From the NCBI GenBank assembly GCA_964385615.1, contig CAYLPP010000004.1, forward strand, positions 108,743 to 172,742: a stretch of DNA of 64,000 nucleotides. Reading direction: 5' to 3'. Positions 1 through 64,000 of the stretch are shown here, piece after piece. The notes beneath the pieces are model-generated. The model made no database searches. It had not been told where the DNA came from and was given only the letters and a program-made list of their open reading frames with translations. Position numbers and translations under genes: made by a program. The stretch comes from an uncultured bacterium. GTDB taxonomy: Bacteria > Omnitrophota > Omnitrophia > Omnitrophales > Aquincolibacteriaceae. Positions within the stretch are counted from its first letter, which is position 1. Every line of letters starts with the position of its first letter.

Positions 1-1859
1 CCAAAGATTTAATGGAGCTTGCTGAGGACCTGGTGCTTAACCGCCGTCCGGACGCGACCGAACGCCTGCTGGAATATTCAGAAAAAACCAAAGGTGTCAA
101 AAAATCGGCGGCCAAAGAGCAAGAATGGCGCAAAAAAAGCGTGCAGGAAAGGCTTTCGCACGCATTGGTCAACGGGATCGCGGATTTTGTGGAAGCGGAC
201 GTTGAAGAAGCCCGTCAGCTTTACGCGAAACCTCTTGAAGTGATCGAAGGTCCTCTCATGGACGGCATGAAGATCGTCGGAGATCTTTTCGGCGACGGTA
301 AAATGTTTCTGCCTCAGGTGGTTAAAAGCGCGCGGGTCATGAAAAAAGCCGTGGCGGTGCTGACTCCTTATATTGAAAAGGAAAAAGCGGGAACGGGAAA
401 AAGCGCCGGCCGTGTTCTGATGGCGACCGTGAAGGGGGATGTTCATGATATAGGCAAAAATATCGTGGGGGTAGTGCTCGGCTGTAATAATTATGAAATC
501 ACCGACCTGGGTGTCATGGTTCCCCTTGAGAAAATCCTGGCGGAAGCGGAGGCTGTGAAGGCGGATATTATCGGGTTGAGCGGTCTGATCACGCCTTCGC
601 TTGATGAAATGATTTATGCCGCGCAGGAAATGGAACGGCGCGGACTCAAGACGCCTCTCTTGATCGGCGGAGCCACGACTTCGGTGATTCATACCGCGGT
701 CAAAATTGACCCGGTTTACAACGGACCGGTGGTTCATGTGCTGGATGCGTCGCGTAGTGTGAACGTGGTTAGCAGTCTGCTCAGCGACGCGCAGAAAACG
801 GAATTCGTCCGCAAAAAGAAAGCGGATTACGAAGAAATCCGCGTGGAGCATGCCCACAAAAAACAGAAGATTAAATATTCAACTCTCGAAGAAGCGCGCG
901 CTAATAAGTTTGAAATCGACTGGAAGAAGTCACCGCCGTTGAAACCGGCAATGACCGGTCTGAAGATTTTTAAAGATTACGATTTGGAAACAATCAGCCG
1001 GAATATTGACTGGACACCGTTTTTCCTCACCTGGGAGCTGAAGGGGAAATACCCGGATATTCTTCAGCATCCGGATATGGGTAAGGCCGCCAGAAATCTT
1101 TTTGATGACGCGCAGAAACTTTTAAAGAGAATTCTCAGTGAGAAGCTTTTGCGCGCTCAGGCGGTTATCGGTATTTTTCCGGCAAACGCAGTTGGGGATG
1201 ATGTCGAAATCTATACGGATGAAAGCCGGAAAAAAGTTCTGACTACTTTCCGTATGCTCCGCCAGCAGTCGCAGAAAGGGCCCGGGCAGCCGAACCTTTG
1301 CTTGAGTGATTTTATCGCGCCGAAAGAAACGGGGCTGCCGGACTATCTGGGTTTATTTTCTTCGACCGCGGGTTTGGGGATTGATGAGCCTGTCCGCGCT
1401 TTTGAAAAGGCAGGGGATGATTACAGTGCGATTTTAATGAAAGCGCTGGCGGACCGCATGGCGGAAGCTTTTGCTGAACATTTGCACCAACGCGTGCGCA
1501 AAGAGTTCTGGGGCTACGCGCCTGAGGAAAATCTGCCTAATGAAGATTTAATCCGTCAGAAATACACGGGGATTAGGCCCGCTCCGGGATATCCGGCTTG
1601 TCCGGATCACAGCGAAAAGCCCCTGCTTTTTAAAATTCTCGAATCTGAGAAAAACGCGGGAGTTTCCCTGACTGAAAATTTCGCCATGCTGCCCGCGTCC
1701 GCGGTTTCCGGTTATTATCTGGCTCACCCGGAGTCGGCGTACTTCGCGGTCGGAAAAATTGAAAAAGATCAGGCGGAAGATTACGCCCGACGGAAGGGCG
1801 TCAGCCTCGCACAGGTTGAAAAGTGGCTCGCCCCCAATTTAGCGTATACGCCTTCCTAA
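1..1859 (+). CDS. metH: Methionine synthase, C-terminal part (B12-binding and AdoMet-activation domains). 5'-partial: the reading frame is open to the window edge.
   Basis: The translation contains the cobalamin-binding motif [11 protein letters not shown] (DxHxxG) and a long activation-domain-like C-terminus. There is no in-frame stop upstream of position 12, so the gene begins outside the window. Confidence 0.8.
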
Positions 1860-2016
1860 CCTATCGGCGAGCAGGCTTGCCTTGCGGCACCGTAGGTCCA
1901 GCGCTGATGGCGCTGGCCTTCTACACCCTCAGCGTTTGGGGCTCCCCAAACGCCTGCGGGAGTTGCCTTCAGACAAGCTGCTTGCCTCAGTAAGTATCGT
2001 CGGGTATCATGCCCCA

Positions 2017-2904
2017 ATGAAAATTTCAGAGTTCTACAAAAAACAGAAACACACGTTTTCCTTCGAGTTTTTCCCCCCAAAAACCGAAGAGGCTGAAGCC
2101 CGGCTTTTTGAAACGGCGGTTCAGCTGAAAACGCTCAATCCTTCTTTTGTTTCCGTGACTTACGGAGCTATGGGAACTACCCGCTCCAGCACGCTGAGAA
2201 TTGTCAGCCGGATCAAAAATGAAATCGGGCTCGAAGCCGCGGCCCATTTGACCTGCGTTGGGCATACTCAGGATGAGATCGCCGTGATTCTTTCCGATTT
2301 AAAATCAAAAGGGGTTGAGAATCTTGTGGCTTTGCGCGGAGACCCGCCCAAAGGGGACACGGCTTTCAAGCCGGTGCCGGGGGGGTTCGCGCACGCGGAT
2401 GAGTTGGTGCGGTTTATCCGCTCCGATGCCCGGTTTTCAAAACATTTTTCGCTCGCGGTCGCGGGTTATCCTGAAGGTCACGTGGAATGCGCGGATAAGA
2501 ATCAGGATCTGCTGAATTTAAAACGAAAGATAGAAGCCGGCGCGGACGTCGTGATTACGCAACTTTTTTTCAGCAACGAAGATTATTTCCGTTTTGTTGA
2601 AAAAATCCGTTCTTATGGAATTCAGATTCCGGTAGTTGCTGGAATTATGCCGGTCACGCAGGCCGCGCAGATTCAGCGGTTCGCGTCTATGTGCGGAGCG
2701 AAAATTCCAGCGGAGATGCAGAAGGCGATTGAGAAGTTAGGAGAGGATCAGCCTTCGGTGGAAGCTTACGGAATTGAGTACGCGACAAAACAATGCGCGG
2801 AACTTCTGAAAAACGGGGTTCCCGGCATTCACTTCTATACCCTCAATAAATCGCACGCGACACGGGCGATTTACTCCAACCTGCACCTAACCGGTAAAGT
2901 CTGA
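2017..2904 (+). CDS. metF: 5,10-methylenetetrahydrofolate reductase
   Basis: MKISEFYKK..FSFEFFPPKT..FVSVTYGA..LEAAAHLTC..HFYTLN aligns along its whole length with the E. coli MetF pattern. The start is placed at the internal ATG 2017 instead of the ORF-track 1882, because the recognisable MetF N-terminus begins there. Confidence 0.85.
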   Translation: MKISEFYKKQKHTFSFEFFPPKTEEAEARLFETAVQLKTLNPSFVSVTYGAMGTTRSSTLRIVSRIKNEIGLEAAAHLTCVGHTQDEIAVILSDLKSKGVENLVALRGDPPKGDTAFKPVPGGFAHADELVRFIRSDARFSKHFSLAVAGYPEGHVECADKNQDLLNLKRKIEAGADVVITQLFFSNEDYFRFVEKIRSYGIQIPVVAGIMPVTQAAQIQRFASMCGAKIPAEMQKAIEKLGEDQPSVEAYGIEYATKQCAELLKNGVPGIHFYTLNKSHATRAIYSNLHLTGKV

Positions 2905-3354
2905 TTATCTTTTCGCGCTGAGAAACGGCGGGAAATAGCTTTCCTGAATCGAGGTTTTAATATCATCCGGAAGCGAAAGAACCGTCTTAATTTCTTTCAT
3001 GCCGGTCAACTTCTTAAGCTCAGCTTCCGGCCACACATTCAGCGGGCTGGAAATCGCGATGACCAGGCTTTCAGGAGAGACTTCAATCGGCATCAAAAGG
3101 TACTTCTCAGCGATGCTCTGGGGAATCAGTTCAACGGCGCGAGGGTTAATCTTGGTTTTTCTTAAATCCACGAAGCGCATGGCAAATTGGTCAGCCAGGG
3201 TTTTGTAGAGGAGGCTCTGAGATATATACTTCTTTCGGACTAACAGTTCTCCTGTTAGTTCTTGTGTTCTCTTTTGTTCCTGAAGGACGTCTTCGAGTTG
3301 CTCCCAGGAGATTAATTTCTTTTGAACCAGCAATTCCCCAATACGCCAGACCAT
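2905..3354 (-). CDS. Small cytoplasmic protein made only of a GspE/MshE N-terminal-like (T2SSE_N) domain
   Basis: 149 aa: GELLVQKKLISWEQLEDVLQEQ..LGELLV..YKTLADQF is typical of the N-terminal domain of type II/IV secretion ATPases, the fold that binds c-di-GMP in MshE. This is the only confident minus-strand gene in the window. Confidence 0.45.
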   Translation of the reverse strand: MVWRIGELLVQKKLISWEQLEDVLQEQKRTQELTGELLVRKKYISQSLLYKTLADQFAMRFVDLRKTKINPRAVELIPQSIAEKYLLMPIEVSPESLVIAISSPLNVWPEAELKKLTGMKEIKTVLSLPDDIKTSIQESYFPPFLSAKR

Positions 3355-3457
3355 ATATATCTCCAGGTTTATAATTTATAAAAGTATTTAAAACAATGTT
3401 ATTCTATTAACGGCATTAGGCCTTTGCAAATTAAATTTTATTCACATCCCCTCAGCA

Positions 3458-3486
3458 TTGACACTCCTGCCTGGGTGTAATAAAAT
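3458..3486 (+). promoter_or_regulatory. Candidate sigma70 promoter for lysS: TTGACA, a 17-nt spacer, then TAAAAT
   Basis: TTGACA lies at 3458-3463 and TAAAAT at 3481-3486, separated by exactly 17 nt. The site sits in an AT-rich divergent intergenic region 40 nt upstream of the lysS ATG at 3526. Confidence 0.4.
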
Positions 3487-3525
3487 CATCAAAATTTTTC
3501 TTAACCCATTAGAAATAAAGAACAA

Positions 3526-4965
3526 ATGACAAAATCAAATAAGTCTTACGGCGCAAGATTTCTACCAGTCGAACCTGTCTCCTCAATTCTAAACCGCTTT
3601 GCGGACGGTGTGAAAGTCCGCACGGCCGGCCGAATCATGACCCGGCGCAATATGGGGAAGAGTACTTTCGCGGATTTAAGAGATGAAAGCGGACGTATTC
3701 AGATCTACGGTAAGAAGGATGAATTGGGAGATCACTACGATCCTTTCTCCAATTTGAGCCTCGGGGACATCATTGGACTCGAGGGGAGCTGTTTTGTCTC
3801 TAAGACAGGGGAAAAAAGCATCCGGGTTGAGAAGTTCGAAATTCTTTCCGCGATTGTCCGCACTCTGCCTGAGAAGTGGCACGGCTTGAAAGATGTTGAG
3901 GCCCGCTATCGTCACCGCTATGTGGACCTGATTGTCAATGAAGAAACCCGTGAGACTTTTAAGAAGCGCAGTCAGATGATCCGGGATATCCGCCGTTTCC
4001 TCGATGATAAAGGCTTTATGGAGGTCGAAACCCCCATGATGCAGCCGATTCCCGGCGGTGCGCGCGCGAAGCCGTTTATCACGCATCACAATACCTTAGA
4101 TGTTGACCTTTATCTGCGCGTGGCCCCTGAACTGTACCTGAAAAGGCTTCTGGTCGGCGGCTTTCAGAAGGTTTACGAACTGAACCGCAATTTCCGCAAT
4201 GAGGGTATCTCCGTTCGGCACAACCCTGAGTTCACCATGCTTGAGGTTTACCAGGCGTTTGCCGATTATACAGACATGATGGCTCTGACCGAGGAGCTGA
4301 TTTCCGGCCTGGTCAGGAAGTTTTACGGAACGGATGAAATTCCTTACGGCGACAAGACCTTGAATTTTAAAACGCCGTGGAAAAGAATTTCTTTTTACGA
4401 CGCGCTCAAGGAAAAAACGGGGATTGATCTCCGCACGGCAAATCTGAAAGAAGCCGCGAAAAAACTTCACATTCGTTTTCCGGAAAATGAACCGCCGGAA
4501 GACGTGGACATTCTGAACGAAATTTTCGGCGAGTATCTTGAACCGGATCTTTGGGACCCCGCGTTTGTCATTGATTATCCGACCATCATGACACCGCTGG
4601 CCAAAGCGAAGGAAGATGACCCCTCGCTGGTTTACCGCTTTGAGCTGTTCGTCGCGAAAATGGAAATCGCGAACGCGTTTTCAGAACTGAATGATCCCGC
4701 GATCCAGCGCGAAAGGCTTGAGGCTCAGAAAGAAATGATCGGTGAGCATAAAGTGATTGATGAAGATTTCCTGATGGCGCTTGAGTACGGTATGCCTCCT
4801 GCAGGCGGGCTTGGGATTGGTATTGACCGCCTGATCATGCTGCTCACGAATCAGCATTCCATCCGGGAAGTGATTTTATTTCCGCAGCTCAAGCCTGAAG
4901 CGGTCAAGCCGTTGGATTCCGCCGGCGGAGAAACCGCGGATCCAAAATTTGAAGGGGAGATTTAA
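3526..4965 (+). CDS. lysS: Lysine--tRNA ligase (class II)
   Basis: 479 aa with an anticodon-binding OB N-terminus followed by class II motifs (..FRNEG..YQAFADY.., GGLGIGIDRL). Confidence 0.9.
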   Translation: MTKSNKSYGARFLPVEPVSSILNRFADGVKVRTAGRIMTRRNMGKSTFADLRDESGRIQIYGKKDELGDHYDPFSNLSLGDIIGLEGSCFVSKTGEKSIRVEKFEILSAIVRTLPEKWHGLKDVEARYRHRYVDLIVNEETRETFKKRSQMIRDIRRFLDDKGFMEVETPMMQPIPGGARAKPFITHHNTLDVDLYLRVAPELYLKRLLVGGFQKVYELNRNFRNEGISVRHNPEFTMLEVYQAFADYTDMMALTEELISGLVRKFYGTDEIPYGDKTLNFKTPWKRISFYDALKEKTGIDLRTANLKEAAKKLHIRFPENEPPEDVDILNEIFGEYLEPDLWDPAFVIDYPTIMTPLAKAKEDDPSLVYRFELFVAKMEIANAFSELNDPAIQRERLEAQKEMIGEHKVIDEDFLMALEYGMPPAGGLGIGIDRLIMLLTNQHSIREVILFPQLKPEAVKPLDSAGGETADPKFEGEI

Positions 4966-6266
4966 TGGGGTTTGAAGGGTTTATCGCCGGTAAACATCTC
5001 GCTCACCGCCGCCGCACGGGTTTTATTTCCCTGATTTCAATGATTTCAGTCGGAGGCGTCGCGATCGGCGTGATGGCTTTGATCGTGGTGCTGGCCGTGA
5101 TGACGGGTTTTGACCGTGAATTGAAAAATAAGATCGTGAATGTTCAGCCTCATTTGCGGATCGAGAAAATCGGCGGAATCGGCCGCGCCCAGGATGAAAT
5201 TCAGAAAATCAAAGCCCGCCACATTCCCGGCCTGCGAAACGTTTCGAGTTTTGTTGAAGGTCAGGCCATTATGCGCTCCGAAGACAACGCGACCGGCGTC
5301 ATCGTTAAAGGGGTCGATACGGATAACGAGGATATCTCGATTTATCAGGAGCATTTGATCGGCGGGGATCTGAATTTTGAAGATACCGTGACGACGGCGA
5401 CCAAACGGCGTTTTATCTTCTTTAAGAAAACCATTGAAACCCGGAAGGGCTCGATTCTGATCGGTGAAGAACTGGCCCGGATTTTACGCGCCCGTGTCGG
5501 CGACACGGTGACTTTGATCGCGCCTTACCGCGATCCTAAACTTCCTTTTTCTCTGATGAATTCTGAGACCCGGTCTTTTATCGTGAAAGGTGTTTTCCGG
5601 ATCGGGATGAACGATTTTGACACGTCGCTGGCTCTGATTCAGGAAGAAAAAGCGCGCCAGCTCTACCATCTGGGTGACCGCGTCACGGGTATCAGCATGC
5701 GTTTTGCCAACGTGGACGATGCCGAAAAATGGAAACTGGCCTTGCGCGAGGATTTCGGTATGGATTACATTGTTCGCTCCTGGTACGACATGAACCACAA
5801 TTTCTTTCAGGCGCTGAAAGTTGAAAAGTCTGTCATGACGATTCTTCTCGCACTTATTATTTTGGTCGCGGCGTTTAATATTATTTCCACGCTGACGATG
5901 GTGGTCATGGAAAAAACCAAGGATATCGGTATCTTGCGCGCGATCGGAGCCACTCGCGCGGCTATCCGTAAGATTTTCCTGATCGAAGGATTCAGTATCG
6001 GTTTTTCGGGCGTGATTACTGGAACCATTCTGGGCCTCTTGATGGCTTTTAACCTGAACCCGATTTCAGATTTCATTAAAAACACGACGGGGCTTGAAGT
6101 TTTCCCCAGTGACATTTACTTTTTCGACAAAATTCCGGCTGAAGTCCACGCGGAAGATGTCGTGGTTGTTGTGATTTTCGCGCTCTTGGCTTCCGTGCTC
6201 GCGGGTTTTTACCCCGCGCATCGGGCGGCGGCGCTTAATCCTGTTGAGGCCCTTCATTATGAGTAA
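4965..6266 (+). CDS. lolE: Lipoprotein-release ABC transporter permease (LolC/LolE, FtsX-like family)
   Basis: 433 aa with an N-terminal TM segment, a large periplasmic domain and a C-terminal FtsX-like 3-TM bundle. It lies immediately upstream of the lolD-like ATPase. Confidence 0.75.
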   Translation: MGFEGFIAGKHLAHRRRTGFISLISMISVGGVAIGVMALIVVLAVMTGFDRELKNKIVNVQPHLRIEKIGGIGRAQDEIQKIKARHIPGLRNVSSFVEGQAIMRSEDNATGVIVKGVDTDNEDISIYQEHLIGGDLNFEDTVTTATKRRFIFFKKTIETRKGSILIGEELARILRARVGDTVTLIAPYRDPKLPFSLMNSETRSFIVKGVFRIGMNDFDTSLALIQEEKARQLYHLGDRVTGISMRFANVDDAEKWKLALREDFGMDYIVRSWYDMNHNFFQALKVEKSVMTILLALIILVAAFNIISTLTMVVMEKTKDIGILRAIGATRAAIRKIFLIEGFSIGFSGVITGTILGLLMAFNLNPISDFIKNTTGLEVFPSDIYFFDKIPAEVHAEDVVVVVIFALLASVLAGFYPAHRAAALNPVEALHYE

Positions 6267-6990
6267 TCCCCAGATGAACGAAAATTTCTTGCTGTCCGCT
6301 TATGACCTTCGCAAAGACTACGAGATGCCCACGGGGAATTTACCGATTCTTAAAGGCCTCCAGATGAAAGTCCGCACTGGAGAGATGATGTTCATTATCG
6401 GGCGATCCGGGTCTGGGAAATCCACCTTGCTCCATCTTCTTGCCGGCCTTGATACGCCGACTTCCGGAAAAATTATTTTTGAAGGGGATGAACTGACGGC
6501 CATGAGTGAGCGGGCGATTTCACGCGTCCGTAACCGCCGGCTGGGTTTTGTTTTTCAGTTCTATCATTTACTGCCTGAGCTGACACTCTATGAGAACGTG
6601 CTTCTGCCTTCTCTGATCGCGGGGAAAAAAGATGAAAAATGGGCCAAAGAACTTTTAAAGCGCGTCAAGCTTCTCAGCCGGCAGGATCATTATCCTTCGG
6701 AGCTTTCCGGCGGTGAACAGCAGCGCGCCGCCATTGCCCGCGCGTTGATGAACCGCCCGTCACTGGTTCTTTGTGACGAACCTACGGGCAATCTCGACCG
6801 TGAAACCTCCGAATCCATTTTGTCTCTGATCAACGATTTGAACCGCCGTGACGGGCAGTCGTTTGTCATCGTAACGCACGACGAAGCTCTCGCGTGGCGG
6901 TACCCGAAGGTATTCCGCCTCGTAGACGGCGTGCTGGTCAAGGACGACAATCCTTCCGGCAGTGTGCGGTCCATCGAACAGATTCAGTGA
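6244..6990 (+). CDS. lolD: Lipoprotein-release ABC transporter ATP-binding protein
   Basis: Walker A GRSGSGKST, the ABC signature LSGGEQQR and Walker B LVLCDEPT. Confidence 0.85.
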   Translation: MRPFIMSNPQMNENFLLSAYDLRKDYEMPTGNLPILKGLQMKVRTGEMMFIIGRSGSGKSTLLHLLAGLDTPTSGKIIFEGDELTAMSERAISRVRNRRLGFVFQFYHLLPELTLYENVLLPSLIAGKKDEKWAKELLKRVKLLSRQDHYPSELSGGEQQRAAIARALMNRPSLVLCDEPTGNLDRETSESILSLINDLNRRDGQSFVIVTHDEALAWRYPKVFRLVDGVLVKDDNPSGSVRSIEQIQ

Positions 6991-7022
6991 TCGAAAAATT
7001 CATTCTATAGAAGGGAAAAGTC

Positions 7023-7922
7023 ATGGAACTCCAAATTTTTATCGATGGTAAGTGGTATCCGAAAAGCGAAGCTAAGATTTCCGTTTTTGATCATGGTCTT
7101 CTTTACGGCGATGGCGTTTTTGAAGGGATCCGCGCTTACGGCGGTCTGGTTTTCAAGCTGAAGGAGCATTTGGAACGGCTTTGGGAATCCGCGCACACGC
7201 TGATGCTGGAAATTCCCATGAGTCCGAAGGAAATGGAAAAAGCCATTATCGGCACGCTTCAGCGCAACGGCCTGATCGACGCTTATATCCGTGTCGTGGT
7301 CACACGCGGTACCGGTGATCTTGGCCTGGATCCGGCAAAGTGCAAGAAGGCCACGGTTTTTATTATTACCGACAAAATCGCGCTTTATCCGGAATCGCTT
7401 TACCGCGACGGTCTGGATATCGTCACGGTTCCGACGGTCCGCAATTTAAATGAAGCGGTCAATCCCGCGGTCAAGAGCCTGAACTATCTCAATAATATTC
7501 TGGCCAAGATTGAAGCGAAGAACGCGGGCTGTATTGAAGCGCTCATGCTCAACGCTCAGGGATATGTCGCGGAGTGCACGGGTGATAACGTTTTCATGAT
7601 CAAGGAAGAAAGCGGTAAACCCATCCTTCTGACCCCGCCTTCTTATTTGGGCGCGCTCAAGGGGATTACCCGGCAGGCCATTATCGAAATCGCTCAGGCT
7701 AAAAAACTCGCGTTCGAAGAACGCGTGCTGACCCGCCATGATCTTTTTAACGCCCGGGAGGTTTTTTTGACCGGCACGGCGGCGGAAGTGATTCCGGTCG
7801 TCAAAATTGACGGCCGTGTGATCGGCAGCGGAAAGCCCGGAGCTGTGACCGAGGCTTTAAGACGCGAATTCAAAAAACAGACGCGTCTTGACGGTGTCCG
7901 GTTCAAGCTTTCGAAGCGCTGA
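7023..7922 (+). CDS. ilvE: Class IV (fold type IV) aminotransferase, most likely a branched-chain amino acid aminotransferase
   Basis: YGDGVFEGIRAY at the N-terminus and LTGTAAEVIPVVKIDGRVIGSGKPG at the C-terminus are typical of the IlvE/Dat family. Confidence 0.65.
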   Translation: MELQIFIDGKWYPKSEAKISVFDHGLLYGDGVFEGIRAYGGLVFKLKEHLERLWESAHTLMLEIPMSPKEMEKAIIGTLQRNGLIDAYIRVVVTRGTGDLGLDPAKCKKATVFIITDKIALYPESLYRDGLDIVTVPTVRNLNEAVNPAVKSLNYLNNILAKIEAKNAGCIEALMLNAQGYVAECTGDNVFMIKEESGKPILLTPPSYLGALKGITRQAIIEIAQAKKLAFEERVLTRHDLFNAREVFLTGTAAEVIPVVKIDGRVIGSGKPGAVTEALRREFKKQTRLDGVRFKLSKR

Positions 7923-7976
7923 CCCCGTTTTACGTCTTAAAACTTCGGGCGGGAACCCGGCGGATGAAGTGATATA

Positions 7977-8513
7977 ATGGAAAACATGATTTGCAACATC
8001 TGCGGCTCTCAAGAAGCGACCATCCATCTGACGGAAATCGTTAACAGTCAGATGATGGAAATCCATTTGTGCGAAACCTGCGCCCAGGAAAAAGGCACGG
8101 ATTTCAAGACTCATTTCGGGTTGGGCGATTTAATCGGCGGACTCGCGGGCGCCGACCCTGAAGCGAAGCCCGGTAAAACCCTGCCTTCTGCCAAATGCCC
8201 TGAATGCGGTCTGACTTACGATGATTTTGGTAAAAACGGCCGGTTAGGGTGCGCGGGCTGTTATACCGCCTTTTCCAAGTTTCTTCTCCCTTTGATCAAA
8301 CGCGTTCAGCGTTCCACCACTCATGTCGGCAAACGTCCCGGCAATGTTTCTAAAAACGTCAGCCACGCGCATGACCTTCGCGTCCTTCAGGACCGGCTCC
8401 GCAAGACTGTCCAGATGGAAGAGTTTGAAAACGCGGCCAAGATCCGCGATGAAATCCGCCAGATCGAGGAGAAAATGAAAAAAAGTCCTAAAAAGGGGAA
8501 AAACGGTGAGTAA
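7977..8513 (+). CDS. mcsA: McsA-like activator of protein arginine kinase (zinc-finger pairs plus a UVR domain)
   Basis: CNICGS..CETC and CPECG..CAGC Cys pairs, and a UVR-like EEFENAAKIRDEIRQIEEKM. The gene sits directly upstream of mcsB. Confidence 0.7.
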   Translation: MENMICNICGSQEATIHLTEIVNSQMMEIHLCETCAQEKGTDFKTHFGLGDLIGGLAGADPEAKPGKTLPSAKCPECGLTYDDFGKNGRLGCAGCYTAFSKFLLPLIKRVQRSTTHVGKRPGNVSKNVSHAHDLRVLQDRLRKTVQMEEFENAAKIRDEIRQIEEKMKKSPKKGKNGE

Positions 8514-9570
8514 GATCGACGTTCTCCTGAAACAGCCCGCGGATTGGCTTAAAAGCGGAGGGCCTGACAGCGATATCGTGGTCAGCTCGCGCATCCGGCT
8601 TGCCCGCAATGTCGCGGGATACCCGTTTCTGCCGAAAATGACGGTTGAGGAGCAGAAGGAAATCGTCGATAAACTGGAAGATGCGGTACGCCGGATTCCG
8701 GTCACCCAGGATGCTCATTACTTCCGTTCAAATACGATGACGGAAGTCGACCGCCAGTTTCTTTTGGAGCGGCATTTGATCAGCCGTGAGCACGCGTCTG
8801 AAAAAGACCATAAAGCCGTTGCGATTTCGGCCAATCAGGCTTTGAGTCTGATGGTCATTGAAGAAGATCATTTACGCCTGCAGAGTTTTCAGGCGGGGTT
8901 TAATTTAACTGAAGCCTGGCGTGTGGTGAACCAGGTCGATGATGAGCTGGGCAAGATCATGGATTTTTCTTTTGATCAAAGCCTGGGGTATTTGACGGCC
9001 TGCCCGACGAATGTCGGAACCGGGCTTCGTGCCTCATGCATGCTCCATCTGCCCAGCCTGGTGCTGACCAAGCAGGTTCATAAAGTTTTGCAGGCGCTGG
9101 CCAAGCTGAATCTGGCTGCGCGCGGTCTTTACGGTGAAGGCACTCAGGCCATGGGGAATTTCTTTCAGTTCTCCAATCAGATGACTCTGGGCCAGCACGA
9201 AGAAGAGATCATCGAGAACCTGGCGACTGTGATTAAGCAGGTGATCGAGCATGAAAAAGAAGCGCGGACGCATTTAAAAGATAAGCGCAAACTGAAGTTT
9301 GAAGACCAGATCTGGCGCGCGCTGGGAAATTTAAAATCCGCGCGGACTATTTCATCCGTAGAAGCAACACAGATGCTGTCGCTGGTTCAGCTGGGGATGT
9401 CCATGGGCATCATGGATTGCGGGCTGGGCCGGGAGGATATGAACCTGCTGTTTTTGCTGATTCAGCCGGCGCATCTGCAGAAAATCGCTGGAAAAGTTCT
9501 TAACTCCGCGGAGCGTGACTCCCGGAGAGCTGAACTTATCCGTGAAAAGCTGGCGAAAGTTACGTTATAA
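8506..9570 (+). CDS. mcsB: Protein arginine kinase (ATP:guanido phosphotransferase)
   Basis: The phosphagen-kinase active-site motif CPTNVGTGLRAS is present, and the length and context match McsB. Confidence 0.85.
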   Translation: MSKIDVLLKQPADWLKSGGPDSDIVVSSRIRLARNVAGYPFLPKMTVEEQKEIVDKLEDAVRRIPVTQDAHYFRSNTMTEVDRQFLLERHLISREHASEKDHKAVAISANQALSLMVIEEDHLRLQSFQAGFNLTEAWRVVNQVDDELGKIMDFSFDQSLGYLTACPTNVGTGLRASCMLHLPSLVLTKQVHKVLQALAKLNLAARGLYGEGTQAMGNFFQFSNQMTLGQHEEEIIENLATVIKQVIEHEKEARTHLKDKRKLKFEDQIWRALGNLKSARTISSVEATQMLSLVQLGMSMGIMDCGLGREDMNLLFLLIQPAHLQKIAGKVLNSAERDSRRAELIREKLAKVTL

Positions 9571-9609
9571 TACTTTTTTCATAAAGCAAGACCAGAAAGT
9601 GGAGGTTTT

Positions 9610-12078
9610 ATGTTTGACCGTTTTACTGAAAGAGCCCGTAAAGTCATTATTCTTGCCAAGGAAGAAGCGAAGCGTTTTAATCACGATTACATCGGAACCG
9701 AACACATCCTGCTTGGTTTGATCAAAGAAGGCGAAAGTGTGGCTGCCGCGGTTCTTCAGAACCTTGGCCTTTCTCTGGATACGATCCGGCTTGAAGTTGA
9801 AAAGCTGGTTCAGTTCGGCCCCAGCACGATTGTTTCGGGGGATATTCCGTTTACGCCCAAAGCCAAGAAAGTCATTGAGCTGGCGATGGATGAAGCCCGC
9901 CGTCTCGGCCACAATTATATCGGCACGGAGCACTTGCTTCTCGGTCTCATTAAAGAAGGCGAAGGCGTCGCCAGTCATGTGCTGATGAATGTTGGGCTGG
10001 ATTTGAATAAAGTCCGCGCGGAAGTGATCAAGCTGTTGGGTTCTTCTACGCCCGGCAGCGGTCAGAATCCGGGTTCTGGAACTCCATCGCAGGGAGGATC
10101 CGGCGGGACCACCGCGAAAGGTAAAACGAAAACGCCCGCGCTTGACGCATTCGGCCGTGATCTTTCCCAGCTGGCACGGGAAGGCAAGCTGGATCCTGTC
10201 GTCGACCGTGAAACTGAAATTGAACGTGTGATTCAGATTCTCGCGCGCCGCACCAAAAATAACCCCGTGCTTCTTGGGGAAGCCGGTGTCGGTAAAACCG
10301 CGATTGTTGAAGGTCTTGCTCAGCGGATTATCTCAGGAGATGTTCCTGAGATTCTGGCGGAAAAAAGGATCGTGGTTCTTGATCTCGCGCTTATGGTCGC
10401 GGGTACCAAGTACCGCGGTCAGTTTGAAGAGCGTATCAAGGCGGTCATGGATGAAATCCGCCGTTCCGACAATATCGTAATTTTTATTGATGAATTGCAC
10501 ACTTTGGTCGGCGCCGGCGGAGCGGAAGGCGCGATTGACGCCTCCAATATACTGAAGCCCGCGCTGTCACGCGGTGAAATTCAGTGCATTGGCGCGACCA
10601 CGCTTGATGAATACCGCAAATATATCGAAAAAGACGCGGCCCTTGCCCGCCGTTTCCAGACCATCATGGTTGATCCGCCTTCGGCTGATCAGGCCATTCA
10701 GATTCTCAAAGGCCTTCGGGACAAGTACGAAGCCCATCATCGCGTCAAGATTCTTGATGAAGCGATTGAAGCGGCCGCGAAACTTTCAGACCGCTATATT
10801 ACGGGCCGGTTCCTGCCGGATAAGGCCATTGACTTGATTGACGAAGCGGCATCGCGCGCGCGTCTTTCAATGACGACTCTTCCCAAAGACTTGAAGAAGC
10901 TGGAAGGCGACATTGAAAGTTTCAAACGTGAGAAGGAAGCCGCGATCAAGGCCCAAGACTTCGAAAAAGCGGCGAAACTCCGCGATGACGAACGCAAAGC
11001 CAAGGAAGAGCTTTCCAGAATGAAGAAGAACTGGAAAGAGTCCAAGTCTGAGGTTGAAGTCCAGGTTACGGCCGAAGATATCGCGCACATTGTTTCCAAG
11101 TGGACCGGCGTTCCGCTGGCCCGGCTTGAAGAAAAAGAAACCGCGCGTCTGCTTCGCATGGAAGATGAGCTTCACAAACGCGTGATTGGCCAGGACGAAG
11201 CGATTCGCGCGATTTCGCACGCGGTGCGCCGTTCACGTTCCGGTCTGCGCAATCCGCGCCGTCCGATCGGCACTTTCATCTTTTTGGGTCCGACCGGCGT
11301 CGGTAAAACACTTCTGGCCCGCTCGCTCGCGGAATTTATGTTCGGGGATGCCGACGCGATGACGGTGATTGACTGCTCTGAATACGGCGAGAAATTTAAC
11401 GTTTCGCGGCTGGTCGGAGCTCCTCCGGGCTATGTGGGTTATGAGGAAGGTGGACAGTTGACTGAAAAAGTCCGCCGCCGGCCTTACACCGTGGTGCTTT
11501 TTGACGAAATTGAAAAAGCGCACCCCGATGTTTTTAATATCCTGCTCCAGCTTATGGAAGAAGGCCGTCTGACGGACTCTTTCGGCCGTAAGGTGGATTT
11601 CCGCAATACCATCGTGATTATGACCTCAAACGTAGGCGCCAACCTTGTCACCAAACAGGGCGACATGGGTTTCAAAAAGCAGTCCGACGAAATGACGTTT
11701 GAAGGTTTAAAACGCAAACTCCTGGAAGAAACTAAACGGTTTTTCCGGCCGGAGTTTTTGAACCGCGTGGACGACATCATTGTATTCCACCCGTTAACCC
11801 GTCAGGATCTGGATCAGGTCATTGAATTTGAACTTAAAGAAGTCAAAGACCGGCTCAAGGAAAAGAAAATTGAGCTGGTGCTTTCACCAGAAGCGGTGAA
11901 ATATCTGATTGATAAGGGGTATGATCCGGTTTTCGGCGCGCGCCCGCTTCGCAGAACTGTACAGCGGTACATTGAAAATATTCTCGCGGAAGAAATCCTG
12001 GGCGGAAAATTCCAGGAAGGCGACAAGATTCAGGCCTTGCTCCGCGGCGAAACCATTCAGTTTGAAAAGATATCCTGA
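9610..12078 (+). CDS. clpC: ATP-dependent Clp protease ATP-binding subunit ClpC (class I AAA+ with two Clp_N repeats)
   Basis: Duplicated Clp_N repeats (TEHILLGL / TEHLLLGL), two AAA modules ([17 protein letters not shown]) and an internal UVR-like coiled coil. Confidence 0.9.
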
Positions 12079-12089
12079 GGCGGCAGCCT

Positions 12090-12914
12090 GTGGAAAAGGC
12101 CCTACATAAAGTTCAGTCGCTGAGGCGCATGGTTTCTCTGCACGGCTGGCTCCAGCGCGTGGGCGAGAAGTCGATCGAGCTTTGCTACAATTCCGGCGGA
12201 GTTTCCTTCCTTTTGATCGACACGCTGAGAGCGCTGTTTAAAACCAAACTGCGCTGGAAAGCGACTCTTGATCAGATGGTCAAGATTGGCGTTCAGTCGC
12301 TTTCTCTGGTTTCCATGACCGCGCTTTTTACCGGCATGGTGCTTTCCCTTCAGTCAGCCTATCAGCTTAAACTTTTCGCGGCAACGCAGTTTACGGCGGA
12401 TCTCGTGGCTCTCTCGATCGCGCGCGAACTGGGCCCCGTGCTTACAGCTATGGTGGTTGCGGGCCGGGTTGGCGCTTCCATTGCCGCGGAGCTTGGAACC
12501 ATGAAAGTCACGGAACAGATTGACGCGATGCGCGCTCTTGCCGTCGACCCGGTGCGGTATCTTGTGGTGCCCCGCTTTGTCGCGGCCATTCTCATGCTTT
12601 TTGTTTTGACGATTTACGCGGACTGGATCGGTATGCTGGGCGGTTATTTGATCGCGGTCTTCAAGCTCGACATGAGCTCTCATATGTATCTCAAGCGCAG
12701 TATCAAAGCCATGATTCCGAAGGACGTCTGGACCGGGTTGATCAAAGCTTTCTTTTTCGGCGGAATTATTTCAATCGTTGGTTGTTACTTTGGGTTTAAA
12801 GCCAAGAACGGCGCGGAAGGCGTAGGCCGGGCAACAACGCTCGCGGTCGTGGCGGCGCTGGTTCTGACGATTGCCTCCGACGCGATTTTCACGGCGATCT
12901 TTTACTTCTTTTGA
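12090..12914 (+). CDS. mlaE: MlaE-type ABC transporter permease (phospholipid transport, YrbE family)
   Basis: 274-aa multi-TM protein with a conserved MlaE-like core (..ARELGPVLTAMVVAGRVG..EQIDAMR..). Confidence 0.8.
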   Translation: MEKALHKVQSLRRMVSLHGWLQRVGEKSIELCYNSGGVSFLLIDTLRALFKTKLRWKATLDQMVKIGVQSLSLVSMTALFTGMVLSLQSAYQLKLFAATQFTADLVALSIARELGPVLTAMVVAGRVGASIAAELGTMKVTEQIDAMRALAVDPVRYLVVPRFVAAILMLFVLTIYADWIGMLGGYLIAVFKLDMSSHMYLKRSIKAMIPKDVWTGLIKAFFFGGIISIVGCYFGFKAKNGAEGVGRATTLAVVAALVLTIASDAIFTAIFYFF

Positions 12915-12948
12915 TCTGGAGTTACCTTGAAGTGTTTGGATTGAACTT

Positions 12949-13701
12949 ATGATTGAAATCAAAGATCTTCATAAATCTTTCGGGGACCAAGCCGTTCTCA
13001 AAGGCGTTAACCTGACCGTTCAGGAAGGGGAGACGCTTGTGATCATCGGCCGTTCCGGCTGTGGGAAAAGCGTTCTTTTAAAGCATATTATGGCGCTTAA
13101 CGAACCTGATTCAGGGAGCATCCTGATTGACGGGAAGGACCTCTTTTCATTATCATCCGCTGAACAGGATGAACTGAGACTGCGGATCGGGATGGTGTTT
13201 CAGGGCGCGGCGCTCTTTGATTCACTCGATGTTCAGGAAAACGTCGGGTATTCACTTTATGAGCACACCAAATTGCCGGAAGAGAAAATCGCGGCAACTG
13301 TGGGCGAAAAACTGAACATGGTAGGGTTGGCCGGAATTGAATCGGTCATGCCCGCGGATCTTTCAGGCGGGATGAAAAAGCGCGTGGGCCTGGCACGGGC
13401 TATCTGTAACGATCCTAAAATTGTCCTTTATGATGAACCGACGACTGGGTTGGATCCGATCAACTCAGACGTCATTAACGATTTGATCCTGCGGATGCAG
13501 GAAAAACTGAAGGTCACGTCGATCGTCGTCACGCACGATATGACCAGCGCCTACAAAGTCGGCAATCGCATCGCGATGCTTTATCAGGGCAAAATTATCG
13601 GGACCGGAACACCGGATGAGATCCGGAACACGACGGACCCTGTTATCAGGCAGTTCATTACCGGTTCCGCCAAGGGGCCCATCACGGAAGGGAAAAGTTA
13701 A
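12949..13701 (+). CDS. mlaF: MlaF-type ABC transporter ATP-binding protein
   Basis: Walker A GRSGCGKS, signature LSGGMKKR and Walker B LYDEPT. Confidence 0.85.
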   Translation: MIEIKDLHKSFGDQAVLKGVNLTVQEGETLVIIGRSGCGKSVLLKHIMALNEPDSGSILIDGKDLFSLSSAEQDELRLRIGMVFQGAALFDSLDVQENVGYSLYEHTKLPEEKIAATVGEKLNMVGLAGIESVMPADLSGGMKKRVGLARAICNDPKIVLYDEPTTGLDPINSDVINDLILRMQEKLKVTSIVVTHDMTSAYKVGNRIAMLYQGKIIGTGTPDEIRNTTDPVIRQFITGSAKGPITEGKS

Positions 13702-14469
13702 ATGAAGAAAGACCGGAACGAAGTTACCGTCGGCGCTTTTGTGATTATTGGAACCATTCTTCTCTCGCTGATGATTTTCTTTATCAGCGGAGTTTACCTT
13801 TTCCGTTCCGGAAAATACATCAACGTTCTTTATGATTATGTGGATATTCTCGACAAGGGCGCTCCGGTGCGCATGGCGGGTGTGCGTGTCGGCGAGGTCA
13901 ATCAAATCGGTCTTTATTTTGATACCAAAAGCCAGAAAAACCGCGTCCGCGTAAAGCTGTTTATCGAATCCGCGACGGATATCCGCGAGAACGCTCAATT
14001 TTTTATCCGCGGCACCCATATTTTAAGTGAACCTCATATTGAAATTACCCCTCAGCCCGGCGATTTCCCCGCGATTAAAGAGGGGGCTGAAATTGAAGGC
14101 GTGATGCTTGAGCCGATTGAAAGCCTGATTGAACGCGCTCAGAATATTGCCAAGAACCTGGATGAGATGATTGCCGGTCTTCACGATGCCCTCGGCGGTG
14201 AGGAAAACTCCAAGGCTCTTCGGGATTTGATTAAGAACCTGACGAAACTGAGCGCCTCTCTGCAGGAAGCCGCGGATAAGGGCGATCTGCCTCAAACGAT
14301 GGAAAACATCAAAGTTTCCTCCGAAGCGATACGCGGTATCCTGGATAATATGCAAAAGGGCCAGGGTACGGTCGGGGGATTGCTGGTCAAGGATGAGATT
14401 TACACGGACATGAAAGAACTTATGTCTGACGTAAAGCGTCATCCCTGGAAGCTGTTTAAGAAGAGCTAG
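13702..14469 (+). CDS. mlaD: MlaD-type MCE-domain substrate-binding protein
   Basis: N-terminal TM anchor followed by an MCE-like domain (GAPVRMAGVRVGEV). It follows mlaE and mlaF directly. Confidence 0.7.
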   Translation: MKKDRNEVTVGAFVIIGTILLSLMIFFISGVYLFRSGKYINVLYDYVDILDKGAPVRMAGVRVGEVNQIGLYFDTKSQKNRVRVKLFIESATDIRENAQFFIRGTHILSEPHIEITPQPGDFPAIKEGAEIEGVMLEPIESLIERAQNIAKNLDEMIAGLHDALGGEENSKALRDLIKNLTKLSASLQEAADKGDLPQTMENIKVSSEAIRGILDNMQKGQGTVGGLLVKDEIYTDMKELMSDVKRHPWKLFKKS

Positions 14470-14552
14470 TATGGAAACATTATTTTCATTTCAATTAATA
14501 GATAATTTTATGAGCGCTTCAAGCAGGATCAATACTACTAAGGAGTCTTTTC

Positions 14553-15644
14553 ATGATTCTATTCATCCGGATTCTTTTTATTCTGGGCTGTACGGTCTTC
14601 GGCTACCTCACGGAACTTCCCTGGGTTTCTTCTCTGAACCTGGCCCATTCGGCCATGGTGGGCGGGGCGATCGGCTTTCTTGTCGGCACGCTGGTTCTAT
14701 CGCTCGACATTTTCTTTAAGCAATACACCGTCCGTAATATTCTCGCGGTTCTGATCGGTTTCGCGCTTGGTCTGGCCATTCACAAGTTGTTCATGATGGT
14801 GATTTCCTACGCGCATTTCCCCGAAGAAGATGTCAGCCAGTTTGCCGTTGCCAGTGCCATCATCTTCTCTTACCTGGGGGTGATTACCATTCTACGCGGG
14901 CAGGACGAGTTCACCATGATGATCCCTTTTGTCACCCTCGACACCAAGGGAAGCACGGAAGAGCCGATCGTGCTGGATACCAGCGTGATCATTGACGGCC
15001 GTATCTCGGATATCGTCAAAACCAACTTCATGTCCAACAAGTTTGTGCTTCCTCGTTTTGTGCTCAAAGAGCTCCAGCTGATCGCTGATTCATCCGACCC
15101 GCTTAAGCGCAACCGCGGCCGCCGGGGGCTGGACGTTCTGAACAAGATCAAGCAGATTCCCGACATCAACGTAAAAATCAGTGAAATGGATTTCCCGGAA
15201 TTCAATACCGTGGATGCCAAACTGGTGCGCATGGGGCAGGTCATGAACGCCAAGGTTTTCACCAACGATTACAACCTGAACAAGGTGGCTGAGCTTCAAG
15301 GGGTGAAGGTGCTCAATATTAATGAACTCGCGAACGCGCTGAAGCCGATCGTGATGCCCGGTGAAATGATGCAGGTTAAAATCCTGAAAGAGGGCAAGGA
15401 GCACGATCAGGGGGTTGCTTACCTTGATGACGGCACCATGGTGGTGGTCGATAACAGCCGCCGCCGGATCGGCCAGACCTTAAGTGTCACAATTACCAGC
15501 GTCCTCCAGACTCAGGCGGGCCGGATGATTTTCGCCAAGATGAGCGATGAAGCCGGTTCCGGCGGAGGTCCGGACCGCGCGCCTGAACGATTCCGCAATC
15601 AGGACCGCAAGCCCCAGGGTTCAGGCGGGAATCAGCCCCGGTAA
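14553..15644 (+). CDS. PIN and TRAM domain membrane protein (YacL-like)
   Basis: N-terminal TM helices, a PIN signature (IVLDTSVIIDGRI) and a C-terminal TRAM-like beta-barrel (QTLSVTITSV..). A strong SD (AAGGAG) precedes the ATG. A gene of this type sits upstream of ispD in Bacillus. Confidence 0.7.
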   Translation: MILFIRILFILGCTVFGYLTELPWVSSLNLAHSAMVGGAIGFLVGTLVLSLDIFFKQYTVRNILAVLIGFALGLAIHKLFMMVISYAHFPEEDVSQFAVASAIIFSYLGVITILRGQDEFTMMIPFVTLDTKGSTEEPIVLDTSVIIDGRISDIVKTNFMSNKFVLPRFVLKELQLIADSSDPLKRNRGRRGLDVLNKIKQIPDINVKISEMDFPEFNTVDAKLVRMGQVMNAKVFTNDYNLNKVAELQGVKVLNINELANALKPIVMPGEMMQVKILKEGKEHDQGVAYLDDGTMVVVDNSRRRIGQTLSVTITSVLQTQAGRMIFAKMSDEAGSGGGPDRAPERFRNQDRKPQGSGGNQPR

Positions 15645-15647
15645 TCC

Positions 15648-16835
15648 ATGCAGGCAAGTCTGATCGTAGCCGCGGGCGGTTCCAGCAGCCGTTTCCGCAA
15701 AAGTATGGCAGGCGTGAAACCGGGCTCTTCAAAACCGGAAGCTTCCAAACTTTTTCTCCCGCTGGCCGGCAAACCGGTTCTGATTCGTTCGATCGAAGCC
15801 TTCCAGAAGATTTCCCAGATTAAGGAAACCGTTGTTACCGTGCCGGGCGGGCAGGAGAAATTTGTTTCCAGCCTGATTCGGGAACATGGCCTGAAAAAAG
15901 TTAAGGTCGTTCGCGGAGGAAATTCCCGCGCGCAGTCTGTCTGGAACGGCATTCGCGCGTCCGGTAAGAATATTCCCTGGATTATGGTCCATGACGGCGC
16001 CCGCCCGCTGGTGACCCGGAAATCCATCGAGCAGATGCTCAAAGCTTCGCAAGGCGCGGACGGCGTGCTTCTCGCGCGCAAAGTCGTGCCGACGATTAAA
16101 GAAGCGGGAGCGGACGGGCGGATTCTCCGCACGGTCGACCGCAGCAATCTTTACGAGGCCGAAACGCCTCAGCTGGTCCGCCGTAAGGTGCTTGAAACGG
16201 CGTACAAACAGCCGGACGCGTTTAAATTTACTGACGAAGCTTCGCTTGCTGAAAGCGTGAATGCCAAAGTCAAAGTGGTCGTGCATGACGGGTGGAATCC
16301 CAAGATTACGACCGTGCATGATTACAAACTTGCGGAGCATTACCTGACCGGTGAAGGTTCCGTGCGCACCGGTTTTGGGCGAGACATTCACAAATTGGTT
16401 GAGGGCCGGAAAATGATTCTGGGCGGAGTGCATATACCGTTTGAAAAAGGTCCGCTGGGCCATTCCGACGGTGACGCGCTTCTGCACGCGATTACGGACG
16501 CCATCCTGGGCGGAATGGGCGCGGGAGATATCGGGGAATGGTTTTCAGACCGTGACCCGAAGCATAAAAATATTTCCAGCTCCAAAATTCTTGAAACGAT
16601 TATGAAAGAAGCTTCCGCCAAAGGTTTTGAAATGCGTCACGTGGATACCGTGATTGTGCTGGAAAAGCCCCGGCTCAGCCCTTATAAAGAGACTATCAAG
16701 AAGTCGATTGCCAAACTTTTGAAACTTCCGCTTGAGAATGTTTCAGTCAAAGCCAAGACCGCCGAAGGTTTCGGGCCTGAAGGCCAGGGGCTGGCGGTCA
16801 GCTGTGAAGCCATGGTTACCATGAGGAAAATATGA
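15648..16835 (+). CDS. ispDF: Bifunctional 2-C-methyl-D-erythritol 4-phosphate cytidylyltransferase / 2-C-methyl-D-erythritol 2,4-cyclodiphosphate synthase
   Basis: IspD N-terminal motif IVAAGGSSSRF, and the IspF C-terminal half TGFGRDIHKL..GHSDGDALLHA. Confidence 0.9.
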   Translation: MQASLIVAAGGSSSRFRKSMAGVKPGSSKPEASKLFLPLAGKPVLIRSIEAFQKISQIKETVVTVPGGQEKFVSSLIREHGLKKVKVVRGGNSRAQSVWNGIRASGKNIPWIMVHDGARPLVTRKSIEQMLKASQGADGVLLARKVVPTIKEAGADGRILRTVDRSNLYEAETPQLVRRKVLETAYKQPDAFKFTDEASLAESVNAKVKVVVHDGWNPKITTVHDYKLAEHYLTGEGSVRTGFGRDIHKLVEGRKMILGGVHIPFEKGPLGHSDGDALLHAITDAILGGMGAGDIGEWFSDRDPKHKNISSSKILETIMKEASAKGFEMRHVDTVIVLEKPRLSPYKETIKKSIAKLLKLPLENVSVKAKTAEGFGPEGQGLAVSCEAMVTMRKI

Positions 16836-18253
16836 TTCGAGTCCGTTTCGCTCCGTCGCCGACGGGTTACATTCATTTAGGCAACGTCCGCACCGCGCTG
16901 TTTAATTATCTTTTTGCCAAACGCAACGGCGGAAAATTTATTCTGCGCGTCGAAGACACCGATCTGGAGCGTTCCAAGCCTGAGTACCGCGCCGGTTTGG
17001 TGGAAGACCTCCGATGGATGGGAATTCTGTGGGATGAGGGGCCGGAAGCGGGCGGGCAGGTTGGACCTTATCTTCAGTCGGAACGCCTCGATATTTACAA
17101 AAAATACGTTCAGCAGATGCTCGACAAGGGGCAGGCGTACTACTGCTATGTGACCGAAGAAGAAACTGAAGAATCCAAGCGCCTGGCCCGTCTTGAAAAG
17201 CGTCCGCCCCGTTTTGATAACCGGGGCCGTTTCTTCACGAAAGAAGAAATCGAAGCGCGCAAAGCCAAAGGCATCAAGCCGACAATCCGCTTCAAAGTTG
17301 AAAACCCAAAAGTTACCATGACCGATATGGTGCGAGGGGAAGTGCATTTCAATCTCGACGACATGGTCGGCGATTTCGTGATCGTGCGCGCTGACGGCAA
17401 CCCGACTTTTCATCTGGCGGTTTGCGTGGATGACGGCCTCATGGGCGTCACGCACGTGATCCGCGGGGAAGACCACCTTTCTAACACCCCCAAACATATT
17501 CTTCTGCTTGAAGCGATGGGGTTTAAGCCTCCGACTTACGGGCATCTTTCTCTGATTTTTGGGCCCGGCGGGGAACCGCTTTCCAAGCGCCTCGGCGACG
17601 TTTCAGTGCGTGAATTCCGCAAAAAAGGTTATCTGCCTGAAGGCCTTTGCAACTATATCGCGATGCTCGGCTGGTCGCCCGGCGACAACAAAGAAATTTT
17701 CACCTGGCAGGAACTCCAGCAGGTTTTCAGCATGGAGCGTGTCAATAAATCCTCTTCGATTTATGACCCGCACAAACTCGATTGGGTTAACGGCGAGCAT
17801 CTGCGCGCGCTCAAGGTGGAGGATTTTACGGCTAAGGCTTTTAAGTGGCTGAAAGATAACGGCCAGATTCACCATGATGAAAATCTGGTGAAGGCCATTC
17901 TTCCGGTTTTTCACGACAATATTGAACGCTTCGATCAGCTTCCCGAAAAACTGGCGATCCTCAACGACGATCTTCATTATGAAGCCAAAGATCAGCTTCA
18001 GTCAGAAGACGGCAAGGAAATCTGCCGTGTCGCGCTGGAAATCCTGCCGTCCGTCACGGGCGAGGGCGAGGCCATGTACGAAAATTTCGTGAACCAGCTG
18101 AAACCGAAGGTGAAAGCCAAGGGGAAACATTTATTCATGCCATTGCGCATCGCCTTGACTGGCAAAGCCCACGGCCCCGAACTCAAGCGCATCTTCCCTG
18201 TGCTGGGCATCGCCAAAGTCAAAACCCGCTTCGAGAAAGCGTTATCAGCCTGA
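16832..18253 (+). CDS. gltX: Glutamate--tRNA ligase
   Basis: FAPSPTGYIHLGNVRTALFNY (HIGH region) and a KMSK-type LSKR motif. Confidence 0.9.
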   Translation: MIRVRFAPSPTGYIHLGNVRTALFNYLFAKRNGGKFILRVEDTDLERSKPEYRAGLVEDLRWMGILWDEGPEAGGQVGPYLQSERLDIYKKYVQQMLDKGQAYYCYVTEEETEESKRLARLEKRPPRFDNRGRFFTKEEIEARKAKGIKPTIRFKVENPKVTMTDMVRGEVHFNLDDMVGDFVIVRADGNPTFHLAVCVDDGLMGVTHVIRGEDHLSNTPKHILLLEAMGFKPPTYGHLSLIFGPGGEPLSKRLGDVSVREFRKKGYLPEGLCNYIAMLGWSPGDNKEIFTWQELQQVFSMERVNKSSSIYDPHKLDWVNGEHLRALKVEDFTAKAFKWLKDNGQIHHDENLVKAILPVFHDNIERFDQLPEKLAILNDDLHYEAKDQLQSEDGKEICRVALEILPSVTGEGEAMYENFVNQLKPKVKAKGKHLFMPLRIALTGKAHGPELKRIFPVLGIAKVKTRFEKALSA

Positions 18254-18259
18254 TTACTT

Positions 18260-19432
18260 ATGACTATTAGTATCCTTTTGTTAGACTGTTCTGATAATTT
18301 AGCGGATTTGTTAGAACGTCAAGGGTTTAATGTTTCAGTTGGATCTATGGGTTTCGGCGAAGCTACTAGATATTTACCAAATCCCTTATATGAAAACCAA
18401 ATAATAATTTACAATCCTAAAAAAATCATTTATTGGCAATCACAAATTACTGACGCAACTCCTGAGTATACTTTACAACCTTTAGCCGAGCATATAAAAC
18501 GCGGTGCGACAGTGCTCGCTTTTGTCAATCCCAGTGGTGTGGACAGTGACTTTGTAAAATTGCAAAATGCCTACGCATGGATTCCTGGCATACCAAACAT
18601 TTCTCCAACTAAAGACCATAAAGTTATTGCGGCGGGGGGATTGAGTAACGCTTGGGTTGAGGCCGAAGTGTATGCTCCGCTGATAGATGTGCACGAGTTA
18701 AAAATTCCAGTAGGGGCAAAGTTGAGTTTTCCAAACCTACCACGACCGTTAAGTCAAAATTACCCCGTAGTCAATTTTATTTTTAATATGAATAAAGAGC
18801 CGCTAGCGGGGCTTCGTAGGTTAGGTTTTGGTCAGGTAATAATTCTCCCCGAATATAAATCAAATGAAGATTTAATCAGTGCGTTTTTGCACCGAGTTAT
18901 GCCTAAGCTATATAAGCTTGATACAAAAACAAGTATTCGTGACGAATTTATCTCTCCGCCAGAAATTAAAGCTGATGAGGAGATCGAAAGTTTCCAAAAT
19001 CAAATAAAAGAAGCGGGGATGGCATTACAAAATGCCAAAGAAAAAAGAGAGGGATTAAGACGAGATAAAATCAAAGTGATAGATGGGGATCCGACTTGCT
19101 CTCAGTTTTTAAAGTATTATGATACTTCTCTGAATCAGCCAGACGTTGCGCTTTTCTTTCTATATAAAATTGTGGAAACGATCGAAGATGTTCTCGGTGG
19201 TGAAAGAGAAGCGAAGTCCAAACTGAATTGTGCTGGTGAATGGAATTTAATAAAGAAGCTGAGCAATGAAACGTATCGAGATATACGGCACGCTCCGAGA
19301 CCGGGAGAAAAAGCGAAGGAATGGACTCCGGATGAGATAAAAAAGTGCTTTGCTGCAATTGAAAAGATTATCGAGTCGTATTTTATGACGCTATTTGTGG
19401 AACCGCGAAAAGAAAATGATGCAATTCTTTAA
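18260..19432 (+). CDS. Hypothetical protein encoded by an AT-rich insert between gltX and cysS
   Basis: 390-aa ORF with no motif I recognise. The local GC is visibly lower (long A/T-rich stretches) than the roughly 50% GC flanks. Confidence 0.55.
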   Translation: MTISILLLDCSDNLADLLERQGFNVSVGSMGFGEATRYLPNPLYENQIIIYNPKKIIYWQSQITDATPEYTLQPLAEHIKRGATVLAFVNPSGVDSDFVKLQNAYAWIPGIPNISPTKDHKVIAAGGLSNAWVEAEVYAPLIDVHELKIPVGAKLSFPNLPRPLSQNYPVVNFIFNMNKEPLAGLRRLGFGQVIILPEYKSNEDLISAFLHRVMPKLYKLDTKTSIRDEFISPPEIKADEEIESFQNQIKEAGMALQNAKEKREGLRRDKIKVIDGDPTCSQFLKYYDTSLNQPDVALFFLYKIVETIEDVLGGEREAKSKLNCAGEWNLIKKLSNETYRDIRHAPRPGEKAKEWTPDEIKKCFAAIEKIIESYFMTLFVEPRKENDAIL

Positions 19433-20849
19433 TACTCTGGCAGGAAAGCTGGACAAGTTCGAGAAGGAGCCGGGCGCGGAGGTTGGGATTTACACCTGCG
19501 GGCCGACGGTGTATGACTACGCCCATATCGGAAATTTCCGGGCGTTTGTGTTTGAAGACCTTTTGCGCCGTTTTCTTGATTACGCGGGATACAAGGTTAA
19601 ACACGTCATGAACCTGACAGACGTGGATGACAAGACCATCGCGGGCGCTCAAAAAGCTGGCCAGAAACTCAATGATTACACCGCCAAATACATTCAGGCC
19701 TTCAATGAAGACTTGGCTACTCTGAACTGCTTGCCGCCGCACAAACAGCCGCGCGCGACTGAAAAGATTAAACAGATGCAGGATATGATCGCGCAATTGA
19801 TCCAGAAGGGGATCGCTTACGAAAACAAAGGCTCGGTTTACTACCGGGTTTCAAAGTTTCCGGGTTACGGCAAGCTTTCCAAGAAAAAGCTGGAAATGAA
19901 TATTACCGGCGCGAGTGAGCGTGTTGAGGCTGACGAATATGAAAGCAAGGAAGAAGCCACCGACTTTGTGCTCTGGAAGGGCGTGAAGGAAGGCGAAGCT
20001 GAAATCGGCGCGGCCTGGGATTCACCCTGGGGCAAGGGAAGACCGGGCTGGCATATTGAGTGTTCGGCCATGAGCGTCGAAGAGTTGGGGGCCCAGTTTG
20101 ATATTCACGCCGGCGGGGAAGATTTGATCTTTCCGCATCATGAGAACGAAATCGCTCAGTCCGAAGGCGCCACCGGCAAAGACCCGTTTGTGAAATACTG
20201 GCTTCACTGCAAGTTTTTATTGGTCGACGGCGCCAAAATGTCAAAATCAAAAGGTAATTTCTACACTCTGCGCGACTTAATTGCTAAAGGCTACGATCCT
20301 ATGGCCATTCGCCTCGCGCTTCTTTCAACACATTACCGAAACACCTTAAATTTTACTGAAACAGGTCTTAAAGAAGCTGGCGATACGGTTAAGAAGTTGG
20401 ATGAGTGCTATTATCAGTGCCTAAGCAGGTATGCCCGGGCAGAATGGATTGGACAGGACAAGGTCGATTTTTTTGAGAAAGATTTGAAGCGAGTGGCCGC
20501 ACACCTTGGAGATGATTTGAGCGTTGCGCCTGCTATGTCAGTTTTACTAAGCAGTGTTGCGGATATTAACGGCTGTATCCCGAGAATGAGTAAGAGAAGT
20601 CTAGAGAGATGCATCCGTTTTTTTGAGAATGTTGATGGCTTGCTGGGGTTTGATATAGCCTCTACAAAGTCTATCGGGAAAGATGTTATGGAAAAAATAG
20701 CCAAGTTGCAGGAATTTAGAAAGCAAAAGAATTTTCAGGAGGCGGACAAATTGAGGTCTGAATTAAAAGCTGAAGGTTGGCAGGTTAAAGATGGAAAGCC
20801 AGGCGAGCCATCAACTGTTAAGAGATTAAGAAGGGCTTGGGATAAATGA
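19416..20849 (+). CDS. cysS: Cysteine--tRNA ligase
   Basis: VGIYTCGPTVYDYAHIGNFR (HIGH) and KMSKS. The start is placed at the internal Met that gives the canonical N-terminus. Confidence 0.9.
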   Translation: MMQFFNTLAGKLDKFEKEPGAEVGIYTCGPTVYDYAHIGNFRAFVFEDLLRRFLDYAGYKVKHVMNLTDVDDKTIAGAQKAGQKLNDYTAKYIQAFNEDLATLNCLPPHKQPRATEKIKQMQDMIAQLIQKGIAYENKGSVYYRVSKFPGYGKLSKKKLEMNITGASERVEADEYESKEEATDFVLWKGVKEGEAEIGAAWDSPWGKGRPGWHIECSAMSVEELGAQFDIHAGGEDLIFPHHENEIAQSEGATGKDPFVKYWLHCKFLLVDGAKMSKSKGNFYTLRDLIAKGYDPMAIRLALLSTHYRNTLNFTETGLKEAGDTVKKLDECYYQCLSRYARAEWIGQDKVDFFEKDLKRVAAHLGDDLSVAPAMSVLLSSVADINGCIPRMSKRSLERCIRFFENVDGLLGFDIASTKSIGKDVMEKIAKLQEFRKQKNFQEADKLRSELKAEGWQVKDGKPGEPSTVKRLRRAWDK

Positions 20850-21460
20850 AAAAAGGAATGTTCATTACATTTGAAGGCGGAGAAGGAAGCGGGAAGAGTA
20901 CGCAGATCAAGCGGGCGGTCGCGTTCATTCAAAGCACCGGCCGCGATGTGGTCGTGCTCCGCGAGCCTGGCGCGACCCGCGTCAGCGAAGCCATCCGCGA
21001 CATCATCCTGAACAAAGAATTCGTGGAAATGGCCCCCAACACCGAACTCCTTCTTTACCTCGCCGCCCGCGCCCAGATCGTGCAGGAAAAAATCCTGCCC
21101 GCGCTTAAAGCCGGCAAAGTTGTAATCTGCGACCGCTTTGAAGATTCCACCTGGGCCTACCAAGGCTACGGCCGGGGAATTTCACTGAAAACCATCGACA
21201 CCGTCAGCGAGCAAATCGTGCGCGGAGATCTTCAGCCGGATCTGACCTTTCTTCTCGATATTGACCCCGTGAAAGGGATGCGCCGGGGCGGAAGGCATGA
21301 CCGGATGGAAAAACAGTCGATGGCGTTTCACCAGAAAGTGCGTCGGGGCTTCCAGGACATCGCGCGCAAAAACCCGCGCCGTTGTGTTATGATTGACGCC
21401 TCGAAACCCCTCGGGGAAGTCACTCAAAAAGTCAAAGAGGTTCTGGAACGTGTATTCTGA
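20846..21460 (+). CDS. tmk: Thymidylate kinase
   Basis: FITFEGGEGSGKSTQ P-loop and the DRF motif. Confidence 0.9.
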   Translation: MKKGMFITFEGGEGSGKSTQIKRAVAFIQSTGRDVVVLREPGATRVSEAIRDIILNKEFVEMAPNTELLLYLAARAQIVQEKILPALKAGKVVICDRFEDSTWAYQGYGRGISLKTIDTVSEQIVRGDLQPDLTFLLDIDPVKGMRRGGRHDRMEKQSMAFHQKVRRGFQDIARKNPRRCVMIDASKPLGEVTQKVKEVLERVF

Positions 21461-22253
21461 AGCGCTTGAAACACAGGATTTTGCCGTCCGTCTTTTAAGA
21501 GCCCATCTGCAGAATGGCAATCTGGCTCATTCCTATATGCTGACCGGCCAGAATTCGCCCAAAACGGAGCTGGCCCGGGCGTTTGCCGCAGGGTTGAATT
21601 GCGAAAAACAGCGGTATTTTCAGGAATGCGACTGCAATCCCTGCCATAAGTTTGAGACCGAAAACCACCCGGATATTCACATTTATGGTGAAGATTTAAA
21701 AGTAAAGTCGATTAAAATTGACGAAGTCCGCAATATGATCGAACAGGCCGGGTTCAAACCCTACGAAGGTAAATGGAAAGTCTTTATTCTTCTGCAGGCC
21801 GGCCGGCTGACTCCGGACGCTTCCAATGCTCTGCTTAAAACCCTTGAAGAACCGCCCGCTCACACACTCTTTATTTTGACAGCTGAAAGCAAAATGCAGT
21901 TTCTGGAAACGATTCAGTCACGCTGTTTCGAAATCCGTATGCGCCCCGGCGCGGCCGCGCTGAGCGAAATCAGCGCGCTGACGATTGCCGACAAAAAGTG
22001 GGAAGACTTTTTTGAAGAGCAGAGCGCCGGGCATAAAGAAGAAATCAAAACCACGATTGACGGTCTGATGGCTTTTCTTCGCCGTCAGCTCGCGGAATCT
22101 CCCGCGCCTGACGCGGACGCGCGCCGTCTCAAGGCGATCGACTATCTCATTGAAACTAAAGACGCGCTGGACGCCAACGTCAACGCCAAGCTGGCCATGA
22201 CCCGTTTGGCCGTGCACTTCCGGCGGTTGAATCCTGAAAAGGCCGGGGTATGA
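21393..22253 (+). CDS. holB: DNA polymerase III delta-prime subunit (start uncertain; it overlaps the tmk 3' end)
   Basis: AAA+-like clamp-loader fold: HSYMLTGQ (degenerate P-loop), a CxxC zinc module (CDCNPCH) and a sensor region. Position directly after tmk is the conserved arrangement. Confidence 0.7.
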   Translation: MTPRNPSGKSLKKSKRFWNVYSEALETQDFAVRLLRAHLQNGNLAHSYMLTGQNSPKTELARAFAAGLNCEKQRYFQECDCNPCHKFETENHPDIHIYGEDLKVKSIKIDEVRNMIEQAGFKPYEGKWKVFILLQAGRLTPDASNALLKTLEEPPAHTLFILTAESKMQFLETIQSRCFEIRMRPGAAALSEISALTIADKKWEDFFEEQSAGHKEEIKTTIDGLMAFLRRQLAESPAPDADARRLKAIDYLIETKDALDANVNAKLAMTRLAVHFRRLNPEKAGV

Positions 22254-23794
22254 GCTCAAAACCTTTTTACCTGACGACCCCTCTTTATTACGTGAACGCC
22301 AGCCCGCATATCGGCCACGCTTACACCAACATTTTGTGCGACGCTTTTTCCCGCTGGCACCGCTTTCGGGGCGAAGAAGTTTTCTTTTTGACAGGTACGG
22401 ATGAGCACGGCACCAAGATTGAGAAGGTTGCCAAAGCCGCCGGCAAAGAACCCCGTGAGTTTGTGGATGAAATCGTTCCGACCTTTAAAGCGCTGTGGGC
22501 TCTTCTCAATATTGAATACGACGGTTTTATCCGCACCACGGATGAAGAGCATAAAAAAGCGGTGGGTGAAATCCTTAAAGACTTGGAGAAAAAAGGGGAT
22601 ATTTACAAAGCCGGTTATAAGGGTTGGTACTGCACGCCTTGCGAATCGTTTTGGACGGATCTTCAGCTGAAGGAAGGCAAATGCCCCGACTGCGGACGGG
22701 AAGTGCAGGAACTTCAGGAAGAAAATTATTTCTTCAAACTTTCCAAGTATCAGGACTGGCTGATTGAATACATTGAGAAGAACCCCGGCTTTATTCAGCC
22801 CGACTACCGTAAGAATGAAATCCTCGGGTTTTTGCGCCAGCCTCTGGAAGACCTTTCCATCACCCGCCCGCGTACGCGCCTGACGTGGGGGATTGATTAC
22901 CCGAATTCCGCCGATCATGTGGTTTATGTCTGGTTCGACGCGCTGATTAATTATGTCAGCATTACTTATTACCCGGAGGTTCAGAAAAAATTCCCCAAGT
23001 TGTGGCCGGCCGATCTTCATCTGGTGGGTAAGGATATCTTGCGTCAGCACGCCGTTTACTGGCCTATCATGCTTAAGGCCTGCGGTTTGGAAATGCCCAA
23101 GACCGTGTTTGCTCACGGCTGGTGGACAATGTCCGGCGCGAAAGTTTCCAAATCGCGCGGAAACGCCGTCGATCCTGTGGAGCTTTGCCGGAAATACACG
23201 GTGGACGCGCTCCGTTACTTTCTTTTAAGAGAAGTCACTTTGGGGTTGGACGGCGCTTTTTCCGAAGACCTGCTCGCGGAACGCTACACGACGGATTTGG
23301 CCAACGATTTAGGGAATTTATTTTTCCGTGTGGCTTCGATGATCGATAAATACTTCGGGAAAGTTATTCCGGAGTTTCATGAAAAAGATCTGAAACTTTC
23401 AGAGATGGCGGAAACTTTTAAAGCCGTTGACGATGCCATGCTGGCCTGTGATCCCCGCGGAGCGCTTTCGGCGATTTGGGCGGTCGTCAAAAAGGCGAAT
23501 CTTTATATTGAGGAGAAAAAACCCTGGTCGATGGCCAAGGATCCGGCGCGTAAAGCGGAACTGGCCTCCGATATGGCTTTTCTGGCTGACCGGCTGGCGC
23601 ATATCGCCGTGCTTTTACTTTCCTTTCTCCCGGTTACGGCTCAAAAAATGCTGACCTGCCTTCAGCTTCCCGCGAAGTGGCAGGTCAAATCGCCTGATTT
23701 GTTCGCTCAGCCTCTTGTGAGGTCTGGGACTATTATTGAAAAAGGCGAGGCGCTCTTCCCGCGGCTGGAAGAAACGCCTGAAAAAGCAAAATAA
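22250..23794 (+). CDS. metG: Methionine--tRNA ligase (short form lacking the C-terminal dimerisation domain)
   Basis: YVNASPHIGHAYT (HIGH), a CxxC..CxxC zinc knuckle and KVSKSRGN (KMSKS). Confidence 0.9.
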   Translation: MSSKPFYLTTPLYYVNASPHIGHAYTNILCDAFSRWHRFRGEEVFFLTGTDEHGTKIEKVAKAAGKEPREFVDEIVPTFKALWALLNIEYDGFIRTTDEEHKKAVGEILKDLEKKGDIYKAGYKGWYCTPCESFWTDLQLKEGKCPDCGREVQELQEENYFFKLSKYQDWLIEYIEKNPGFIQPDYRKNEILGFLRQPLEDLSITRPRTRLTWGIDYPNSADHVVYVWFDALINYVSITYYPEVQKKFPKLWPADLHLVGKDILRQHAVYWPIMLKACGLEMPKTVFAHGWWTMSGAKVSKSRGNAVDPVELCRKYTVDALRYFLLREVTLGLDGAFSEDLLAERYTTDLANDLGNLFFRVASMIDKYFGKVIPEFHEKDLKLSEMAETFKAVDDAMLACDPRGALSAIWAVVKKANLYIEEKKPWSMAKDPARKAELASDMAFLADRLAHIAVLLLSFLPVTAQKMLTCLQLPAKWQVKSPDLFAQPLVRSGTIIEKGEALFPRLEETPEKAK

Positions 23795-24558
23795 TGGGAT
23801 TTGTCGACACCCACGCTCACCTGCATTACCCTGATTTCGATACGGACCGGGAGGAGAGTTTTAAACGCCTCCGTGAAGCCGGGTTCGAATTCTTCCTGAA
23901 TGTCGGCACCGATGTCGCGAGTTCAAAAATCTCTCTCGAGCTGGCTCAGAAGCATGAGTTTATTTATGCGGCGGCGGGCATTCACCCCAATGATACGGCT
24001 AATGCCGGCCCGGAAGATGTTCAGCAGATTCTGGAGCTCTTGAAGCACCCCCGCGTGGTCGCGATCGGTGAGATCGGCCTGGATTATTACCGCGAACATT
24101 CACCCAAAGAAAAACAGAAACAGATTCTTGGCGCGTTTCTGGATTTTTATCAGATTTTAAACAAACCTCTTGTGATTCACTGCCGTGACGCTTATGACGA
24201 TCTGGCCCTTCTCCTTCAGTCGCGGGGAAAGAGCTGGAAGGGGGTCATGCACTGTTTTTCATCGAATACGGAACATATGAAGAAATTTCTCCACCTCGGC
24301 TTCCATATTTCTTTTGCCGGCCCGCTGACTTACAAAAAAAATGACGAACTTCGAGAAGCCTGCAAGGCCTGCCCTTTGGACCGGCTCTTGCTGGAAACCG
24401 ACGCGCCGTTCCTGCCTCCTCAATCCATGAGGGGGAAGCGCAATGAACCTATTTACATGATTGAAACCGCCCGCACGGCCGCGGAAGTGCACGGCCTAAG
24501 CCTGGAGGAAATCGGCACCCGCACGACGGCCAACGCGCGCCGGCTTTTTTTATGCTGA
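23794..24558 (+). CDS. tatD: TatD-family metal-dependent deoxyribonuclease
   Basis: VDTHAHL N-terminus and TIM-barrel hydrolase motifs (HCRDA, ETDAPF). metG followed by tatD is a conserved gene order. Confidence 0.85.
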   Translation: MGFVDTHAHLHYPDFDTDREESFKRLREAGFEFFLNVGTDVASSKISLELAQKHEFIYAAAGIHPNDTANAGPEDVQQILELLKHPRVVAIGEIGLDYYREHSPKEKQKQILGAFLDFYQILNKPLVIHCRDAYDDLALLLQSRGKSWKGVMHCFSSNTEHMKKFLHLGFHISFAGPLTYKKNDELREACKACPLDRLLLETDAPFLPPQSMRGKRNEPIYMIETARTAAEVHGLSLEEIGTRTTANARRLFLC

Positions 24559-25637
24559 GATCCGCGATCGAATTTTTTAAAAAAGAAAAAAAATACGCTT
24601 TTCTTTCCGTTCTGGTTGCCGGTCTTCTGATTTACGCCGTGATGGTTCCCTCCACCCGCCGGCAGGAAATGGCGAATTCTCCCGCGATTCAAAAATTTAA
24701 AGCGGATGAGCAGAAACTCCAGGAGCAGGTTAAGGAAAAAGGCGCTCTTCAGGATTATCTCCAGGGCCACCCTGAAATTGCCCGGCAGGTTTCAGCTTTG
24801 TCTTTCGCGTTTTTTCTGATGTTTATCTACGGTCTGGTGCTGGATGGGCGGTTTTTTTTAAATAAAGAGTGGCGGGAAAATCTGCAGGTTCCTCAACCTC
24901 TTTTTGAAACGACCCCGTGGCGTCTTTCGATGATTTATAAAGTCGCTATTTTGTTTATTGTCCTCAGCTTCGGAACAGGGTTTATATTTTCCGGCTTAAA
25001 GTTTTTGAGCGGAAACAGTACGGACGGACTGAATTTTTATCTGCTCCTTCACACGACTCTGATGGATGTTCTCTGCTTTCTGCTGGTTAAGAAAGTCATC
25101 ACGGACGCGGGCGGGAACTGGCGGGAAATGGGCTTCCGGCTTCCTGAAGGCAAGCCTCTGAAGGAGATTTTCTTCGCGTGGGGAGCCTATGCCGCGGTCA
25201 TCCCTATCTTCGCCGTGATCCTCATGGCGCTGATCGGGATTGCCCATATGATTCATTATGAACCGCCTCCGCATCCGCTGGTTAACGTGTTTTTGGAAGA
25301 GGAACAGCGCGGGAAACCGCTGATCGTTTATTCAATTCTTCTGGCGACTGTGATTGGGCCGATTTTTGAAGAGATTTTCTTCCGCGGGTTTTGTTATAAA
25401 ATTTTAAAGCACCGATTTGGGGTCAAAACCGCCATGATCAGCAGTTCCGCGTTTTTCGCTCTGATCCATGAAAATAGTTTCGCTTTCTGGCCGATTTTCG
25501 TGCTGGGCATGATTCTCTGCTATATTTACGAAAAACGCCAGTCTCTGCTGGCTCCGATGGTTCTGCATGTGACGCATAATCTGATTTTCATCTACTACTT
25601 CTTCCTGGCTAAAGATATCGTCAAACTGGTGGGATGA
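24552..25637 (+). CDS. CPBP-family (CAAX/Abi) intramembrane metalloprotease
   Basis: Multi-TM protein with the EExxxR motif (FEEIFFRGF) and a second His motif (FFALIHE) characteristic of the CPBP family. Confidence 0.7.
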   Translation: MLRSAIEFFKKEKKYAFLSVLVAGLLIYAVMVPSTRRQEMANSPAIQKFKADEQKLQEQVKEKGALQDYLQGHPEIARQVSALSFAFFLMFIYGLVLDGRFFLNKEWRENLQVPQPLFETTPWRLSMIYKVAILFIVLSFGTGFIFSGLKFLSGNSTDGLNFYLLLHTTLMDVLCFLLVKKVITDAGGNWREMGFRLPEGKPLKEIFFAWGAYAAVIPIFAVILMALIGIAHMIHYEPPPHPLVNVFLEEEQRGKPLIVYSILLATVIGPIFEEIFFRGFCYKILKHRFGVKTAMISSSAFFALIHENSFAFWPIFVLGMILCYIYEKRQSLLAPMVLHVTHNLIFIYYFFLAKDIVKLVG

Positions 25638-26242
25638 TGCAGACGCTGATCTGGATCACAATTATTCTGTTCTCGATTATGATTCACGAGGTTTCTCACG
25701 GTGCCGTAGCCTGGGCTCTGGGGGACCGCACCGCGCGCGATCAGGGCCGTCTGACGCTCAATCCTTTAAAGCATATCGATTTTTTCTGGACGCTGGCGCT
25801 TCCCGCCGCGCTTTATTTCACGACTGGCGGGCGTTTCGTTTTTGGAATGGCTAAGCCGGTTCCGGTCAATTTCAGCCGCCTCCATCATTTCCGCCGTGAC
25901 AGCGTGCTGGTTGCCCTGGCGGGGCCGTTTTCAAATATCATTCTTGCGTTTCTCCTGGGGCGAGTCTGGAGCCATTATGGTTTTGTGACCGCGCTTTACG
26001 CGGCTTATTTGAATTTGGGTCTGGCCATGTTTAATCTGATTCCGGTTCCGCCGTTGGATGGTTCGCGGGTTTTAACCGCGTTTCTCCCGGCTAAATGGTA
26101 TCCCGTTTTCTTCAACTTTGAAAAATTCGGAATTCTGGTGATTATCCTTCTTTATTCCACCGGGATTCTTTTAAAAGTGGTGCTTCCCGCCGTTCAGTAC
26201 CTGGGGCTTCATCTCGGTCTGCCGGCCTTAACCTTGGAGTAA
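25634..26242 (+). CDS. Site-2 protease (M50) family membrane protein
   Basis: HEVSHG (HExxH in TM1) plus the downstream LDG motif (PPLDGSRV). Confidence 0.7.
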   Translation: MMQTLIWITIILFSIMIHEVSHGAVAWALGDRTARDQGRLTLNPLKHIDFFWTLALPAALYFTTGGRFVFGMAKPVPVNFSRLHHFRRDSVLVALAGPFSNIILAFLLGRVWSHYGFVTALYAAYLNLGLAMFNLIPVPPLDGSRVLTAFLPAKWYPVFFNFEKFGILVIILLYSTGILLKVVLPAVQYLGLHLGLPALTLE

Positions 26243-26245
26243 TTC

Positions 26246-27277
26246 ATGCCTTTTCCTCCGATTCGATTCAAAAATCCCAATCTTCAGCTTCTGGATCAGC
26301 GTCTTCTGCCTGAAAAAGAAACCTGGGTGACCTGCCGGAATTCCAGGCAAGTTTTTGACGCGATCCGAACCATGATTGTCCGCGGGGCGCCGGCGATCGG
26401 CATTACCGGCGGTTACGGCCTTTATCTGGGAATCCGGGATTTTAAGGGGGAGCCGAAAGCTTTTTTCAAGAAACTGGAGAAGGAAGCGGAATATTTAAAA
26501 ACCGCGCGTCCTACGGCGGTGAATCTCGCGCACATCATTGACAGGATTGTGGAATCGGTTTGGAAGTCTCAGGACAAGCGCACTGAAGTTTTGAAAAAGA
26601 AAGTCCTGAGTGAAGCCGTTAGCGCGCATCGCGAGGATGACCGCCTGTGCCGGAGCATGGGAAAGCACGGAGCCAAACTCCTGAAAAACGGCGCGCGGGT
26701 GCTGACGCACTGCAACGCGGGCGGGCTTGCCACGACGGGCTATGGGACCGCGCTGGGCGTTTTCTACGCGGCCAAGGAAGCGGGAAAGAAAATCAGCGTT
26801 TACGCGGATGAAACCCGGCCTTTGCTTCAGGGCGCCCGGCTGACGGCCTGGGAACTTCATAAAAGCAAAATTCCCGTGACGCTTCTCTGTGACAACATGG
26901 CGGCTTCGGTCATGGCGCAGGGCAAAATCGACTGTGTGGTTGTGGGCGCGGACCGTATTGCCGGCAATGGCGACACGGCCAATAAAATCGGCACTTATAA
27001 CGTCGCTCTTTTGGCCAAAGCCCACGGCATTCCGTTTTATATCGCGGCTCCCCGCACAACCTTCGATTTCAATATTCCGACCGGCAAACAAATTCCAATT
27101 GAAAACCGGAAAGACGAAGAAGTAACGGAGGGATTTGGTAAGCGCACGGCTCCCCGAGGCATTCAAGTCCTGAATCCCGCTTTTGACGTAACCCCCGCGA
27201 AACTGATTAAGGGGTTCATCACAGAGGCCGGCGTTTTGAAACCGCCTTTCCCGAAGGCCTTCCGCTTATCCAAATGA
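26246..27277 (+). CDS. mtnA: S-methyl-5-thioribose-1-phosphate isomerase (eIF-2B alpha/beta/delta-like family)
   Basis: The GAPAIGITGGYG and VVVGADRIAGNGD motifs are typical of the MtnA/e2B family. Confidence 0.7.
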   Translation: MPFPPIRFKNPNLQLLDQRLLPEKETWVTCRNSRQVFDAIRTMIVRGAPAIGITGGYGLYLGIRDFKGEPKAFFKKLEKEAEYLKTARPTAVNLAHIIDRIVESVWKSQDKRTEVLKKKVLSEAVSAHREDDRLCRSMGKHGAKLLKNGARVLTHCNAGGLATTGYGTALGVFYAAKEAGKKISVYADETRPLLQGARLTAWELHKSKIPVTLLCDNMAASVMAQGKIDCVVVGADRIAGNGDTANKIGTYNVALLAKAHGIPFYIAAPRTTFDFNIPTGKQIPIENRKDEEVTEGFGKRTAPRGIQVLNPAFDVTPAKLIKGFITEAGVLKPPFPKAFRLSK

Positions 27278-28200
27278 AATCAGAATTCGAACTGATTGAA
27301 ATTCTTAAAAAGAAAATTCCCAGAAACCTTCAGGGTGTGATCGGGATCGGGGATGACACCGGTGTTTTTGGTGTTTCTAAAGGAAATCTTTTAGTTACAA
27401 CGGACGCGGTGGTGGACGAGGTTGATTTCTTTTCAAAAAAAATCAAGCCGGAGATGGCGGGGCGCAAAGCGCTCGCTATCAACCTGAGTGATATCGCGGC
27501 CATGGGCGGAACGCCGCTGGCTTTTGTGATCACGCTGGGAGTTCCGATGAATTTTTCGGAGAAATGGCTGGAGCGTTTTTACTCCGGGATGATGAAGCTT
27601 GCCCGCAGACATAAGGTTTTATGTGTGGGCGGGGACATGACCGGCGCACAGCAATTTTTTGCTTCTATTACTTTGATAGGCAAGGCAGGCCGGCGGACGG
27701 TGACGCGCGGAGGCGCTCGGAAAGGCGACTGGGTTGGCGTTACGGGCGATTTGGGCGGTTCGATTATTGCACACCATTTTTCATTTGAACCCCGTCTGAA
27801 AGAAGGCCGTTTTTTGGCAGATGCCGGGGTGACGGCCATGATGGATATTTCTGACGGTCTCGGGCAGGATTTGGGCCATCTTCTCAAGGCTTCCGGGCTG
27901 GGTGTCCGGCTGAAGGCCCGGGAGATTCCGCTGTCTAAAGACGCGTTTCTTCAATCGTCAAAAGACGGGATCGCGCCTCTTCAGCACGCGTTTTCGGATG
28001 GTGAGGATTTTGAACTTCTTTTTACGGTGCCGTCTTCCAAAAAAGACAGGCTTGAATTAAAATGGCGGAAGCTTTTCCCGAAAGTCCGGCTTTCATGGAT
28101 CGGCCGTATGATTCCGGGAAAAGGAAAAATAACCTGGGAGAAGATCGCCAGACAGCTGGAAGCGCCTCCTCTGAAACGAAAAGGGTTCACTCATTTTTAA
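27274..28200 (+). CDS. thiL: Thiamine-monophosphate kinase
   Basis: AIR-synthase-related fold: GDDTGV, DISDGL and a PurM-like C-terminal domain. Confidence 0.8.
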   Translation: MKSEFELIEILKKKIPRNLQGVIGIGDDTGVFGVSKGNLLVTTDAVVDEVDFFSKKIKPEMAGRKALAINLSDIAAMGGTPLAFVITLGVPMNFSEKWLERFYSGMMKLARRHKVLCVGGDMTGAQQFFASITLIGKAGRRTVTRGGARKGDWVGVTGDLGGSIIAHHFSFEPRLKEGRFLADAGVTAMMDISDGLGQDLGHLLKASGLGVRLKAREIPLSKDAFLQSSKDGIAPLQHAFSDGEDFELLFTVPSSKKDRLELKWRKLFPKVRLSWIGRMIPGKGKITWEKIARQLEAPPLKRKGFTHF

Positions 28201-28619
28201 TGGAAAAGATAAGCCGTTCACCTGAAGAAACCATTGCCGCCGCCCGTGACTTTTCTAAAAAGATCAAGCCGGGGACCGTGGTCGCCCTTTCCGGGGATTT
28301 AGGCAGCGGAAAAACGACCTTCATTAAGGGGCTCGCGCTGGGCTTCGGCATGAAAGACGGGGCCAAGATCACCAGTCCGACTTTCGCGCTCATGCATATC
28401 TACCCCTCAAAGCCGAAAGTTTACCATTTCGACCTTTACCGGCTGGACAGCGTGAAGGAAGTCGCGGATATGGGGTTTGAAGAGTATATCAGCGAACCGG
28501 ATGTGGTCAGCTGTGTGGAATGGGCGGAAAAGGCCGGGGAGCTGATACCCAAAGACGCGGTGAAAATTAACTTCACGGTCCTCAGCTCAAATGAGCGCAA
28601 GATTCAGTTTGGAAAATAA
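28200..28619 (+). CDS. tsaE: tRNA threonylcarbamoyladenosine biosynthesis ATPase TsaE
   Basis: ALSGDLGSGKTTFIKGLA P-loop, ..SPTFAL.. and ~140 aa length. The start overlaps the thiL stop (TAATG). Confidence 0.8.
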   Translation: MEKISRSPEETIAAARDFSKKIKPGTVVALSGDLGSGKTTFIKGLALGFGMKDGAKITSPTFALMHIYPSKPKVYHFDLYRLDSVKEVADMGFEEYISEPDVVSCVEWAEKAGELIPKDAVKINFTVLSSNERKIQFGK

Positions 28620-28700
28620 AAAATTTGGCGGGTGGCGCGGTGACAGGGTTCCCGGACGCCCGCAGACTTTGAGTTCGTCGAGGACGGACGGGATGGCGCC

Positions 28701-29219
28701 GTGACAGGCCCTGCCAAATTTTTATTTAGGTTAAGCGCTTTAGTTTTTTGTTTTCTCTTTCTATTCCAAGCTTCTATTTTCGCGGAAAAAGTCCGGTATG
28801 TCATTGACGGCGACACCTTTATCCTCCAGAACAACCAGCGCGTGCGCATGATCGGCATTAACGCCCCCGAAATCAGCCACCGGAAATACGGCAAGAAAAA
28901 AGGCCAGCCGTTCGGACGTGAGGCCCGCGCGCGTTTGAAGGAGCTGATCGAAAAGAAAGACGTTACGCTTAAAAACGGAGGGGAAGATGAGTTTGACCGC
29001 TACGGGCGCAGGCTTTCCTACGTTTATCTTCCCGACGGAACCTTCGTGAATCTGCGCATGGTGGAAGACGGATACGCGGAGGCTTACCGCAAATTTCCTT
29101 TTGAATACAAAGATCAATTTATCGAAATGGAAAGCCGGGCCAAAGCGGCGGGCCGGGGAATGTGGTCCAACCGCCAGCCGGGCTGGTTTGAGAGTCTGAA
29201 AGAATTTTTGAATTCCTGA
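28701..29219 (+). CDS. Secreted staphylococcal-nuclease-like (SNase/thermonuclease) protein
   Basis: A signal-peptide-like N-terminus followed by SNase-type motifs (VIDGDTF.., ..DRYGR..). Confidence 0.7.
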   Translation: MTGPAKFLFRLSALVFCFLFLFQASIFAEKVRYVIDGDTFILQNNQRVRMIGINAPEISHRKYGKKKGQPFGREARARLKELIEKKDVTLKNGGEDEFDRYGRRLSYVYLPDGTFVNLRMVEDGYAEAYRKFPFEYKDQFIEMESRAKAAGRGMWSNRQPGWFESLKEFLNS

Positions 29220-29244
29220 ATCCCTCCTTTGATACAATAGACGC

Positions 29245-30927
29245 ATGGACAGTCAGCAGTTTGAATCCCTGAACCCGCAAGAGCAGGCGAAGATCTTTCA
29301 CCACAGTTCCTTCAAGGAACGGGCGGAACTGATCCGCCATTCCCATGACCCCAGAGCTCTGACCCGCTCGCTTTCGCATGAGGAACTTTACCTCCTGACG
29401 CGGGAAATGGATATTGAAGACCGCAGTGAGATTATCCGCTATGCGACCCTGCCTCAGCTTACCTTTATCGCGGATGTGGACTGCTGGAAGAAAGACCGGA
29501 TTGACTCCGATAATTTCCTGGAATGGATGGAAACTCTTCTTGCTGCCGGAGACTCCGTTCTTTTGAATTGGCTCCTGCAGATGGATTATGAAACCGTTGT
29601 CGCGGGTTTTCAGAAAATCTGTGAAGTGCTGAAGCCTGAAAGAGAATACGCGGCCGACGAAATTCTGGGGGACACGCCCTATTTTACGATTGATGACGTG
29701 TACTATATCGCGGTTCGTGAAGAAAATCTGGCAACCGTCCGCCGGGGCATTCAGCTTCTCTTTGAAAACAACAAGGGCCGTTACTATTCGCTCCTGGAAG
29801 ATATTATTGCCGACATTTCCGACCAGGTGGAAGAAGACGCGTATCAGAACCGCGAGCACCGGCTGGCTTCACGGGGTTTTCCGGATGATGAATCCGCGCG
29901 AAAAATTTACCGGCCGATCACTCAAGAAGAATTTGAAAGTTTCCCGCCCAAGAAAAGCAATTCTGTGAAGGATCCCGCGCAGGCGCCGCGCTACCCGGTT
30001 CTTGCGTCCACGGAACGTCTTTTTCTGGACGATGTTCTTCTTCATATCAGCAAGGAACGCACGGAAGTGCTTGAAGGACTGCATGATGAGCTGGCCTGGA
30101 TTTCCAATAAACTTATTGCCTGCGACGGGATTGATTTTTCATCCGAAGAGAAAGTCCGCAAAGGGATTCAGCGCGCCCGTTATATGGTCAGCCTGGGGCT
30201 GGAACTCCTCTCAAACGGAGACGTTAAAAAAGCTTTGAGAATTCTCGAAGAGAAATGGTGCGAAATTATTTTCCGGTGGGGGATGACGGGCCTTCTTCAG
30301 CTTCGTGAGCGGGTGAATAAGCTGGTCCGTGACGATTGGAAGGGCGATAAACTCCGCCTGCTGGATTTTTTAAAGCCTCCTTATGATCAGACCGCCCAGG
30401 GCCTGCTTCGCCAGGTGCCCCAGTGCTATGACGCCGCTGGAAACAATGCTGTGCCTCTTCGGGATTTTAAATCCTGGCAGGACGTAGAGCGTTCCGCGAA
30501 ATCTTTGGAGCAGATTGAAAAGGCGCATCAGGTTCTGCGCGCGAAATTTCCTGAGGTTTGGAAAATCGAAAATGTTTCCTCTCACGCGGTCTTCGGCACG
30601 CTTTTCGCTGTCTTTTGTTTAAAAGGAAAATTATCACTTTCGCCGCTGGCCCAGGATGAAGTCCCTGTTTTTACGGCCAAGGCTCTTGAGAAAAAGGGCG
30701 GACACGCGAGGGTGAAGCCGGAGCTGAAAGAGCAATTCCTGACAAAACTCTGCGGAGAAGCAGACTCAGGCGCTTTAAGCGTTTTTCTGAGCTTTGTGTT
30801 TGATGATATTGAGGATGAGCTGGGTTCTCTGGATTTTTCAAAAACCGTTGATTCCCGGTTTATTTCGTGTCTTTTAACGAAAACAAAATCCGCCAAGCCG
30901 AGTAAGAAGATGGCTCGAAAATCATGA
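29245..30927 (+). CDS. Hypothetical protein (560 aa), translationally coupled to the TPR and GT2 genes downstream
   Basis: Long ORF with codon usage typical of the window and no motif I can assign. It has a 4-nt overlap with the next gene. Confidence 0.55.
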   Translation: MDSQQFESLNPQEQAKIFHHSSFKERAELIRHSHDPRALTRSLSHEELYLLTREMDIEDRSEIIRYATLPQLTFIADVDCWKKDRIDSDNFLEWMETLLAAGDSVLLNWLLQMDYETVVAGFQKICEVLKPEREYAADEILGDTPYFTIDDVYYIAVREENLATVRRGIQLLFENNKGRYYSLLEDIIADISDQVEEDAYQNREHRLASRGFPDDESARKIYRPITQEEFESFPPKKSNSVKDPAQAPRYPVLASTERLFLDDVLLHISKERTEVLEGLHDELAWISNKLIACDGIDFSSEEKVRKGIQRARYMVSLGLELLSNGDVKKALRILEEKWCEIIFRWGMTGLLQLRERVNKLVRDDWKGDKLRLLDFLKPPYDQTAQGLLRQVPQCYDAAGNNAVPLRDFKSWQDVERSAKSLEQIEKAHQVLRAKFPEVWKIENVSSHAVFGTLFAVFCLKGKLSLSPLAQDEVPVFTAKALEKKGGHARVKPELKEQFLTKLCGEADSGALSVFLSFVFDDIEDELGSLDFSKTVDSRFISCLLTKTKSAKPSKKMARKS

Positions 30928-31304
30928 CTGCGCCTGAAGCCAAAGGTGCCAGGGAAGATACGGCTTTTGAAATTCGTTTCTACGAAGGCATCTTGACCCG
31001 GTCGCCCGATTTTGTGGACGCTCTTTTCCCTTTGGCTGAGCTTTATACCCGCACGGGTCTTTACGAAAAAGGCCTTGAAACTGACCAGAAACTCGCCAAG
31101 CTTTGCCCCCGGGATTCCGGCGTTTTTTATAATCTTGCCTGCAGTTTAGCTTTGACCGGCAGTAAAAATTCCGCCCTGGAGACTCTTGAGAAAGCCGTGG
31201 ATTTGGGCTATTGCGACGGCGATCACATGAAGAATGATCCTGATTTAAAATCTCTGCACGGGGAAGATGCTTTTCAGGCCCTTCTTAAAAGACTTCGGGC
31301 ATGA
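30924..31304 (+). CDS. TPR-repeat protein
   Basis: 126 aa with 34-residue helical-repeat periodicity (..LAELYTRTGLYEKGLE.., ..YNLACSLALTG..). Confidence 0.55.
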   Translation: MTAPEAKGAREDTAFEIRFYEGILTRSPDFVDALFPLAELYTRTGLYEKGLETDQKLAKLCPRDSGVFYNLACSLALTGSKNSALETLEKAVDLGYCDGDHMKNDPDLKSLHGEDAFQALLKRLRA

Positions 31305-32440
31305 TCGAAATTATTTCAGCTCTGGTCTGCCTGATTTGGCTTTTTCAGGCTGAGGATATCGTCCGCGGAATTCTTTTTCGCACACCCGTTCTGAAAGCCG
31401 GGCCCCGGGCTGTTCCTCAACCCGCTCCCAAAATCAGCATTATTTTTTCCGCCCGCAATGAATCCGCGAATGTCCGGCCGGCGCTGGAATCCATGCTGGG
31501 TCTGGATTATCCTGACTACGAAGTGATCGCCGTCAATGACCGCTCTGAGGATGAAACCTACGCGGTTTTAAAATCTTTTCACGACCCCAAACTGCAGGTG
31601 CTGAATATTCTGGAGCTTCCGGAAGGGTGGCTGGGGAAAAATCACGCGCTTTTTGAAGCTTACCGCCACTCTACAGGAAGCTGGCTTCTTTTTACTGACG
31701 CGGACGTTCATTTTCATCGGGACACCCTCAAAGCTTCGGTGGAGATGATTCAGGAAAAAAATCTGGATCATCTGGTGGTTTTTCCTGACATGATCTGCGG
31801 AAAGTGGATTGAAAAAATTTTCTGCTCTGCGTTCATTCTGGCTTTCTTCCGAAGGTTTCGTCCCTGGAAGGCGCTTGACCCTGAATCTGAAAATTTTATC
31901 GGAGTCGGAGCGTTTAATATGGTCCGGCGTGAAACTTACCGGGGTGCCGGAACGCATCAAAAAATCGCAATGGACGTCCTGGATGATATTCATCTCGGCC
32001 GGATGATTAAGGTGTTTGGCGGACGCCAAATGGGTGTTTGCGGGCCGGAACTGGTGAAAGTCCGCTGGGCTGTCGGCTGGGAGGGCGTTCTCAAAAGTCT
32101 GGAGAAAAACGCTTTCGCGGGATTTGATTACAGCGCGCCGCTTTTAGTGCTCGCGACCTTTGCCGGCATTTTGCTGGATGTGCTTCCTTTCCCTGCGCTA
32201 TTTTTTCCGAAAACATTTTTACCCGCGATGGTCGCGGTTTTCTGTATTGCCGCGGCCTATGCCGCGGGCAGTCGAATCAACCGCGGAACCTGGGTTTCAT
32301 TTTTTCTCCATCCTCTTGGAATGCTTCTTATTCTCGCGCTGATGTGGCGTTCCGCCCTCAAAGTCTTAAGTGAAGGGGGCGTGACCTGGAGGGGAACTTT
32401 TTACCCTTTGGACCAGCTCCGGGCTTATAGCAAAAAATAG
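31301..32440 (+). CDS. Family 2 glycosyltransferase with a C-terminal membrane domain
   Basis: GT-A signature (IIFSARNES..YEVIAVNDRSEDET, ..DAD.. DxD) followed by several TM helices. Confidence 0.75.
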   Translation: MIEIISALVCLIWLFQAEDIVRGILFRTPVLKAGPRAVPQPAPKISIIFSARNESANVRPALESMLGLDYPDYEVIAVNDRSEDETYAVLKSFHDPKLQVLNILELPEGWLGKNHALFEAYRHSTGSWLLFTDADVHFHRDTLKASVEMIQEKNLDHLVVFPDMICGKWIEKIFCSAFILAFFRRFRPWKALDPESENFIGVGAFNMVRRETYRGAGTHQKIAMDVLDDIHLGRMIKVFGGRQMGVCGPELVKVRWAVGWEGVLKSLEKNAFAGFDYSAPLLVLATFAGILLDVLPFPALFFPKTFLPAMVAVFCIAAAYAAGSRINRGTWVSFFLHPLGMLLILALMWRSALKVLSEGGVTWRGTFYPLDQLRAYSKK

Positions 32441-32541
32441 CATTTTTGATCGATCCCGCTTAAAAATCTTTTAATCAAATTCCCAGGGTTGTGTATTCAC
32501 AAAAAAACAGGCATTCTTCTATATTCCTCAAATAAAGCCTT

Positions 32542-35500
32542 ATGAAAAGTTATAAAAAACCTAGAGCCTTACGGCTGACTGCGCTTGCGGTTCTACTCTG
32601 CTTTCTTACCTCGCAGGGCGGGCCGGAGGCACGCGCTTTTTCGGCTCCTGAAGGCCCCTCGATCCCTCAAAAATTTGTCCATCTCGAGGAGTCCTTTCAA
32701 GGGACTTCCGGCAAAACTCTTCTATTCATTCAGGATGCCCATGAGTCTCTGGAAGCTCAGGAGAATATCGCGAAAGCGATTCAGTATTTCGTGGGGAGCC
32801 AAGGGGTCAAGACGGTGTATGAAGAGGGGTATGAAGGTGAAGTGCCGACGGATTCCTATTTCGCGTTTATCCATGATCCCAAAATCCGCCGGAGAGTCTC
32901 CTATTTCTTTTTGGATAAGCTTCGTATCGGCGGAGCGGAATTCGCCCATATCAACCGGGAAAAAGATTTTAAACTGATCGGGGCCGACAGCATCAAACTG
33001 CATCTTGAAAATATCGCGCAGTACCAGAAAGCTTCGGCCCGGCAAAAGGAAGTCGCTGAAGATCTGCGCGCGGTTTTAACCGAATTTGAAAAACTGGGTA
33101 ATTCTCATTACTCTGAAAAAATTAAAATCTGGCTGAAACTTCGCGGAAGATTTGATTCGAACCGGCTTCCGCTTCCTGACTACCTCAAAAGAACCGCGGG
33201 CCTTCTGGCGGATACCCGCGCTTACCCGCTTATCTCCCTTTTAATCTCGCCGGGCATTAATCAGGACCGGGAAAAGCTTAAAAAGCTTGAAGCCATGGAC
33301 CCCCGTCAGCTTTTTTCTGAAATTGACCGGATGGAAAATGATTTAGCCCAAAAGGAACTTAAGGGGAAAGAAGAACTGAAAATTTTTCAGTATCAAAAAG
33401 AGATCATGCTCCTGGTGCGGTTGAACAATCTTGAGGTCAGCGCTCCGGAATATGAAACGGCGCAAGCTGTTCTGGAAAAACTTCAGACGCGGGAGCTTGC
33501 GGAATTTATTGCCCGTGAAAGTAAGAGGACTCAGGTTCTATCCCGGGAATGGGAAGAGGAAATCCGGCACGCGCTGGATTTCTATAAAATCGCTAATGCG
33601 CGTGATCGTGAAATTGAAAGGGGAATTGAAGGGTTTCTTAAAAATCCGGATGAAAACACCGCGGTTCTGGTTTTTGGCGGATTTCATAAGAACGCGGTGA
33701 AGTCTTTTCTCAGGAGCAGGAATATTTCTTATCAAATTCTCAGCCCAATTATCAGCGGGGAAGACGCGGTTCACAGGGCTTACTACCGTGAGCTGATGTC
33801 TGAGGGATTTTACGATTTTGAAAAAATCGCTGCCCCCAGCCGGGCCGCAAGACCGCAAACTCTCATGACTTTACCGCAGGCGCGCAGTGAAATCCGGGGT
33901 GTTTACCGGACCGCGCTGGATAAACCGGATCTTGAATATCCTCTTTTTGAAAAAGAAGCCGTCCGCGCCTTCAACTCCCCGGCGGCCCGTTCCGAACTCC
34001 GTAAAATGTTCGCCGTGGAAGATGAAGTTGTCAGAGTCGAGATTGCCCAAACTTCCGGCAAGTATGTTCTGAGCGCTTACAACCTGCGTAAACAGGAAAC
34101 AGAGCCGCGTGTTCGGGTGGAGCTGATTGAGCCTTTATCCGGTGAAGAAGAACCTGCCAGGCTTGTGTTGGGAGATATTGTTGAGTCGCATATCCGCGCG
34201 GATGAGTTTTTAAGAAGGGCTCTTTATGTTTTACTGAAAAAATCCAGCGTGCAAATGGTGGGGTACCTTCCGAAAACCGGATCGGCGGAAGAGATGGACA
34301 AAATTTTCACATGGCTCGAAAAACAACCTGGGATATCGCTGTTAAAAGGAAACTCCGCCACGGTCAAGTACGATGCTGCGGAAGTTCTTATGCCCGGGTA
34401 TTTTATCGGGGAATGGAACCGTATCCGCAGTTCGAAAGATTACGGCGAACAGGTTTCGGATTTTCTGGACAGCCTGCTTTTATTTTATTCCAGCGAAACG
34501 GATAAAAAGCATCTTCATGATTTTCTGCTTTTTCTTCTTCGAGATCCGGATTTTATAATCAGACGCCAGGCCGTCGAATTAATGCTTAGGTACGTAAGAA
34601 TTCCTGTCGACCAGATTTTTCTCCACCTTGAAAATCCTGATTCAGGGCCTTTCAGGGATGACCAGGTTTCTCTCCCGAATCCTCTAAGCTCGGAATTGGC
34701 AACCGCGAATAAACGGCTGGCTCTCCTGGTTTTTCTTTCTCAAATTTCACAAGCCGTAAAAGCTCAGCGCTGGGCTGTAGACGCGTATTATGGGGCTGTC
34801 CTCAGACAGAGGTTTGCCAGTGAACTTGAAACTTCAGCCGGAGACCCTGTTTTTGATATCGCGAATGAAAGCGCGCTGATGGAGTCCATACAGAATGAAC
34901 CTAAAGCCGGCTTGGGGCATGCTGGAAAGATGAGTGCGCTGGAAGTTCTGGTCAGGGAATATTTCCGCTATTTGTACGTGACGGAGGTCCGGAAACAGGC
35001 GGATCCTTTTAAATGGCTCCATGATGATTTGTATGCCATGGTTCCTCAACTGAAGATCCCCAAGACTGAAGCGCTCATTATTCGAATGACTTCGAAGTTC
35101 CGCTCCGAACTCAGGACCGAAAATCCATGGGATGGCCGTGTCCGTGAAGTCCGCCTCAATGCGGACCGTTCCGCGGCTTCCGTGGTATTTGAAGACGGGA
35201 AAACGGTTGAGCTGACAGAAAAATTCGAAGAGGGCGCTTACCATGAATTTTTCGCTTATCATGAAAATGGGCGTAGGCTTCTGCTAAAGGTCATGAAGCC
35301 CGGTTTAGACGGGGACCGGTATGACAAGGGCGTAAAGTCACTGGAAAATGAAGCCCGAATATCTGATATTTTGAGACGCGTCAAGCATATGCAGAACGTA
35401 ACCAATGTTATCTGGCTTGGAACGATCCCCGGTTCCGGCGACGCGCTTTTAATTTCCGGACCCGAAGCTCAAAGCCTAAAAGATTGGCGTGAACGTCTTA

Positions 35501-38500
35501 CGCTTCAGGAACGGGGCGGTGTTTTTCGCCAGTACGTGGAGCAGATTTTTCAGGCCTATTCCGGCCCGGAACGCGAGAGTGTCTCGATCCACGATTTGAA
35601 ACCGGCGAATGGACTGCTCAAAGTCACCCGAAATCCCGACGGCAGTCTCCGCTATACGGTGCATGTGATTGATTTGGAAGCCGGAAAAATGACGGAAGAC
35701 ATTCCTTTCCGTGATATCTGGCGCGGCACCTATCCCTACCTGCCTAACGCGGAGCTGATCGCAATGCTGATGACGGAGCTTGGCCGTCACAAAACTTTGG
35801 GGTTGGTTGGTTTTATGGAATTGCTGATTTTCTTTCAGGATTTTGTTCTGGATGATGACGCTATGAACGGGGGAACCGCGAATGTCGAGAAATTTTTGCG
35901 GCGCAAAGACAAAGCGGTTTTCGAGAATATCGTTAAAAAAATCAGTGATTACGAAAAGTACCGGAAAATCTGGTATTACGAGGAGCATCCCGGCGATCCG
36001 GTTGACCTAAACGCGCTTTTCGCGGATTTGATTGAAAGCTTGCGGGTCATTGAGGGGTTTAAGGTTCGAAAAGTTCTATTTGTGGAGAGCTGGTGGAATT
36101 GGTTCGCGGGTTTCATCTCAATGATCTTTCGTAAACTCCTGGCTCTTTTGCCCAAGAGAACCCGCGCGCTGCCTTTCGAATTTAATGATGCGGAGTCGAC
36201 GCGATTGCCGGCAGCGCCTCCGGCGGATGACGGGATTTCGTCCGAAGCGCCTACCCCCAGACCTGAAACCGCGGGAACGGATACGCTTTCTCAGTTCCGC
36301 CGTTTAATGTTTCTTCTGGAAGCCTTGGGCCCTCAGTTCTCAGAAAGAGATTTCGTCCGAAAGGGAAACCGGACGGTGCGTGAGTTAAGTTCTCTTTACC
36401 TGATCGAAAAAGCGGCGGAATCCAACGACGCTCTTGATGTTTCCATTTACGAACAAGCGGAAAATGATGTCCGGCGCGTTTACGGCTGGCTAAAACGGCC
36501 TGTCGATTCTTACGCTGAAGATACGATCCGTTATATCCGTGAAAAATTTATAACCCCGCGTTCCGAGCTCCGGACGGCCGCGCGGGTGGAGGATAACGGT
36601 GTTAAACTTCGTGAAATTCTAGGACGGCTTATCCGCACGCGCACTTCCGGGGAGGTTGTTATTTTGCCTGGAATCTCCCAGCATCCTGCCGTGATTGATA
36701 AAGACACACTCGAAAAAGATAAAAAAGCCCTGACAGATCTGATTCGTTTGTATCTCAAGCAGGCGATCAGCCTGGGTCCGCCTTCTTCCTATTATCTTCC
36801 TTGGGATATTTTTCCCTTTGAGCGGAACTCCATTGAACTTGAAACCTTAGTGTCTCTCGGCCGTTATCTGGGATTTTGGAAAACGGAGCCTGATCCCGGA
36901 AGCAAATTTCCTTCAGCTGCTATTCTGCGCACTTACCGCACGCGAATTCCTCTAATTGGAGATTTTAATCTGCATGGCGACAGTGTTAAAGAAGGCAGGC
37001 TGGCTGAATTGAACGATCTTGAGCGTCTGGAGATTCTTCACCGTGTTTTTGCTGAAGTGAAGACGGAAATGGAAACGGAAATGCTCCCCGGATATTTTGA
37101 TATGAGCGGGCCTTTGCGTTTCGATTCTTTCAGGGAGATTCCCGGCATTGACGATCTGGAAGATTTTGAAAGGAGAGGCGTTTTGGGGAAAGGTAAAGAA
37201 GCGGCGGTTTTTTCCGCGGGGACGGGCACTCTTCCCGCGCTTCTGGCGGCTTTCACCCGAAGCGGGAAGATTACCGTTTATGAGAAGAATAGTTATTTTT
37301 TGGCAAAGGCCCGCAAGGCGGTAGAGCGGCTGCATCATCTGGGAGTTCTCGATGAAGGGCGCTTTACCTGGGTCAAAGAAGATTGGAGAAATCAAAAAGA
37401 TGATTGGAAAAAATTTGATTTCATCCTTTTACCGCCGGCCGGACAGAGTGAAAGTCCGGCTTCCGAAAAAGAAATTCAGGAATCGGTATCCGCTCAAGCC
37501 GTTGTTTATAAATTCGCCCGATCTGAAGTCAGATCCGTGAGGGCTTTGATTCAGCAAGCGGACCATCTTGAGAGGACCGGCGCTTTAATTCCGGAAGTTT
37601 CATCGCAGTTTGTGAATCGGCATATGGGGCCTTACCGCACCGCGCTCCAATTATTGACTAACCGGATTTTGGCGGAAGATCTTAGTGATGATGCTTTTCT
37701 TGAGCTTTGGACGGAATACCTTAAGGCTCTGAAAACCGCGGATTTGCCTCTCCTCGTGCAAGTTCCGATTCATATCGTTGCCGTGATGCGGATGCATGGC
37801 GCTCAAATGGCGAGCTGGGCGCGTGTCTGGTTTTCAAAACCCAGAAAGGATTGGCGCCGGATCGTTCATGTTTTGTCCGCTGAAGCAGGAGATGAAACGC
37901 TCATGGGAACCTTGCTTCGGCGGGAGATTCTGCCGTTCATGGATTCTTATATGAACGCCCGTAAAAGAGAATGGATGGATGAGAAGACGCCTGAAGACCG
38001 CGCTGCAAGATGGAAATATCATTGGACCCAGGCGGGTGAGAATCCGGGCGTGGAAGCGGTAGAAAAAGCGGGCTCTGATTATCTGGAGGAATTTATTCAA
38101 GGATTGCCGGTTTCTTTCCGCCAGACGGATCCGGGCAAAGACTGGCCTTCGCAGAGTCAGAGTCTTTTGGAAATGCTGAGTCCCGCGGGCGACGGGCTTT
38201 TAAGTCTGATTATTGAAGCTGAGGAAAAGAGCGGATTAGACGCCTCTCAGTTGATTGTGCAGTTTGATGAAAGATTAAATTTCCTTCCGGCGTTCGTGCA
38301 CAAGCTTTTTATGAATGATTTGCTGAAAAAATACAAAGTCTATCTTTTAAAGATTTGGCTGCGTAATCTCCAGGAACAGGCGGGATTTGAATATCAGGCA
38401 GGAGATTATTTCGGGCAAGTGAAAATCACCATAGAAGCCAAGGCAAATGAAGGTGCCGGTTTAAAAGCATATTTTTCGGGAGCTCCGGATTGGAAATTTG

Positions 38501-41500
38501 AGCCGGATGGACGGACTTTAAAATTTCCCGAACTTTCGGGAGTGGAAGATTCGGAAAATCGCCCGGGGATGTTCAAGGCTCCCGGCGTTTTTTGGCAGAT
38601 TTTAGGAGATTTTCAGCTGAAGTTTCTGGAAAAAGACGGGCGCAGAATACTGGTTCCGATCGCTTATCTGGAAGAAGTTCAATCTTCCACAGGTTATAGG
38701 GATATTCGAAATAGAACGGAGCATCTTAAAAGCGCGCGTAAACTGAACCGGGGCCGGACTCTGGCTGTGGACGCTGTCGCGCGCGCGGCCGCGAAAATGG
38801 GGGTTCTTGTTATGGCCCGCGGTCCGGAAACCGCGTCTCTTTTTATCTATAACCGCCGGACACTCGCGCAGATTGATCCGGGAAGCCGGACGGAAATCGA
38901 AATGCACTATGTCTCGCCTTTTTCCAACACGCAGCACTGGAAAAAAGTGGAAGCGCCTTCTTACGCGGGTACGGATTATTATCTGTTCGAAGGCAACCGC
39001 GAGGTTTTAAAACGTCACGGCTGGCCGGAAGACACGATTCAGCAGCTTCTCCGCTCAGAAGTCCGGAGAGATCCCCGCGAAAATATCCGCATGGACTTAA
39101 CTGAAAACTGGCGCCGGTTTCTAAATGGCGAGGCCGCGGATCCTGAAATCGCAGATCAGGTGGAGCGGGCTTTAAAATCGAAACTGGATCATTATCTTTT
39201 GATAACCGCGCTGATACGGCTTCACGTTTCCCAGGCGGTTACGGAAGAACAAATATTTTCGGGGCTCGAAAGGCTGATGGAGTCCGTGAGTACCGAAGGC
39301 AAAGAATATCTTTCCATTCTCGGGATCATTCTGAGTCAGCGGAATTTCGCGGAAGGTTTTGCGGGTTTGAATCCGGAGAGCGGCGCTTTTTATTTCGACT
39401 TGATCGGCATGACGCAGACGGGTGATGTGCTCCCTGAAGTCCGGCCTTTGAATCAGCGCAATGAAGCCGTGGGCGCGCTCTTGAATTTGGATGCTCCGGA
39501 TAAAAAAACGCTCATGGATGGTGTCAGGGACGTCACGGGTGAGAAAGCTTTAACCCCGGAAGATTTAAATCCGCTTACGGATATTGTCCGGATTCAGGCC
39601 GGAGACACTCAGGATGTCTACATGATTTCGGCGCTCCTTAAAGACGGACGCCGGGTTCCTTTTATTTTAATGGCAGCCAGGGGCCGGACCGCGCTTCGTG
39701 CCGTGAGAAGGGAGTTTGAAAATTTTGAACCTTACCGGGATGATGAAAGAGCGGTTCATGTTATTGGCTGGAGTCAAACCGGCAATGAGGCAGGCTACAC
39801 GAGCCGATTTTCCAATACTGAGGAAATTATCTATGTTTCCATGAGCGAACCGGCTCTTCATGGAGAGACACCCGGGAATTTTACCAAAAATTCCGACCTT
39901 CCGCTTCGTGTCGGTGAAATTAGAGGAGCAGAAAGCCTGCGCAAAATTACAGCCGCGTTCGCGTCCGCGATTGTTTATTTTTACAAGGCTGATTTAAAAA
40001 GAAGCGTCCAGTTTATTGTTAGTTCCGCCGGGGATCTTAATTTTTACGATTCCGACTTTCAGCCGATCGCGGAACAGCCGGGGAAATACGAAGTGAAGCC
40101 CGAAGTTGAGAAGCTCCGCACACGGCTGATTGCTTTTCGAGGCTACAATGATGAGGTTGATCCCGCGCATTTGATCGCGGAGCTTTTCGATTTTACTTAT
40201 TTTACTCCCGACAGTTCTGATCTTATGACCGGTCCTGTTCATGATGACGCGATGATCCAGGGTGTTCTTGATGGTCTGGTTCAGGGACTGGAGGATAAAC
40301 TGAAAGACCCGGTTCTCGCGCGTAAGACCGCCATGGAATGGCTTCAAGCCTATCTGAACGCGTTTAGTGATTATGAGAATCCCGTTTTCGGCCCGCCCAT
40401 CAATGTTATCCCTGAAGTCCGCGGGCGGATTGCCCGTCTCCGCCGCGAAGTTAAGCAGGCGGAAAAGCGCTCAGAGCTGAGGGTAAACCCGAAGTCTGAA
40501 GGTCTGGATTTGAATGGTTACGCGTGGCTGAAAGAATTACCCGTGGCGCACTTCAAGGAGCTGAAGGATTTTTTGGAGATGCTTTTCGGCCTGGATCAAA
40601 GCGGGAAACTTTTGGAATTGGAGAAGAGAGAGAGAATTCTCGAGCAGTCAGCGTATTTTTTGCGTTTATTCCAAGACCGCGTTAAATATCCCCGGGGGTT
40701 TGATGAGATTCCCCCGGGTATATTTGCCCATTCCGCCGGAATGTTTTTTATCAGCAATTTATCGTATCTGGGTATTTACAGACAATTGGAATCAGAAGGC
40801 GTGCTTCAGCCGGGTGCGGTTAAAAACCTGATAGAGCTGGGGCCCAGCTTTTGGAATTATTCCTCCGTTCTCCAAAAAGCTTATCCCAACCTTCAGCATG
40901 CTCTGGGGGTGGACAATGATCCCGCCAAAACGGCAGGTTTTCAGCAAGGTGCTGTACAGCTTTTAGGTGTTGACCCTGCCGTTTTTCAGTATGAGATCGC
41001 GGACTTTAAATCGCTTGATCAAAATCAAAAAATCCGGCAGTGGATGGATCAAAACGGAAAATCCGACGTTCTATTTCTTCAAAACCCAGAGCCTCAGAGC
41101 CGTCCGGGTGTTTTCTTTACAGTGCCCGAATACCGCGATTTTTTAGCGCGTGCCGGAAGCCTGCTTGATGAAAAAGGCAAGATGATCGTGGTCATTGATG
41201 AAGACCGTCTCGATCATGACGGAAATCCCGAACTTTTATCCGTCATTCGAGGGCTTGTTTATCAAACTTTAACCGGATTCCGAATTCCTCAGCAGGCTGG
41301 ATTTTTAGGAATGCCGGAACTTCGGAAGGTGAAAATTCTGGCGATTCCTCAGCCGGAACTTGTCCGCTTGGCTCAGCGCTCCGAAATGCGCGCGCTCAAT
41401 TTTACGCCGGTTTACGCGGTGGAGGAGCGGATTGAACTGATTGAAGAAATCCGCAAGCAAAGCGCGCTCAACTCAGAGCCCCCGTTTGTGATTCTTGAAG

Positions 41501-44500
41501 GCGGAAAAGGTTCCGGCAAGTCCACTCTGGCCCGGCAAATCGCGGGCTCTTTATCTCAAAAAGAACCCGGGCGTGAAGGGGTTGTGATTGAAGCGGATTG
41601 GTTTCACCGGGTTCCTTCAGGGCTGACGGCTCAGCTTCGGCGCCTCGCGGGGCTTTTCTTTTGGATGATACTGAGATGGGTCCGGATTTTATCCGAAGAG
41701 GCATTCAATCAGAAAATTTTCGAAGCTTACTTTGATCAGGAAGCTTTACAGAGGTTTCTTCACGATCTCGGCAGCGCGCGGACTTCATCTGAACCTGTTC
41801 CGGTTAAAATCAGGGACCATATTAAAAAAGAAGACGTTTCTGTTTTAATAGGCCGGCGCACGCCCGTGGTTTTTGAGGGCATGCTTTCTACCTTTCTGCT
41901 GAAGGGCTGGTCCGGTATCCGGGTTCATGTGATGACGCCTGGAGCCCGGGCCCGCGAGCGTTATAAGGCCAGGGAGAAACAAAAGGGGAAGGGGAATTTC
42001 CGGATTTTCATGGAGTCCCATGATTTTCTGGCTGGGTGGTTCAACCGTCACGGCCGCAAGGTGCAATTTGATTACGGCTACGTGACAACCGCCAATTTCC
42101 TTAAAGACTCCGCGTGGACGATGATTCAGCTTTCAGGCGGAAAGGGAACCCGAATGGGCCCGGGAGTTCCAAAACCTTTGCGTCAGCTCAAGGGGAAGCC
42201 TCTTTTTGAATACTCTCTGGATACAGCCAAAAGAAACGGGCTTCCTGTCATCGCGGTCGGCTCTTCAAACCAGGATTTGAGAAAAGCCCTGAAACCGCGC
42301 GTTCAGGGATATGTGGAAGAAGAGAGTTCGGTTGAGTCCGCGTTCTTTTCACCTTTGAGTAAATATGGATTCCTGAAAGGGAATTTAGTTTTTATCGGCG
42401 GGGATACGGTGATCACCGATCCCTCCATCCTGCGATCATTGATGCTCGCCCATGAAAAAAAATCACTCATTCCGGCGCTGATGACCTTTTCAACGGTTCG
42501 CGTATCCAACCCGCAAGGCCTGGACCGGGTTGTCCGCGATTCCAAAGGCCGCTACGTGACTTTTATCAAACAGGAAGAAATCGAGTGGCTTAGATCTTCA
42601 GGGCAGACGTTGAAGCTTGGCGATGGAACGGAACTCAAAACTTCTGAGCTTGACGCGATTAATGAAGTCTGGCCCGCGGTGATCGCGATGAGTGCGTTCG
42701 CGTACAGGATTCTGGGTTTTCTCCTTAAATTTAAAGATGCTTTTACGGTGCCGAAGTTCGTGAAAAAGAAAACGATTTCCGTGGATAAAATTCTCAATCG
42801 CGGAGCCCGGCGCCGGTTTCTGATGGCGCTTGGCGCGGTCCGGATTCATCAAATAGAGCAAAAAGACGCCATCCTCAATATTAATACGCCCCAACAGCTT
42901 GAGGAAGCTGAGAGAACTTTAACGGCCCGTTCCGAACTGAGAACCAGCCAGGCGGCGGAATTGGTCCGGGACCTTCAGCGCTGGAAGCTGGGGTTTCACT
43001 CGGAAGGGTTCGCGCTGGAAATTTACGCCCGCGAAATTCTTCTTTTGAAGGAACTTGGAATTTTAAATGAATCGTCTTCGGTTTTCAGTTTTTTGACCGG
43101 CGCGGATTTTCTTCCCGGGTTATTTGCGGGGAAATTTTACTCAACCGAGAAACGGTTTAACGCGGAGCAGATGGGACGTATCTGGAGTTTGACGGCCAAG
43201 AGGGATGCGTTTAAAAGTAATTTGCCGGTCAGCGACGCGGAAATGGAAGCGCTGAAGGCTAAAACGGAACATGAACAGGCGGATGTTCTTAACCCTGAAT
43301 TTATTAAGCGGTGGACGGGGAAAATGAAAGCCGGCGACACGGTTTATCTGCGTTTTGTTCCTGAGCATCTCTCGGACGGGGTTGGACGGAGGGATGTCCG
43401 AAAAATTGAAACCTGGCTGGATCAGCTGATCACCTTGGCGCCTGACGGCGTGCATTTTGTGATTTTTGATTTTAACGAGTCTTCACTTCCCGGCGGTACC
43501 GCCGGATACCTTCAGAGCCGTTATGCCGGCATTCTTACTGACGAAATAAAGTTCCGGCTGGGCAAAGAAGAATATCTCGAATGGCAGAAAATCAATGAAT
43601 GGGAAATACTCGGGCGTCATCTTAAGCGGGTTTCTCTTTCTCTGGACGGACAGCTGATGGATCTTGCTCAAGGCGGACGATTGACGGTTCTAACCAAGCC
43701 TCCGGCGAGGTCGGAGAGCAGGAATTTGCCGGACGCTCAGCCTCCCGTGGAAATTTCGTTTGAAAAAATAGACGGATTCATGCAGGAGATTCGAAGCCTG
43801 ATGGCCCGCAAACCCTGGAATCTTTACAATATTTCAGAGAAGGAAGAATACGTTGCGGACGCGGCGAAGGCTTATCTGGAAAAGATTCAGGGAATTCTTG
43901 AATCGGTTTCCGCCGAAGTCAAAACCTCGAAAGACGCTGTCCGGCTCCGTCTGCTTGAAACCGCGGCGGAGGATTTTGATTATTTCCTGAATGTTTTAAT
44001 TCTTCTCGAAAACCGCGAGCTTAAAGAAGTCAGCTGGAACCGTCTGGAAAAAGGCCAGGGGATTCATCATTACTTTAAATTTGATTACAAAAGCAGAACT
44101 TATTCCGTGGAGGTTTTTGCCCGCTGGTCACGGGGGCAGGGTCCCGAGGCCCGTTTTGAAATCAATTTCCCTCAGCAGGATAGGGAGAGTTTTCGTCTAG
44201 ATCTAAGTTCTTATCTTGGAAATTCAAGAGCCTCTTTTGATATGCCGACGTCGGTGCGGAAACTGGTGCCCGATCATACGGAGCTCTTTCATCATAATAT
44301 TCCTGATCTTTCCTATCAGGAAAATTTTCAGAACTACGTGATTGGGCTTGACCAGAAAATTTCACGTTCGGAATTGCGGGGGTCTCTGCCGCTGATTGAG
44401 ACTTCCGCTAAAAAGCCGCGCCGTGATCCGGAGCTTGTGGAGAAAATGAAGCTGAGGATTACGGTTGTGGGGGCAACGGCGGAAGACATCGCTAAAGGAC

Positions 44501-47500
44501 AACAGTCGTTGGACTCGATTTTTGAAAAAGAAAAGAACCGGAATCTTTCGGTTTACGAACAGGATCTTTTTGATTTTTACGTAAACGGGGAAGGCCGGGA
44601 CGTGCCTTTGGAATACCGCCCAGGGATGCATGGGGGAACAGGCTATTTCGGAAATGATAATGATAAAGGCCGGCCTTACGTCTGGTTCAGCGACGGCCGG
44701 ATGATCAGTAGCCGGTTCCGGGATCCCCGTTCTCCATTTGAAATATTTAAACATGAAGCTTCCCACACGATGGACGCCATCATGGAAAGAAAAGGCGATT
44801 CTAATCTGAAGGGGTATGCCGGTTTTCAGGGCCAGACCAATTCGGGAGTCGATATCTTTTATGTTCCTCAGCATCGGCTGGTTTACCAGGAATTTCGCGC
44901 CAACCTCTGGACTTACGACGGGAATCCCGGCCTGGCGCTCAAAGCTACTTTGCAATCCTATCCGGAACTGCGCACTCTCTTTAATGGAATCGCGGATGTT
45001 GAGAAAAAACCAGCTCCTGTTTTGTACACAGCCTTGAAATGGATGAGCCGTGACATGAATGACCAGCTTTATCCGGATTCAGTTTCCGATATCGGGCAAT
45101 TTGATCAGATTTACATTCACTGGTACCTCGAATTCGCTTCCGGACGGGTTAAAAAACTCAAACGCTCTGAGCTGCGTATGGAAGATATCAACACTATGAA
45201 CGCTTCAGAACTATTTCAGAAACTTCGGGACTCGAGGCTCGGCGACCTGGAAGAGCGGGCGGAGCTTCACCGGCAGTGGTCGGAAGTTCCCGCGGAAAAG
45301 CGCAGGCGGGGCGTGGGAATGATTGTTCTGAGGAAAATCGGCGGGGAATGGAAGGTTCTCTTTGGCCGGCAGAATCACGGCCGTTACAACGGTAAATATG
45401 TAGCTCCTTCCGGCGGAGTTGATAAACCTTTTGATCCGGTTTATGAAAATGCCGCTGAAACCGAAATCCTTCTTAAAAGCGGCATTGTGCAGGATTTTGA
45501 CGGCGCGCGCGGCGGAAAAGAATCCGCCCAGGCCGCGGTTCTGCGGGAACTCAAAGAAGAAACAGGGATCGAGGGGCGGATTGCGGCCCGGCTTGCGGAC
45601 CGCTTTGCCGCCGACGACGGTCTTTTTATGACCTATTTTATTCATGTGGATTCCGGCGAAGATGAAACCGTCCCGGAGCGTGATGGGGAAATCGAACCTC
45701 TGATATGGGTTCCGCTCAGCGTGATTCTGAAATCTGAATCCGGCCAGGCCGGGCAGACTGTTGAACGGGAATTTAATATCGAGTTTGTGCCGGGTCTTAA
45801 ACGGCGTGTTTTGAATATTCTGAAAGACCGGATTCAGTCGCTTCCTCGCTCCGAATTGCGCAATTCTCAGGAGCCTTACGAAAAGCGTCAGGGCCCCACG
45901 GATTTCGAATGGGTCACGCTGAATACCGCCCGTTTTTACGATCATTTGCGTCTGTTGTGGAGTTTGACGCCTAATGTCGCGAAAATCAGGCAGGAATCCA
46001 TGGCGTTCAGCGACGAAGAAAGAGAATCCTTTTTTGATTGGATTGTCCTTCCTTCACCCGCGATGCCGCCGGCGGAATCGCTTCGAAAAATTCTGCATTT
46101 AATCGTAGAGCAGCGGATTCTAGCCAGTCAAAGTAAAAACAGCGATGCTATTTTAAACGCGAATGACTGGGCCGATGTGCTGGCTTACCGCTGGAAAGTT
46201 CCGCCTCAGGTTTTGCAGGCGTTGTTTTTATGGATGGCGCGTTCTTCAATACGCCCGTCGGAAGTTTCGTCTCAGACGCTGATCGATTTTATGAATGCTT
46301 TCATCAGCAGTTACACTGAGGGAAGGCCAAAAGCTTATCAATGGACGCATTTTGGGCCCGCGATTCCCGCCGGTGAATCGGCTGAAGCTAAGCTGAATCG
46401 CGTGACTGCCAGTATTAACACGGCCAAGGCGCTGTTCGGTGAAGATTTTGTGCGGGGGAAAACGCGTTTTATTTCCCGTATCGGCGATTCGCCTTACTAC
46501 ATCGGATTCGGTTTCGGATTCGCGTCTGAGGATCCGTTCCGTCCCACGCTGATTCTAGGTGAGTGGAAAGACGGACAGAAAAATGTTTTTGAACGGGTTT
46601 TCTTTAAAATGAGTTTTGATATTGCCGATACCGGCCGTTTGCAGATTGTCACACTCAAAGGGATCAAGGGCAAAGAAACGGTTATTACCGATTTTCGTTC
46701 CGCGATGGGCGGCTCTCTGGGGCCCGGCCGCGCGCTTTTGACTGCTGCCGCAGTTTTCGCCCGCAAATATAGTTACCGCGAAGTTCTTGGATTAAAAGGG
46801 GAGCATCATACGACCGCTCCGGACGGAAAGCCTTTGAATTACAGCGCGATTTATAAAGGATTCGGTCTCCGTAAAAATTCCAAGGAGGGCCCCTGGCAGT
46901 CGACGGACGTTCTTTTTGAGCGGTTCTCCAGAATCCGGGCAGCGGGTGACGCCAACGCGCAATCGCTTACCCGTTTTCTCGAGGTTTCAGAAAAAATACT
47001 GCCGGCGATCCCTGCCCGCTCCGAACTGCGTACTGAGGAGGAGGATTTTTCCAAAAGCCTCCGGCACATTGAGCTTAAAAAATCCATGACAGACGTAGAA
47101 ATCAAGAAAGTCAGCGACGGATATCCGGGCAAAACACCGATGAGGGGGAAAACGCCGGTGACTAATAACCGTCTGTTGACGAAGATTTTGGACCGGCAAA
47201 AGGGCGAACCCCGTTTTCCTTCGTTGCTGGCCGGGAAACATGTTCTTTTAATCGGGCCGTCGCCGGAAGGCGATGATCTGGAGGCGCTGATCAGACGTTA
47301 TCCTGGGATCGGTAATATTTATCTCGTGGACGCAGACGAAAGAGTTTTTATCGGCAATGACCGCAAACTGCAGGATATGCAGGCCTCAGGAATTGCTTTA
47401 CCCAAAGTGGAAGGTTACAAAATTAACGCGCTTGAATTACCCGGGGAGTGGACGGAGCAAGTCGATGTCGCTATTCACGCGATGGTCATTGACCAGTTCT

Positions 47501-48279
47501 TTTTCAATCCGGCGCAGATCGGGCAGTTTGCCAATGAGATGGTCCGTGTGCTCAAACCCGGCGGCGCTGAGCTTTCCGTCGTCTTTGCCGACGATATTCA
47601 CGCTGGAGACGGGCGAATTCAGAAAATCAATGACTCCCTGCATCTCAAGACTGCCCGCTCTGAAATTCGTCTGGCCGCGGTGCAGCCGACGCTTAACGTG
47701 CGTCAGTCGCTTAAGAATCTGAAAACGCCCGCGTTGGTTTATCTGGATTATAAAAACCTGATGGAAAAATTCTGGGATTCCGAAAAGAACACCTGGAACG
47801 AGCAGGGGATGGAAATTATCGCCATGACCGCAATGCACCCGGACAAAATCCGTCTGGTGATTTCAGGCGCGGATCTGATGGATGACCGGCTGAAAGCTTT
47901 TCGGGACTTGCGGGATTCCGGGAAGAATGTGCGGATCACGGACTTGTCCGCGGCTGAAGCCTATGAAGCTTCGCAAAAGGATTTCATTAAGGGCTGGAAA
48001 AATCATGTGAGTATTCATCTCTCCAAGGATCTGCCCGGGCTTAAGAACTCTTTTAATAAAACCCAGCAATCTGAGATTTATTTCTTCCGTTACGCTCGCC
48101 AGGACAGGCAAGGCGGCTTGCTGGCGGCGGCTCTGCTCTGGGCGCAATACGCGGAAGACGGCAAAACAATGGACGGTGTTACCCGGGATGAAGAAGGTTT
48201 CCTGACCCTGACGGAAGGGTTTATCCGCCAGATCATTCAGAAGTACGAAGCCCGTCTGGTTGTCGCTTTCTCGGCGTAA
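32542..48279 (+). CDS. Giant secreted multi-domain protein (5245 aa) carrying a series of unrelated enzyme-like modules
   Basis: Uninterrupted 15.7-kb ORF. It opens with a signal peptide (MKSYKKPRALRLTALAVLLCFLTSQGGPEARA/FS). Motif-level modules are listed as separate features below. Confidence 0.8.
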   Translation: MKSYKKPRALRLTALAVLLCFLTSQGGPEARAFSAPEGPSIPQKFVHLEESFQGTSGKTLLFIQDAHESLEAQENIAKAIQYFVGSQGVKTVYEEGYEGEVPTDSYFAFIHDPKIRRRVSYFFLDKLRIGGAEFAHINREKDFKLIGADSIKLHLENIAQYQKASARQKEVAEDLRAVLTEFEKLGNSHYSEKIKIWLKLRGRFDSNRLPLPDYLKRTAGLLADTRAYPLISLLISPGINQDREKLKKLEAMDPRQLFSEIDRMENDLAQKELKGKEELKIFQYQKEIMLLVRLNNLEVSAPEYETAQAVLEKLQTRELAEFIARESKRTQVLSREWEEEIRHALDFYKIANARDREIERGIEGFLKNPDENTAVLVFGGFHKNAVKSFLRSRNISYQILSPIISGEDAVHRAYYRELMSEGFYDFEKIAAPSRAARPQTLMTLPQARSEIRGVYRTALDKPDLEYPLFEKEAVRAFNSPAARSELRKMFAVEDEVVRVEIAQTSGKYVLSAYNLRKQETEPRVRVELIEPLSGEEEPARLVLGDIVESHIRADEFLRRALYVLLKKSSVQMVGYLPKTGSAEEMDKIFTWLEKQPGISLLKGNSATVKYDAAEVLMPGYFIGEWNRIRSSKDYGEQVSDFLDSLLLFYSSETDKKHLHDFLLFLLRDPDFIIRRQAVELMLRYVRIPVDQIFLHLENPDSGPFRDDQVSLPNPLSSELATANKRLALLVFLSQISQAVKAQRWAVDAYYGAVLRQRFASELETSAGDPVFDIANESALMESIQNEPKAGLGHAGKMSALEVLVREYFRYLYVTEVRKQADPFKWLHDDLYAMVPQLKIPKTEALIIRMTSKFRSELRTENPWDGRVREVRLNADRSAASVVFEDGKTVELTEKFEEGAYHEFFAYHENGRRLLLKVMKPGLDGDRYDKGVKSLENEARISDILRRVKHMQNVTNVIWLGTIPGSGDALLISGPEAQSLKDWRERLTLQERGGVFRQYVEQIFQAYSGPERESVSIHDLKPANGLLKVTRNPDGSLRYTVHVIDLEAGKMTEDIPFRDIWRGTYPYLPNAELIAMLMTELGRHKTLGLVGFMELLIFFQDFVLDDDAMNGGTANVEKFLRRKDKAVFENIVKKISDYEKYRKIWYYEEHPGDPVDLNALFADLIESLRVIEGFKVRKVLFVESWWNWFAGFISMIFRKLLALLPKRTRALPFEFNDAESTRLPAAPPADDGISSEAPTPRPETAGTDTLSQFRRLMFLLEALGPQFSERDFVRKGNRTVRELSSLYLIEKAAESNDALDVSIYEQAENDVRRVYGWLKRPVDSYAEDTIRYIREKFITPRSELRTAARVEDNGVKLREILGRLIRTRTSGEVVILPGISQHPAVIDKDTLEKDKKALTDLIRLYLKQAISLGPPSSYYLPWDIFPFERNSIELETLVSLGRYLGFWKTEPDPGSKFPSAAILRTYRTRIPLIGDFNLHGDSVKEGRLAELNDLERLEILHRVFAEVKTEMETEMLPGYFDMSGPLRFDSFREIPGIDDLEDFERRGVLGKGKEAAVFSAGTGTLPALLAAFTRSGKITVYEKNSYFLAKARKAVERLHHLGVLDEGRFTWVKEDWRNQKDDWKKFDFILLPPAGQSESPASEKEIQESVSAQAVVYKFARSEVRSVRALIQQADHLERTGALIPEVSSQFVNRHMGPYRTALQLLTNRILAEDLSDDAFLELWTEYLKALKTADLPLLVQVPIHIVAVMRMHGAQMASWARVWFSKPRKDWRRIVHVLSAEAGDETLMGTLLRREILPFMDSYMNARKREWMDEKTPEDRAARWKYHWTQAGENPGVEAVEKAGSDYLEEFIQGLPVSFRQTDPGKDWPSQSQSLLEMLSPAGDGLLSLIIEAEEKSGLDASQLIVQFDERLNFLPAFVHKLFMNDLLKKYKVYLLKIWLRNLQEQAGFEYQAGDYFGQVKITIEAKANEGAGLKAYFSGAPDWKFEPDGRTLKFPELSGVEDSENRPGMFKAPGVFWQILGDFQLKFLEKDGRRILVPIAYLEEVQSSTGYRDIRNRTEHLKSARKLNRGRTLAVDAVARAAAKMGVLVMARGPETASLFIYNRRTLAQIDPGSRTEIEMHYVSPFSNTQHWKKVEAPSYAGTDYYLFEGNREVLKRHGWPEDTIQQLLRSEVRRDPRENIRMDLTENWRRFLNGEAADPEIADQVERALKSKLDHYLLITALIRLHVSQAVTEEQIFSGLERLMESVSTEGKEYLSILGIILSQRNFAEGFAGLNPESGAFYFDLIGMTQTGDVLPEVRPLNQRNEAVGALLNLDAPDKKTLMDGVRDVTGEKALTPEDLNPLTDIVRIQAGDTQDVYMISALLKDGRRVPFILMAARGRTALRAVRREFENFEPYRDDERAVHVIGWSQTGNEAGYTSRFSNTEEIIYVSMSEPALHGETPGNFTKNSDLPLRVGEIRGAESLRKITAAFASAIVYFYKADLKRSVQFIVSSAGDLNFYDSDFQPIAEQPGKYEVKPEVEKLRTRLIAFRGYNDEVDPAHLIAELFDFTYFTPDSSDLMTGPVHDDAMIQGVLDGLVQGLEDKLKDPVLARKTAMEWLQAYLNAFSDYENPVFGPPINVIPEVRGRIARLRREVKQAEKRSELRVNPKSEGLDLNGYAWLKELPVAHFKELKDFLEMLFGLDQSGKLLELEKRERILEQSAYFLRLFQDRVKYPRGFDEIPPGIFAHSAGMFFISNLSYLGIYRQLESEGVLQPGAVKNLIELGPSFWNYSSVLQKAYPNLQHALGVDNDPAKTAGFQQGAVQLLGVDPAVFQYEIADFKSLDQNQKIRQWMDQNGKSDVLFLQNPEPQSRPGVFFTVPEYRDFLARAGSLLDEKGKMIVVIDEDRLDHDGNPELLSVIRGLVYQTLTGFRIPQQAGFLGMPELRKVKILAIPQPELVRLAQRSEMRALNFTPVYAVEERIELIEEIRKQSALNSEPPFVILEGGKGSGKSTLARQIAGSLSQKEPGREGVVIEADWFHRVPSGLTAQLRRLAGLFFWMILRWVRILSEEAFNQKIFEAYFDQEALQRFLHDLGSARTSSEPVPVKIRDHIKKEDVSVLIGRRTPVVFEGMLSTFLLKGWSGIRVHVMTPGARARERYKAREKQKGKGNFRIFMESHDFLAGWFNRHGRKVQFDYGYVTTANFLKDSAWTMIQLSGGKGTRMGPGVPKPLRQLKGKPLFEYSLDTAKRNGLPVIAVGSSNQDLRKALKPRVQGYVEEESSVESAFFSPLSKYGFLKGNLVFIGGDTVITDPSILRSLMLAHEKKSLIPALMTFSTVRVSNPQGLDRVVRDSKGRYVTFIKQEEIEWLRSSGQTLKLGDGTELKTSELDAINEVWPAVIAMSAFAYRILGFLLKFKDAFTVPKFVKKKTISVDKILNRGARRRFLMALGAVRIHQIEQKDAILNINTPQQLEEAERTLTARSELRTSQAAELVRDLQRWKLGFHSEGFALEIYAREILLLKELGILNESSSVFSFLTGADFLPGLFAGKFYSTEKRFNAEQMGRIWSLTAKRDAFKSNLPVSDAEMEALKAKTEHEQADVLNPEFIKRWTGKMKAGDTVYLRFVPEHLSDGVGRRDVRKIETWLDQLITLAPDGVHFVIFDFNESSLPGGTAGYLQSRYAGILTDEIKFRLGKEEYLEWQKINEWEILGRHLKRVSLSLDGQLMDLAQGGRLTVLTKPPARSESRNLPDAQPPVEISFEKIDGFMQEIRSLMARKPWNLYNISEKEEYVADAAKAYLEKIQGILESVSAEVKTSKDAVRLRLLETAAEDFDYFLNVLILLENRELKEVSWNRLEKGQGIHHYFKFDYKSRTYSVEVFARWSRGQGPEARFEINFPQQDRESFRLDLSSYLGNSRASFDMPTSVRKLVPDHTELFHHNIPDLSYQENFQNYVIGLDQKISRSELRGSLPLIETSAKKPRRDPELVEKMKLRITVVGATAEDIAKGQQSLDSIFEKEKNRNLSVYEQDLFDFYVNGEGRDVPLEYRPGMHGGTGYFGNDNDKGRPYVWFSDGRMISSRFRDPRSPFEIFKHEASHTMDAIMERKGDSNLKGYAGFQGQTNSGVDIFYVPQHRLVYQEFRANLWTYDGNPGLALKATLQSYPELRTLFNGIADVEKKPAPVLYTALKWMSRDMNDQLYPDSVSDIGQFDQIYIHWYLEFASGRVKKLKRSELRMEDINTMNASELFQKLRDSRLGDLEERAELHRQWSEVPAEKRRRGVGMIVLRKIGGEWKVLFGRQNHGRYNGKYVAPSGGVDKPFDPVYENAAETEILLKSGIVQDFDGARGGKESAQAAVLRELKEETGIEGRIAARLADRFAADDGLFMTYFIHVDSGEDETVPERDGEIEPLIWVPLSVILKSESGQAGQTVEREFNIEFVPGLKRRVLNILKDRIQSLPRSELRNSQEPYEKRQGPTDFEWVTLNTARFYDHLRLLWSLTPNVAKIRQESMAFSDEERESFFDWIVLPSPAMPPAESLRKILHLIVEQRILASQSKNSDAILNANDWADVLAYRWKVPPQVLQALFLWMARSSIRPSEVSSQTLIDFMNAFISSYTEGRPKAYQWTHFGPAIPAGESAEAKLNRVTASINTAKALFGEDFVRGKTRFISRIGDSPYYIGFGFGFASEDPFRPTLILGEWKDGQKNVFERVFFKMSFDIADTGRLQIVTLKGIKGKETVITDFRSAMGGSLGPGRALLTAAAVFARKYSYREVLGLKGEHHTTAPDGKPLNYSAIYKGFGLRKNSKEGPWQSTDVLFERFSRIRAAGDANAQSLTRFLEVSEKILPAIPARSELRTEEEDFSKSLRHIELKKSMTDVEIKKVSDGYPGKTPMRGKTPVTNNRLLTKILDRQKGEPRFPSLLAGKHVLLIGPSPEGDDLEALIRRYPGIGNIYLVDADERVFIGNDRKLQDMQASGIALPKVEGYKINALELPGEWTEQVDVAIHAMVIDQFFFNPAQIGQFANEMVRVLKPGGAELSVVFADDIHAGDGRIQKINDSLHLKTARSEIRLAAVQPTLNVRQSLKNLKTPALVYLDYKNLMEKFWDSEKNTWNEQGMEIIAMTAMHPDKIRLVISGADLMDDRLKAFRDLRDSGKNVRITDLSAAEAYEASQKDFIKGWKNHVSIHLSKDLPGLKNSFNKTQQSEIYFFRYARQDRQGGLLAAALLWAQYAEDGKTMDGVTRDEEGFLTLTEGFIRQIIQKYEARLVVAFSA
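32700..33780 (+). other. N-terminal domain of giant ORF 1, shared with giant ORF 2; possibly TraB/GumN/Tiki-like
   Basis: LFIQDAHESLEAQ ... VFGGFHKN in ORF 1 parallels LVLHVQNIHGNYEAQ ... LVTGGFHTQ in ORF 2. A first-His motif near the N-terminus and a GGFH motif about 320 aa later resemble the TraB/Tiki GxxH pair. Confidence 0.35.
35240..35800 (+). other. Protein-kinase-like / aminoglycoside-choline-kinase-like module in giant ORF 1
   Basis: Catalytic-loop-like IHDLKPANGLL (HxDxxxxN, about 35587-35613), an upstream LLLKVMKPG (candidate VAIK lysine) and a downstream DLEAG (DFG-like). Confidence 0.45.
37190..37445 (+). other. Class I SAM-methyltransferase-like module (1) in giant ORF 1
   Basis: Motif I-like AVFSAGTGTLPALLA, an acidic post-I residue in ITVYEKN, and a motif IV-like FDFILLPPAG (compare FDLIVSNPPY of HemK-type enzymes). 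Confidence 0.35.
41500..41526 (+). other. Walker A P-loop (GGKGSGKST), kinase-type NTPase module in giant ORF 1
   Basis: VILEGGKGSGKSTLARQIA followed by VVIEADWF (hydrophobic strand plus Asp, Walker B-like). It resembles small-molecule/nucleoside kinase P-loops. Confidence 0.5.
42127..42430 (+). other. Sugar-phosphate nucleotidyltransferase (NTP_transferase) module in giant ORF 1
   Basis: LSGGKGTRMGPGVPKPL matches the (L/A)GGxGTR(L/M)xPxTxxxPKPL signature of RmlA/GlmU/LicC-type nucleotidyltransferases. FIGGDTVI lies downstream. Confidence 0.6.
44752..44766 (+). other. HExxH motif (HEASH), candidate zinc-metallopeptidase-like site in giant ORF 1
   Basis: FEIFKHEASHTMDAIM sits in a region with no other recognised fold. 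The motif alone is weak evidence. Confidence 0.25.
45300..45730 (+). other. NUDIX hydrolase module in giant ORF 1
   Basis: Canonical Nudix box GGKESAQAAVLRELKEETGIEG (Gx5Ex7REUxEExGU) at about 45511-45576, preceded by a beta-rich GVGMIVLRK segment. Confidence 0.7.
47236..47600 (+). other. Class I SAM-dependent methyltransferase module (2) in giant ORF 1
   Basis: Motif I-like KHVLLIGPSPEGDDL, then VDVAIHAMVIDQF and the classic RVLKPGG motif. Confidence 0.55.
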
Positions 48280-48332
48280 CCGTGCAGGTCCGGTCGAATA
48301 CGGTTTTGCATATGATGGTCATATGGGCGGGC

Positions 48333-48360
48333 TTGTTTATTTAAGGATTTGGGGTATATT
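48333..48360 (+). promoter_or_regulatory. Candidate sigma70 promoter for giant ORF 2 (TTGTTT, 16-nt spacer, TATATT)
   Basis: The hexamers lie in the 169-nt AT-rich spacer between the two giant ORFs. Spacing was counted by hand. Confidence 0.25.
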
Positions 48361-48448
48361 TTAATGCGGATTTATTTTTCTTTAATAAGGGACTTGTTTT
48401 TATTTTACGGGGGGATATCAGGCAATTTACATAAAAAGGCGAGCGAAA

Positions 48449-51400
48449 ATGGTCATGACGAAAAGGAAGAAAAAAATCCGCAAGATTTTTACCTTGGGGA
48501 TCCTTTTTTGCTTTTCCGCCACAAATATCTGGGCAATGCCCGAACCCGGTCTTATACTCCTTCCGCAAAAAGAAACGCCCGCGTTTCTGCAGGTTGAAAT
48601 TCCAAAAGACATTGCTTCGATTGAAGAGGTTTATGAAGCTCCGCCCAAAAGCGATCCGCGTTTAGTTCTTCATGTGCAGAACATTCACGGCAACTACGAA
48701 GCGCAGATGCAGATCAAGAAACTTCTCGATTACCTTTACAAACGCTACGCTTTTAAACTTTTATTTGTGGAAGGTGCCGTCGACACTCTCGATCCTGCCT
48801 ACCTTAAACTCTTTTCTGAGGAAGATCGAAATCAAAAATTAGCCGATTACCTCGCGAAGCGGGGAGAGCTCACCGGCATTGAAACTTACATGATGGAAGC
48901 TCCCCGTGATGTCCGCGCGGTGGGCATTGAAGAGCCCGCTCTATACCGTAAAAATCTCGAAGCTTACAAAGCTGTGATGTCTAAAAGAGAAGAAACGGAT
49001 AAGTTCCTCAGGCGTTATGAAGAAAAGCTCGAGCTTTTGTCTTCCCGAAATTTCTCTCCTGAGACCCGGCGTTTAATCAGTGAATGGAAAAAGTTCCAGG
49101 ACGGCCAGCGTGATTTCCTGCCCTATGTGAGACGTCTTTCTCAGGATGCCCGTAAAATTATCGGACTCGATCTCGAAAGTCTTTTCGCTCAGGTCGAGTG
49201 GCCTCAAATGACCCGGCTTTTAGTGCTCCAATCGATGGAAGCTGAGTTGAATCTTGAATCGGCTCAAGATGAAAAACAAAAGGTCTTGAGTTTTTTAAAA
49301 GAGAAAAAGATATCGTCTGAAATTTTAACTGCCATTGAAAAACTGGGTGAGAAACGCATTACGATGACGCGTGAAAATTCTGAAGCCGCCCGCCTGGAAG
49401 ATTTGCCCCGTTACCTCTTGGAGCGTCTTGTCGATGAAGCCAGCCCTCGAGGTTTTTACTTCCACGACTATCCCGCTTTTAGCTTGTGGGCCGGTTATCT
49501 GATTCTTCAAAGCGAGCTTGATTCGAGGACTCTTTTTGATGAAATTGAGAGGGTTTTCGAGAAGACGCTCGATCAGCTGACGGTAACCCAGGGTGAAAAA
49601 AATCTGATGGAACTTTACCGTGACGAACGTCTTCTCAATAAACTTCTTCATCTTGAACTGACCCGTAAGGAATGGGAAAAGGTCAGCTACCGTAAAGAAT
49701 GGAACCATCCCTCGGCTATGCTGAACCGCCTTAAAAAAATAGGGCAGGAATTTGACTCTCGGTTAAAAAGGACTCCGGAAACTTTGGTGCCCAAGCAGGA
49801 AGTGACAGGCATGGAAGAATCTCCGGAGTCTGAAGAATTTCCGATGAACGGTCTTTTTGAAACCGCTGTGAGCTTTTACGATTTTGCCCGCGAACGCGAG
49901 GCTGTGTTTATGAATACGATCAAAAAGGAAATGAGCGCTCAGAAAACAGAAAAAGCCGTGCTGGTTACCGGCGGGTTTCACACGCAGGGTATTTTAGAAA
50001 TGTTCCGTGATGATGAAATTAATTATAGCGTGCTTATGCCGAGGATCGCGGGAAGCGACCTGAGCACCGACAATTACGTTACTAATATGCTGGAAGACCG
50101 CAAAACCATGTTCGACATCGCAGGTCTTGAAGCCATTATTAAACTTCAAAATGCGGACCGCAGAACCCAACAGGGTGCCGACGCGGCTTACGAAGTGAAA
50201 AGAACGCTGGAAGCCTACGCGAAGTTTACGGGTTCTGAAACGCTTGCTCAGCTCGTTAATCATTTTAACGTTTTCAATCAATCGGCTTTCTCAGTAGGCT
50301 ATAAAGTAACGCTGGAAACGGTGCTCAATCAAGATAACCAGCCTTACGGCGTTAGAATTTTAGTAAACGGTCAGCCTCTGAAGAAAAATGACAGCGATAA
50401 GCGGGACATTGTCATTCCGATCATGACGGGTAAGAATCCGGAAACCAAACTCCCTGAATTTCGACTCGCGGATCACGCGGTGCTTAGGATTGGCGAGTCA
50501 GTGACTTCTCGTTCTGAGGTAAGAGGGGTAAGTGAAGCGGAGAAGGCTCAATTTGAAGCAATGCTTGGAAGGTTGCGGGGTTTAGGAGAGGGATATCTGG
50601 CGGCACTGCAGACTGGAATTACGCAAGTGATCCAGGCCGGTGAGGGGGGTGTTTTTGATTGGGCCACGAGTGACAGCGGTCATAAGGCTTACCGTGAATT
50701 ATTCGGAACGAATACGGGAACGGTCAATTATGGAAAGTTTGAAAATGCGGCGGCGCGGCAATTAGCCTCCACGATCGCAGGATTTATTCTGCAGTCGGGA
50801 TTGAAACCGAGAAGCTCAGCCGATCAGCAGGAACTGCTTGGAATCTTAACTCAATATGGAAAAGAGCAGGAAACAGCTGGTGAAAAGCCGTCCTCTGTCA
50901 AGCCGCAAGCCGGTGCTTGGAATGCCGAAATGACTGCAAGATTTCCTGCTTTTACGGTTTCGGTGGATGAAATTGAAGTGCCCGAAGCCCCGGTTATCGC
51001 GGGCAGGAGAGTGGAAGGATTCATGAGAGGGCTTCCTGAAGCCGGGGAGTTTCAGCGCGCGTACGGAGCGCTGGTGGGAGCGCGGGATTGGCTTGAAGAA
51101 GCGGGGCAGTTGGAAGGCGGGGAATTATTCAGTCAATGGGCGCAGGCGGTAGGACTGGTGCGGGAGATTCTGTGGATAATCAGCTACCGTACTGAGGGCC
51201 AGCGGTCTGCTCTCCCGGCTTTATTGAATCAAGCGATTGATGAGACGGTGGATTTGAACGGGAGTGAGTTGGCCTTCAGAGAGTCCGGGCTTAAGAAGCT
51301 GGAGCATTTGAGACAGGCGCTAATGCAGAATTTTAATTGGCCTGTGCCGAGCTTTATTTCAAAGTCTTTTTTGATAAAAGCTGAAGACGCAGCCGCTCGT

Positions 51401-54400
51401 ACGGAACGCATGATTATTTCCCCAAATGGCAAGTACGCGGTAAAGGTCGGAAGGGATCCGGGAATTTCTGTGTTGAGAGTTGGGAACTATGGAGAAGAGT
51501 TTACAGAGGTGGTTGATTCTGTCAGCCAGTCTGGACGCAGGGTTCTGGGGGCTGCCTTTGATTCTGACGGCGGTTATCTGGCGACATCCGGAGTTGATCC
51601 TAAGCTGAATCTGTGGAGTGTCGCTGAGGATGGGAAGCTGACGCTCATCTTTCAAGAAGACGTGAACGATGTAACTTCAGCAATAGCATTTTCTCCTGAT
51701 AACCGCTATTTGGTAAGCATAGGTTTGAATCAAGGGCTGAACCTGTGGCGTGTCGAGAACCGGTCTTTGCGTAAGGTTTTAACGTGGAGACCTCAAGATT
51801 TAAGCCGTTGGCCGGTTGGTTTAATTCGCAGTGTTGCTTTTTTACCTGGCGGTCAAGTTGAGATTGTGGGAGGGCAAAATGCAAGCTCCGGATCGAGGGG
51901 GCTCGATGCGTTTGTCTATAATCTTTTCCCTGTGGCGCCGCAAGCCAGGTCTGAAGCGCGCGTTTATGAAGAAAGGGATCCAAGGCTCGATTTTAGGAAG
52001 GGAGAGTATTACCTGCACGAGAATTTTGGGTTAGTGAGGCTGGAAGATTTTGAATACACCGTAAAAAATGGGGTTCCTGAAATAGCAAGCGATAAGATAA
52101 AAGTGCTTCCGCTGGGTGCTAGTCAGACAAATACGGCAATCATAAAGAATTCAAGTAAAAGAAGCGGGTATGTCGAAACCTCGCAGAATCCAATCACTCT
52201 GACCATTACTAAGGAAACGATGAAAGCGGGTTCTTTCGTCCCTTACTACAAACAAGATCAAAATTCTAAGCTTAGGGTAACCGATGCCGCGAAAGCGCTT
52301 ACAGAAAAAAGGCTTCAGGCCTTGGGGTATAGTAAATCCTCAGCCTTAGTTCCTATTTTGTTTGGGTTTGACGTGATTGCCAAAAGAATTCAGTCTGAAA
52401 AGAAAAGCGGAGTGACGGACGGCTATTTTAGCCGTGTGTATGAACAGATCAAAACTGAAGTGCCGGAAGGGGCTATGGACTATCCTTGGGATGTTCTTAA
52501 AAGCCAGAGTTTAACGGCTGAGCAAATAAAATTTTTCAAAACTTTATTCCTCCGGATTTATCAGGAACAAGGAGAGGATGTGATTTTGACCGGTTTACTT
52601 GATTCCTTTAAGCGGGAATCTGAAAACTATATGGACACCTGGGCTTTTACCACCTCGACCGGGAATGATTTTGTGGAGAATAAAACTTCAAACTTAATTG
52701 GAGCAGGAAGCCGCGGCGATCAATGGTCTCCGTTAAGAACCATCCCGAAGGACATCGACAGATACTACCGTGGGAATCTTTTAAAAGGGCTCTTGTTTTT
52801 GAACAGTGAAACCGAGACTTTGATAAGTGAAGAGGACTACCAAAAAATTCAGGACCGGTTTAACCTCTATCTGAGGCCTTATTATTCGCGAAAAAATCCC
52901 CTTCATGGCTCCGATGCATTTTCTCAGCTGATGCTGACTTTTAAAGACGCTATTCGCGACGGTGATTTTACAGCCGTTAACGAGCTTCTTAAAATTGTAG
53001 GGCCGGACATTGTGAGGTTAAAAAGCCGACTTTCCGGAAAATATCTCGTGGTGCCCGCGCCGTCACCGGATTTCTTTAAAAATCAAACGGTTCCGTTAGC
53101 CGCGATAATTGCGCGCGAGCTGGATTTTCCCGCGAGTTTATTTGCTTTGTCAAAAAGCGGCCAAAGAAAGAAGCCGCAAAAGCTTCAGCCTGATCTTTGG
53201 CATCGAGTTGAGAACGCGGGGAAATCTTTTCTTGAGGCGGATCCTGAGATTGTGTCGGGGAAAGAAATACTGGTGGTGGATGATATTGTAACCAGCGGAT
53301 TTACGCTGGATGCCGCGCGCGAGGCGCTTTATGCCGCCGGCGCGAAAAAAGTTCTTACTCTTGCTTACGGCCGTACGACTTACGGGAAAGATGAAAATAC
53401 TGCTGATGAAAATACGCCTGTGGATGAAGATGAAGCGGAACCGGCAGAGACAGAAGATGAAAGCGTTGCGGAAGCGCAAGGAAGTATTCTCGCCGGATGG
53501 CCCTCCGAAATCATGCTTTTGAAACCGTCTGAAGAGGCTGTGGCCCAGGGGGCTCTTTCGCGGACCATGGTTGATAGGCTCTTTGAAATATTGTCGCCGG
53601 GGCTTATCGATGGAATGGATCAAGATGAGAAAAACCGGTGGGGCCAAATTATAATTTGGATCCTGAGACAACCACAGTTAGGGTTTACGGACAGTCAGCC
53701 GGATGTTGAAAGGAAAGCTGTTGGGCTCAGGATTTTAATGAACTTGAATTATAGGGGGCCGGGTCTGTTAGAGCTGATCAAGGATGAAATTGATTTTAGC
53801 GCGCCTGGCCGCACTGTAAGAGCGAAGGTTTTTTCAGGGGTGATGGAACTGGCCGGCAATCTTCCGCCTGAATCAGCCGTTGATTTATTGCCTGGACTAA
53901 GCTCTTTTCTGGATCTTGCCCCGCAGAGAGTATTAAATAATCTCACATTCGGCGGTGTGAAGATTCCTATGCTGGCAGTTATGAGAATACAGATCATTAT
54001 TGAGAAAGCGGAAGAATCCTTGACTCCGGAAGCTCTCGTAAAAGTGAAACCCGCGCTAAGCACAGTGAAGACGGCCTTAACCGCTTATCTGGGCAGCGGA
54101 CGCTTAAAAAAAGATGAAAAAGCATTGATCAATAATGTGCTTCAAAGTTTATCCCGCTCCGAAGCGAGAGACGATGGCCGGCAAGCCAGGTCCGAAGTGC
54201 GTTTCACTCAGCCGACTGAAGGCGCGGAAAAAATAACAGAACCGGGGGGTGTGCCTGGAATTCCGGAGCGCTTTAACGGCGTGCAATTCCCTTCAGGTTC
54301 AGAGTTGTCCCGATGGTTTATGACGGTGGAGCCGAAGCTGCCGGTAAAGGTTCGCGTGCCGTTTTTAAGCGGGGGATTTGTCGCCTACGCGGAGGAGCCG

Positions 54401-55159
54401 GCGGATATGGGCGAAGTTGCCGTTTTGGGTGATCTCGTGGTCAGAGAAACTACGCCTGAATCCGCACGGCAAATTTCAAGAATCGCGGCGGAACTTGACG
54501 TGCCGTCCGTTCCGATGGCCTTGCTGTCTGTCATTTCTAATGAACCTGATCTTGAAGCTTTGGCCGTGGCGGCCGTCTTGAATCCCAAGGCTTACTCGGC
54601 CGTCGTTTACATTCTTCCTGACGGAAAATCAGAAGCCGAAGCCCGGGACCTTCAAAAAAAATACGAAGATCAGACCAAAGAGATCGAAGCGCTTCGGACA
54701 GGCGGCAAAGCTGTGGGCAAACGCTTCCGTTTGATTGTGACTTCCAAGGCAAATGCCATGGGGCGCATTTCCGAAGCGGAACGCTATCTTTTCGCGAACA
54801 TGAAGGATTCGGTCAACGCTTCAAGTGCCGGGGAAATGATGGAAAAATACGGGGTACAGCTTGTCGTTGGCCCGAATCTTTTGGATTTGTCACTGCTTGA
54901 ACGTCCGCGTGTCAGCCGTTTGGTCAGGCTTGAACTTGCGTCCGGCGCGCCGGATGCCGGCGCTATATCAGGAACGGCCATGGTGGTTGCGGCTAAAATG
55001 GGTCTGGCCAAGGAAATTGATCCGAAGACTGCCCAGTTAATTGATAACAGGGAGCAGGGCGATAAGGTCATTACGCTTTCGCTCAATAAGCTTCGTGCCT
55101 GGGAGCAGAAACTTCGTTCTGAAATCAGAGCCACTCTCAGCTTCGCGAAGGCGGCTTAA
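48449..55159 (+). CDS. Giant secreted multi-domain protein 2 (2236 aa), with an N-terminus paralogous to giant ORF 1
   Basis: Uninterrupted 6.7-kb ORF. Signal peptide MVMTKRKKKIRKIFTLGILFCFSATNIWA/MP. The shared N-terminal domain, WD40-like region and PRTase module are annotated separately. Confidence 0.8.
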   Translation: MVMTKRKKKIRKIFTLGILFCFSATNIWAMPEPGLILLPQKETPAFLQVEIPKDIASIEEVYEAPPKSDPRLVLHVQNIHGNYEAQMQIKKLLDYLYKRYAFKLLFVEGAVDTLDPAYLKLFSEEDRNQKLADYLAKRGELTGIETYMMEAPRDVRAVGIEEPALYRKNLEAYKAVMSKREETDKFLRRYEEKLELLSSRNFSPETRRLISEWKKFQDGQRDFLPYVRRLSQDARKIIGLDLESLFAQVEWPQMTRLLVLQSMEAELNLESAQDEKQKVLSFLKEKKISSEILTAIEKLGEKRITMTRENSEAARLEDLPRYLLERLVDEASPRGFYFHDYPAFSLWAGYLILQSELDSRTLFDEIERVFEKTLDQLTVTQGEKNLMELYRDERLLNKLLHLELTRKEWEKVSYRKEWNHPSAMLNRLKKIGQEFDSRLKRTPETLVPKQEVTGMEESPESEEFPMNGLFETAVSFYDFAREREAVFMNTIKKEMSAQKTEKAVLVTGGFHTQGILEMFRDDEINYSVLMPRIAGSDLSTDNYVTNMLEDRKTMFDIAGLEAIIKLQNADRRTQQGADAAYEVKRTLEAYAKFTGSETLAQLVNHFNVFNQSAFSVGYKVTLETVLNQDNQPYGVRILVNGQPLKKNDSDKRDIVIPIMTGKNPETKLPEFRLADHAVLRIGESVTSRSEVRGVSEAEKAQFEAMLGRLRGLGEGYLAALQTGITQVIQAGEGGVFDWATSDSGHKAYRELFGTNTGTVNYGKFENAAARQLASTIAGFILQSGLKPRSSADQQELLGILTQYGKEQETAGEKPSSVKPQAGAWNAEMTARFPAFTVSVDEIEVPEAPVIAGRRVEGFMRGLPEAGEFQRAYGALVGARDWLEEAGQLEGGELFSQWAQAVGLVREILWIISYRTEGQRSALPALLNQAIDETVDLNGSELAFRESGLKKLEHLRQALMQNFNWPVPSFISKSFLIKAEDAAARTERMIISPNGKYAVKVGRDPGISVLRVGNYGEEFTEVVDSVSQSGRRVLGAAFDSDGGYLATSGVDPKLNLWSVAEDGKLTLIFQEDVNDVTSAIAFSPDNRYLVSIGLNQGLNLWRVENRSLRKVLTWRPQDLSRWPVGLIRSVAFLPGGQVEIVGGQNASSGSRGLDAFVYNLFPVAPQARSEARVYEERDPRLDFRKGEYYLHENFGLVRLEDFEYTVKNGVPEIASDKIKVLPLGASQTNTAIIKNSSKRSGYVETSQNPITLTITKETMKAGSFVPYYKQDQNSKLRVTDAAKALTEKRLQALGYSKSSALVPILFGFDVIAKRIQSEKKSGVTDGYFSRVYEQIKTEVPEGAMDYPWDVLKSQSLTAEQIKFFKTLFLRIYQEQGEDVILTGLLDSFKRESENYMDTWAFTTSTGNDFVENKTSNLIGAGSRGDQWSPLRTIPKDIDRYYRGNLLKGLLFLNSETETLISEEDYQKIQDRFNLYLRPYYSRKNPLHGSDAFSQLMLTFKDAIRDGDFTAVNELLKIVGPDIVRLKSRLSGKYLVVPAPSPDFFKNQTVPLAAIIARELDFPASLFALSKSGQRKKPQKLQPDLWHRVENAGKSFLEADPEIVSGKEILVVDDIVTSGFTLDAAREALYAAGAKKVLTLAYGRTTYGKDENTADENTPVDEDEAEPAETEDESVAEAQGSILAGWPSEIMLLKPSEEAVAQGALSRTMVDRLFEILSPGLIDGMDQDEKNRWGQIIIWILRQPQLGFTDSQPDVERKAVGLRILMNLNYRGPGLLELIKDEIDFSAPGRTVRAKVFSGVMELAGNLPPESAVDLLPGLSSFLDLAPQRVLNNLTFGGVKIPMLAVMRIQIIIEKAEESLTPEALVKVKPALSTVKTALTAYLGSGRLKKDEKALINNVLQSLSRSEARDDGRQARSEVRFTQPTEGAEKITEPGGVPGIPERFNGVQFPSGSELSRWFMTVEPKLPVKVRVPFLSGGFVAYAEEPADMGEVAVLGDLVVRETTPESARQISRIAAELDVPSVPMALLSVISNEPDLEALAVAAVLNPKAYSAVVYILPDGKSEAEARDLQKKYEDQTKEIEALRTGGKAVGKRFRLIVTSKANAMGRISEAERYLFANMKDSVNASSAGEMMEKYGVQLVVGPNLLDLSLLERPRVSRLVRLELASGAPDAGAISGTAMVVAAKMGLAKEIDPKTAQLIDNREQGDKVITLSLNKLRAWEQKLRSEIRATLSFAKAA
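51420..51800 (+). other. WD40-like beta-propeller repeats in giant ORF 2
   Basis: Repeating units ..AAFDSDGGYLATSGVDPKLNLWSV.. and ..AFSPDNRYLVSIGLNQGLNLWRV.. follow the WD-repeat consensus (S/T-x-D-x-x-h-x-h-W). Confidence 0.5.
53038..53370 (+). other. ComF/GntX-type phosphoribosyltransferase module in giant ORF 2
   Basis: The PRPP-binding motif ILVVDDIVTSGFTLDAAREAL..GAKKV and the upstream KYLVVPAPSP..AAIIAREL pattern are typical of ComFC-family PRTases. Confidence 0.6.
53385..53480 (+). repeat. Acidic low-complexity linker (DENTADENTPVDEDEAEPAETEDESVAEAQ) in giant ORF 2
   Basis: Run of Asp/Glu-rich codons immediately after the PRTase module. Confidence 0.6.
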
Positions 55160-55323
55160 TTTTCAAGGCGCTGGCCGCAAAACCTTAAATCAAGAAATCT
55201 ATTTCTTCCGCTATACACACCTACTCCCCTGAGCTTCTAGCAATTTCTAACATTTCGAGGGGGTCCTTGAAATAAATTCCCCAAGCGGGAACTCTTTATA
55301 TAGAAGTTAAAAATCTGGAGTCA

Positions 55324-56739
55324 ATGGGAGACCCTATGAAAAGCCTTAAGATTTTAAGCTGGTTAGTTGCAGTTGCCATGATTTTTTCATTTGCTCTTCC
55401 GCCTTCTTATGCCTTTGATTCAATCGCTTCATTAACTCCTTCTGAATCCACCCTTGCCGAACAGCCTTCGACCGATTCACCTAAGCCGGCGTCTATCGCG
55501 CCGGCAGTGGAGGCGAAATCCGCTCCTGTGCAGGACTCTACCAGTTTTCTGATGGGTGAAAAACCTGAACCAGTTGTTTCGGATTCTGCCGCGCAAAAAA
55601 ATTCTGGAACTGTTACTGCGCCGGCTTTGGGAGATAATAAAGACGTACCGCAAAATTCTGATGCCGGCGGGGCGAAGGGCTCCGGAGTTTCAATAACGAA
55701 TATCTCAACCGCTTCGAATCCGAATAACGGAACGATTGTGCTTCCCGGAACCGTAAAACCGGGGGGGAATCCCGTTGTGAATATCAACGGAACTATTTAT
55801 GATTCGGAGGGGAATGTGGTGCCGAATAATCCGGATATTCGAGTTCCCGTTTACAGCGATAACCCGGGACAGGGAGAAATGCCGATTGAGGATTTGCCTA
55901 TTCAATATTGGCCGTTTAAACCGGAAGGAAACGTTATTACTCCTAAGCCGCCGCTTCCGCCCGAACCGGTACTCAGACCTGAGACAACAGTGCAGACAGC
56001 TTCCGGCGGTAGAATTGAAACGCGGTATATGCTGGGCAGTGACGGTCTGAATTACATCAGCAACACGTGGGAATATGACGCGGACGGTACTTTAATTACA
56101 GAAACAATCTACGCGGTTGACGCAGTGATTGGTTGGCATATCAAGGAAGTCAGGCATTATGAGCCCGATACCGGAGATCTTTCTGTTGTGGAGGAATACG
56201 AGTGGGGTGTTCAGGACGGAATGACTTTCGTAACCCAGACCATTTCTTATTACGTTGACGGGGTATTGAACAGAACTGAGGTCCACGACTCTCGCGGAGG
56301 AATAAGAATAGAATCACTTTATTATGAAGACCAGTTTGGCGGCCAGCAGACCGGGTTAACAGAAAACTATAATCCTGATGGCGTCCTGGTTTCCATGGTG
56401 TATGTGGACCCTGTTTCCGGGAATCTTCTACAATATCAGCATATTATCCCGCCGTCTACGGATGAACCTGAAATTTACACTTACAATGGTATCTCAGTGT
56501 TTGGTTGGGATCCCAACGAGCCATTCGCAGCTGTGACTGTTGATCCCATTCAGGTGACGCAGGTACCCGTAGATCCTGCCAATCCGGACGGCGAAACTCA
56601 AATCATCTCAACTCAAACCACCCACTATGTTTTTCTCAACGTTACGATTGATGTCATTAAGAACATTGAGACAGGAGAAGAATCGATAGTGAACCCAATT
56701 ACAGGAGGGTTGATTCCGATCACGAGTCCGGTCAGGTAA
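55324..56739 (+). CDS. Secreted protein with a Ser/Pro-rich N-terminal region and a C-terminal region carrying YD-repeat-like motifs
   Basis: Signal peptide (MKSLKILSWLVAVAMIFSFALPPSYA) and a GGAG SD. C-terminal motifs WEYDADGTL, HYEPDTGDL, YYVDGVL and NYNPDGVL resemble RHS/YD repeats. Confidence 0.6.
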   Translation: MGDPMKSLKILSWLVAVAMIFSFALPPSYAFDSIASLTPSESTLAEQPSTDSPKPASIAPAVEAKSAPVQDSTSFLMGEKPEPVVSDSAAQKNSGTVTAPALGDNKDVPQNSDAGGAKGSGVSITNISTASNPNNGTIVLPGTVKPGGNPVVNINGTIYDSEGNVVPNNPDIRVPVYSDNPGQGEMPIEDLPIQYWPFKPEGNVITPKPPLPPEPVLRPETTVQTASGGRIETRYMLGSDGLNYISNTWEYDADGTLITETIYAVDAVIGWHIKEVRHYEPDTGDLSVVEEYEWGVQDGMTFVTQTISYYVDGVLNRTEVHDSRGGIRIESLYYEDQFGGQQTGLTENYNPDGVLVSMVYVDPVSGNLLQYQHIIPPSTDEPEIYTYNGISVFGWDPNEPFAAVTVDPIQVTQVPVDPANPDGETQIISTQTTHYVFLNVTIDVIKNIETGEESIVNPITGGLIPITSPVR

Positions 56740-56752
56740 ACACCTTGCATCC

Positions 56753-56786
56753 GGCATGAGGCTCTACTAATATATGCCTCATTGCC
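56753..56786 (+). terminator. Hairpin (about 10 bp with one bulge, 13-nt loop) between the secreted-protein gene and mutS. It has no U-tract and abuts the mutS ATG.
   Basis: GGCATGAGGC..GCCTCATTGCC is an inverted repeat found by eye. It could act as a terminator or as an occluder of the mutS translation start. Confidence 0.25.
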
Positions 56787-59417
56787 ATGACTGACACAGC
56801 TTCAACCCCCAAATTGACCCCCATGATGGAGCAGTATCGCTCCATTAAGAAGACCCTTCCTTCTGATACCATTTTGTTCTTCCGCCTGGGCGATTTCTAT
56901 GAAATGTTCTTTGAAGACGCTGTCCGGGCCTCTGAAATTCTGAATATCACCCTGACTGGGCGCGAAGGCGGGGAAGCGGGCCGGGTGCCTATGTGCGGGA
57001 TTCCTTATCATGCTTTTCAGGGCTATGTCCGCACTCTTGTGGACCACAATCTGAAAGTCGCGATTTGCGATCAGGTCGGCGACCCGAAAGCCTCCAAGGG
57101 GATTGTTGAGCGCAAAATCAGCCGGATTATTTCACCTGCCGCTTATCTCGAAGATGAACAGGCGCGCTCCGGCGCGGAGTATATGACGGCTCTCGCTGTT
57201 TCCGGCGCTCAGGCCGCGCTGGCGTATCTGGATTTGAGCACGGGGGAGTTTTATGTTCGAGACCTCACACCTGACCGGATTTTAAGTGAACTGACTCTTC
57301 TTTCCCCGCGCGAAGTGATTTTATCCCGCAAAAAATCCGAAGATCATCAGCTGATTGCTTTTATCAAAGAAAGCCTCAACGCCGCGGTTACGATTTACGA
57401 TGACTGGATTTTTGAATCCTCTGAAGGCATGACGTTTCTTAAAAACGGTTTCAAACTTGCTTCCGATAAATCGATTTCTTTTTCAGACAAACCGCTTTGC
57501 GTGGGCGCGGCGGGAGCCGTGCTTTATTATCTGAAAGATCACCTTCATTCCGCTTTGGGGCATTTGCGTCTGCCGGTGCTGATGGACGCGGGCGGTTTTA
57601 TGGTGCTTGACCGGGAAGCGCAGAAAAGTCTGGAGCTTGTGGTCAGCAGCAGCGGGCGCAAGGATGGCTGTACGCTTCTTTCCACGGTCGATCAGACGCA
57701 GACTTCCATGGGGGCCCGCGCTTTGTACCACTGGGTGACGCATCCTCTTTTAGATAAAGCGCAGATTCTCAAGCGCCAGGAAGGCACGGCGGAATTCTGC
57801 TCTCAGCCTCCTTTTCTTCAGCAGGCGCGCGGACTTTTGACCGGCGTTAAAGACATGGAACGCACGCTCAGTCGTCTGAACTGCGGAGTGGCTAACGCGC
57901 GCGATCTGGTCAACCTTAAGCAGTTTCTGGAAAGAGTTCCCGAACTGCGCGGACTGCTTTCAAAAGTTAAAAGCGCGGTTCTGAAAGAAATTGCGGGCGG
58001 GCTGACGGAATTTCCCAAGCTTCAGTCGCTGATCGGCGCGTCGATCGTGGATCAGCCTCCGCTGAGCTTGCGTGACGGGGGAATGATCCGGCCGGGTTTC
58101 AATAAAGAGCTGGATGAGCTTCAGCATATTTCTTCCAACGGCAAGTCCTGGATTCTTGAATTTGAGAAGCGGGAGATTGAACGCACGGGCATCAAGTCGC
58201 TCAAGGTCAAATATTCCGGCGTGTTCGGTTACGCGATTGAAGTCAGCAACGCCAATAAGTCAATGGTACCGCCCGATTACATTCGCCGGCAGACGCTTGC
58301 CAACGCGGAGCGTTATATCGTGCCCGAACTCAAAACCTGGGATGAAAAAATTTCCGGCGCGCAGGACAAGATTAAAGCGCTGGAATACGAGCTTTTCAAC
58401 GGTGTTCGTCAGAAAGTTCTGGAAGAACTTGTGCCTCTGCAGACGATGGCCAAGGCCGTGGGCAGTCTGGACGCGTTGGCTTCACTCGCGATCACGGCTC
58501 TTCAGAAAAAGTGGGTCCGCCCTGAAATTTCTGAAAAAGACGAATTGATTATTCACGGCGGGCGTCATCCGGTTGTGGAAGCGATGCTTCCGTCCGGCCA
58601 GTTTGTGGAGAACGATACGATTCTGGACGGAAAAGAAAATCAGCTGATCGTTTTAACCGGTCCGAACATGGCTGGGAAGTCGACTTACATCCGCCAGGTC
58701 GCGCTTATTACCTTGCTGGCGCAGACCGGTTCATGGGTGCCCGCGTCTTCCGCGAAAGTGGGCCTGGTCGACCGAATTTTCACCCGGATCGGCGCGGCGG
58801 ATGATCTGGCCCGCGGGGAAAGTACTTTTATGGTTGAGATGCTGGAGACCGCCCATATCCTTCAGGCTTCGACTTCCCGCAGTCTTTTGATTCTGGATGA
58901 AGTCGGGCGCGGAACTTCAACTTTTGACGGCGTCAGTATCGCTTGGGCCATCTGTGAATTTCTGGCGCAGGAAAAGAAACCTCGCACTTTGTTTGCCACG
59001 CATTATCACGAGCTAACCCAGTTGGAAGATCATTTCACGGGTGTTAAAAATTACAATATTCTGGTGCGCGAAACCGGCGACGGGATTGTTTTCCTGCGCA
59101 AGGTTCAGCGCGGGGGATCTGACCGCAGTTACGGGATTCACGTAGCCAAGCTTGCCGGGATTCCTGAAGCCGTGACTAAACGCGCGGCGGAAATTTTAAA
59201 TATTCTTGAAAGTGAAAATACTCAAGCCACTGAGATTATAGAAGGTAAAAGCAAAAAAGGCGGCAAGAAGACTCAAGCCGGTCCGACTCTTTTTGATGTT
59301 GCTCCTGCGCCTGTGAATCCTGTGGTGGAAGAAATTAAGAAAACCGACGTTAACAGCCTGACACCGCTGGAAGCTCTGGCCAAACTGGCCGAGTGGAAAA
59401 AGAAGCTGGAGAAATAA
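56787..59417 (+). CDS. mutS: DNA mismatch repair protein MutS
   Basis: N-terminal mismatch-binding TPMMEQY..GDFYEMF and the ABC ATPase module GPNMAGKST. Confidence 0.9.
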   Translation: MTDTASTPKLTPMMEQYRSIKKTLPSDTILFFRLGDFYEMFFEDAVRASEILNITLTGREGGEAGRVPMCGIPYHAFQGYVRTLVDHNLKVAICDQVGDPKASKGIVERKISRIISPAAYLEDEQARSGAEYMTALAVSGAQAALAYLDLSTGEFYVRDLTPDRILSELTLLSPREVILSRKKSEDHQLIAFIKESLNAAVTIYDDWIFESSEGMTFLKNGFKLASDKSISFSDKPLCVGAAGAVLYYLKDHLHSALGHLRLPVLMDAGGFMVLDREAQKSLELVVSSSGRKDGCTLLSTVDQTQTSMGARALYHWVTHPLLDKAQILKRQEGTAEFCSQPPFLQQARGLLTGVKDMERTLSRLNCGVANARDLVNLKQFLERVPELRGLLSKVKSAVLKEIAGGLTEFPKLQSLIGASIVDQPPLSLRDGGMIRPGFNKELDELQHISSNGKSWILEFEKREIERTGIKSLKVKYSGVFGYAIEVSNANKSMVPPDYIRRQTLANAERYIVPELKTWDEKISGAQDKIKALEYELFNGVRQKVLEELVPLQTMAKAVGSLDALASLAITALQKKWVRPEISEKDELIIHGGRHPVVEAMLPSGQFVENDTILDGKENQLIVLTGPNMAGKSTYIRQVALITLLAQTGSWVPASSAKVGLVDRIFTRIGAADDLARGESTFMVEMLETAHILQASTSRSLLILDEVGRGTSTFDGVSIAWAICEFLAQEKKPRTLFATHYHELTQLEDHFTGVKNYNILVRETGDGIVFLRKVQRGGSDRSYGIHVAKLAGIPEAVTKRAAEILNILESENTQATEIIEGKSKKGGKKTQAGPTLFDVAPAPVNPVVEEIKKTDVNSLTPLEALAKLAEWKKKLEK

Positions 59418-61214
59418 ATGGGTGTAATCAATATTCTTTCCGAACATGTAGCTAATAAGATCGCGGCTGGTGAAGTCATCGAACGTCCCGCTTCCATCGT
59501 CAAGGAACTGGTTGAAAACGCGCTGGATGCCGGAGCCAAAAATATCGAAATCGCTGTCCGTCACGGCGGGAAAAGCCTGATCCGTGTCGCGGATGACGGT
59601 TCCGGGATGAGTCCGGAAGACGCGGAGCTGGCATTTAAACGCTACGCGACCAGTAAAATTTCAAAAGCTTCCGACCTCGACTCTATTTCTTCTTTCGGCT
59701 TCCGCGGGGAAGCCCTTCCGAGTATCGCCGCGGTTTCGCGCGTGAAAATGGTGACCCGCACGCCCAAATCGCCGACCGCCGTGGAAGTTTTAATCGAGGG
59801 CGGAAAATTGATGAGTGTGAAAGAATCGGCCGGCGCCAAAGGCACGGTCATGGAAATCCGGGATTTGTTTTTCAACACACCGGCCCGCCGTAAATTTCTG
59901 AAAGCCGATTCCACGGAAGCGGGGCATGTGGAAGAAACCGTGGCGAACCTCGCGCTTTCCCGCCGGGATGTGCACTTTAAATTCACCTCGAGCGAGAAGG
60001 TGGTTTTTGATTTATTGGCTGGAGAAACGCTCGCGACCCGCGCGGCCGCGCTCTTGGGCAAAGACCTGGCCAAATCTTTTCTGGAAATTGAAGCTGAAGC
60101 TTCAGGAATTAGACTCAGGGGTCTGATCGGAAAACCTGGCGTGAACCGGGCCAACCGCTCCGGGCAGATTTTTTTCATCAATAACCGGTGGGTGCGCGCG
60201 GCTTCACTGGGTTTTGGCCTTCAAGCCGGGTACCACGGTCTTTTAATGCACGGTCAGTTTCCGGTCGCGGTGCTCTTTTTGGATGTCGATCTTTCGCGCG
60301 TGGACGTCAACGTGCACCCGACCAAGCTTGAAGTCCGGATTTCCGGAGAAAACGATATCAAGAATTTTATCAAAGAAACGGTTTCCGTCCGTTTGGGCAA
60401 TGAAGGGGATTTGGCGCCGGAACTGAAAATCCCGGCCAGCCGTGCGTTTGGAACCATGCCGACTCCGTTTAAACCTAAAACCACGGCATCGTCCTTTCCG
60501 GAATTTTTACAGCCCTCGAAAACTTTTTACGTAGATGAAGGCCGGAAAGCTCCCGCGGGGATCGCGGAACCTCCGGTTTCCTATCCCGCTGAAACCGAAG
60601 TTCTTCCGGAACCCGTGCTTCTGAGCGGTAAACTGAAGATCACCAAAATTATGGGACAGATTCACAACACATTTCTGGTGGTTGAGACGGAAGAAGGGTT
60701 TATGCTGATTGATCAGCACGCGGCGCACGAGCGGGTCATGTTCGAATCGCTTGTCAAAGGTTTGGAATCCGGAAAACCTGCCAGCCAACGGCTGTTAATG
60801 GAAGAGATTCTGGAAGTTCCGGCCAAGCACCGGGACATTTTGAAGAAAATGACACCGCTTCTTGAAAAAACCGGTTTTGAAATTGAGCCTTTTGGCCAAG
60901 GCTCTTTTGTGATTCGCGCGGTTCCGTCCACTTTCGGGGAAGAATCCGCCGCGGCGGTGCTGAAAACTTTTCTGGAACAGAAAGAAGACGGAAAAGTTCA
61001 CACGGACCTGGAACACCAGAAAGAGGAAATCGCGGCCTTGATTGCCTGTAAGAAAAAATCCGTCCGGGCGTTTGAACCGCTGACGCTTGTGCAGATTCAG
61101 AGCCTGCTTCAGCGTCTGGCGCAGTGTGCCAATCCGTTTAACTGCCCGCATGGGCGTCCGAGTCTGATCAAGTATTCCTTCCTCGACCTTGAACGCCAAT
61201 TTAAGCGCAAATAA
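59418..61214 (+). CDS. mutL: DNA mismatch repair protein MutL
   Basis: GHKL ATPase N-terminus (ANKIAAGEVIERPASIVKELVENALDAGA, DDGSGM) and a C-terminal dimerisation domain ending ..CPHGRP.. Confidence 0.9.
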   Translation: MGVINILSEHVANKIAAGEVIERPASIVKELVENALDAGAKNIEIAVRHGGKSLIRVADDGSGMSPEDAELAFKRYATSKISKASDLDSISSFGFRGEALPSIAAVSRVKMVTRTPKSPTAVEVLIEGGKLMSVKESAGAKGTVMEIRDLFFNTPARRKFLKADSTEAGHVEETVANLALSRRDVHFKFTSSEKVVFDLLAGETLATRAAALLGKDLAKSFLEIEAEASGIRLRGLIGKPGVNRANRSGQIFFINNRWVRAASLGFGLQAGYHGLLMHGQFPVAVLFLDVDLSRVDVNVHPTKLEVRISGENDIKNFIKETVSVRLGNEGDLAPELKIPASRAFGTMPTPFKPKTTASSFPEFLQPSKTFYVDEGRKAPAGIAEPPVSYPAETEVLPEPVLLSGKLKITKIMGQIHNTFLVVETEEGFMLIDQHAAHERVMFESLVKGLESGKPASQRLLMEEILEVPAKHRDILKKMTPLLEKTGFEIEPFGQGSFVIRAVPSTFGEESAAAVLKTFLEQKEDGKVHTDLEHQKEEIAALIACKKKSVRAFEPLTLVQIQSLLQRLAQCANPFNCPHGRPSLIKYSFLDLERQFKRK

Positions 61215-63069
61215 TCTTCCGGTACTTATCTACGACGGCGATTGCGGGTTCTGCCGGCGCTGGGTGGAGCGTTGGAAAATTCAAACTTCCGGCAAAGTTG
61301 AATTCCGGCCGTTTCAAGAGGCCGCGGCTGATTTTCCTCAAGTGCCTGCTGAAGAATTCCGCAAGGCGGTTTATCTTTTTGAAGCGGGGTCTATTTCGAG
61401 CGGAGCGGAAGCGGTTTTTAGAATTCAGGCTTACGGTTCGGCTCCCTGGTTTCTCCGGGCCTACCGCTTCCTGCCGGGATTCCGCGCGGTTTCCGATTTT
61501 TTTTATTCCCTGATTGCCTCAAACCGGGTTTTCTTCTCGCGGGTGACGCGGCTGCTGTGGGGCCGTGATCCCAGGCCGGATTCCTATTTTTGTTCCCGGA
61601 AACTTTTTTTTAAATCACTCGCGCTGATTTACATTTCCGCTTTCGCTTCCCTTTGGCCGCAGATTCCCGGTCTTTTCGGCGAGCGGGGAATTCTTCCGGT
61701 CGGTCATTATCTACAGGCGGTTTCCGCCTATTTCAGCGGTTCGGCGCAAAGATTTTACGCGGTGCCGAGTCTCGCGTGGCTGAACCCTTCGGCGGTTTTT
61801 CTGCAGGGGATTTGCGTTGCCGGAGTTTTCTTTGCCCTTCTGATTCTGGCCGGGCGGGCGGTGCGCCTGTCATCCTTCGCGCTTTGGCTTCTTTATCTTT
61901 CCCTGGTTGTAGTCGGACAGGATTTTCTTTCTTTCCAATGGGATATCCTTCTTCTCGAAACGGGACTTCTCGCTGTTTTTTTCGCTCCGCTTTCAAAAGG
62001 ATTCAGCGCAAAGGCGGACTGGGATTCGCAATCCATTCCGGTTTCACGCTTTCTGCTTCAGTTCCTGCTTTTTAAACTGATGATTTCTTCAGGAATCGTA
62101 AAGCTTGCCAGCGGAGACCCTGTCTGGAGGAATTTGACGGCTTTGAATTATCACTATGAAACCCAACCACTTCCAGGGCCTTTGAGCTGGTACGCGCATC
62201 AGTTACCCGCCTGGTTTGACCGCGTTTGCGCGGCTGTTATGTTTTTCATTGAGCTTGCGGCGCCTTTTTTTCTTTTTTTTCCGCGCAGGATCCGCCATTT
62301 CGGAGTCCTGCTTCTGGCGGGTCTGCAGATTCTGATTTTTCTGACCGGAAATTACTGCTTTTTTAATCTTTTGGCTCTCGCGCTCTGCCTGACCGTGGTG
62401 GATGACACGGTCTGGAGGCGCGGGGTGAAAACCGAATCTGTCAGAAAAACCCCGATAGGGATGCGGTTAGCCATCCTGCCGGTTGCCGTTGTTTTTCTCG
62501 CGGTTAGTTGTAAGCAGGTTTTGCGTTTGGCGGGTGTTCCCATGACCGGAACGATTTCAAGAGTCGAAAGTTCTCTCCGTCCGTTTGAAAGCCTTAATAG
62601 TTACGGGCTTTTCGCGGTGATGACAACCCGCCGTCCGGAGATTGTGGTTGAAGGCTCCTTGGATGGAAAAGAATGGAAGCCCTACGTTTTCCGGTTCAAG
62701 CCGGGGGATATTCAAAAGCGTCCGGGTGCCGTTGCGCCTTATCAGCCCCGTCTGGACTGGCAGATGTGGTTTGCGGCTTTGGGACGCGGAGAACGGAATC
62801 CCTGGTTTATTCAATTTTGCATGAGGCTTCTGCAAGGTGTTCCGGAGGTTTCCAGGCTTTTGGCCTCAGATCCATTCGCGGGGAAACCTCCCAAGTACCT
62901 TCGGGCGGCTGAGTATGACTACCGGTTTACAAGTCTGAAGGAGAAATGGCGGACAGGCGCCTGGTGGAAGAGGGAATACACGGGGAACTACCTTCCGGTG
63001 ATGGCTCTAAACCAGGGTACAGCCTCAAGGGAAATTGCCGATAATAATCAGGACTCATTTAAATCATGA
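61189..63069 (+). CDS. DCC-family thiol-disulfide oxidoreductase domain (DUF393-like) fused to a large polytopic membrane domain (lipase-maturation-factor / HTTM-like)
   Basis: N-terminal YDGDCGFCRRWV (CxxC of the DCC family), followed by about 450 aa with many TM helices and a C-terminal ..YQPRLDWQMWFAAL.. motif. Confidence 0.5.
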   Translation: MNANLSANNLPVLIYDGDCGFCRRWVERWKIQTSGKVEFRPFQEAAADFPQVPAEEFRKAVYLFEAGSISSGAEAVFRIQAYGSAPWFLRAYRFLPGFRAVSDFFYSLIASNRVFFSRVTRLLWGRDPRPDSYFCSRKLFFKSLALIYISAFASLWPQIPGLFGERGILPVGHYLQAVSAYFSGSAQRFYAVPSLAWLNPSAVFLQGICVAGVFFALLILAGRAVRLSSFALWLLYLSLVVVGQDFLSFQWDILLLETGLLAVFFAPLSKGFSAKADWDSQSIPVSRFLLQFLLFKLMISSGIVKLASGDPVWRNLTALNYHYETQPLPGPLSWYAHQLPAWFDRVCAAVMFFIELAAPFFLFFPRRIRHFGVLLLAGLQILIFLTGNYCFFNLLALALCLTVVDDTVWRRGVKTESVRKTPIGMRLAILPVAVVFLAVSCKQVLRLAGVPMTGTISRVESSLRPFESLNSYGLFAVMTTRRPEIVVEGSLDGKEWKPYVFRFKPGDIQKRPGAVAPYQPRLDWQMWFAALGRGERNPWFIQFCMRLLQGVPEVSRLLASDPFAGKPPKYLRAAEYDYRFTSLKEKWRTGAWWKREYTGNYLPVMALNQGTASREIADNNQDSFKS

Positions 63070-63593
63070 TTCTGACACCTACTGCCGAATTTAAAGTTTT
63101 TCTAATGACCCTTGCCGTGCTGTTTGCCGCGGTTTTGACCGTCGCGCGGATCAGCGACGAAAGGCGTCCGAAATTTCTTTTCGTTCTCTTTCTTATCTAC
63201 CTGGTTTTTCAAAGCTTTCAGTTCATGGAGTTTTTCCCGTTTACTTCTTTTCAGCGGTACGCTCAATCCCAAGACGCTTCCGTGCGCTATATCGTCATGA
63301 AAGCCAGACTTGGAAACGGAACCGAGTTCGCGAAAGCGCCTGAAAAGGTTCTGCCCGCGCTTGGGCATGGAAGACTCAAGCATTTTCTTAAAATGGTTTT
63401 TAGAAATCCCCGTCTGACAGATGAGCTCGCGACCTCATACGCCAGAGCTTACGAAAAGCGTTTCTCCGAGAGTTCAGAATGGCCGATTTGGGACCTTCGT
63501 TATGAAAAAATGAAATGGAATGTTGAAACGGATCCTTATGACGCTGATCATGGGTATTTGCTCAAGCGTCTGATCGGGGAGCCTCAAGGATAA
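63066..63593 (+). CDS. Hypothetical small membrane protein
   Basis: 175-aa ORF with N-terminal TM helices. It has a 4-nt overlap with the upstream gene. Confidence 0.45.
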   Translation: MILTPTAEFKVFLMTLAVLFAAVLTVARISDERRPKFLFVLFLIYLVFQSFQFMEFFPFTSFQRYAQSQDASVRYIVMKARLGNGTEFAKAPEKVLPALGHGRLKHFLKMVFRNPRLTDELATSYARAYEKRFSESSEWPIWDLRYEKMKWNVETDPYDADHGYLLKRLIGEPQG

Positions 63594-63595
63594 CT

Positions 63596-64000
63596 ATGCT
63601 TGAAAGAAAAATTATCGGAATGGCGCCGTCGGTCCGCCTTGGAATGATTCGTTTTGTGATTTGCGCGGCCGCTCTGGTTAGTGTCTGCATGGAACGGTTG
63701 GCTGCTTTTTCGGAAGTGTCCTCCGCGTGGATGCGTCCCGCCGGTTTTTTGAAATGGATTCCCGCGCATACACTTTCGGCTTTCACGGAGTCGGCGCTTT
63801 ATTTATTTCTCTTTCAGGCGGTTCTGATTATCGTTCTGGTCCTCGCGGCCGCGGGGCTTTTTACCCGTGTTTCGCTCATTATTTCCGCCCTGCTCTACTT
63901 GCTTTACGCCGGTCTGCTCCGCTCCTACGGAACTTATTTCAGTCAGGGAATCGTGACTTTCTACCTGCTGTTTTTTCTTTCTTTTCTACCGTGCGGTGAG
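63596..64000 (+). CDS. Polytopic membrane protein (possibly HTTM-like), 3'-partial at the window edge
   Basis: The frame is open from ATG 63596 to the window end. It encodes successive hydrophobic helices (..LYLFLFQAVLIIVLVLAAAGLF..). HTTM-type proteins are commonly found next to DCC-family genes. Confidence 0.4.
   Translation, partial: MLERKIIGMAPSVRLGMIRFVICAAALVSVCMERLAAFSEVSSAWMRPAGFLKWIPAHTLSAFTESALYLFLFQAVLIIVLVLAAAGLFTRVSLIISALLYLLYAGLLRSYGTYFSQGIVTFYLLFFLSFLPCGE

Follow-up and report, generated by a model that had tools for sequence, protein, structure and literature searches.

A giant protein, probably from Omnitrophota, with bookend domains and a repeated junction pentapeptide, considered as a possible processed polyprotein

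We describe a giant protein of 5245 aa, encoded within a 64,000-nt window (the whole stretch of DNA analyzed), in which copies of a charged pentapeptide separate enzyme-like modules framed by two conserved terminal domains. On these sequence features, we put at about even chances the reading that the giant protein is a polyprotein processed at the motif, with its own N-terminal domain (N-domain) as the possible protease. The ORF itself is confirmed as genuine. Its frame is uninterrupted from 32542 to 48279, as the preliminary description of one contiguous giant ORF had stated, and the product is identical to the 5245-aa protein on record (P0001), which comes from an NCBI contig of 215 kb. The GC content of the ORF (0.49-0.51) is similar to that of its neighbors, composition is even along its length, and Tandem Repeats Finder reported no DNA tandem repeats in the gene. 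The surroundings are a housekeeping, co-directional chromosomal region. From N to C terminus, the layout comprises a signal-like N-terminus, the N-domain of ~400 aa, 13 motif-bounded cargo modules, and a C-terminal domain (C-domain) of ~190 aa, and a tandem paralogue follows downstream:

32542..48279, + strand: giant ORF, 5245 aa plus stop, ATG at 32542, single uninterrupted frame
32542..32637, + strand: signal-peptide-like N-terminus, aa 1-32, read from sequence
32659..33831, + strand: conserved N-domain, aa ~40-430, TIKI/TraB/erythromycin-esterase/ChaN/RRSP-superfamily fold
47701..48276, + strand: conserved C-domain, aa ~5054-5245, HAD-like Rossmannoid fold, ends -FSA
48449..55159, + strand: tandem paralogue, 2236 aa, next ORF after the giant gene

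The N-terminus begins with the charged stretch MKSYKKPRALR, continues with a 12-residue hydrophobic core, and has A-R-A at positions 30-32. Judged by eye and hydropathy, this is the shape of a Sec-type signal, and 85% of 167 complete relatives begin with a signal-like N-terminus of the same kind. The protein had been called secreted, with a clean signal peptide; the Sec-type shape stands, but the secretion claim reaches no further than that shape, and the effector array or surface megaenzyme proposed along with it is a candidate reading. No strong internal hydrophobic 19-mer was found in the 5245-aa protein, nor any HEAT repeats in Pfam scans. Tiled Pfam and NCBIfam scans returned no RTX, NRPS, PKS, or adhesin-repeat families, in keeping with the earlier exclusion of these layouts, and PADLOC anti-phage models gave only short generic matches (methyltransferase, P-loop, and phosphoribosyltransferase domains), none of them system-specific.

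The protein is organized by its punctuation. Its 5245 aa contain 15 copies of the motif R-S-E-[LIVMS]-R, where chance would give 0.05, and none of 2000 shuffles of the protein contained more than one copy. Six-frame translation of the window yielded only three copies elsewhere, all in the tandem paralogue. The 15 copies in the giant protein are as follows:

33883..33897, + strand: motif 1, RSEIR, aa 448, in the low-confidence tail directly after the N-domain
33988..34002, + strand: motif 2, RSELR, aa 483
35101..35115, + strand: motif 3, RSELR, aa 854
36559..36573, + strand: motif 4, RSELR, aa 1340
37519..37533, + strand: motif 5, RSEVR, aa 1660
39052..39066, + strand: motif 6, RSEVR, aa 2171
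40468..40482, + strand: motif 7, RSELR, aa 2643
41377..41391, + strand: motif 8, RSEMR, aa 2946
42928..42942, + strand: motif 9, RSELR, aa 3463
43708..43722, + strand: motif 10, RSESR, aa 3723, a variant with S at position 4
44365..44379, + strand: motif 11, RSELR, aa 3942
45163..45177, + strand: motif 12, RSELR, aa 4208
45847..45861, + strand: motif 13, RSELR, aa 4436
47017..47031, + strand: motif 14, RSELR, aa 4826
47656..47670, + strand: motif 15, RSEIR, aa 5039, in the low-confidence segment leading into the C-domain

Codons differ among these copies, which indicates selection at the protein level. Conservation is limited to the five motif residues (726 sites), and the pentapeptide in its general form, R-[S/A]-E-[L/V/M/I/A]-R, lies within a short hydrophilic linker at every junction. 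Hydrophobic residues are scarcer for ~20 aa on either side of the motif (mean of 1138 sites), and RSE motifs fall in low-pLDDT segments in both AF2 models. The motif Ser is replaced by Ala in 148 cases and by Pro in 25, so a Ser-based self-cleavage chemistry is unlikely. Family ORFs carry the RSE motif at a density of ~1.8 per 1000 aa; among all remaining ORFs of ≥700 aa in those genomes, only truncated pieces of family genes contain it. In four relatives with ~17 Pfam domains, none of 52 motifs lies inside a domain, where ~8 would be expected by chance. Of homology-block starts, 38% lie no more than 10 aa from a motif, versus 3.9% for random positions; C-terminal edges follow the motif less sharply than N-terminal edges, a point against the polyprotein reading. 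With a median of 315 aa, motif-bounded modules are as large as ordinary proteins. The cargo modules thus delimited are listed here:

33988..35100, + strand: module 1, aa 483-853, no family match, homologous to P0002 aa 2582-2995
35101..36558, + strand: module 2, aa 854-1339, kinase-like motifs, 62% identical to P0002 aa 2133-2622
36559..37518, + strand: module 3, aa 1340-1659, marginal methyltransferase similarity at aa 1552-1635
37519..39051, + strand: module 4, aa 1660-2170, no relatives found
39052..40467, + strand: module 5, aa 2171-2642, homologous modules in P0002, P0003, and P0125
40468..41376, + strand: module 6, aa 2643-2945
41377..42927, + strand: module 7, aa 2946-3462, P-loop NTPase/kinase-like part plus MobA/GlmU-like NTP-transferase
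42928..43707, + strand: module 8, aa 3463-3722
43708..44364, + strand: module 9, aa 3723-3941, homologous module in P0032
44365..45162, + strand: module 10, aa 3942-4207, HEASH at aa 4071, homologous module in P0107
45163..45846, + strand: module 11, aa 4208-4435, Nudix hydrolase domain at aa 4253-4395
45847..47016, + strand: module 12, aa 4436-4825
47017..47655, + strand: module 13, aa 4826-5038, class-I methyltransferase-like, under curated cut-off

The preliminary description had proposed a mosaic of unrelated enzyme-like modules, and this was borne out, although the individual assignments fared unevenly in tiled profile searches: Nudix and NTP-transferase domains scored above cut-off, the P-loop and both methyltransferases below it, and the kinase and HExxH modules had no Pfam match. 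The Nudix domain of module 11 matches PF00293 (E 2e-11, 44.4 bits versus a curated cut-off of 21.1), and its box at aa 4335, GGKESAQAAVLRELKEETGIEG, conforms to GX5EX7REUXEEXGU. The NTP-transferase of module 7 (aa ~3195-3346) matches PF12804 with 38.7 bits (cut-off 27), resembles the GlmU N-terminal domain (NCBIfam E 2e-13; PDB 9dqf E 1.7e-8), and contains the G-x-G-T-R loop as LSGGKGTRMG at aa 3197. A Walker A motif is present in the same module at aa 2987, but its AAA_16 (6e-5) and Zeta_toxin (1e-3) matches are weak. For the proposed methyltransferase of module 13, PF13649 (E 4.5e-4, 21.3 bits versus 27) and PF08241 (19.4 versus 21.2) were retrieved, the former also among the precomputed Pfam matches of P0001; module 3 gave marginal scores (MTS E 0.05 in the Pfam scan; PADLOC mad2 E 3e-4). 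The kinase assignment holds at the level of motifs, with K916, HDLKPAN at 1017 (H1017/D1018/N1023), and DLE at 1043 (D1044) in kinase-like order and spacing; neither module 2 nor its P0002 counterpart matches Pfam at E ≤ 1. Likewise a motif-level claim, the HEASH of module 10 is kept as HExSHxMD in P0107, the sole homologous module. Overall, the cargo is very divergent and mostly unique, with only three other proteins in a search of 5.8 billion reaching E 1e-6, and the GlmU-like nucleotidyltransferase domain is the only part of the giant protein with a significant sequence match to a solved structure.

The N-domain is a candidate peptidase for which putative catalytic residues can be named. 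The TraB/Tiki-like character attributed to it earlier is supported at the fold level, by matches to EreC, ChaN, HopBA1, TraB, PMT, and RRSP and by a core of parallel β-sheet with flanking helices, but not by any Pfam or NCBIfam model at E ≤ 1. The N-domain family profile found no sequence match in the PDB. Among aligned residues of 221 sequences, no variation is seen at H67, E95, R354, or H382 and almost none at D65 and E133. The 2His/2Glu constellation is provided by D65-x-H67, E95, and H382, and H67 lies as far from E95 (28 positions) as H3902 from E3930 in RRSP and H85 from E113 in Bcr135. Both of the latter are catalytic His-Glu pairs, and site-specific endopeptidases include RRSP and Tiki (PMC6254334). 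The acid-x-His...Glu...His constellation is common to the N-domain and the superfamily of TIKI/TraB/PrgY/GumN, erythromycin esterase, ChaN, and RRSP. The N-domain differs in three ways: its first acidic residue is Asp instead of Glu, it carries a helical insertion of ~180 residues peculiar to the family, and it is always fused to a punctuated string of cargo. At the other end, the C-domain is probably non-catalytic. It does not combine a HAD fold with the catalytic DxD motif I and, unlike HAD-superfamily phosphatases, does not conserve the nucleophile Asp of that motif. Family C-domains measure ~190 aa and end in [S/A]-A, the C-terminal Ala being the sole invariant column.

The N-domain defines ~9000 sequence clusters. 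By phylum label, 54 of 79 family loci belong to Omnitrophota, 24 lack a phylum name, and one is labeled Planctomycetales; judged by these relatives, the giant gene itself probably comes from Omnitrophota. The bookended modular family is apparently specific to Omnitrophota. This fits the earlier guess of a candidate phylum, as every phylum-named relative but that one is Candidatus Omnitrophota. Named family genomes carry several paralogues each. Across the family, the bookends are conserved and the cargo is shuffled as motif-bounded units; P0001 and P0002, for example, have four blocks in common in another order with edges at motifs. Cargo differs in a syntenic orthologue, and minimal members consist of head and tail with zero to two cargo modules. 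Recognizable cargo in relatives includes radical-SAM/B12, PLP, FAD, and NAD enzymes and epimerases. In place of the RSE type, other lineages use [GA]ARLA, xGFGA, GxSLG, or RSEQR, in each case with the first copy after the N-domain and the last before the C-domain. Punctuation is uniform within a genome, and the RSE type alone occurs in all paralogues of 16 genomes checked. Lineage-specific, genome-uniform pentapeptides imply a co-evolving reader. N-domains of the GFGA type retain all conserved residues of the RSE type, and no N-domain residues were found to co-vary with punctuation type, observations that weigh against the polyprotein reading.

In the polyprotein reading, the junction pentapeptide would be the recognition site of an endopeptidase, and one start codon and one signal peptide would serve a chain that is then cut into ~15 separate proteins. 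The protein's own N-domain would be the most economical candidate for the protease, with a separate protease of genome-wide specificity about equally possible. The cargo would comprise nucleotide-, sugar-, and small-molecule-modifying enzymes that turn over rapidly between relatives. It may plausibly form an arsenal for the host- or prey-dependent life proposed for Omnitrophota, which is the most speculative step. Extended to the whole phylum, the proposal becomes more tentative, and we rate it somewhat short of even: thousands of Omnitrophota genes may encode cellular polyproteins, each with a single signal peptide, a TIKI-family maturation peptidase as head, a HAD-like cap, and an intervening string of freely shuffled enzymes that would be set free by cuts at lineage-specific pentapeptides (RSExR, GARLA, GFGA, or GxSLG). 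As to export, passage of the whole chain through Sec would leave the cofactor-dependent cargo of relatives hard to explain, and ATP-, NTP-, and SAM-dependent modules pose the same difficulty unless they act in another cell's cytoplasm.

Several other explanations can be set against processing. The chain could remain intact as a megaenzyme or scaffold of beads on a string, with enzymes co-localized at the cell surface or membrane and the pentapeptide read as a hinge or docking signature by something other than a protease, for instance a bookend domain or a factor that anchors, chaperones, or translocates the chain. Cleavage is so far a prediction from sequence, and the N- and C-domains, whose conservation goes hand in hand, also occur as a two-domain protein lacking cargo, so they could be a functional pair that holds the chain. 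The C-domain, with its invariant C-terminal Ala and no conserved catalytic residues, looks as a recognition module would, and publications on larger Omnitrophota giants favor membrane- or surface-associated assemblies. A hinge, however, does not need an invariant R-x-E-x-R and would not be expected to be swapped wholesale for another strict pentapeptide in other lineages, and the unrelated, ordinary-protein-sized, freely permuted modules display no assembly-line logic. We regard an uncut scaffold as unlikely, though with appreciable weight. Clearly less probable is a cytoplasmic gene fusion, in which a reduced genome would express its own metabolic enzymes as an operon in one ORF, without export, the hydrophobic N-terminus being a membrane tether or non-functional. 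The recognizable cargo is indeed cytoplasmic in type and cofactor-dependent (NTP-transferase, Nudix, methyltransferases, epimerases, radical SAM, and PLP enzymes), and the chromosomal setting and native GC content agree with this view. Yet the signal-like N-terminus is family-wide, and its charge distribution would translocate the bulk of the chain. Tiki, PrgY/TraB, and ChaN are typically extracytoplasmic, which also counts against a cytoplasmic fusion. Furthermore, cargo that is divergent, mostly unique, and different even in syntenic orthologues is unlike core metabolism, and the genome encodes stand-alone housekeeping enzymes, such as IspDF.

Membership in a characterized toxin or megasynthase class (MARTX/RTX, polymorphic toxin, or NRPS/PKS) is very improbable. 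Size and modular multi-activity layout are similar, and the N-domain fold is common to the MARTX effector RRSP and Pasteurella multocida toxin. However, the protein lacks tandem repeats, those of RTX type included, and Pfam and NCBIfam scans found neither a cysteine-protease processing domain nor condensation, adenylation, carrier, or ketosynthase families; its signal-like peptide is N-terminal rather than a type-I C-terminal secretion signal, and the single significant sequence match to a solved structure is that of the GlmU-like nucleotidyltransferase domain. We give least credence of all to an assembly chimera or spurious read-through ORF. The sequence does come from a metagenome-type assembly, but the head-motif-cargo-tail architecture is seen again in hundreds of proteins whose assemblies are independent and come from many samples, the same C-terminal signature closes 168 of 221 retrieved relatives, composition is even throughout, and the C-domain is in frame at the very end of the ORF.

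Among known systems, MARTX toxins are likewise single polypeptides (3500-5300 aa), in which unrelated effector enzymes make up a set that varies and is shuffled. MARTX processing sites are of the Leu-small-residue kind, whereas the junction here is a five-residue charged motif. The fold of the N-domain is cargo in MARTX (RRSP) and a fixed head in the present family. The giant protein lacks RTX repeats and a C80 cysteine protease domain and has a Sec-type N-terminal signal-like sequence in place of type-I secretion. MARTX effectors are freed by a protease domain of the same chain that cuts in inter-domain linkers (PMC6254334). Viral polyproteins also combine one translation product, protein-sized units, and a short strict consensus in flexible linkers, and those with a cis-encoded protease have a consensus that varies by lineage and is uniform within a genome, as here. 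The present gene, by contrast, lies on a cellular chromosome with housekeeping flanks and encodes freely shuffled metabolic-type enzymes, and its cleavage is only predicted.

Giant multi-enzyme proteins of Omnitrophota are a known class. They have been published as "Archaeovorins" (West-Roberts et al. [quoted passage not shown] Those giants belong to the same phylum, commonly have an N-terminal signal peptide, and are likewise single ORFs in which many enzyme families without mutual relationship follow one another (methyltransferases, Nudix, glycosyltransferases, kinases, radical SAM, and HAD). They differ in size, Nielsen & Lui cataloguing proteins of at least 10,000 aa and West-Roberts et al. 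the largest giants, and in usually having many transmembrane helices and HEAT repeats; the 5245-aa protein shows no strong internal hydrophobic segment and no HEAT repeats. An N-terminal peptidase (C39 or S8) with post-translational cleavage was proposed by West-Roberts et al. (bioRxiv 10.1101/2023.11.21.568195). Neither of these two papers mentions a junction motif that recurs, nor a head resembling TIKI or a tail resembling HAD, and the motif and bookend domains were not found in the literature searched. Papers on giant bacterial proteins raise the question of whether such proteins function whole or in fragments, and a 2024 survey of huge proteins names the difficulty of knowing protease-recognized motifs (PMC11573180). 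Candidate cut sites are now available at single-residue resolution, 15 here and more than 1300 in retrieved relatives, with lineages using different pentapeptides as a natural control. If the polyprotein reading holds across the phylum, bacteria would have here their first large family of polyproteins encoded on the chromosome, and the puzzling giant proteins of Omnitrophota would gain a cleavage map. For a small-genome, host-dependent bacterium, a single gene with a single targeting signal would be enough to produce, and perhaps to export, a dozen enzymes, which it would swap rapidly as motif-bounded cassettes. If the polyprotein reading is wrong, a family of ~9000 clusters whose head and tail lack Pfam and NCBIfam models still merits description.

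The tandem paralogue was absent from the preliminary description, as were the junction pentapeptide, the bookend domains, and the family of thousands, all of which alter the interpretation. It has a signal-like N-terminus, a divergent N-domain (aa 34-533), WD40 (aa ~980-1146), and a phosphoribosyltransferase (aa 1548-1653), with R[SA]ExR motifs at aa 688, 1167, 1903, 1914, and 2223 (nt 50510, 51947, 54155, 54188, and 55115). Its N-domain is only 21% identical to that of the giant protein, yet the motif is common to both; this counts against the N-domain as protease and would as easily fit a separate one. D68, E94, H136, and R139 are missing from the paralogue's N-domain, though the RSE motif is used. 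The paralogue terminates in -KAA.

The 5245-aa reading frame proved to be single and uninterrupted, as the preliminary description had it, running from an ATG at 32542 to a stop at 48279 on the + strand. Its product is identical to a protein on record (P0001, from a 215-kb NCBI contig), and its GC content of 0.49–0.51 is the same as that of the surroundings. That description also recognized a mosaic of modules but missed the punctuation between them. Fifteen copies of the pentapeptide R-S-E-[LIVMS]-R (residues 448, 483, 854, 1340, 1660, 2171, 2643, 2946, 3463, 3723, 3942, 4208, 4436, 4826, and 5039) divide the chain into a ~447-aa head, a 35-aa spacer, 13 cargo modules of 213–517 aa, and a 207-aa tail. 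The composition of the protein predicts 0.05 copies, and 2,000 shuffles never produced more than one. All six reading frames of the window contain only three further copies of the strict motif, each of them in the next ORF:

48449–55159 (+), 2236-aa ORF, a divergent family member immediately after the giant ORF

Codon combinations differ among the 15 sites, indicating that the constraint acts on protein rather than on DNA or RNA. A nucleotide-level repeat or RNA signal was rejected on the same grounds and because Tandem Repeats Finder detected no DNA tandem repeats in the giant ORF.

The first 5,000 aa of the giant protein matched 119 other proteins of 2.7–7.8 thousand aa. The named relatives among these all belong to Candidatus Omnitrophota or Omnitrophica, apart from two distant matches labelled Candidatus Theseobacter exili and Chlamydiae. 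The only region common to the query and its relatives is the N-terminal ~450 aa, which includes the N-domain; the annotated cargo of the relatives varies widely, spanning kinases, methyltransferases, radical SAM enzymes, epimerases, ROK, HAD, Nudix, PEP-utilising enzymes, SNF2, SecA-like proteins, glutamine synthetase, and others. An N-domain profile retrieved 9,012 cluster representatives from 1.84 billion proteins (5,123 at E up to 1e-30), and the domain was always N-terminal among the best 150 of the 9,012 listed. Sampling a single genome per species gave 159 loci; the best 79 comprise 54 named Omnitrophota, 24 without a phylum name, and one labelled Planctomycetales. Single genomes contain at least four to six paralogues, and loci L024, L031, L034, and L067 imply upstream tandem family members. 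The 2236-aa paralogue in the window has a signal-like N-terminus of the same kind, and its N-domain shares 21% identity with that of the giant ORF. Its cargo is of the WD40 and phosphoribosyltransferase types; R[SA]ExR occurs five times, and the last residues are -KAA.

In the relatives, R-[SA]-E-[LIVMA]-R reaches a density of ~1.8 per 1,000 aa, whether counted over the first set or over 96 independent representatives. The remaining ORFs of 700 aa or more from these genomes carry zero copies, bar truncated pieces of family genes. These few apparent exceptions were tandem members lying upstream or a gene interrupted by a stretch of N. Across 726 sites, conservation is confined to the five motif positions, with small residues slightly preferred on either side. 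Because position 2 also accepts Ala (148 cases) or Pro (25), chemistry requiring a Ser hydroxyl is disfavoured and self-cleavage via the motif Ser unlikely. Literature searches with the motif strings gave irrelevant matches only.

Several observations place the motif between folded units. In AlphaFold models, both of terminal domains, it sits in low-confidence segments beside well-folded domains, and within ~20 residues of it, hydrophobic residues are depleted and polar or small residues enriched (mean of 1,138 sites). In four relatives, none of 52 motifs fell inside any of ~17 distinct Pfam domains (~8 expected by chance), and several of those domains begin or end no more than 10–25 residues from a motif. 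The median inter-motif distance is 315 aa. In an all-against-all comparison, 38% of homology-block starts lay 10 or fewer residues from a motif, versus 3.9% for random positions; block ends were less sharply tied to it (14%). The giant protein and its nearest relative, P0002, have four motif-edged blocks in common, in changed order:

P0001 447–859, corresponding to P0002 2582–2995
P0001 854–1346, corresponding to P0002 2133–2622
P0001 2167–2655, corresponding to P0002 1649–2146
P0001 C-terminal domain, corresponding to the P0002 C-terminal domain

At the syntenic orthologous locus L001, the upstream genes are 60–89% identical and the cargo past the N-domain is different. Short complete members also exist, consisting of head and tail with zero to two cargo modules (e.g., P0179, 805 aa). 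Most cargo modules of the giant protein have no relative even inside the family sample. In a 5.8-billion-protein index, where word-index limits and very large database E-values apply, only three other proteins reached E 1e-6 against the cargo, and a C-domain profile retrieved almost nothing.

Cargo was identified by tiled Pfam and NCBIfam scans of the giant protein. Two modules predicted from motifs gained clear profile matches, namely, the Nudix domain (PF00293, 44.4 bits versus a cut-off of 21.1) and the NTP-transferase, which is of the MobA/GlmU type (PF12804, 38.7 versus 27) and also matches GlmU structures. The P-loop and C-terminal methyltransferase modules gave weak matches under curated cut-offs, and the first methyltransferase module a marginal one (E 0.05). 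The kinase-like module, judged from motifs only, has K916, HDLKPAN at 1017, and DLE at 1043 in kinase-like order and spacing. This module and the HExxH module had zero profile matches even at E up to 1; HExxH is kept as HExSHxMD in the sole homologous module found, in the relative P0107. Seven cargo modules, numbers 1, 4, 5, 6, 8, 9, and 12 from the N-terminus, had no family match whatever in the tiled scans, which likewise returned no NRPS/PKS, adhesin, or RTX family, in line with the preliminary description. The GlmU-like domain was the sole match in PDB sequence searches, and PADLOC gave generic domain matches only.

The N-domain models well, with pLDDT above 80 over residues ~40–420, and Foldseek ranked EreC and BcR135 at the top, weakly. 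The TraB/Tiki-like head proposed earlier is supported at the fold level; the domain escapes every Pfam and NCBIfam model. On its predicted structure, the N-domain belongs to the TIKI superfamily, whose active members use a 2His/2Glu constellation and of which two, Tiki and RRSP, are site-specific endopeptidases (PMC6254334). Across 221 family sequences, H67, E95, R354, and H382 do not vary, and D65 and E133 hardly do. H67 and E95 are 28 residues apart, the same spacing as in RRSP (H3902–E3930) and Bcr135 (H85–E113). The HAD-like C-domain lies at the extreme C-terminus in most members; its sole invariant column is the last residue, and the chain terminates in AA or SA in 168 of the 221 proteins. 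A local jackhmmer search linked the C-domain to part of the N-domain as a duplicate, which we rejected as profile drift because the profile–profile probability was only 0.1%. Also rejected was the idea that the motif forms a conserved segment of the last C-domain helix: 19 of 168 complete proteins carry it there, at varying offsets of 12–22 residues from the end (e.g., P0150, P0155, P0173, and P0179). The window paralogue is one of the 19 (55115–55129, …KLRSEIRATLSFAKAA).

Members without RSExR carry other strict pentapeptides in the same role:

[GA]ARLA, in relatives P0115, P0116, P0117, and P0125 (8, 15, 7, and 21 copies)
xGFGA, in relative P0041 and at locus L051 (9 and 10 copies)
GxSLG, in relative P0090 (8 copies)
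RSEQR, in relative P0078 (4 copies)

Where both protein ends are present, the first copy of each alternative lies just past the N-domain, and the last copy of GFGA, GxSLG, and RSEQR lies ~190 residues short of the C-terminus. None of these pentapeptides occurs in a number of long members (P0077, P0080, P0108–P0114, P0120, and L027). In 16 of 16 genomes with several paralogues, the RSE-type motif alone is used in every paralogue. One motif per protein or genome, switched between lineages, calls for a common reader that would co-evolve with the motif sites. The N-domain residues D68, E94, H136, and R139 looked promising as correlates of punctuation type for the GARLA and GxSLG lineages. Their co-variation with punctuation was rejected, as P0121, P0107, P0118, P0113, and P0119 lack them yet carry RSExR; GFGA-type N-domains retain them.

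The reading we favour, at about even odds, is that the giant protein is a processed polyprotein. What speaks for processing is a consensus that is short and strict, lies in flexible linkers, and has flanks without conservation, as in polyproteins cut by a specific endopeptidase, together with a motif that, as in such systems, separates protein-sized, unrelated, freely permuted units and is lineage-specific. The pentapeptide would then be the cut site of a specific endopeptidase. For this role, the N-domain is the obvious candidate, since no other universally conserved part has catalytic-type residues that are themselves conserved, site-specific endopeptidases use its fold, and the first motif lies ~20 residues past it. 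Against this assignment, residues beside the catalytic ones track motif type inconsistently, and the two paralogues in the window use the same motif at only 21% N-domain identity; cleavage by a separate protease is about equally likely. The main rival reading, a less likely one, is that the multi-enzyme chain stays uncut and that a non-proteolytic partner reads the motif.

Processed or not, the chain poses a question of location. At the sequence level, the family-wide signal-like N-terminus, together with the lack of internal hydrophobic segments in 63% of members, implies that the whole chain would be exported, whereas the recognisable cargo requires cytoplasmic cosubstrates and cofactors (NTPs, SAM, NAD, PLP, FAD, Fe-S, and B12). 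We conjecture that action inside a host or prey cell could reconcile the two; this would agree with proposals that Omnitrophota live as predators or parasites (PMC10066038; PMC12583861). The giant gene does not represent a new class, as giant multi-enzyme Omnitrophota proteins have already been published. The junction motif, TIKI-like head, and HAD-like tail were absent from the literature searchable here, which excludes most subscription journals, and an earlier description is possible. Two papers on giant proteins name missing cleavage information as an obstacle (bioRxiv 10.1101/2023.11.21.568195; PMC11573180).

The window is an ordinary chromosomal region. All sizeable, family-assigned genes lie on the + strand and cumulative GC skew climbs steadily over 1–64000, consistent with one long co-directional stretch, probably the leading strand. 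Upstream of the giant gene are, in order, MetH, MTHFR, several aminoacyl-tRNA synthetases, LolCDE-like and Mla transporters, a McsB-like kinase plus ClpC, IspDF, Tmk, HolB, TatD, ThiL, TsaE, DUF6178, a TPR protein, and a GT2 glycosyltransferase. The 2236-aa gene and a gene for a 471-aa secreted-looking protein follow the giant gene, with MutS and MutL downstream. Individual features are as follows:

8506–9570 (+), McsB-like ATP:guanido phosphotransferase (protein arginine kinase)
9610–12078 (+), ClpC-type AAA+ unfoldase, adjoining the McsB-like kinase
18260–19432 (+), 390-aa ORF without a Pfam match, between the GluRS and CysRS genes
24552–26242 (+), Rce1-like CAAX-type intramembrane protease, adjoining a short peptidase-M50-like protein
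29245–32440 (+), triad of DUF6178 (E 3e-115), small TPR protein, and GT2 glycosyltransferase, directly upstream of the giant gene
55324–56739 (+), 471-aa protein, clearly signal-like at its N-terminus, with long low-complexity stretches rich in Pro, Ser, and Gly
61189–63069 (+), DCC1-like thiol-disulfide oxidoreductase with LMF1 and LMF1_C (lipase-maturation-factor) domains in one protein

A conserved neighbour gene as partner protease was rejected, since only the DUF6178-TPR-GT2 triad recurs: it lies upstream of family members at 3 of the best 79 loci (L001, L003, and L022) and is missing at the other 76. The Rce1-like/M50-like pair is kept at the syntenic locus L001 and absent near other family members. 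A 178-aa ORF without a family match precedes the McsB-like gene (region 7977–12078, +) and could be a McsA-like partner; this arginine-phosphorylation degradation module occurs in the same genome as giant proteins whose motif has two invariant arginines. No family matched the 471-aa protein significantly, and the protein collection lacked its exact sequence. The lipase-maturation-factor family is known mainly from eukaryotes. The lowest GC content of the window, 0.444, is found at 18001–20000, around the 390-aa ORF, and milder dips occur at 48–50 kb and 52–54 kb, within the 2236-aa paralogue.

Follow-up and report, generated by a model that had tools for sequence, protein, structure and literature searches.

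Two giant proteins encoded in the window, the whole 64,000-nucleotide stretch of DNA that was analysed, carry a short peptide, R-S-E-[LVIAMS]-R (RSExR), that recurs at their module boundaries, and we suggest that, on a modest balance of probability, this peptide is a junction site for the proteolytic processing of a secreted polyprotein. This reading is the best supported because the motif is sharp and lies in disordered linkers between shuffled modules, is replaced wholesale elsewhere, and is found in proteins with an N-terminal domain (N-domain) of hydrolase fold. A protease site in a polyprotein had been one of the roles offered in the first-pass annotation of this DNA, and it is the one that has come out ahead.

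A scan of the translations found 15 copies of RSExR in ORF 1 (5245 aa) and five in ORF 2 (2236 aa), against 0.16 and 0.06 expected from composition (~0.2 in total against 20 found), and every RSE tripeptide in the two proteins is followed by xR. The 17 coordinates listed at first pass (12 + 5) are all correct, and its total of 12 for ORF 1 has to be raised to 15. The remaining 33 large ORFs in the window, 13,014 aa in all, contain no RSExR. In the wider family R[SA]ExR occurs 357 times in 182,569 aa (80 related ORFs), compared with six times in 110,886 aa of the 317 ORFs neighbouring these relatives, which is 36-fold lower. Five residues are conserved and nothing more except for a weak preference for Ala at position -1 (9/20 copies, the rest having S, P, L, K, F or Q); when the 20 copies were aligned with their flanks, as had been proposed at first pass, the flanking residues carried no information. 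The fourth motif residue is preferentially L in ORF 1 and V, A or I in ORF 2. Spacing reaches down to 35 aa in ORF 1 and 11 aa in ORF 2, and the last copy in ORF 2 lies 9 aa from the C-terminus.

The location of the copies between modules, which the first-pass annotation had called non-random by eye, is borne out by homology and by structure prediction. Of 94 BLAST homology segments three span a motif, where 53 would be expected and 2000 randomisations never gave fewer than 41, and HMMER matches to 92 proteins begin and end at motif copies. The boundary coincides in both partners of a match, e.g. g1 (ORF 1) 854-1346 and 2133-2622 of the relative P0026. Structure models cover the N-domain and the Nudix module, the latter modelled alone because HExxH homologues were misaligned in a joint alignment of the two modules. 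In the AlphaFold model of the N-domain, pLDDT is <50 at aa 427-447, directly ahead of copy 1. In the AF2 model of the Nudix module both flanking copies lie outside the folded core and adjoin stretches with pLDDT <50, the first as an unstructured low-pLDDT coil and the second as a short helical turn (model residues 268-272). The modelled copies thus lie in linkers or at domain edges rather than inside domains, and homology boundaries and predicted structures together confirm that the motif sits in what appear to be flexible linkers at nearly every module edge.

The family of both giants is large and uncharacterised; some of its members, the N-domain homologues P0102 and P0105 among them, are annotated as Candidatus Omnitrophica. 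Relatives, in which the first-pass annotation had proposed to test conservation of the motif at module junctions, either keep R[SA]ExR at the equivalent junctions or have it swapped there for another protein-specific motif. The motif is retained as a peptide among relatives whose modules share just 25-45% identity. For example, both ends of the Nudix module carry the conserved motif in P0001, P0002, P0007, P0009, P0032 and P0070, and the same junctions have GARLA instead in P0073 and DAAM instead in P0044. Other giants have motifs of their own at a spacing of 200-440 aa (GARLA x22, SSSP[VI] x17, GFGA, ARMA, GTRL and ATDEQG[VM]EP), and the variants RSELR, RSEAR, RAEVR and so on differ by genome or protein. 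Divergent paralogues on the same contig share a variant: the N-domains of L100/L127 are 41% and those of L147/L160 36% identical, and all four proteins use RSELR. GFGA-using proteins have N-domains as close to that of ORF 1 as those of RSExR users, and some family members of >3000 aa have 3-5 copies only and no other enriched 4-mer. In word-indexed homologue searches matches were obtained with the N-domain query only, and g1 aa 3400-5245 and aa 440-1400 returned nothing at 1e-5. Genome-contig searches returned no relatives with g1 aa 1-1340 and, with MutS, a single close relative on a 7-kb contig without a giant gene; an exact-sequence look-up of ORF 2 found no record. The best MutS match is at 68%, and those that follow are at about 45% and spread over many phyla.

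The architecture of the family consists of a signal peptide, an N-domain of ~400 aa, shuffled enzyme modules and a C-terminus that ends in Ala (Table 1). The signal peptides of ORF 1 and ORF 2 were called by eye, without a predictor; apart from these, neither giant has a convincing transmembrane anchor. The single cysteine of ORF 1 is within its signal peptide, and mature ORF 1 and ORF 2 are without any Cys. The modules behave as autonomous units in that distinct Pfam domains fall in separate modules of each ORF, many modules are also known as stand-alone proteins of 200-500 aa, and the module order differs between ORF 1 and P0026. Pfam found no peptidase domain and no RTX, glycine-rich or haemolysin-type repeats in ORF 1 or ORF 2. 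In P0026 it found a weak Pkinase match, but in a module other than 2133-2622. The module labels of the first-pass annotation need revision: the P-loop and NTP-transferase do lie between the sixth and seventh copies that it listed, but they share one module (aa 2946-3462), and two extra copies are found between that listed pair; its second methyltransferase, placed between its copies 10 and 11, is at odds with the sole Pfam methyltransferase signal (weak, aa 4910-5008), which lies between 11 and 12; and no database match supports the methyltransferase-like module that it placed between copies 4 and 5.

Table 1. Coordinates of the giant ORFs, their modules and the motif copies in the window.
Feature	Position	Strand	Description
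Giant ORF 1 (g1)	32542..48279	+	5245 aa: signal peptide, N-domain, 15 RSExR-delimited units, conserved C-terminal module
ORF 1 predicted Sec signal peptide	32542..32637	+	MKSYKKPRALRLTALAVLLCFLTSQGGPEARA followed by FS; by eye; modelled as helix 9-26, low pLDDT
ORF 1 N-domain	32659..33819	+	aa ~40-426; predicted erythromycin-esterase/TraB/ChaN/TIKI-like fold, large helical insert
ARSEIR	33880..33897	+	ORF 1 aa 447-452; immediately after disordered N-domain tail aa 427-447
ARSELR	33985..34002	+	ORF 1 aa 482-487; closes 35-aa mini-unit also conserved in P0026 and P0002
FRSELR	35098..35115	+	ORF 1 aa 853-858; start of kinase-like module, P0026 homology begins exactly there
Module 3, kinase-like	35101..36558	+	DLKPAN at aa 1018; 62% identity to P0026 2133-2622
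PRSELR	36556..36573	+	ORF 1 aa 1339-1344; end of kinase-like module in ORF 1 and P0026 alike
ARSEVR	37516..37533	+	ORF 1 aa 1659-1664
LRSEVR	39049..39066	+	ORF 1 aa 2170-2175; start of homology to P0026 1649-2146
KRSELR	40465..40482	+	ORF 1 aa 2642-2647; absent from first-pass list
QRSEMR	41374..41391	+	ORF 1 aa 2945-2950; absent from first-pass list
Module 8, P-loop + GlmU/MobA-like NTP-transferase	41377..42927	+	GGKGSGKS aa 2987; NTP-transferase aa ~3195-3346
ARSELR	42925..42942	+	ORF 1 aa 3462-3467
ARSESR	43705..43722	+	ORF 1 aa 3722-3727; absent from first-pass list
SRSELR	44362..44379	+	ORF 1 aa 3941-3946; start of HExxH module
Module 11, HExxH	44365..45162	+	HEASH aa 4071, conserved EFRANLW; also in stand-alone proteins and other giants
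KRSELR	45160..45177	+	ORF 1 aa 4207-4212; HExxH/Nudix junction; AF2: coil, pLDDT <50 just upstream
Module 12, Nudix hydrolase	45163..45846	+	AF2 pLDDT >90 over whole domain
PRSELR	45844..45861	+	ORF 1 aa 4435-4440; 2-3 residues past last Nudix-module helix, then disordered stretch
ARSELR	47014..47031	+	ORF 1 aa 4825-4830
Module 14, methyltransferase-like	47017..47655	+	weak Pfam Methyltransf_25 aa 4910-5008; many small stand-alone homologues
ARSEIR	47653..47670	+	ORF 1 aa 5038-5043; start of conserved C-terminal module
Module 15, C-terminal	47656..48276	+	ends ...ARLVVAFSA; always C-terminal in P0026, P0014, P0075, P0079
Giant ORF 2 (g2)	48449..55159	+	2236 aa: ORF 1-like architecture, divergent N-domain, 5 RSExR; C-terminus ...RSEIRATLSFAKAA
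ORF 2 predicted signal peptide	48449..48535	+	MVMTKRKKKIRKIFTLGILFCFSATNIWA; by eye
ORF 2 N-domain	48587..50128	+	aa ~47-560; 27% identity to ORF 1 aa 178-421, 43% to P0010 N-domain
SRSEVR	50507..50524	+	ORF 2 aa 687-692
ORF 2 module 1	50510..51946	+	WD40 repeats aa ~980-1146
ARSEAR	51944..51961	+	ORF 2 aa 1166-1171
ORF 2 module 2	51947..54154	+	phosphoribosyltransferase domain aa 1548-1653
SRSEAR	54152..54169	+	ORF 2 aa 1902-1907
ARSEVR	54185..54202	+	ORF 2 aa 1913-1918; 11 aa past preceding copy
LRSEIR	55112..55129	+	ORF 2 aa 2222-2227; 9 aa ahead of C-terminus

The window is bacterial chromosome in which, according to Pfam, the neighbours of the giants include tRNA synthetases, mutS/mutL, clpC and ispDF; mcsA-mcsB-clpC is present, with McsB encoded 24 kb upstream. 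The 64 kb contain no phage or conjugation genes and no T1SS genes, and no conserved candidate binding partner was found beside the giant genes. A phage origin was considered and rejected, given that megablast of the window's first 20 kb against phage records returned no phage record, that PHROGs gave generic matches only and that the neighbours are housekeeping genes. The phage or toxin framing implicit in the first-pass annotation was mistaken, and the giants lie amid housekeeping genes on the chromosome.

The N-domain heads every complete family member examined, and some N-domain proteins stand alone, without modules. In the predicted structure it has the characteristic alpha/beta fold of the TIKI/TraB/erythromycin-esterase/ChaN superfamily, members of which are the top structural neighbours of the model. 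In ORF 1 numbering Q64, H67 (in IQDAH), E95 and E133 are invariant, H136 and R354 are nearly invariant, and a GGFH motif is conserved; the His and Glu among them may correspond to the two His and two Glu of the superfamily's catalytic core. The superfamily includes site-specific endopeptidases. None of 16 N-domain sequences matched the Pfam TraB, Ere or ChaN models, even at E <= 5, and NCBIfam gave no match to the N-domain.

In the mechanism that we propose, ORF 1 and ORF 2 would be Sec-exported, cysteine-free polyproteins in which an N-terminal hydrolase domain is followed by a string of kinase-like, P-loop and NTP-transferase, HExxH, Nudix, methyltransferase-like, WD40 and PRTase modules, and the chain would be cut into separate proteins at the linker pentapeptide as the recognition site. 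The protease would co-evolve with its site, giving each genome or protein its own motif variant and distant relatives quite different motifs. The most economical candidate for this protease would be the N-domain, which may be a protease and could act in cis or in trans after export; other candidates are the HExxH module and an unlinked enzyme. We infer not only cleavage at the motif but also the location of the scissile bond, the identity of the cutting enzyme and an action of the products outside the producer cell. As spacers, copies that lie 11 or 35 aa apart, or only 9 aa ahead of the C-terminus, would be meaningless; as cut sites they are natural. The shared variant in divergent paralogues on one contig would also count for processing. 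Three observations count against it: (i) the stand-alone N-domain proteins have no modules to cut, (ii) some members of >3000 aa have only 3-5 copies and no other enriched 4-mer, and (iii) ORF 1 and ORF 2 are mismatched at the fourth motif residue. Against the N-domain as the protease stands the range of specificities, as unlike as RSELR, GARLA, GFGA and SSSPV, that would have to arise within a single hydrolase family, the N-domains of GFGA users being no further from that of ORF 1 than those of RSExR users.

A short linear docking motif on an intact giant chain is an alternative that we regard as rather unlikely. A partner would bind the copies multivalently; candidates are a scaffold, the WD40 propeller of ORF 2 (cf. 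the WIN motif of WDR5, A-R-[A/S/T]-E) and a chaperone or export factor working along the chain one module at a time. The linker location, the sharp motif, the uninformative flanks and the lineage variants suit a co-evolving partner equally well as a protease, ORF 2 carries WD40 repeats, and we take ARSE and ARAEV to resemble the WIN core. However, the -1 Ala that is essential in WIN peptides is present in just nine of the 20 copies and never in P0009, the invariant second Arg lies outside the WIN motif, and Pfam finds WD40 repeats in ORF 2 only and none in ORF 1, P0001, P0002, P0026, P0032 or P0056. More generally, a copy as near to the C-terminus as 9 aa and a tandem pair 11 aa apart would contribute little to docking, and the adjoining genes offer no conserved candidate partner. 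A post-translational modification site is improbable, although the invariant Ser with Arg at -1 and Glu at +1, the two invariant Arg, the kinase-like module of ORF 1 and mcsA-mcsB-clpC in the window would fit modification of Ser by the kinase-like module or of Arg by McsB, either regulating the modules or marking them for degradation. McsB has little known sequence specificity. Junctions of related giants lack Ser, Thr and Arg (GFGA, DAAM) or have Ala in place of Ser (RAEVR), the kinase module is not found throughout the family, and the signal peptides of the giants are at odds with the cytoplasmic location of McsB and ClpC. Slightly less probable again is a purely structural linker, i.e. a helix cap or salt-bridged turn that insulates domains, as the first-pass annotation had also proposed. 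The domain-edge position and the helical turn at the second copy in the Nudix-module model agree with such a role, but that model shows the first copy as unstructured coil with low pLDDT, and the role leaves unexplained the copy near the C-terminus and why the motif is strictly identical within a protein and yet swapped for chemically unrelated sequences (GARLA, GFGA, SSSPV) at the same junctions; copies 11 and 35 aa apart likewise disfavour it.

Least probable, and in our estimation very remote, is a DNA-level recombination site or scar that shuffles module cassettes and of which the peptide would be a by-product. The first-pass annotation had proposed such a scar and had described the DNA as conserved. 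Indeed, relatives reorder modules exactly at motif boundaries, and this part of the proposal stands. The degenerate DNA pattern CGNTCNGARNTNMG has 15 matches, exclusively inside ORF 1 and ORF 2, where shuffles averaged 0.78 and never exceeded 5, and the first Arg codon is CGY in 16/20 copies and never CGG, though CGG is the commonest Arg codon of these genes. Nevertheless, the 20 copies use four codons for the first Arg, five for Ser including AGT, and five for the last Arg, and nucleotides are conserved no further than the peptide requires and not at all in the flanks. Because Ser is encoded from both of its codon families (AGT, TCN) and Arg likewise from both of its own (CGN, AGR), selection acts on the peptide; retention of the peptide at 25-45% module identity also argues against a DNA site. 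An alternative genetic code, stop-codon read-through and 2A-like skipping were rejected, as the copies have no codon in common, nothing upstream of them is conserved and genuine domains are encoded in frame from end to end. Self-cleavage by an N-O acyl shift at Ser was rejected on account of the site in a disordered linker and of related motifs without a nucleophile.

Returning to processing at the motif, giant proteins of uncultured bacteria (reported up to ~147,000 aa) are largely unreadable, and each may act as one chain or as many products. A junction motif that can be recognised in sequence would provide a practical rule for splitting giants for structure prediction and annotation and a concrete hypothesis for proteomics, i.e. 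termini at the motif. If the N-domain is the enzyme, the family would be a natural system of matched protease-site pairs. A wider idea, which we put forward as tentative and on present evidence doubtful, is that these proteins represent a widespread undescribed polyprotein class in Omnitrophota-like lineages, in which enzymes and regulators of ordinary kinds (Nudix, kinases, methyltransferases, iPGM, FabD-like, CsrA and others) would be made by the dozen as one secreted cysteine-free chain and then cut by an N-terminal protease of TIKI/esterase fold at a genome-specific peptide, making them a cellular counterpart of viral polyproteins with a co-evolving protease-site code. If true, polyprotein expression, held to be a viral or toxin strategy, would be used at large scale by cellular bacteria, the polyproteins may deliver enzyme sets outside the cell or into a host, and the code (RSExR, RAEVR, GARLA, GFGA, SSSPV and others) could parse every such giant into functional units.

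A parallel for the junctions is provided by viral polyproteins (picornavirus 3C, flavivirus NS3) and by dibasic/furin-cut eukaryotic precursors, which likewise have a short repeated junction motif that is uniform per genome and differs by lineage. In contrast to these, ORF 1 and ORF 2 are on a cellular bacterial chromosome, are predicted to be exported and comprise at least 15 modules, their cleavage is a proposal, and the candidate protease is esterase/TIKI-like and not chymotrypsin-like or subtilisin-like. Polyvalent proteins of phages and conjugative elements, reportedly described by Iyer, Aravind and co-workers in 2017, are giant chains in which numerous unrelated effector enzymes, Nudix, methyltransferase, kinase and zincin-like domains among them, are combined and for which processing by embedded peptidases was proposed; we know of no fixed pentapeptide reported at their junctions, and ORF 1 and ORF 2 differ in lying outside a mobile-element context and in having a Sec signal and a conserved N-domain.

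MARTX toxins are also single secreted giant chains with several unrelated effector or enzyme modules, which an internal cysteine protease domain (CPD) sets free; release at linkers is presumed for ORF 1 and ORF 2. In MARTX, cleavage takes place after Leu, at junctions that lack a fixed pentapeptide. ORF 1 and ORF 2 differ in being without RTX/glycine-rich repeats, in having a Sec-type signal peptide (by eye) and not a C-terminal type I signal, and in lying among housekeeping genes and not in a toxin operon; moreover, a CPD is impossible in them because their mature forms are cysteine-free. The analogy with MARTX drawn by the first-pass annotation is therefore valid by function only. The MARTX effector RRSP has a TIKI-type fold (PMC6254334), as in the N-domain model. 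The N-domain resembles the TIKI/TraB/PrgY/GumN-Ere-ChaN proteins in its predicted split alpha/beta core and in a pattern of conserved His/Glu that would lie at the strand ends (IQDAH ... EEG ... GAEYAH ... RD ... GGFH). It differs in a ~200-residue helical insert, in a sequence match to Pfam TraB/Ere that is undetectable, and in occurring either as part of giant modular proteins or in a gene next to theirs.

A further similar group are the multi-enzyme giants from Omnitrophota of West-Roberts et al. (2023, bioRxiv 10.1101/2023.11.21.568195), for which post-translational cleavage was suspected and which fall in the 'multi-enzyme' class of giant proteins (bioRxiv 10.64898/2026.06.07.730766). ORF 1 and ORF 2 match the architecture of these proteins of uncultured bacteria, which are very long signal-peptide-bearing chains joining enzyme domains of unrelated kinds (among them kinase, methyltransferase and NUDIX). 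The two papers invoke C39 or S8 peptidase domains, which were not found in ORF 1 or ORF 2, and report no junction motif; nor did we find a description of one in the literature on bacterial polyproteins or Omnitrophota. West-Roberts et al. (bioRxiv 10.1101/2023.11.21.568195) state that module-wise analysis was blocked by missing information on cleavage points. RSExR most likely marks such cut points, and would in this way supply information so far missing from studies of giant proteins.

Translation reveals RSExR 15 times in giant ORF 1 (g1) and five times in giant ORF 2 (g2), compared with 0.16 and 0.06 copies, respectively, expected from composition, and xR follows every RSE tripeptide in both proteins. 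All copies listed in the first-pass annotation are present; its list was incomplete, lacking three further copies in g1 (at 40465, 41374 and 43705). The 33 other ORFs of the window (13,014 aa) have none. A degenerate nucleotide pattern of the motif matches 15 times in the window, always inside the two giant ORFs; shuffled sequence averaged 0.78 matches and never exceeded 5. In a position-by-position information profile of the 20 copies, the signal is sharp at R, S, E and R, the fourth residue is preferentially hydrophobic or small, and position -1 has a weak preference for Ala; aligning the flanks from -20 to +24 gave no signal other than the motif and this Ala. Synonymous codons alternate at each invariant residue (CGC, CGT, CGA and AGG at the first Arg, TCN and AGT at Ser, five codons at the last Arg), so the constraint acts at the peptide level. 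A mild nucleotide-level bias is also seen at the first Arg: 16 of the 20 copies have CGC or CGT there, and none has CGG, even though CGG is the most frequent codon for Arg in the giant genes.

The motif divides g1 into an N-terminal part of 447 aa, a 35-aa mini-unit and fourteen units of 207-517 aa, and g2 into stretches of 687, 479, 736, 11, 309 and 14 aa. Three independent lines of evidence, from HMMER, BLAST and AlphaFold, place the copies between domains rather than inside them, as the first-pass annotation had proposed. HMMER, run exhaustively with g1 aa 3900-5099 as query, recovered 92 proteins that each have one unit in common with it, and the matched stretches (50-280, 307-543, 544-917, 939-1130 and 1138-1200 in query coordinates) extend from motif to motif (positions 43, 309, 537, 927 and 1140). 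When g1 was compared by BLAST with all fetched proteins, only 3 of 94 segments in aa 3900-5245 extended across a motif by over 25 aa; the same intervals placed at random did so 53 times on average and at least 41 times in every randomization. In partners that carry the motif too, module boundaries agree between the two proteins. In the AlphaFold model of the N-terminal domain that follows the signal peptide (N-domain; pLDDT 83), aa 427-447 are disordered, right ahead of the first copy at aa 448. In the model of g1 4170-4480 (pLDDT 83), a compact Nudix domain spans model residues ~41-263, with KRSELR (model residues 38-43) in coil adjoining a stretch of pLDDT <50 and PRSELR (266-271) directly past the last helix and followed by disorder.

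Among relatives, R[SA]ExR occurs 357 times in 182,569 aa of 80 metagenomic N-domain ORFs and 6 times in 110,886 aa of 317 neighboring ORFs, and individual proteins each favor one variant (Table). When the Nudix module was aligned, the motif was found at both ends in P0001, P0002, P0007, P0009, P0032 and P0070, whereas other relatives substitute it, P0073 having GARLA or AARLA at the aligned positions and P0044 having DAAM at the distal position. Further giants that share the N-domain or modules have a recurring motif of their own every 200-440 aa. On two contigs with two family genes each (L100/L127 on Ga0209573_1000140, L147/L160 on Ga0209573_1000109), the paired N-domains are only 41% and 36% identical, yet RSELR is nearly the sole variant in all four genes. 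This is consistent with a genome-level recognition factor but supports it only modestly, since RSELR is the commonest variant anyway. At several other loci the motif is also present in the tails of upstream tandem giants.

Both giants have a Sec-type signal peptide (by eye, a basic n-region, a hydrophobic core and ARA|F or IWA|M), a conserved N-domain (g1 178-421 and g2 292-550 are 27% identical), modules and a C-terminus ending in Ala. The same layout is found in the giant HMMER matches P0001 (3938 aa), P0002 (4104 aa), P0006 (7403 aa), P0010 (5117 aa), P0026 (3676 aa), P0032 and P0056, in 14 N-domain homologues from a word-indexed database (two carry the label Candidatus Omnitrophica) and in the 80 metagenomic loci. 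Each giant has a single cysteine, located within the signal peptide, so that the mature chains of 5.2 and 2.2 kaa are cysteine-free; cysteine is near zero throughout the relatives (median 0.08%). Of the family ORFs with a stop codon, nearly all end in [AS]A, and every complete member ends in [A/S/Q]-Ala, often as Y-x-V-I-S-x-[SA]-A; this shared ending may be a C-terminal recognition or sorting signal. In relatives, the final 207-aa module of g1 occurs only at the C-terminus. Module order otherwise varies between relatives, indicating cassette-like shuffling. In content, the modules are ordinary enzymes and regulatory proteins rather than adhesin repeats: Pfam identifies Nudix and MobA/GlmU-like NTP-transferase domains in g1 (where P-loop NTPase and methyltransferase models also match weakly, below gathering scores), WD40 and PRTase in g2, and housekeeping-type modules in P0002, P0001, P0032 and P0056, namely cofactor-independent phosphoglycerate mutase (iPGM), FabD-like acyltransferase, LOG, TrmB-like methyltransferase, HATPase and two CsrA domains.

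Table. Features of the giant genes, their relatives (P, fetched proteins; L, metagenomic loci) and the window
Feature	Position or protein	Detail
g1	32542-48279, +	5245 aa
g2	48449-55159, +	2236 aa
Mini-unit RSEIRGVYRTALDKPDLEYPLFEKEAVRAFNSPAA	33883-33987	35 aa, between first two motif copies; kept in P0026 and P0002
C-terminal end VVAFSA	g1, 48250-48276	compared with P0001-P0091, L085-L164
C-terminal end SFAKAA	g2, 55130-55156	compared with P0001-P0091, L085-L164
Shared module	g1 854-1346; P0026 2133-2622	62% identity; boundary offsets 0 and -6 in both
Shared module	g1 2167-2655; P0026 1649-2146
Shared module	g1 447-859; P0026 2582-2995
Shared module	C-terminal modules of g1 and P0026
Variant RAEVR	P0001	10/11
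Variant RSEAR	P0009	11/13
Variant RSESR	P0010	7/14
Variant RSELR	P0056	6/7
Variant RAELR	P0032	5/7
Variant RSEMR	L125, L126	6 and 5 copies
Variant RAEAR	L098	6 copies
Replacement GARLA	P0047; P0073	22 copies (P0047)
Replacement [GA]ARMA	P0089
Replacement GTRL	P0025
Replacement GFG[AV]	P0004, L104, L120
Replacement SSSP[VI]	P0016	17 copies
Replacement NDAAM	P0044
Replacement ATDEQG[VM]EP	P0081
Replacement EGSHI	L157, L158
Stand-alone secreted N-domain protein	P0100, L081 10001-11296	431 aa
Stand-alone secreted N-domain protein	P0096, L083 168-1508	446 aa
mcsA-mcsB-clpC operon	7977-12078	UVR-motif protein, arginine kinase, ClpC
DUF6178 protein, GT2 glycosyltransferase	29245-30927	upstream of giants
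471-aa protein	55324-56739	directly downstream of giants
Other window genes (Pfam)		MetH, MTHFR, several tRNA synthetases, MacB, MlaEFD, IspDF, Tmk, HolB, TatD, MtnA, ThiL, MutS, MutL, LMF1-like protein

Combining these data, we suggest that RSExR is a junction site for proteolytic processing, a prediction that we consider somewhat probable. Junction sites co-evolving with a protease are suggested by the five-residue motif with uninformative flanks, its placement in disordered linkers bordering modules that are autonomous and shuffled, its uniformity within a protein or genome, the unrelated motifs at the same junctions in other lineages, and the spacing of copies, which at 11 and 35 aa apart, or 9 aa from the C-terminus, make no sense as spacers. 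In this model, the exported chain would be cut at the motif by a protease, and protease and site would co-evolve in the fashion of viral polyproteins; if the motifs are cut, the mini-unit would be set free as a small peptide.

The main rival, which we regard as unlikely, is that the motif docks a partner working on the uncut chain. ARSE and ARAEV do resemble the WDR5 'WIN' motif; however, the Ala ahead of the Arg is not conserved and most motif-bearing proteins lack WD40. A site of post-translational modification is very improbable given that Ser or Arg is absent from related motifs, and so is a structural cap, which leaves the lineage-specific replacement unaccounted for. Finally, a DNA recombination scar is contradicted by the codon diversity and is the least probable of these readings. 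Thus, among the roles listed in the first-pass annotation, we favor the processing site over a linker or cap and over a DNA scar.

It is possible, and no more than tentatively proposed here, that the N-domain is the processing enzyme. It has no match among Pfam or NCBIfam models. Of two methods used to compare its AlphaFold model with the PDB, Foldseek placed EreC and Bcr135 on top (probability up to 0.96, E about 3e-3), and Q64 and H67 (IQDAH), E95 (EEG) and E133 are invariant in the alignment, H136 (GAEYAH) and R354 nearly so, and GGFH is conserved. The EreC/TIKI-type superfamily has a 2-His/2-Glu site and includes esterases as well as site-specific endopeptidases (TIKI, RRSP) (PMC6254334). 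The model-based fold assignment is moderately secure; from it we infer that the N-domain may be a peptidase. P0096 and P0100 consist of an N-domain without attached modules. The P0100 gene adjoins a weak Peptidase_Mx match and an ATP-grasp gene.

The window comes from a bacterial chromosome rather than a phage, and its first 20 kb had no megablast match among phage records. All large ORFs are on the + strand; GC skew is positive over the whole of 1-64000 and co-orientation over 64 kb is unusually strict. The 471-aa protein downstream of the giants has no match in Pfam, PHROG or NCBIfam. MlaEFD in the same genome indicates a diderm envelope. In GTDB, with one genome per species, the closest MutS match is 68% identical, in a MAG, and every further match is ~45% identical and spread over many phyla, indicating that the organism's lineage is poorly sampled. 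From the signal peptide, the lack of cysteine and the cofactor-dependent enzymes, which need ATP, SAM, PRPP or NTP, we speculate that the products work beyond the cytoplasm of the producer, perhaps in a host or prey cell.

Giant multi-enzyme proteins of Omnitrophota have already been published, with cleavage suspected and cleavage points lacking (10.1101/2023.11.21.568195, 10.64898/2026.06.07.730766). Neither paper mentions a junction motif, and a full-text literature search found no description of one in such giants. The closest functional analogues are MARTX toxins and viral polyproteins. The analogy to MARTX drawn in the first-pass annotation does not extend beyond function: MARTX toxins have RTX repeats and a CPD, whereas the giants have no RTX repeats, have a Sec-type signal peptide for export and are, as mature chains, without cysteine and therefore without a CPD, so that membership is ruled out. 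Viral polyproteins have the co-evolving signature of protease and junction site that we propose for the giants, which are predicted to be junction-site polyproteins in an unexpected setting.

Follow-up and report, generated by a model that had tools for sequence, protein, structure and literature searches.

A giant Omnitrophota protein as a candidate secreted cargo polyprotein with a near-invariant pentapeptide at its module borders

A 64,000-nucleotide stretch of DNA from an uncultured bacterium (GCA_964385615.1, CAYLPP010000004.1:108743-172742; hereafter the window) contains a giant open reading frame, ORF1, in which several enzyme-like modules follow one another in a single polypeptide, and this raises the question whether these enzymes form one biosynthetic line or are carried as independent units. 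In the first-pass annotation the kinase-like, P-loop kinase-like, NTP-transferase, Nudix and methyltransferase-like modules were taken together as a line for activated head groups on a secreted scaffold. All strings quoted in that annotation lie within ORF1 on the plus strand, but some of its module labels did not hold.

According to the ORF list and the translation, ORF1 runs from a signal peptide and a head domain through 13 cargo modules to a tail domain (Table 1), and its chromosomal setting is an ordinary Omnitrophota region. The predicted signal peptide, read by eye, has a basic n-region, a hydrophobic core and A-R-A followed by F; sequence reading gave the same layout in the ORF1 homologues, and every relative has a signal peptide. 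A hydropathy scan of the 5,245 residues revealed no convincing internal transmembrane segment, and internal membrane anchoring was rejected, the hydropathy peaks at aa 1085 and 3379 being inside the kinase and transferase modules. The paralogous ORF2 likewise has a signal peptide and a head domain, together with WD40 and phosphoribosyltransferase modules, five junction motifs and a tail that ends in ...SFAKAA. The GT2 glycosyltransferase gene reported upstream of the giant gene is indeed there; it adjoins the giant gene in only three of 80 related loci. Because these three are all close relatives, a functional link between GT2 and the giant gene was rejected, and GT2 is context outside the family architecture. 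No delivery machinery, dedicated secretion system or protease was found adjoining the genes, where the neighbours are housekeeping genes.

Table 1. Coordinates of ORF1, its parts and its neighbours in the window
Feature	Position	Strand	Remarks
GT2 glycosyltransferase gene, upstream of ORF1	31301..32440	+	PF00535, E 1.5e-23
Giant ORF1	32542..48279	+	5,245 aa; ORF list and translation
Predicted Sec signal peptide of ORF1	32542..32637	+	aa 1-32, read from sequence
Conserved head ("leader") domain	32650..33804	+	AF2 pLDDT 80.4; predicted Ere/ChaN/TIKI-superfamily fold
Junction motif RSEIR, directly after head domain	33883..33897	+	aa 448
Junction motif RSELR, start of M2	33988..34002	+	aa 483
M2	33988..35100	+	no Pfam match; motif-bounded homologue in P0014
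M3, predicted divergent Hanks/ePK-type kinase	35101..36558	+	starts RSELR; core ~35137-36120
M3 Lys segment	35278-35298	+	LLLK(916)V
M3 alphaC Glu segment	35341-35361	+	E84 of module
M3 catalytic loop IHDLKPAN	35587-35619	+	string IHDLKPANGLL
M3 IDLEAG	35665-35685	+	DFG Asp
M4, weakly class-I methyltransferase-like	36559..37518	+	starts RSELR; stretch 37195-37446
M5	37519..39051	+	starts RSEVR; no match in Pfam, NCBIfam, PHROGs
M6	39052..40467	+	starts RSEVR; conserved in P0014, L004
M7	40468..41376	+	starts RSELR; strings read as a further methyltransferase at 40828-40920
M8, P-loop kinase-like half and GlmU/MobA-type nucleotidyltransferase	41377..42927	+	starts RSEMR
M8 Walker A GGKGSGKST	41500-41526	+	motif match
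M8 nucleotidyltransferase domain	~42124-42582	+	PF12804
M8 GGKGTRM	42130-42159	+	signature LSGGKGTRMG...K; GGKGTRMGPGVPKPL
M9	42928..43707	+	starts RSELR; no profile support (Pfam, NCBIfam, PHROGs)
M10	43708..44364	+	starts RSESR; no match in Pfam, NCBIfam, PHROGs
M11	44365..45162	+	starts RSELR; HEASH (HExxH motif) at 44752-44766, regex only
M12, Nudix hydrolase	45163..45846	+	starts RSELR; domain ~45298-45726
M12 Nudix box	45502-45570	+	GARGGKESAQAAVLRELKEETGI; complete
M13	45847..47016	+	starts RSELR; no match in Pfam, NCBIfam, PHROGs
M14, class-I methyltransferase-like	47017..47655	+	starts RSELR; stretch 47242-47568
M15, conserved tail ("cap") domain	47656..48279	+	starts RSEIR, ends ...VVAFSA-stop
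Giant ORF2	48449..55159	+	2,236 aa; same-family paralogue of ORF1

The borders between the modules are marked by a pentapeptide, R-[S/A]-E-x-R, which in ORF1 and ORF2 is always placed at a module border. RSE.R occurs 15 times in ORF1 where 0.159 occurrences are expected (P 7e-25), and the five occurrences in ORF2 compare with 0.056 expected. All positions of R-[S/A]-E-x-R are near-invariant; the fourth is L, V, M, A or I, and RSESR opens M10. We found no consensus longer than the pentapeptide. The 71 related ORFs that bear the head domain contain 326 motifs over 184,155 aa, a 38-fold enrichment relative to the other five frames (86 motifs in 1.87 million codons). The codons vary synonymously between the motif sites, therefore selection is on the protein, and a nucleotide-level repeat or RNA signal underlying the motif was rejected on the same ground. 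Within ten residues of the motif (378 instances) the hydrophobic fraction is 0.24-0.26 vs 0.33 in the background and the disorder-promoting fraction 0.55-0.59 vs 0.49. Moreover, AF2 structure predictions, which covered the head domain and M3, gave a pLDDT <50 just ahead of the first motif (residues 422-447) and also across the motif at the start of the kinase module. The median distance from motif to motif is 284 aa, and the motifs at aa 448 and aa 483 bracket a conserved 35-aa peptide. In the literature searched there was no mention of the R-[S/A]-E-x-R motif or of a polyprotein in Omnitrophota. Five residues would serve equally well for docking or recognition.

The family of ORF1 is large, multi-copy and restricted to Omnitrophota, and the related ORFs share a signal peptide, a head of predicted Ere/ChaN/TIKI fold with its His/Glu set, variable cargo and a conserved tail. 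In the closest relative, P0014, the blocks of homology to ORF1 stop exactly at the motifs and their order is permuted: M2, M3, M6 and the tail are common to both proteins in a different order, and residues 1-468 of M6 match P0014 1653-2131 exactly from motif to motif. No Nudix or NTP-transferase Pfam match was found in P0014, and most ORF1 modules are without a homologue in the 80 related loci. One relative (P0009) consists of head and tail, without cargo and without the motif. In a census covering 49 related loci, the 149 junction-bounded modules proved to be a grab-bag of unrelated whole enzymes, including methyltransferases, HATPase, GNAT, HD, radical SAM, epimerase, PfkB, FHA, pseudouridine synthase and response regulator modules. 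Split genes in L003, the closest genome, were considered and rejected, as the breaks are masked N runs and no real stops. The tail domain is approximately 190 aa long and ends in [S/A]-A with an invariant terminal Ala; every complete relative has a homologue of it at its very C-terminus, and a profile search against structures matched a designed repeat protein only, giving no structural relative by sequence.

The AF2 model of the head domain has the parallel beta-sheet core common to Ere, ChaN and RRSP, and the top five Foldseek matches were EreC/BcR135 (probability 0.66-0.96). For this superfamily a 2His/2Glu motif and an H-E spacing of +28 have been described (PMC6254334). The head domain has D65-x-H67, E95 at +28 from H67 and GGFH382; D65, H67, E95 and H382 are invariant or near-invariant among its relatives, and the H67-E95 spacing matches the BcR135 pair H85-E113 and likewise RRSP (PMC6254334). 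From residue conservation the head domain appears to keep the 2His/2Glu catalytic set of the TIKI/Ere/ChaN/TraB superfamily, as D-x-H...E (+28)...GxxH, with Asp and not Glu as the first acidic residue. It differs also in a helical insertion of approximately 200 residues and in being unmatched by the Pfam models of the superfamily: the TraB/ChaN/Ere models gave 0 families at E up to 0.1, and no Ere/ChaN/TIKI proteins were found in a profile-to-PDB search.

The kinase-like module, M3, had been assigned to a Brenner-type HxDxxxxN loop as in choline/aminoglycoside kinases. The quoted string is present; however, its His and Asp are adjacent, and neither an H-x-D-x-x-x-x-N motif nor best profile matches to APH/ChoK families were found in M3. 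The beta3 Lys, the alphaC Glu and the DFG Asp are all present, the glycine-rich loop is degenerate, and the predicted fold is the bilobal protein-kinase fold. A search among 1.84 billion representative proteins gave only six relatives, all within giant proteins, which are 23-67% identical to M3 and keep the catalytic residues. In the seven-member alignment (A2), E84, D165, P168 and D191 are invariant (I-D191-L-E/G), and the D-L-K-P-A-N loop (aa 1018-1023) has its Asp in all seven members and its Asn in six. The single M3 sequence has no match in Pfam or the PDB, and a word-indexed homologue search found nothing. The seven-member profile matched 537 PDB chains (best E 3e-6), and among the matches listed 60 of 60 are Ser/Thr protein kinases. 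Pkinase (PF00069) is matched by four of the seven members (best E 5e-4), not by M3 itself, which does not reach the Pfam gathering threshold. These profiles and residues indicate that M3 is a very divergent kinase of the Ser/Thr protein-kinase type and not of the choline/aminoglycoside type. Judged from its conserved residues, M3 is also no pseudokinase, as had been suggested as an alternative. With Hanks-type (ePK) Ser/Thr kinases, including secreted bacterial effector kinases, it shares the Lys, the Glu, D-L-K-P-x-N, the DFG Asp and the bilobal fold, and it differs in the replaced HRD His (I-H-D), the degenerate glycine-rich loop, the absence of a Pfam score and the mere six relatives. In five other giant proteins the kinase module begins right behind the motif or a variant of it.

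M8 combines the P-loop kinase-like and the NTP-transferase modules, with no junction motif between its halves. The P-loop half has an intact Walker A, and the family matches are weak and sub-threshold (AAA_18 0.0011, Zeta_toxin 0.0014, UCK2 0.04 and the nucleoside/nucleotide kinase family PRK09270 0.0018). For the other half PF12804 scores 38.7 bits (cut-off 27), the GlmU N-terminal domain matches with E 8.7e-14 (NCBIfam) and 2e-9 (PDB), and the N-terminal G-x-G-T-R-(M/L)...K signature is present in GGKGTRMGPGVPKPL. The NTP-transferase assignment thus stands, but the LicC/RmlA label does not: PF00483 gave E 0.071 and 13.1 bits vs a cut-off of 21.2, and LicC (1jyk) E 0.021, which is no specific support. 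The orthologue in L003 is 53% identical and has the fusion, with Walker A, GGKGTRM and GGDT invariant between the two; no M8 relatives were found in metagenome scans. By its motifs M8 appears to be a classic two-step "phosphorylate, then nucleotidylate" arrangement, and only for this module does the idea of an activated head-group line find support. Two-step activation enzymes (LicA/LicC, AmgK/MurU, FKP) and GlmU offer the nearest comparison, since M8 joins a P-loop kinase-like half to a GlmU-type pyrophosphorylase domain; the acetyltransferase half of GlmU is missing, however, and every equivalog score of M8 is far below cut-off (NCBIfam). The LicA and AmgK kinases are of the APH/ChoK type, not P-loop.

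Among the remaining modules the Nudix assignment of M12 is the firmest, with PF00293 at 44.4 bits vs a cut-off of 21.1 (E 2e-11), a PDB match to 2pqv and a box that agrees throughout with G-x5-E-x7-R-E-U-x-E-E-x-G-U. Of the two or three SAM-methyltransferase-like modules listed in the first-pass annotation, M14 and M4 have profile matches below cut-off only. For M14 these are Methyltransf_25 (E 4.5e-4), Methyltransf_11 (1.7e-3) and Methyltransf_12 (8.5e-3), with no match among PDB sequences; its glycine loop is atypical (LLIGPSPEG) and the beta2 Asp lies within YLVDAD. M4 (strings FSAGTGTLP, VYEKN and ILLPPAG) has an A-G-T-G-T loop and a beta2 Glu; MTS (E 0.051), Methyltransf_25 (0.1) and Methyltransf_12 (0.12) all fall on the same stretch, and its PDB matches were spurious designed TIM barrels only. 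A further methyltransferase suggested at 40700-41200 was not borne out: the strings are present in M7, where the glycine loop is non-canonical (GPSFW), and there was no profile match in Pfam (E up to 10), NCBIfam or PHROGs. Nor did the M7-M9 stretch retrieve any homologue in a word-indexed search. M9 resembles a methyltransferase by eye only. M11 is possibly a metalloprotease, a candidate by its HExxH motif, and has no profile match in Pfam, NCBIfam or PHROGs. Taken by module, profile searches thus place the Nudix and NTP-transferase domains above cut-off and the P-loop and methyltransferase-like regions weakly, and eight modules have no significant match (Pfam, NCBIfam, PHROGs); the catalytic motifs are intact in four (kinase, P-loop, NTP-transferase and Nudix). 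The cargo of ORF1 accordingly comprises a kinase, the fused M8, a Nudix hydrolase, one or two methyltransferase-like modules, the HExxH module and six modules without an assigned fold.

We propose, at about an even chance of being right, that ORF1 is an exported modular cargo polyprotein with a fixed frame, in which the pentapeptide is the processing site. The frame is built of the predicted Sec signal peptide, the head of predicted Ere/ChaN/TIKI fold, a variable string of cargo and the conserved tail, and each cargo module opens with R-[S/A]-E-[L/V/M/A/I]-R, placed in a linker that is flexible. The chain is probably cut at the motif, which would give separate enzymes, and the head domain, as a putative relative of the site-specific endopeptidases Tiki and RRSP, would be the most obvious candidate protease. 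Since ATP, NTP or SAM is required by the cargo, modules set free in this way may act wherever these cofactors are found, e.g. inside a host or prey cell, rather than in one extracellular pathway. A different reading, which we judge rather unlikely, is that the protein stays whole, tethered as a multi-enzyme coat or as a scaffold in the periplasm, and that the motif is an uncleaved linker signature, e.g. for docking, for an export or folding checkpoint or for modification. The literature on giant Omnitrophota proteins favours intact surface-attached proteins, peptides from a giant ORF of V. archaeovorus have been reported, the conserved head and tail could be anchors, and the position of the motif in flexible linkers would fit docking no less than cleavage. 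There is no need, however, for a near-invariant pentapeptide in a linker that nothing recognises, and the free module order and the cytoplasm-type cargo (radical SAM, response regulators, pseudouridine synthase), which makes little sense outside the cell, also argue against it.

That the kinase, the P-loop kinase, the NTP-transferase, the methyltransferases and the Nudix hydrolase constitute one line, making and trimming an activated head group for transfer, by GT2 or by the protein itself, onto a surface or host polymer, is improbable. The conserved fusion of the kinase-like half with a GlmU-type nucleotidyltransferase in M8 and the adjacent GT2 are in line with it, but the set is unlikely to be one biosynthetic line because the same junction sets off each module, because the blocks of P0014 are permuted and the enzyme set is not conserved there, because the census consists of unrelated enzymes and because the kinase bears Ser/Thr protein-kinase signatures. 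The lack of homologues for most modules and the rarity of the GT2 adjacency add to this, and the extracellular chemistry that had been envisaged sits poorly with enzymes dependent on ATP, NTP and SAM, none of which is available outside the cytoplasm. Less probable still, and in our view quite unlikely, is that most modules are decayed enzyme relics which now only provide a giant surface protein with structural or adhesive filler. The eight modules without a significant match, the non-canonical glycine loops of M14 (GPSPEG) and M7 and the degenerate kinase loop would fit such decay; conservation of the M3 catalytic residues across distant relatives, the complete Nudix box and the invariant M8 motifs in the L003 orthologue do not.

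The cargo polyprotein that we favour has two points of reference. Giant multi-enzyme proteins of Omnitrophota have been described as "Archaeovorins" (West-Roberts et al. 2023, bioRxiv 10.1101/2023.11.21.568195) and as class 1 "multi-enzyme metabolic clusters" (bioRxiv 10.64898/2026.06.07.730766). It has been suspected that these proteins are cleaved after translation; according to West-Roberts et al. (bioRxiv 10.1101/2023.11.21.568195) the cleavage points are unknown, and the proteins could therefore not be split for structure prediction. Both groups resemble ORF1 in belonging to Omnitrophota and in the N-terminal signal peptide, and its family in the methyltransferases, Nudix, kinase, GNAT, radical SAM and HATPase modules. 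They are by definition at least 30,000 aa long vs 5,245 aa for ORF1, and no C39 or subtilisin domain was found in ORF1; the Archaeovorins have many transmembrane helices, whereas ORF1 is without internal ones. These papers describe no R-[S/A]-E-x-R junction and no head/tail frame. MARTX (multifunctional autoprocessing repeats-in-toxin) toxins likewise have conserved N- and C-terminal parts around variable, shuffled effector enzyme modules, one of which, RRSP, has the TIKI-type fold predicted for the ORF1 head. Their modules are freed by site-specific proteolysis in inter-domain linkers, as we infer for ORF1. In contrast to ORF1, however, they have glycine-rich repeat regions and a cysteine protease domain (neither found in ORF1), type I secretion instead of a predicted Sec signal peptide, and a cleavage position behind Leu in place of an Arg-flanked pentapeptide.

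Multi-enzyme proteins of large or giant size are characteristic of the Omnitrophota. The enzyme list of ORF1 is largely real and is read here as independent cargo, not as one pathway. The near-invariant border pentapeptide provides a testable rule for dissecting such proteins and a specific site to seek in proteomes, and the head domain, through its predicted relationship to site-specific proteases, a candidate enzyme. Finally, we consider it possible, though only tentatively, that R-[S/A]-E-x-R represents the processing site so far missing for the giant and large secreted proteins of Omnitrophota, that the TIKI-type head, or a dedicated protease with the same site specificity, cuts the exported chain there to give free enzymes, and that the frame is a generic vehicle open to the shuffling of any cargo of gene size. 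If true, such a system would be the bacterial analogue of viral polyproteins and MARTX toxins, by which ultra-small host-dependent bacteria may supply or attack their partners.

The window represents ordinary bacterial chromosome, with genes for methionine synthase, MTHFR, several aminoacyl-tRNA synthetases, MetG, IspDF, MtnA, ThiL, Tmk, HolB, TatD, TsaE, MutS, MutL, MlaEFD and ClpC with an arginine-kinase-like gene. The latter, coding for an ATP:guanido phosphotransferase (McsB-like protein arginine kinase), adjoins the ClpC-type ATPase gene, and in Gram-positive bacteria such a pair serves arginine-phosphate-tagged protein degradation. Of the readings weighed here for the giant gene ORF1, the best supported sees in it an exported, modular cargo protein rather than a pathway.

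Features of the window and of the related loci
Feature	Position (nt)	Remarks
McsB-like kinase and ClpC genes	8506-12078	
DUF6178 protein gene	29245-30927	E 2.9e-115; immediately upstream of the GT2 gene
ORF1	32542-48279	5,245 aa; very long gene
Conserved ~35-residue peptide	33883-34002	aa 448-487
Methyltransferase proposed for M7	40700-41200	
HExxH motif of M11	44752-44766	HEASH
C-terminal stretches	48217-48276 (ORF1), 55100-55156 (ORF2)	also C-termini in L004-L078
ORF2	48449-55159	2,236 aa; second very long gene, directly downstream of ORF1
WD40 propeller, ORF2	~51400-51880	
ComF-like phosphoribosyltransferase, ORF2	~53090-53410	
Apparent gene split, closest genome	L003:11300-13500	three ORFs

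ORF1 has 15 copies of the pentapeptide R-S-E-x-R, against 0.159 expected from composition (P 7e-25), and ORF2 has five (expected 0.056). Related loci (80 in total) were taken from species-representative genomes and 71 of these gave an ORF with an ORF1-type N-terminal domain; in these ORFs the motif is present 326 times per 184,155 residues, 38-fold higher than in the other five frames (86 per 1.87 million codons). The codons vary among sites, which rules out a DNA- or RNA-level signal and places the constraint on the peptide. The consensus is R-[S, less often A]-E-[L/V/M/A/I]-R, with next to no variation at any of the fixed positions; the flanking positions lack conservation and have few hydrophobic and many disorder-promoting residues; in both AlphaFold models pLDDT is below 50 beside or inside the motif. 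The median spacing of 284 residues corresponds to the size of one enzyme. A distant relative, P0017, has RSDAR, RTEAR, RVEAR and RADAR instead, and thus the motif drifts between lineages, as co-evolution with a recogniser would lead one to expect. Moreover, a conserved peptide of ~35 residues (R-S-E-I-R-G-V-Y-x-x-A-L...P...), also found in many loci and in the closest relative identified, P0014, lies between two junction motifs directly C-terminal to the N-terminal domain, and may act as a pro-segment or be released as a peptide.

Relatives of ORF1 residues 1-447 were found almost exclusively in Candidatus Omnitrophota genomes, several with at least four family copies each; the window has two side by side, ORF2 being a member with different cargo. 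All relatives start with a basic-hydrophobic-AxA N-terminus, which we read by eye as a predicted Sec signal peptide, followed by a domain of ~390 residues (the head). The head was modelled with good confidence (AlphaFold, pLDDT 80.4) and the five top Foldseek matches are EreC/BcR135 (probability 0.66-0.96). Active members of the TIKI superfamily have a 2His/2Glu set, with a His-Glu spacing of 28 residues in BcR135 and RRSP (PMC6254334), and the head likewise has D65-x-H67, E95 (H67 +28) and G-G-F-H382, invariant or near-invariant. None of the Pfam models of the superfamily matches, and the predicted membership is therefore by fold and motif only. Every complete relative also has a homologous tail domain of ~190 residues, right after a junction motif and ending in [S/A]-A. 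In every complete family protein a hydrophobic stretch precedes this end (e.g. VVAFSA, SFAKAA, IVSQAA), and in several the final R-[S/A]-E-x-R is 12-20 residues from the C-terminus; the arrangement looks like a recognition tag, e.g. for a PDZ-type/tail-specific protease or a sorting step. P0009 (696 aa), a minimal member, consists of head and tail with cargo and junction motif absent, which suggests that the end domains act jointly and that the cargo is an insertion between them.

ORF1 was divided at the recurring pentapeptide and every piece (modules M2-M15) was searched separately. The Nudix module predicted by the first-pass annotation was confirmed (PF00293, 44.4 bits, cut-off 21.1), with a complete box, GARGGKESAQAAVLRELKEETGI. 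Its NTP-transferase was right in kind (PF12804, 38.7 bits, cut-off 27; GlmU N-terminal pyrophosphorylase domain, E 8.7e-14 in NCBIfam and 2e-9 in PDB; signature G-G-K-G-T-R-M...K), while the specific RmlA/LicC family stayed below threshold (PF00483, E 0.071; LicC 1jyk, E 0.021). The P-loop stretch has a canonical Walker A, and kinase-type matches are weak (AAA_18, Zeta_toxin, nucleoside/nucleotide kinase family, uridine-cytidine kinase 2). Both lie within one module, M8, with no junction motif between the halves, and the 53%-identical orthologue in the closest genome retains the fusion and all motifs. The methyltransferase-like modules fared less well: M14 matches three related Pfam families below cut-off (E 4.5e-4 to 8.5e-3) and has an atypical glycine loop (G-P-S-P-E-G), three families match one stretch of M4 at E 0.05-0.12, and M7, proposed as a further methyltransferase, has no match in Pfam, NCBIfam or PHROGs. 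Eight modules (M2, M5-M7, M9-M11, M13) gave no significant profile match. The HExxH motif in M11 has counterparts in other giant relatives, e.g. HETGHSFQGH in P0016, and a processing protease might alternatively be one of these modules.

The kinase-like module M3 is the most divergent of the claimed enzymes. As a single sequence it had no match in Pfam, PDB or a word-indexed protein database, and HMMER, run exhaustively against 1.84 billion representative proteins, gave only six relatives, five within giant proteins (1,890-5,092 aa) and one in a 744-aa protein. All seven modules of the resulting alignment share the alphaC Glu, the catalytic Asp with the Pro after it, and the Asp of I-D-L-E/G (DFG-like); six keep the beta3 Lys and six the loop Asn, and four touch Pfam Pkinase. 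The profile matches 537 PDB chains (best E 3e-6), and the 60 matches listed are all Ser/Thr protein kinases aligned across catalytic loop and DFG. The suggested Brenner-type HxDxxxxN is not literally present since His and Asp are adjacent (I-H-D-L-K-P-A-N); the D-L-K-P-x-N context points to the Ser/Thr protein kinase type, and residue conservation argues against a pseudokinase.

Comparison with P0014 (3,676 aa) suggests that cargo modules behave as independent units. The two proteins have M2, M3, M6 and the tail in common, both ends of the blocks being exactly at motifs, and the order is M6, M3, M2 in P0014 versus M2, M3 ... M6 in ORF1. Pfam matched neither Nudix nor NTP-transferase in P0014, and most ORF1 modules had no counterpart among the 80 loci. 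Among 149 motif-bounded modules of 49 loci, Pfam left the majority unmatched and otherwise recognised ~9 class I methyltransferases, four HATPase_c, three GNAT acetyltransferases, two each of HD, radical SAM and Rce1-like, and one each of epimerase/dehydratase, PfkB kinase, FHA, pseudouridine synthase, response regulator and HAD, content like that of the much longer published Omnitrophota proteins. The apparent split of the giant gene in the closest genome is a data artefact, since its breakpoints fall on masked N runs of the stored record.

We suggest proteolytic processing as the most likely role of the pentapeptide, and the head would be the obvious candidate to cut there because of its kinship with the site-specific endopeptidases Tiki and RRSP; to this picture as a whole, with ORF1 as an exported modular cargo protein, we give an even chance. 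The main rival, an uncut chain in which the motif serves for docking or recognition, is a good deal less probable. The cooperative line for activated head groups proposed in the first-pass annotation is unlikely: it finds support only in the kinase/NTP-transferase fusion of M8, whereas the other modules appear as independent motif-bounded cargo, and the GT2 neighbour adds little since it accompanies the giant gene in three close relatives only. L003, L019 and L007, the three closest relatives, all keep the order DUF6178-GT2-giant gene. Least probable are purely structural modules derived from decayed enzymes; the conserved catalytic residues contradict this reading.

Multi-enzyme giant proteins of Omnitrophota, including their Nudix, methyltransferase and kinase content, are already known (bioRxiv 10.1101/2023.11.21.568195; 10.64898/2026.06.07.730766), and the module inventory by itself therefore adds no new kind. 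Of the junction motif, the TIKI-like head and the conserved tail we found no description in the literature on these proteins; according to West-Roberts et al. (bioRxiv 10.1101/2023.11.21.568195) their cleavage points are unknown. Finally, all readings share the puzzle of ATP-, NTP- and SAM-dependent enzymes behind a predicted signal peptide, a contradiction also remarked on in the 2026 preprint (bioRxiv 10.64898/2026.06.07.730766), and putative action within a partner cell would resolve it.
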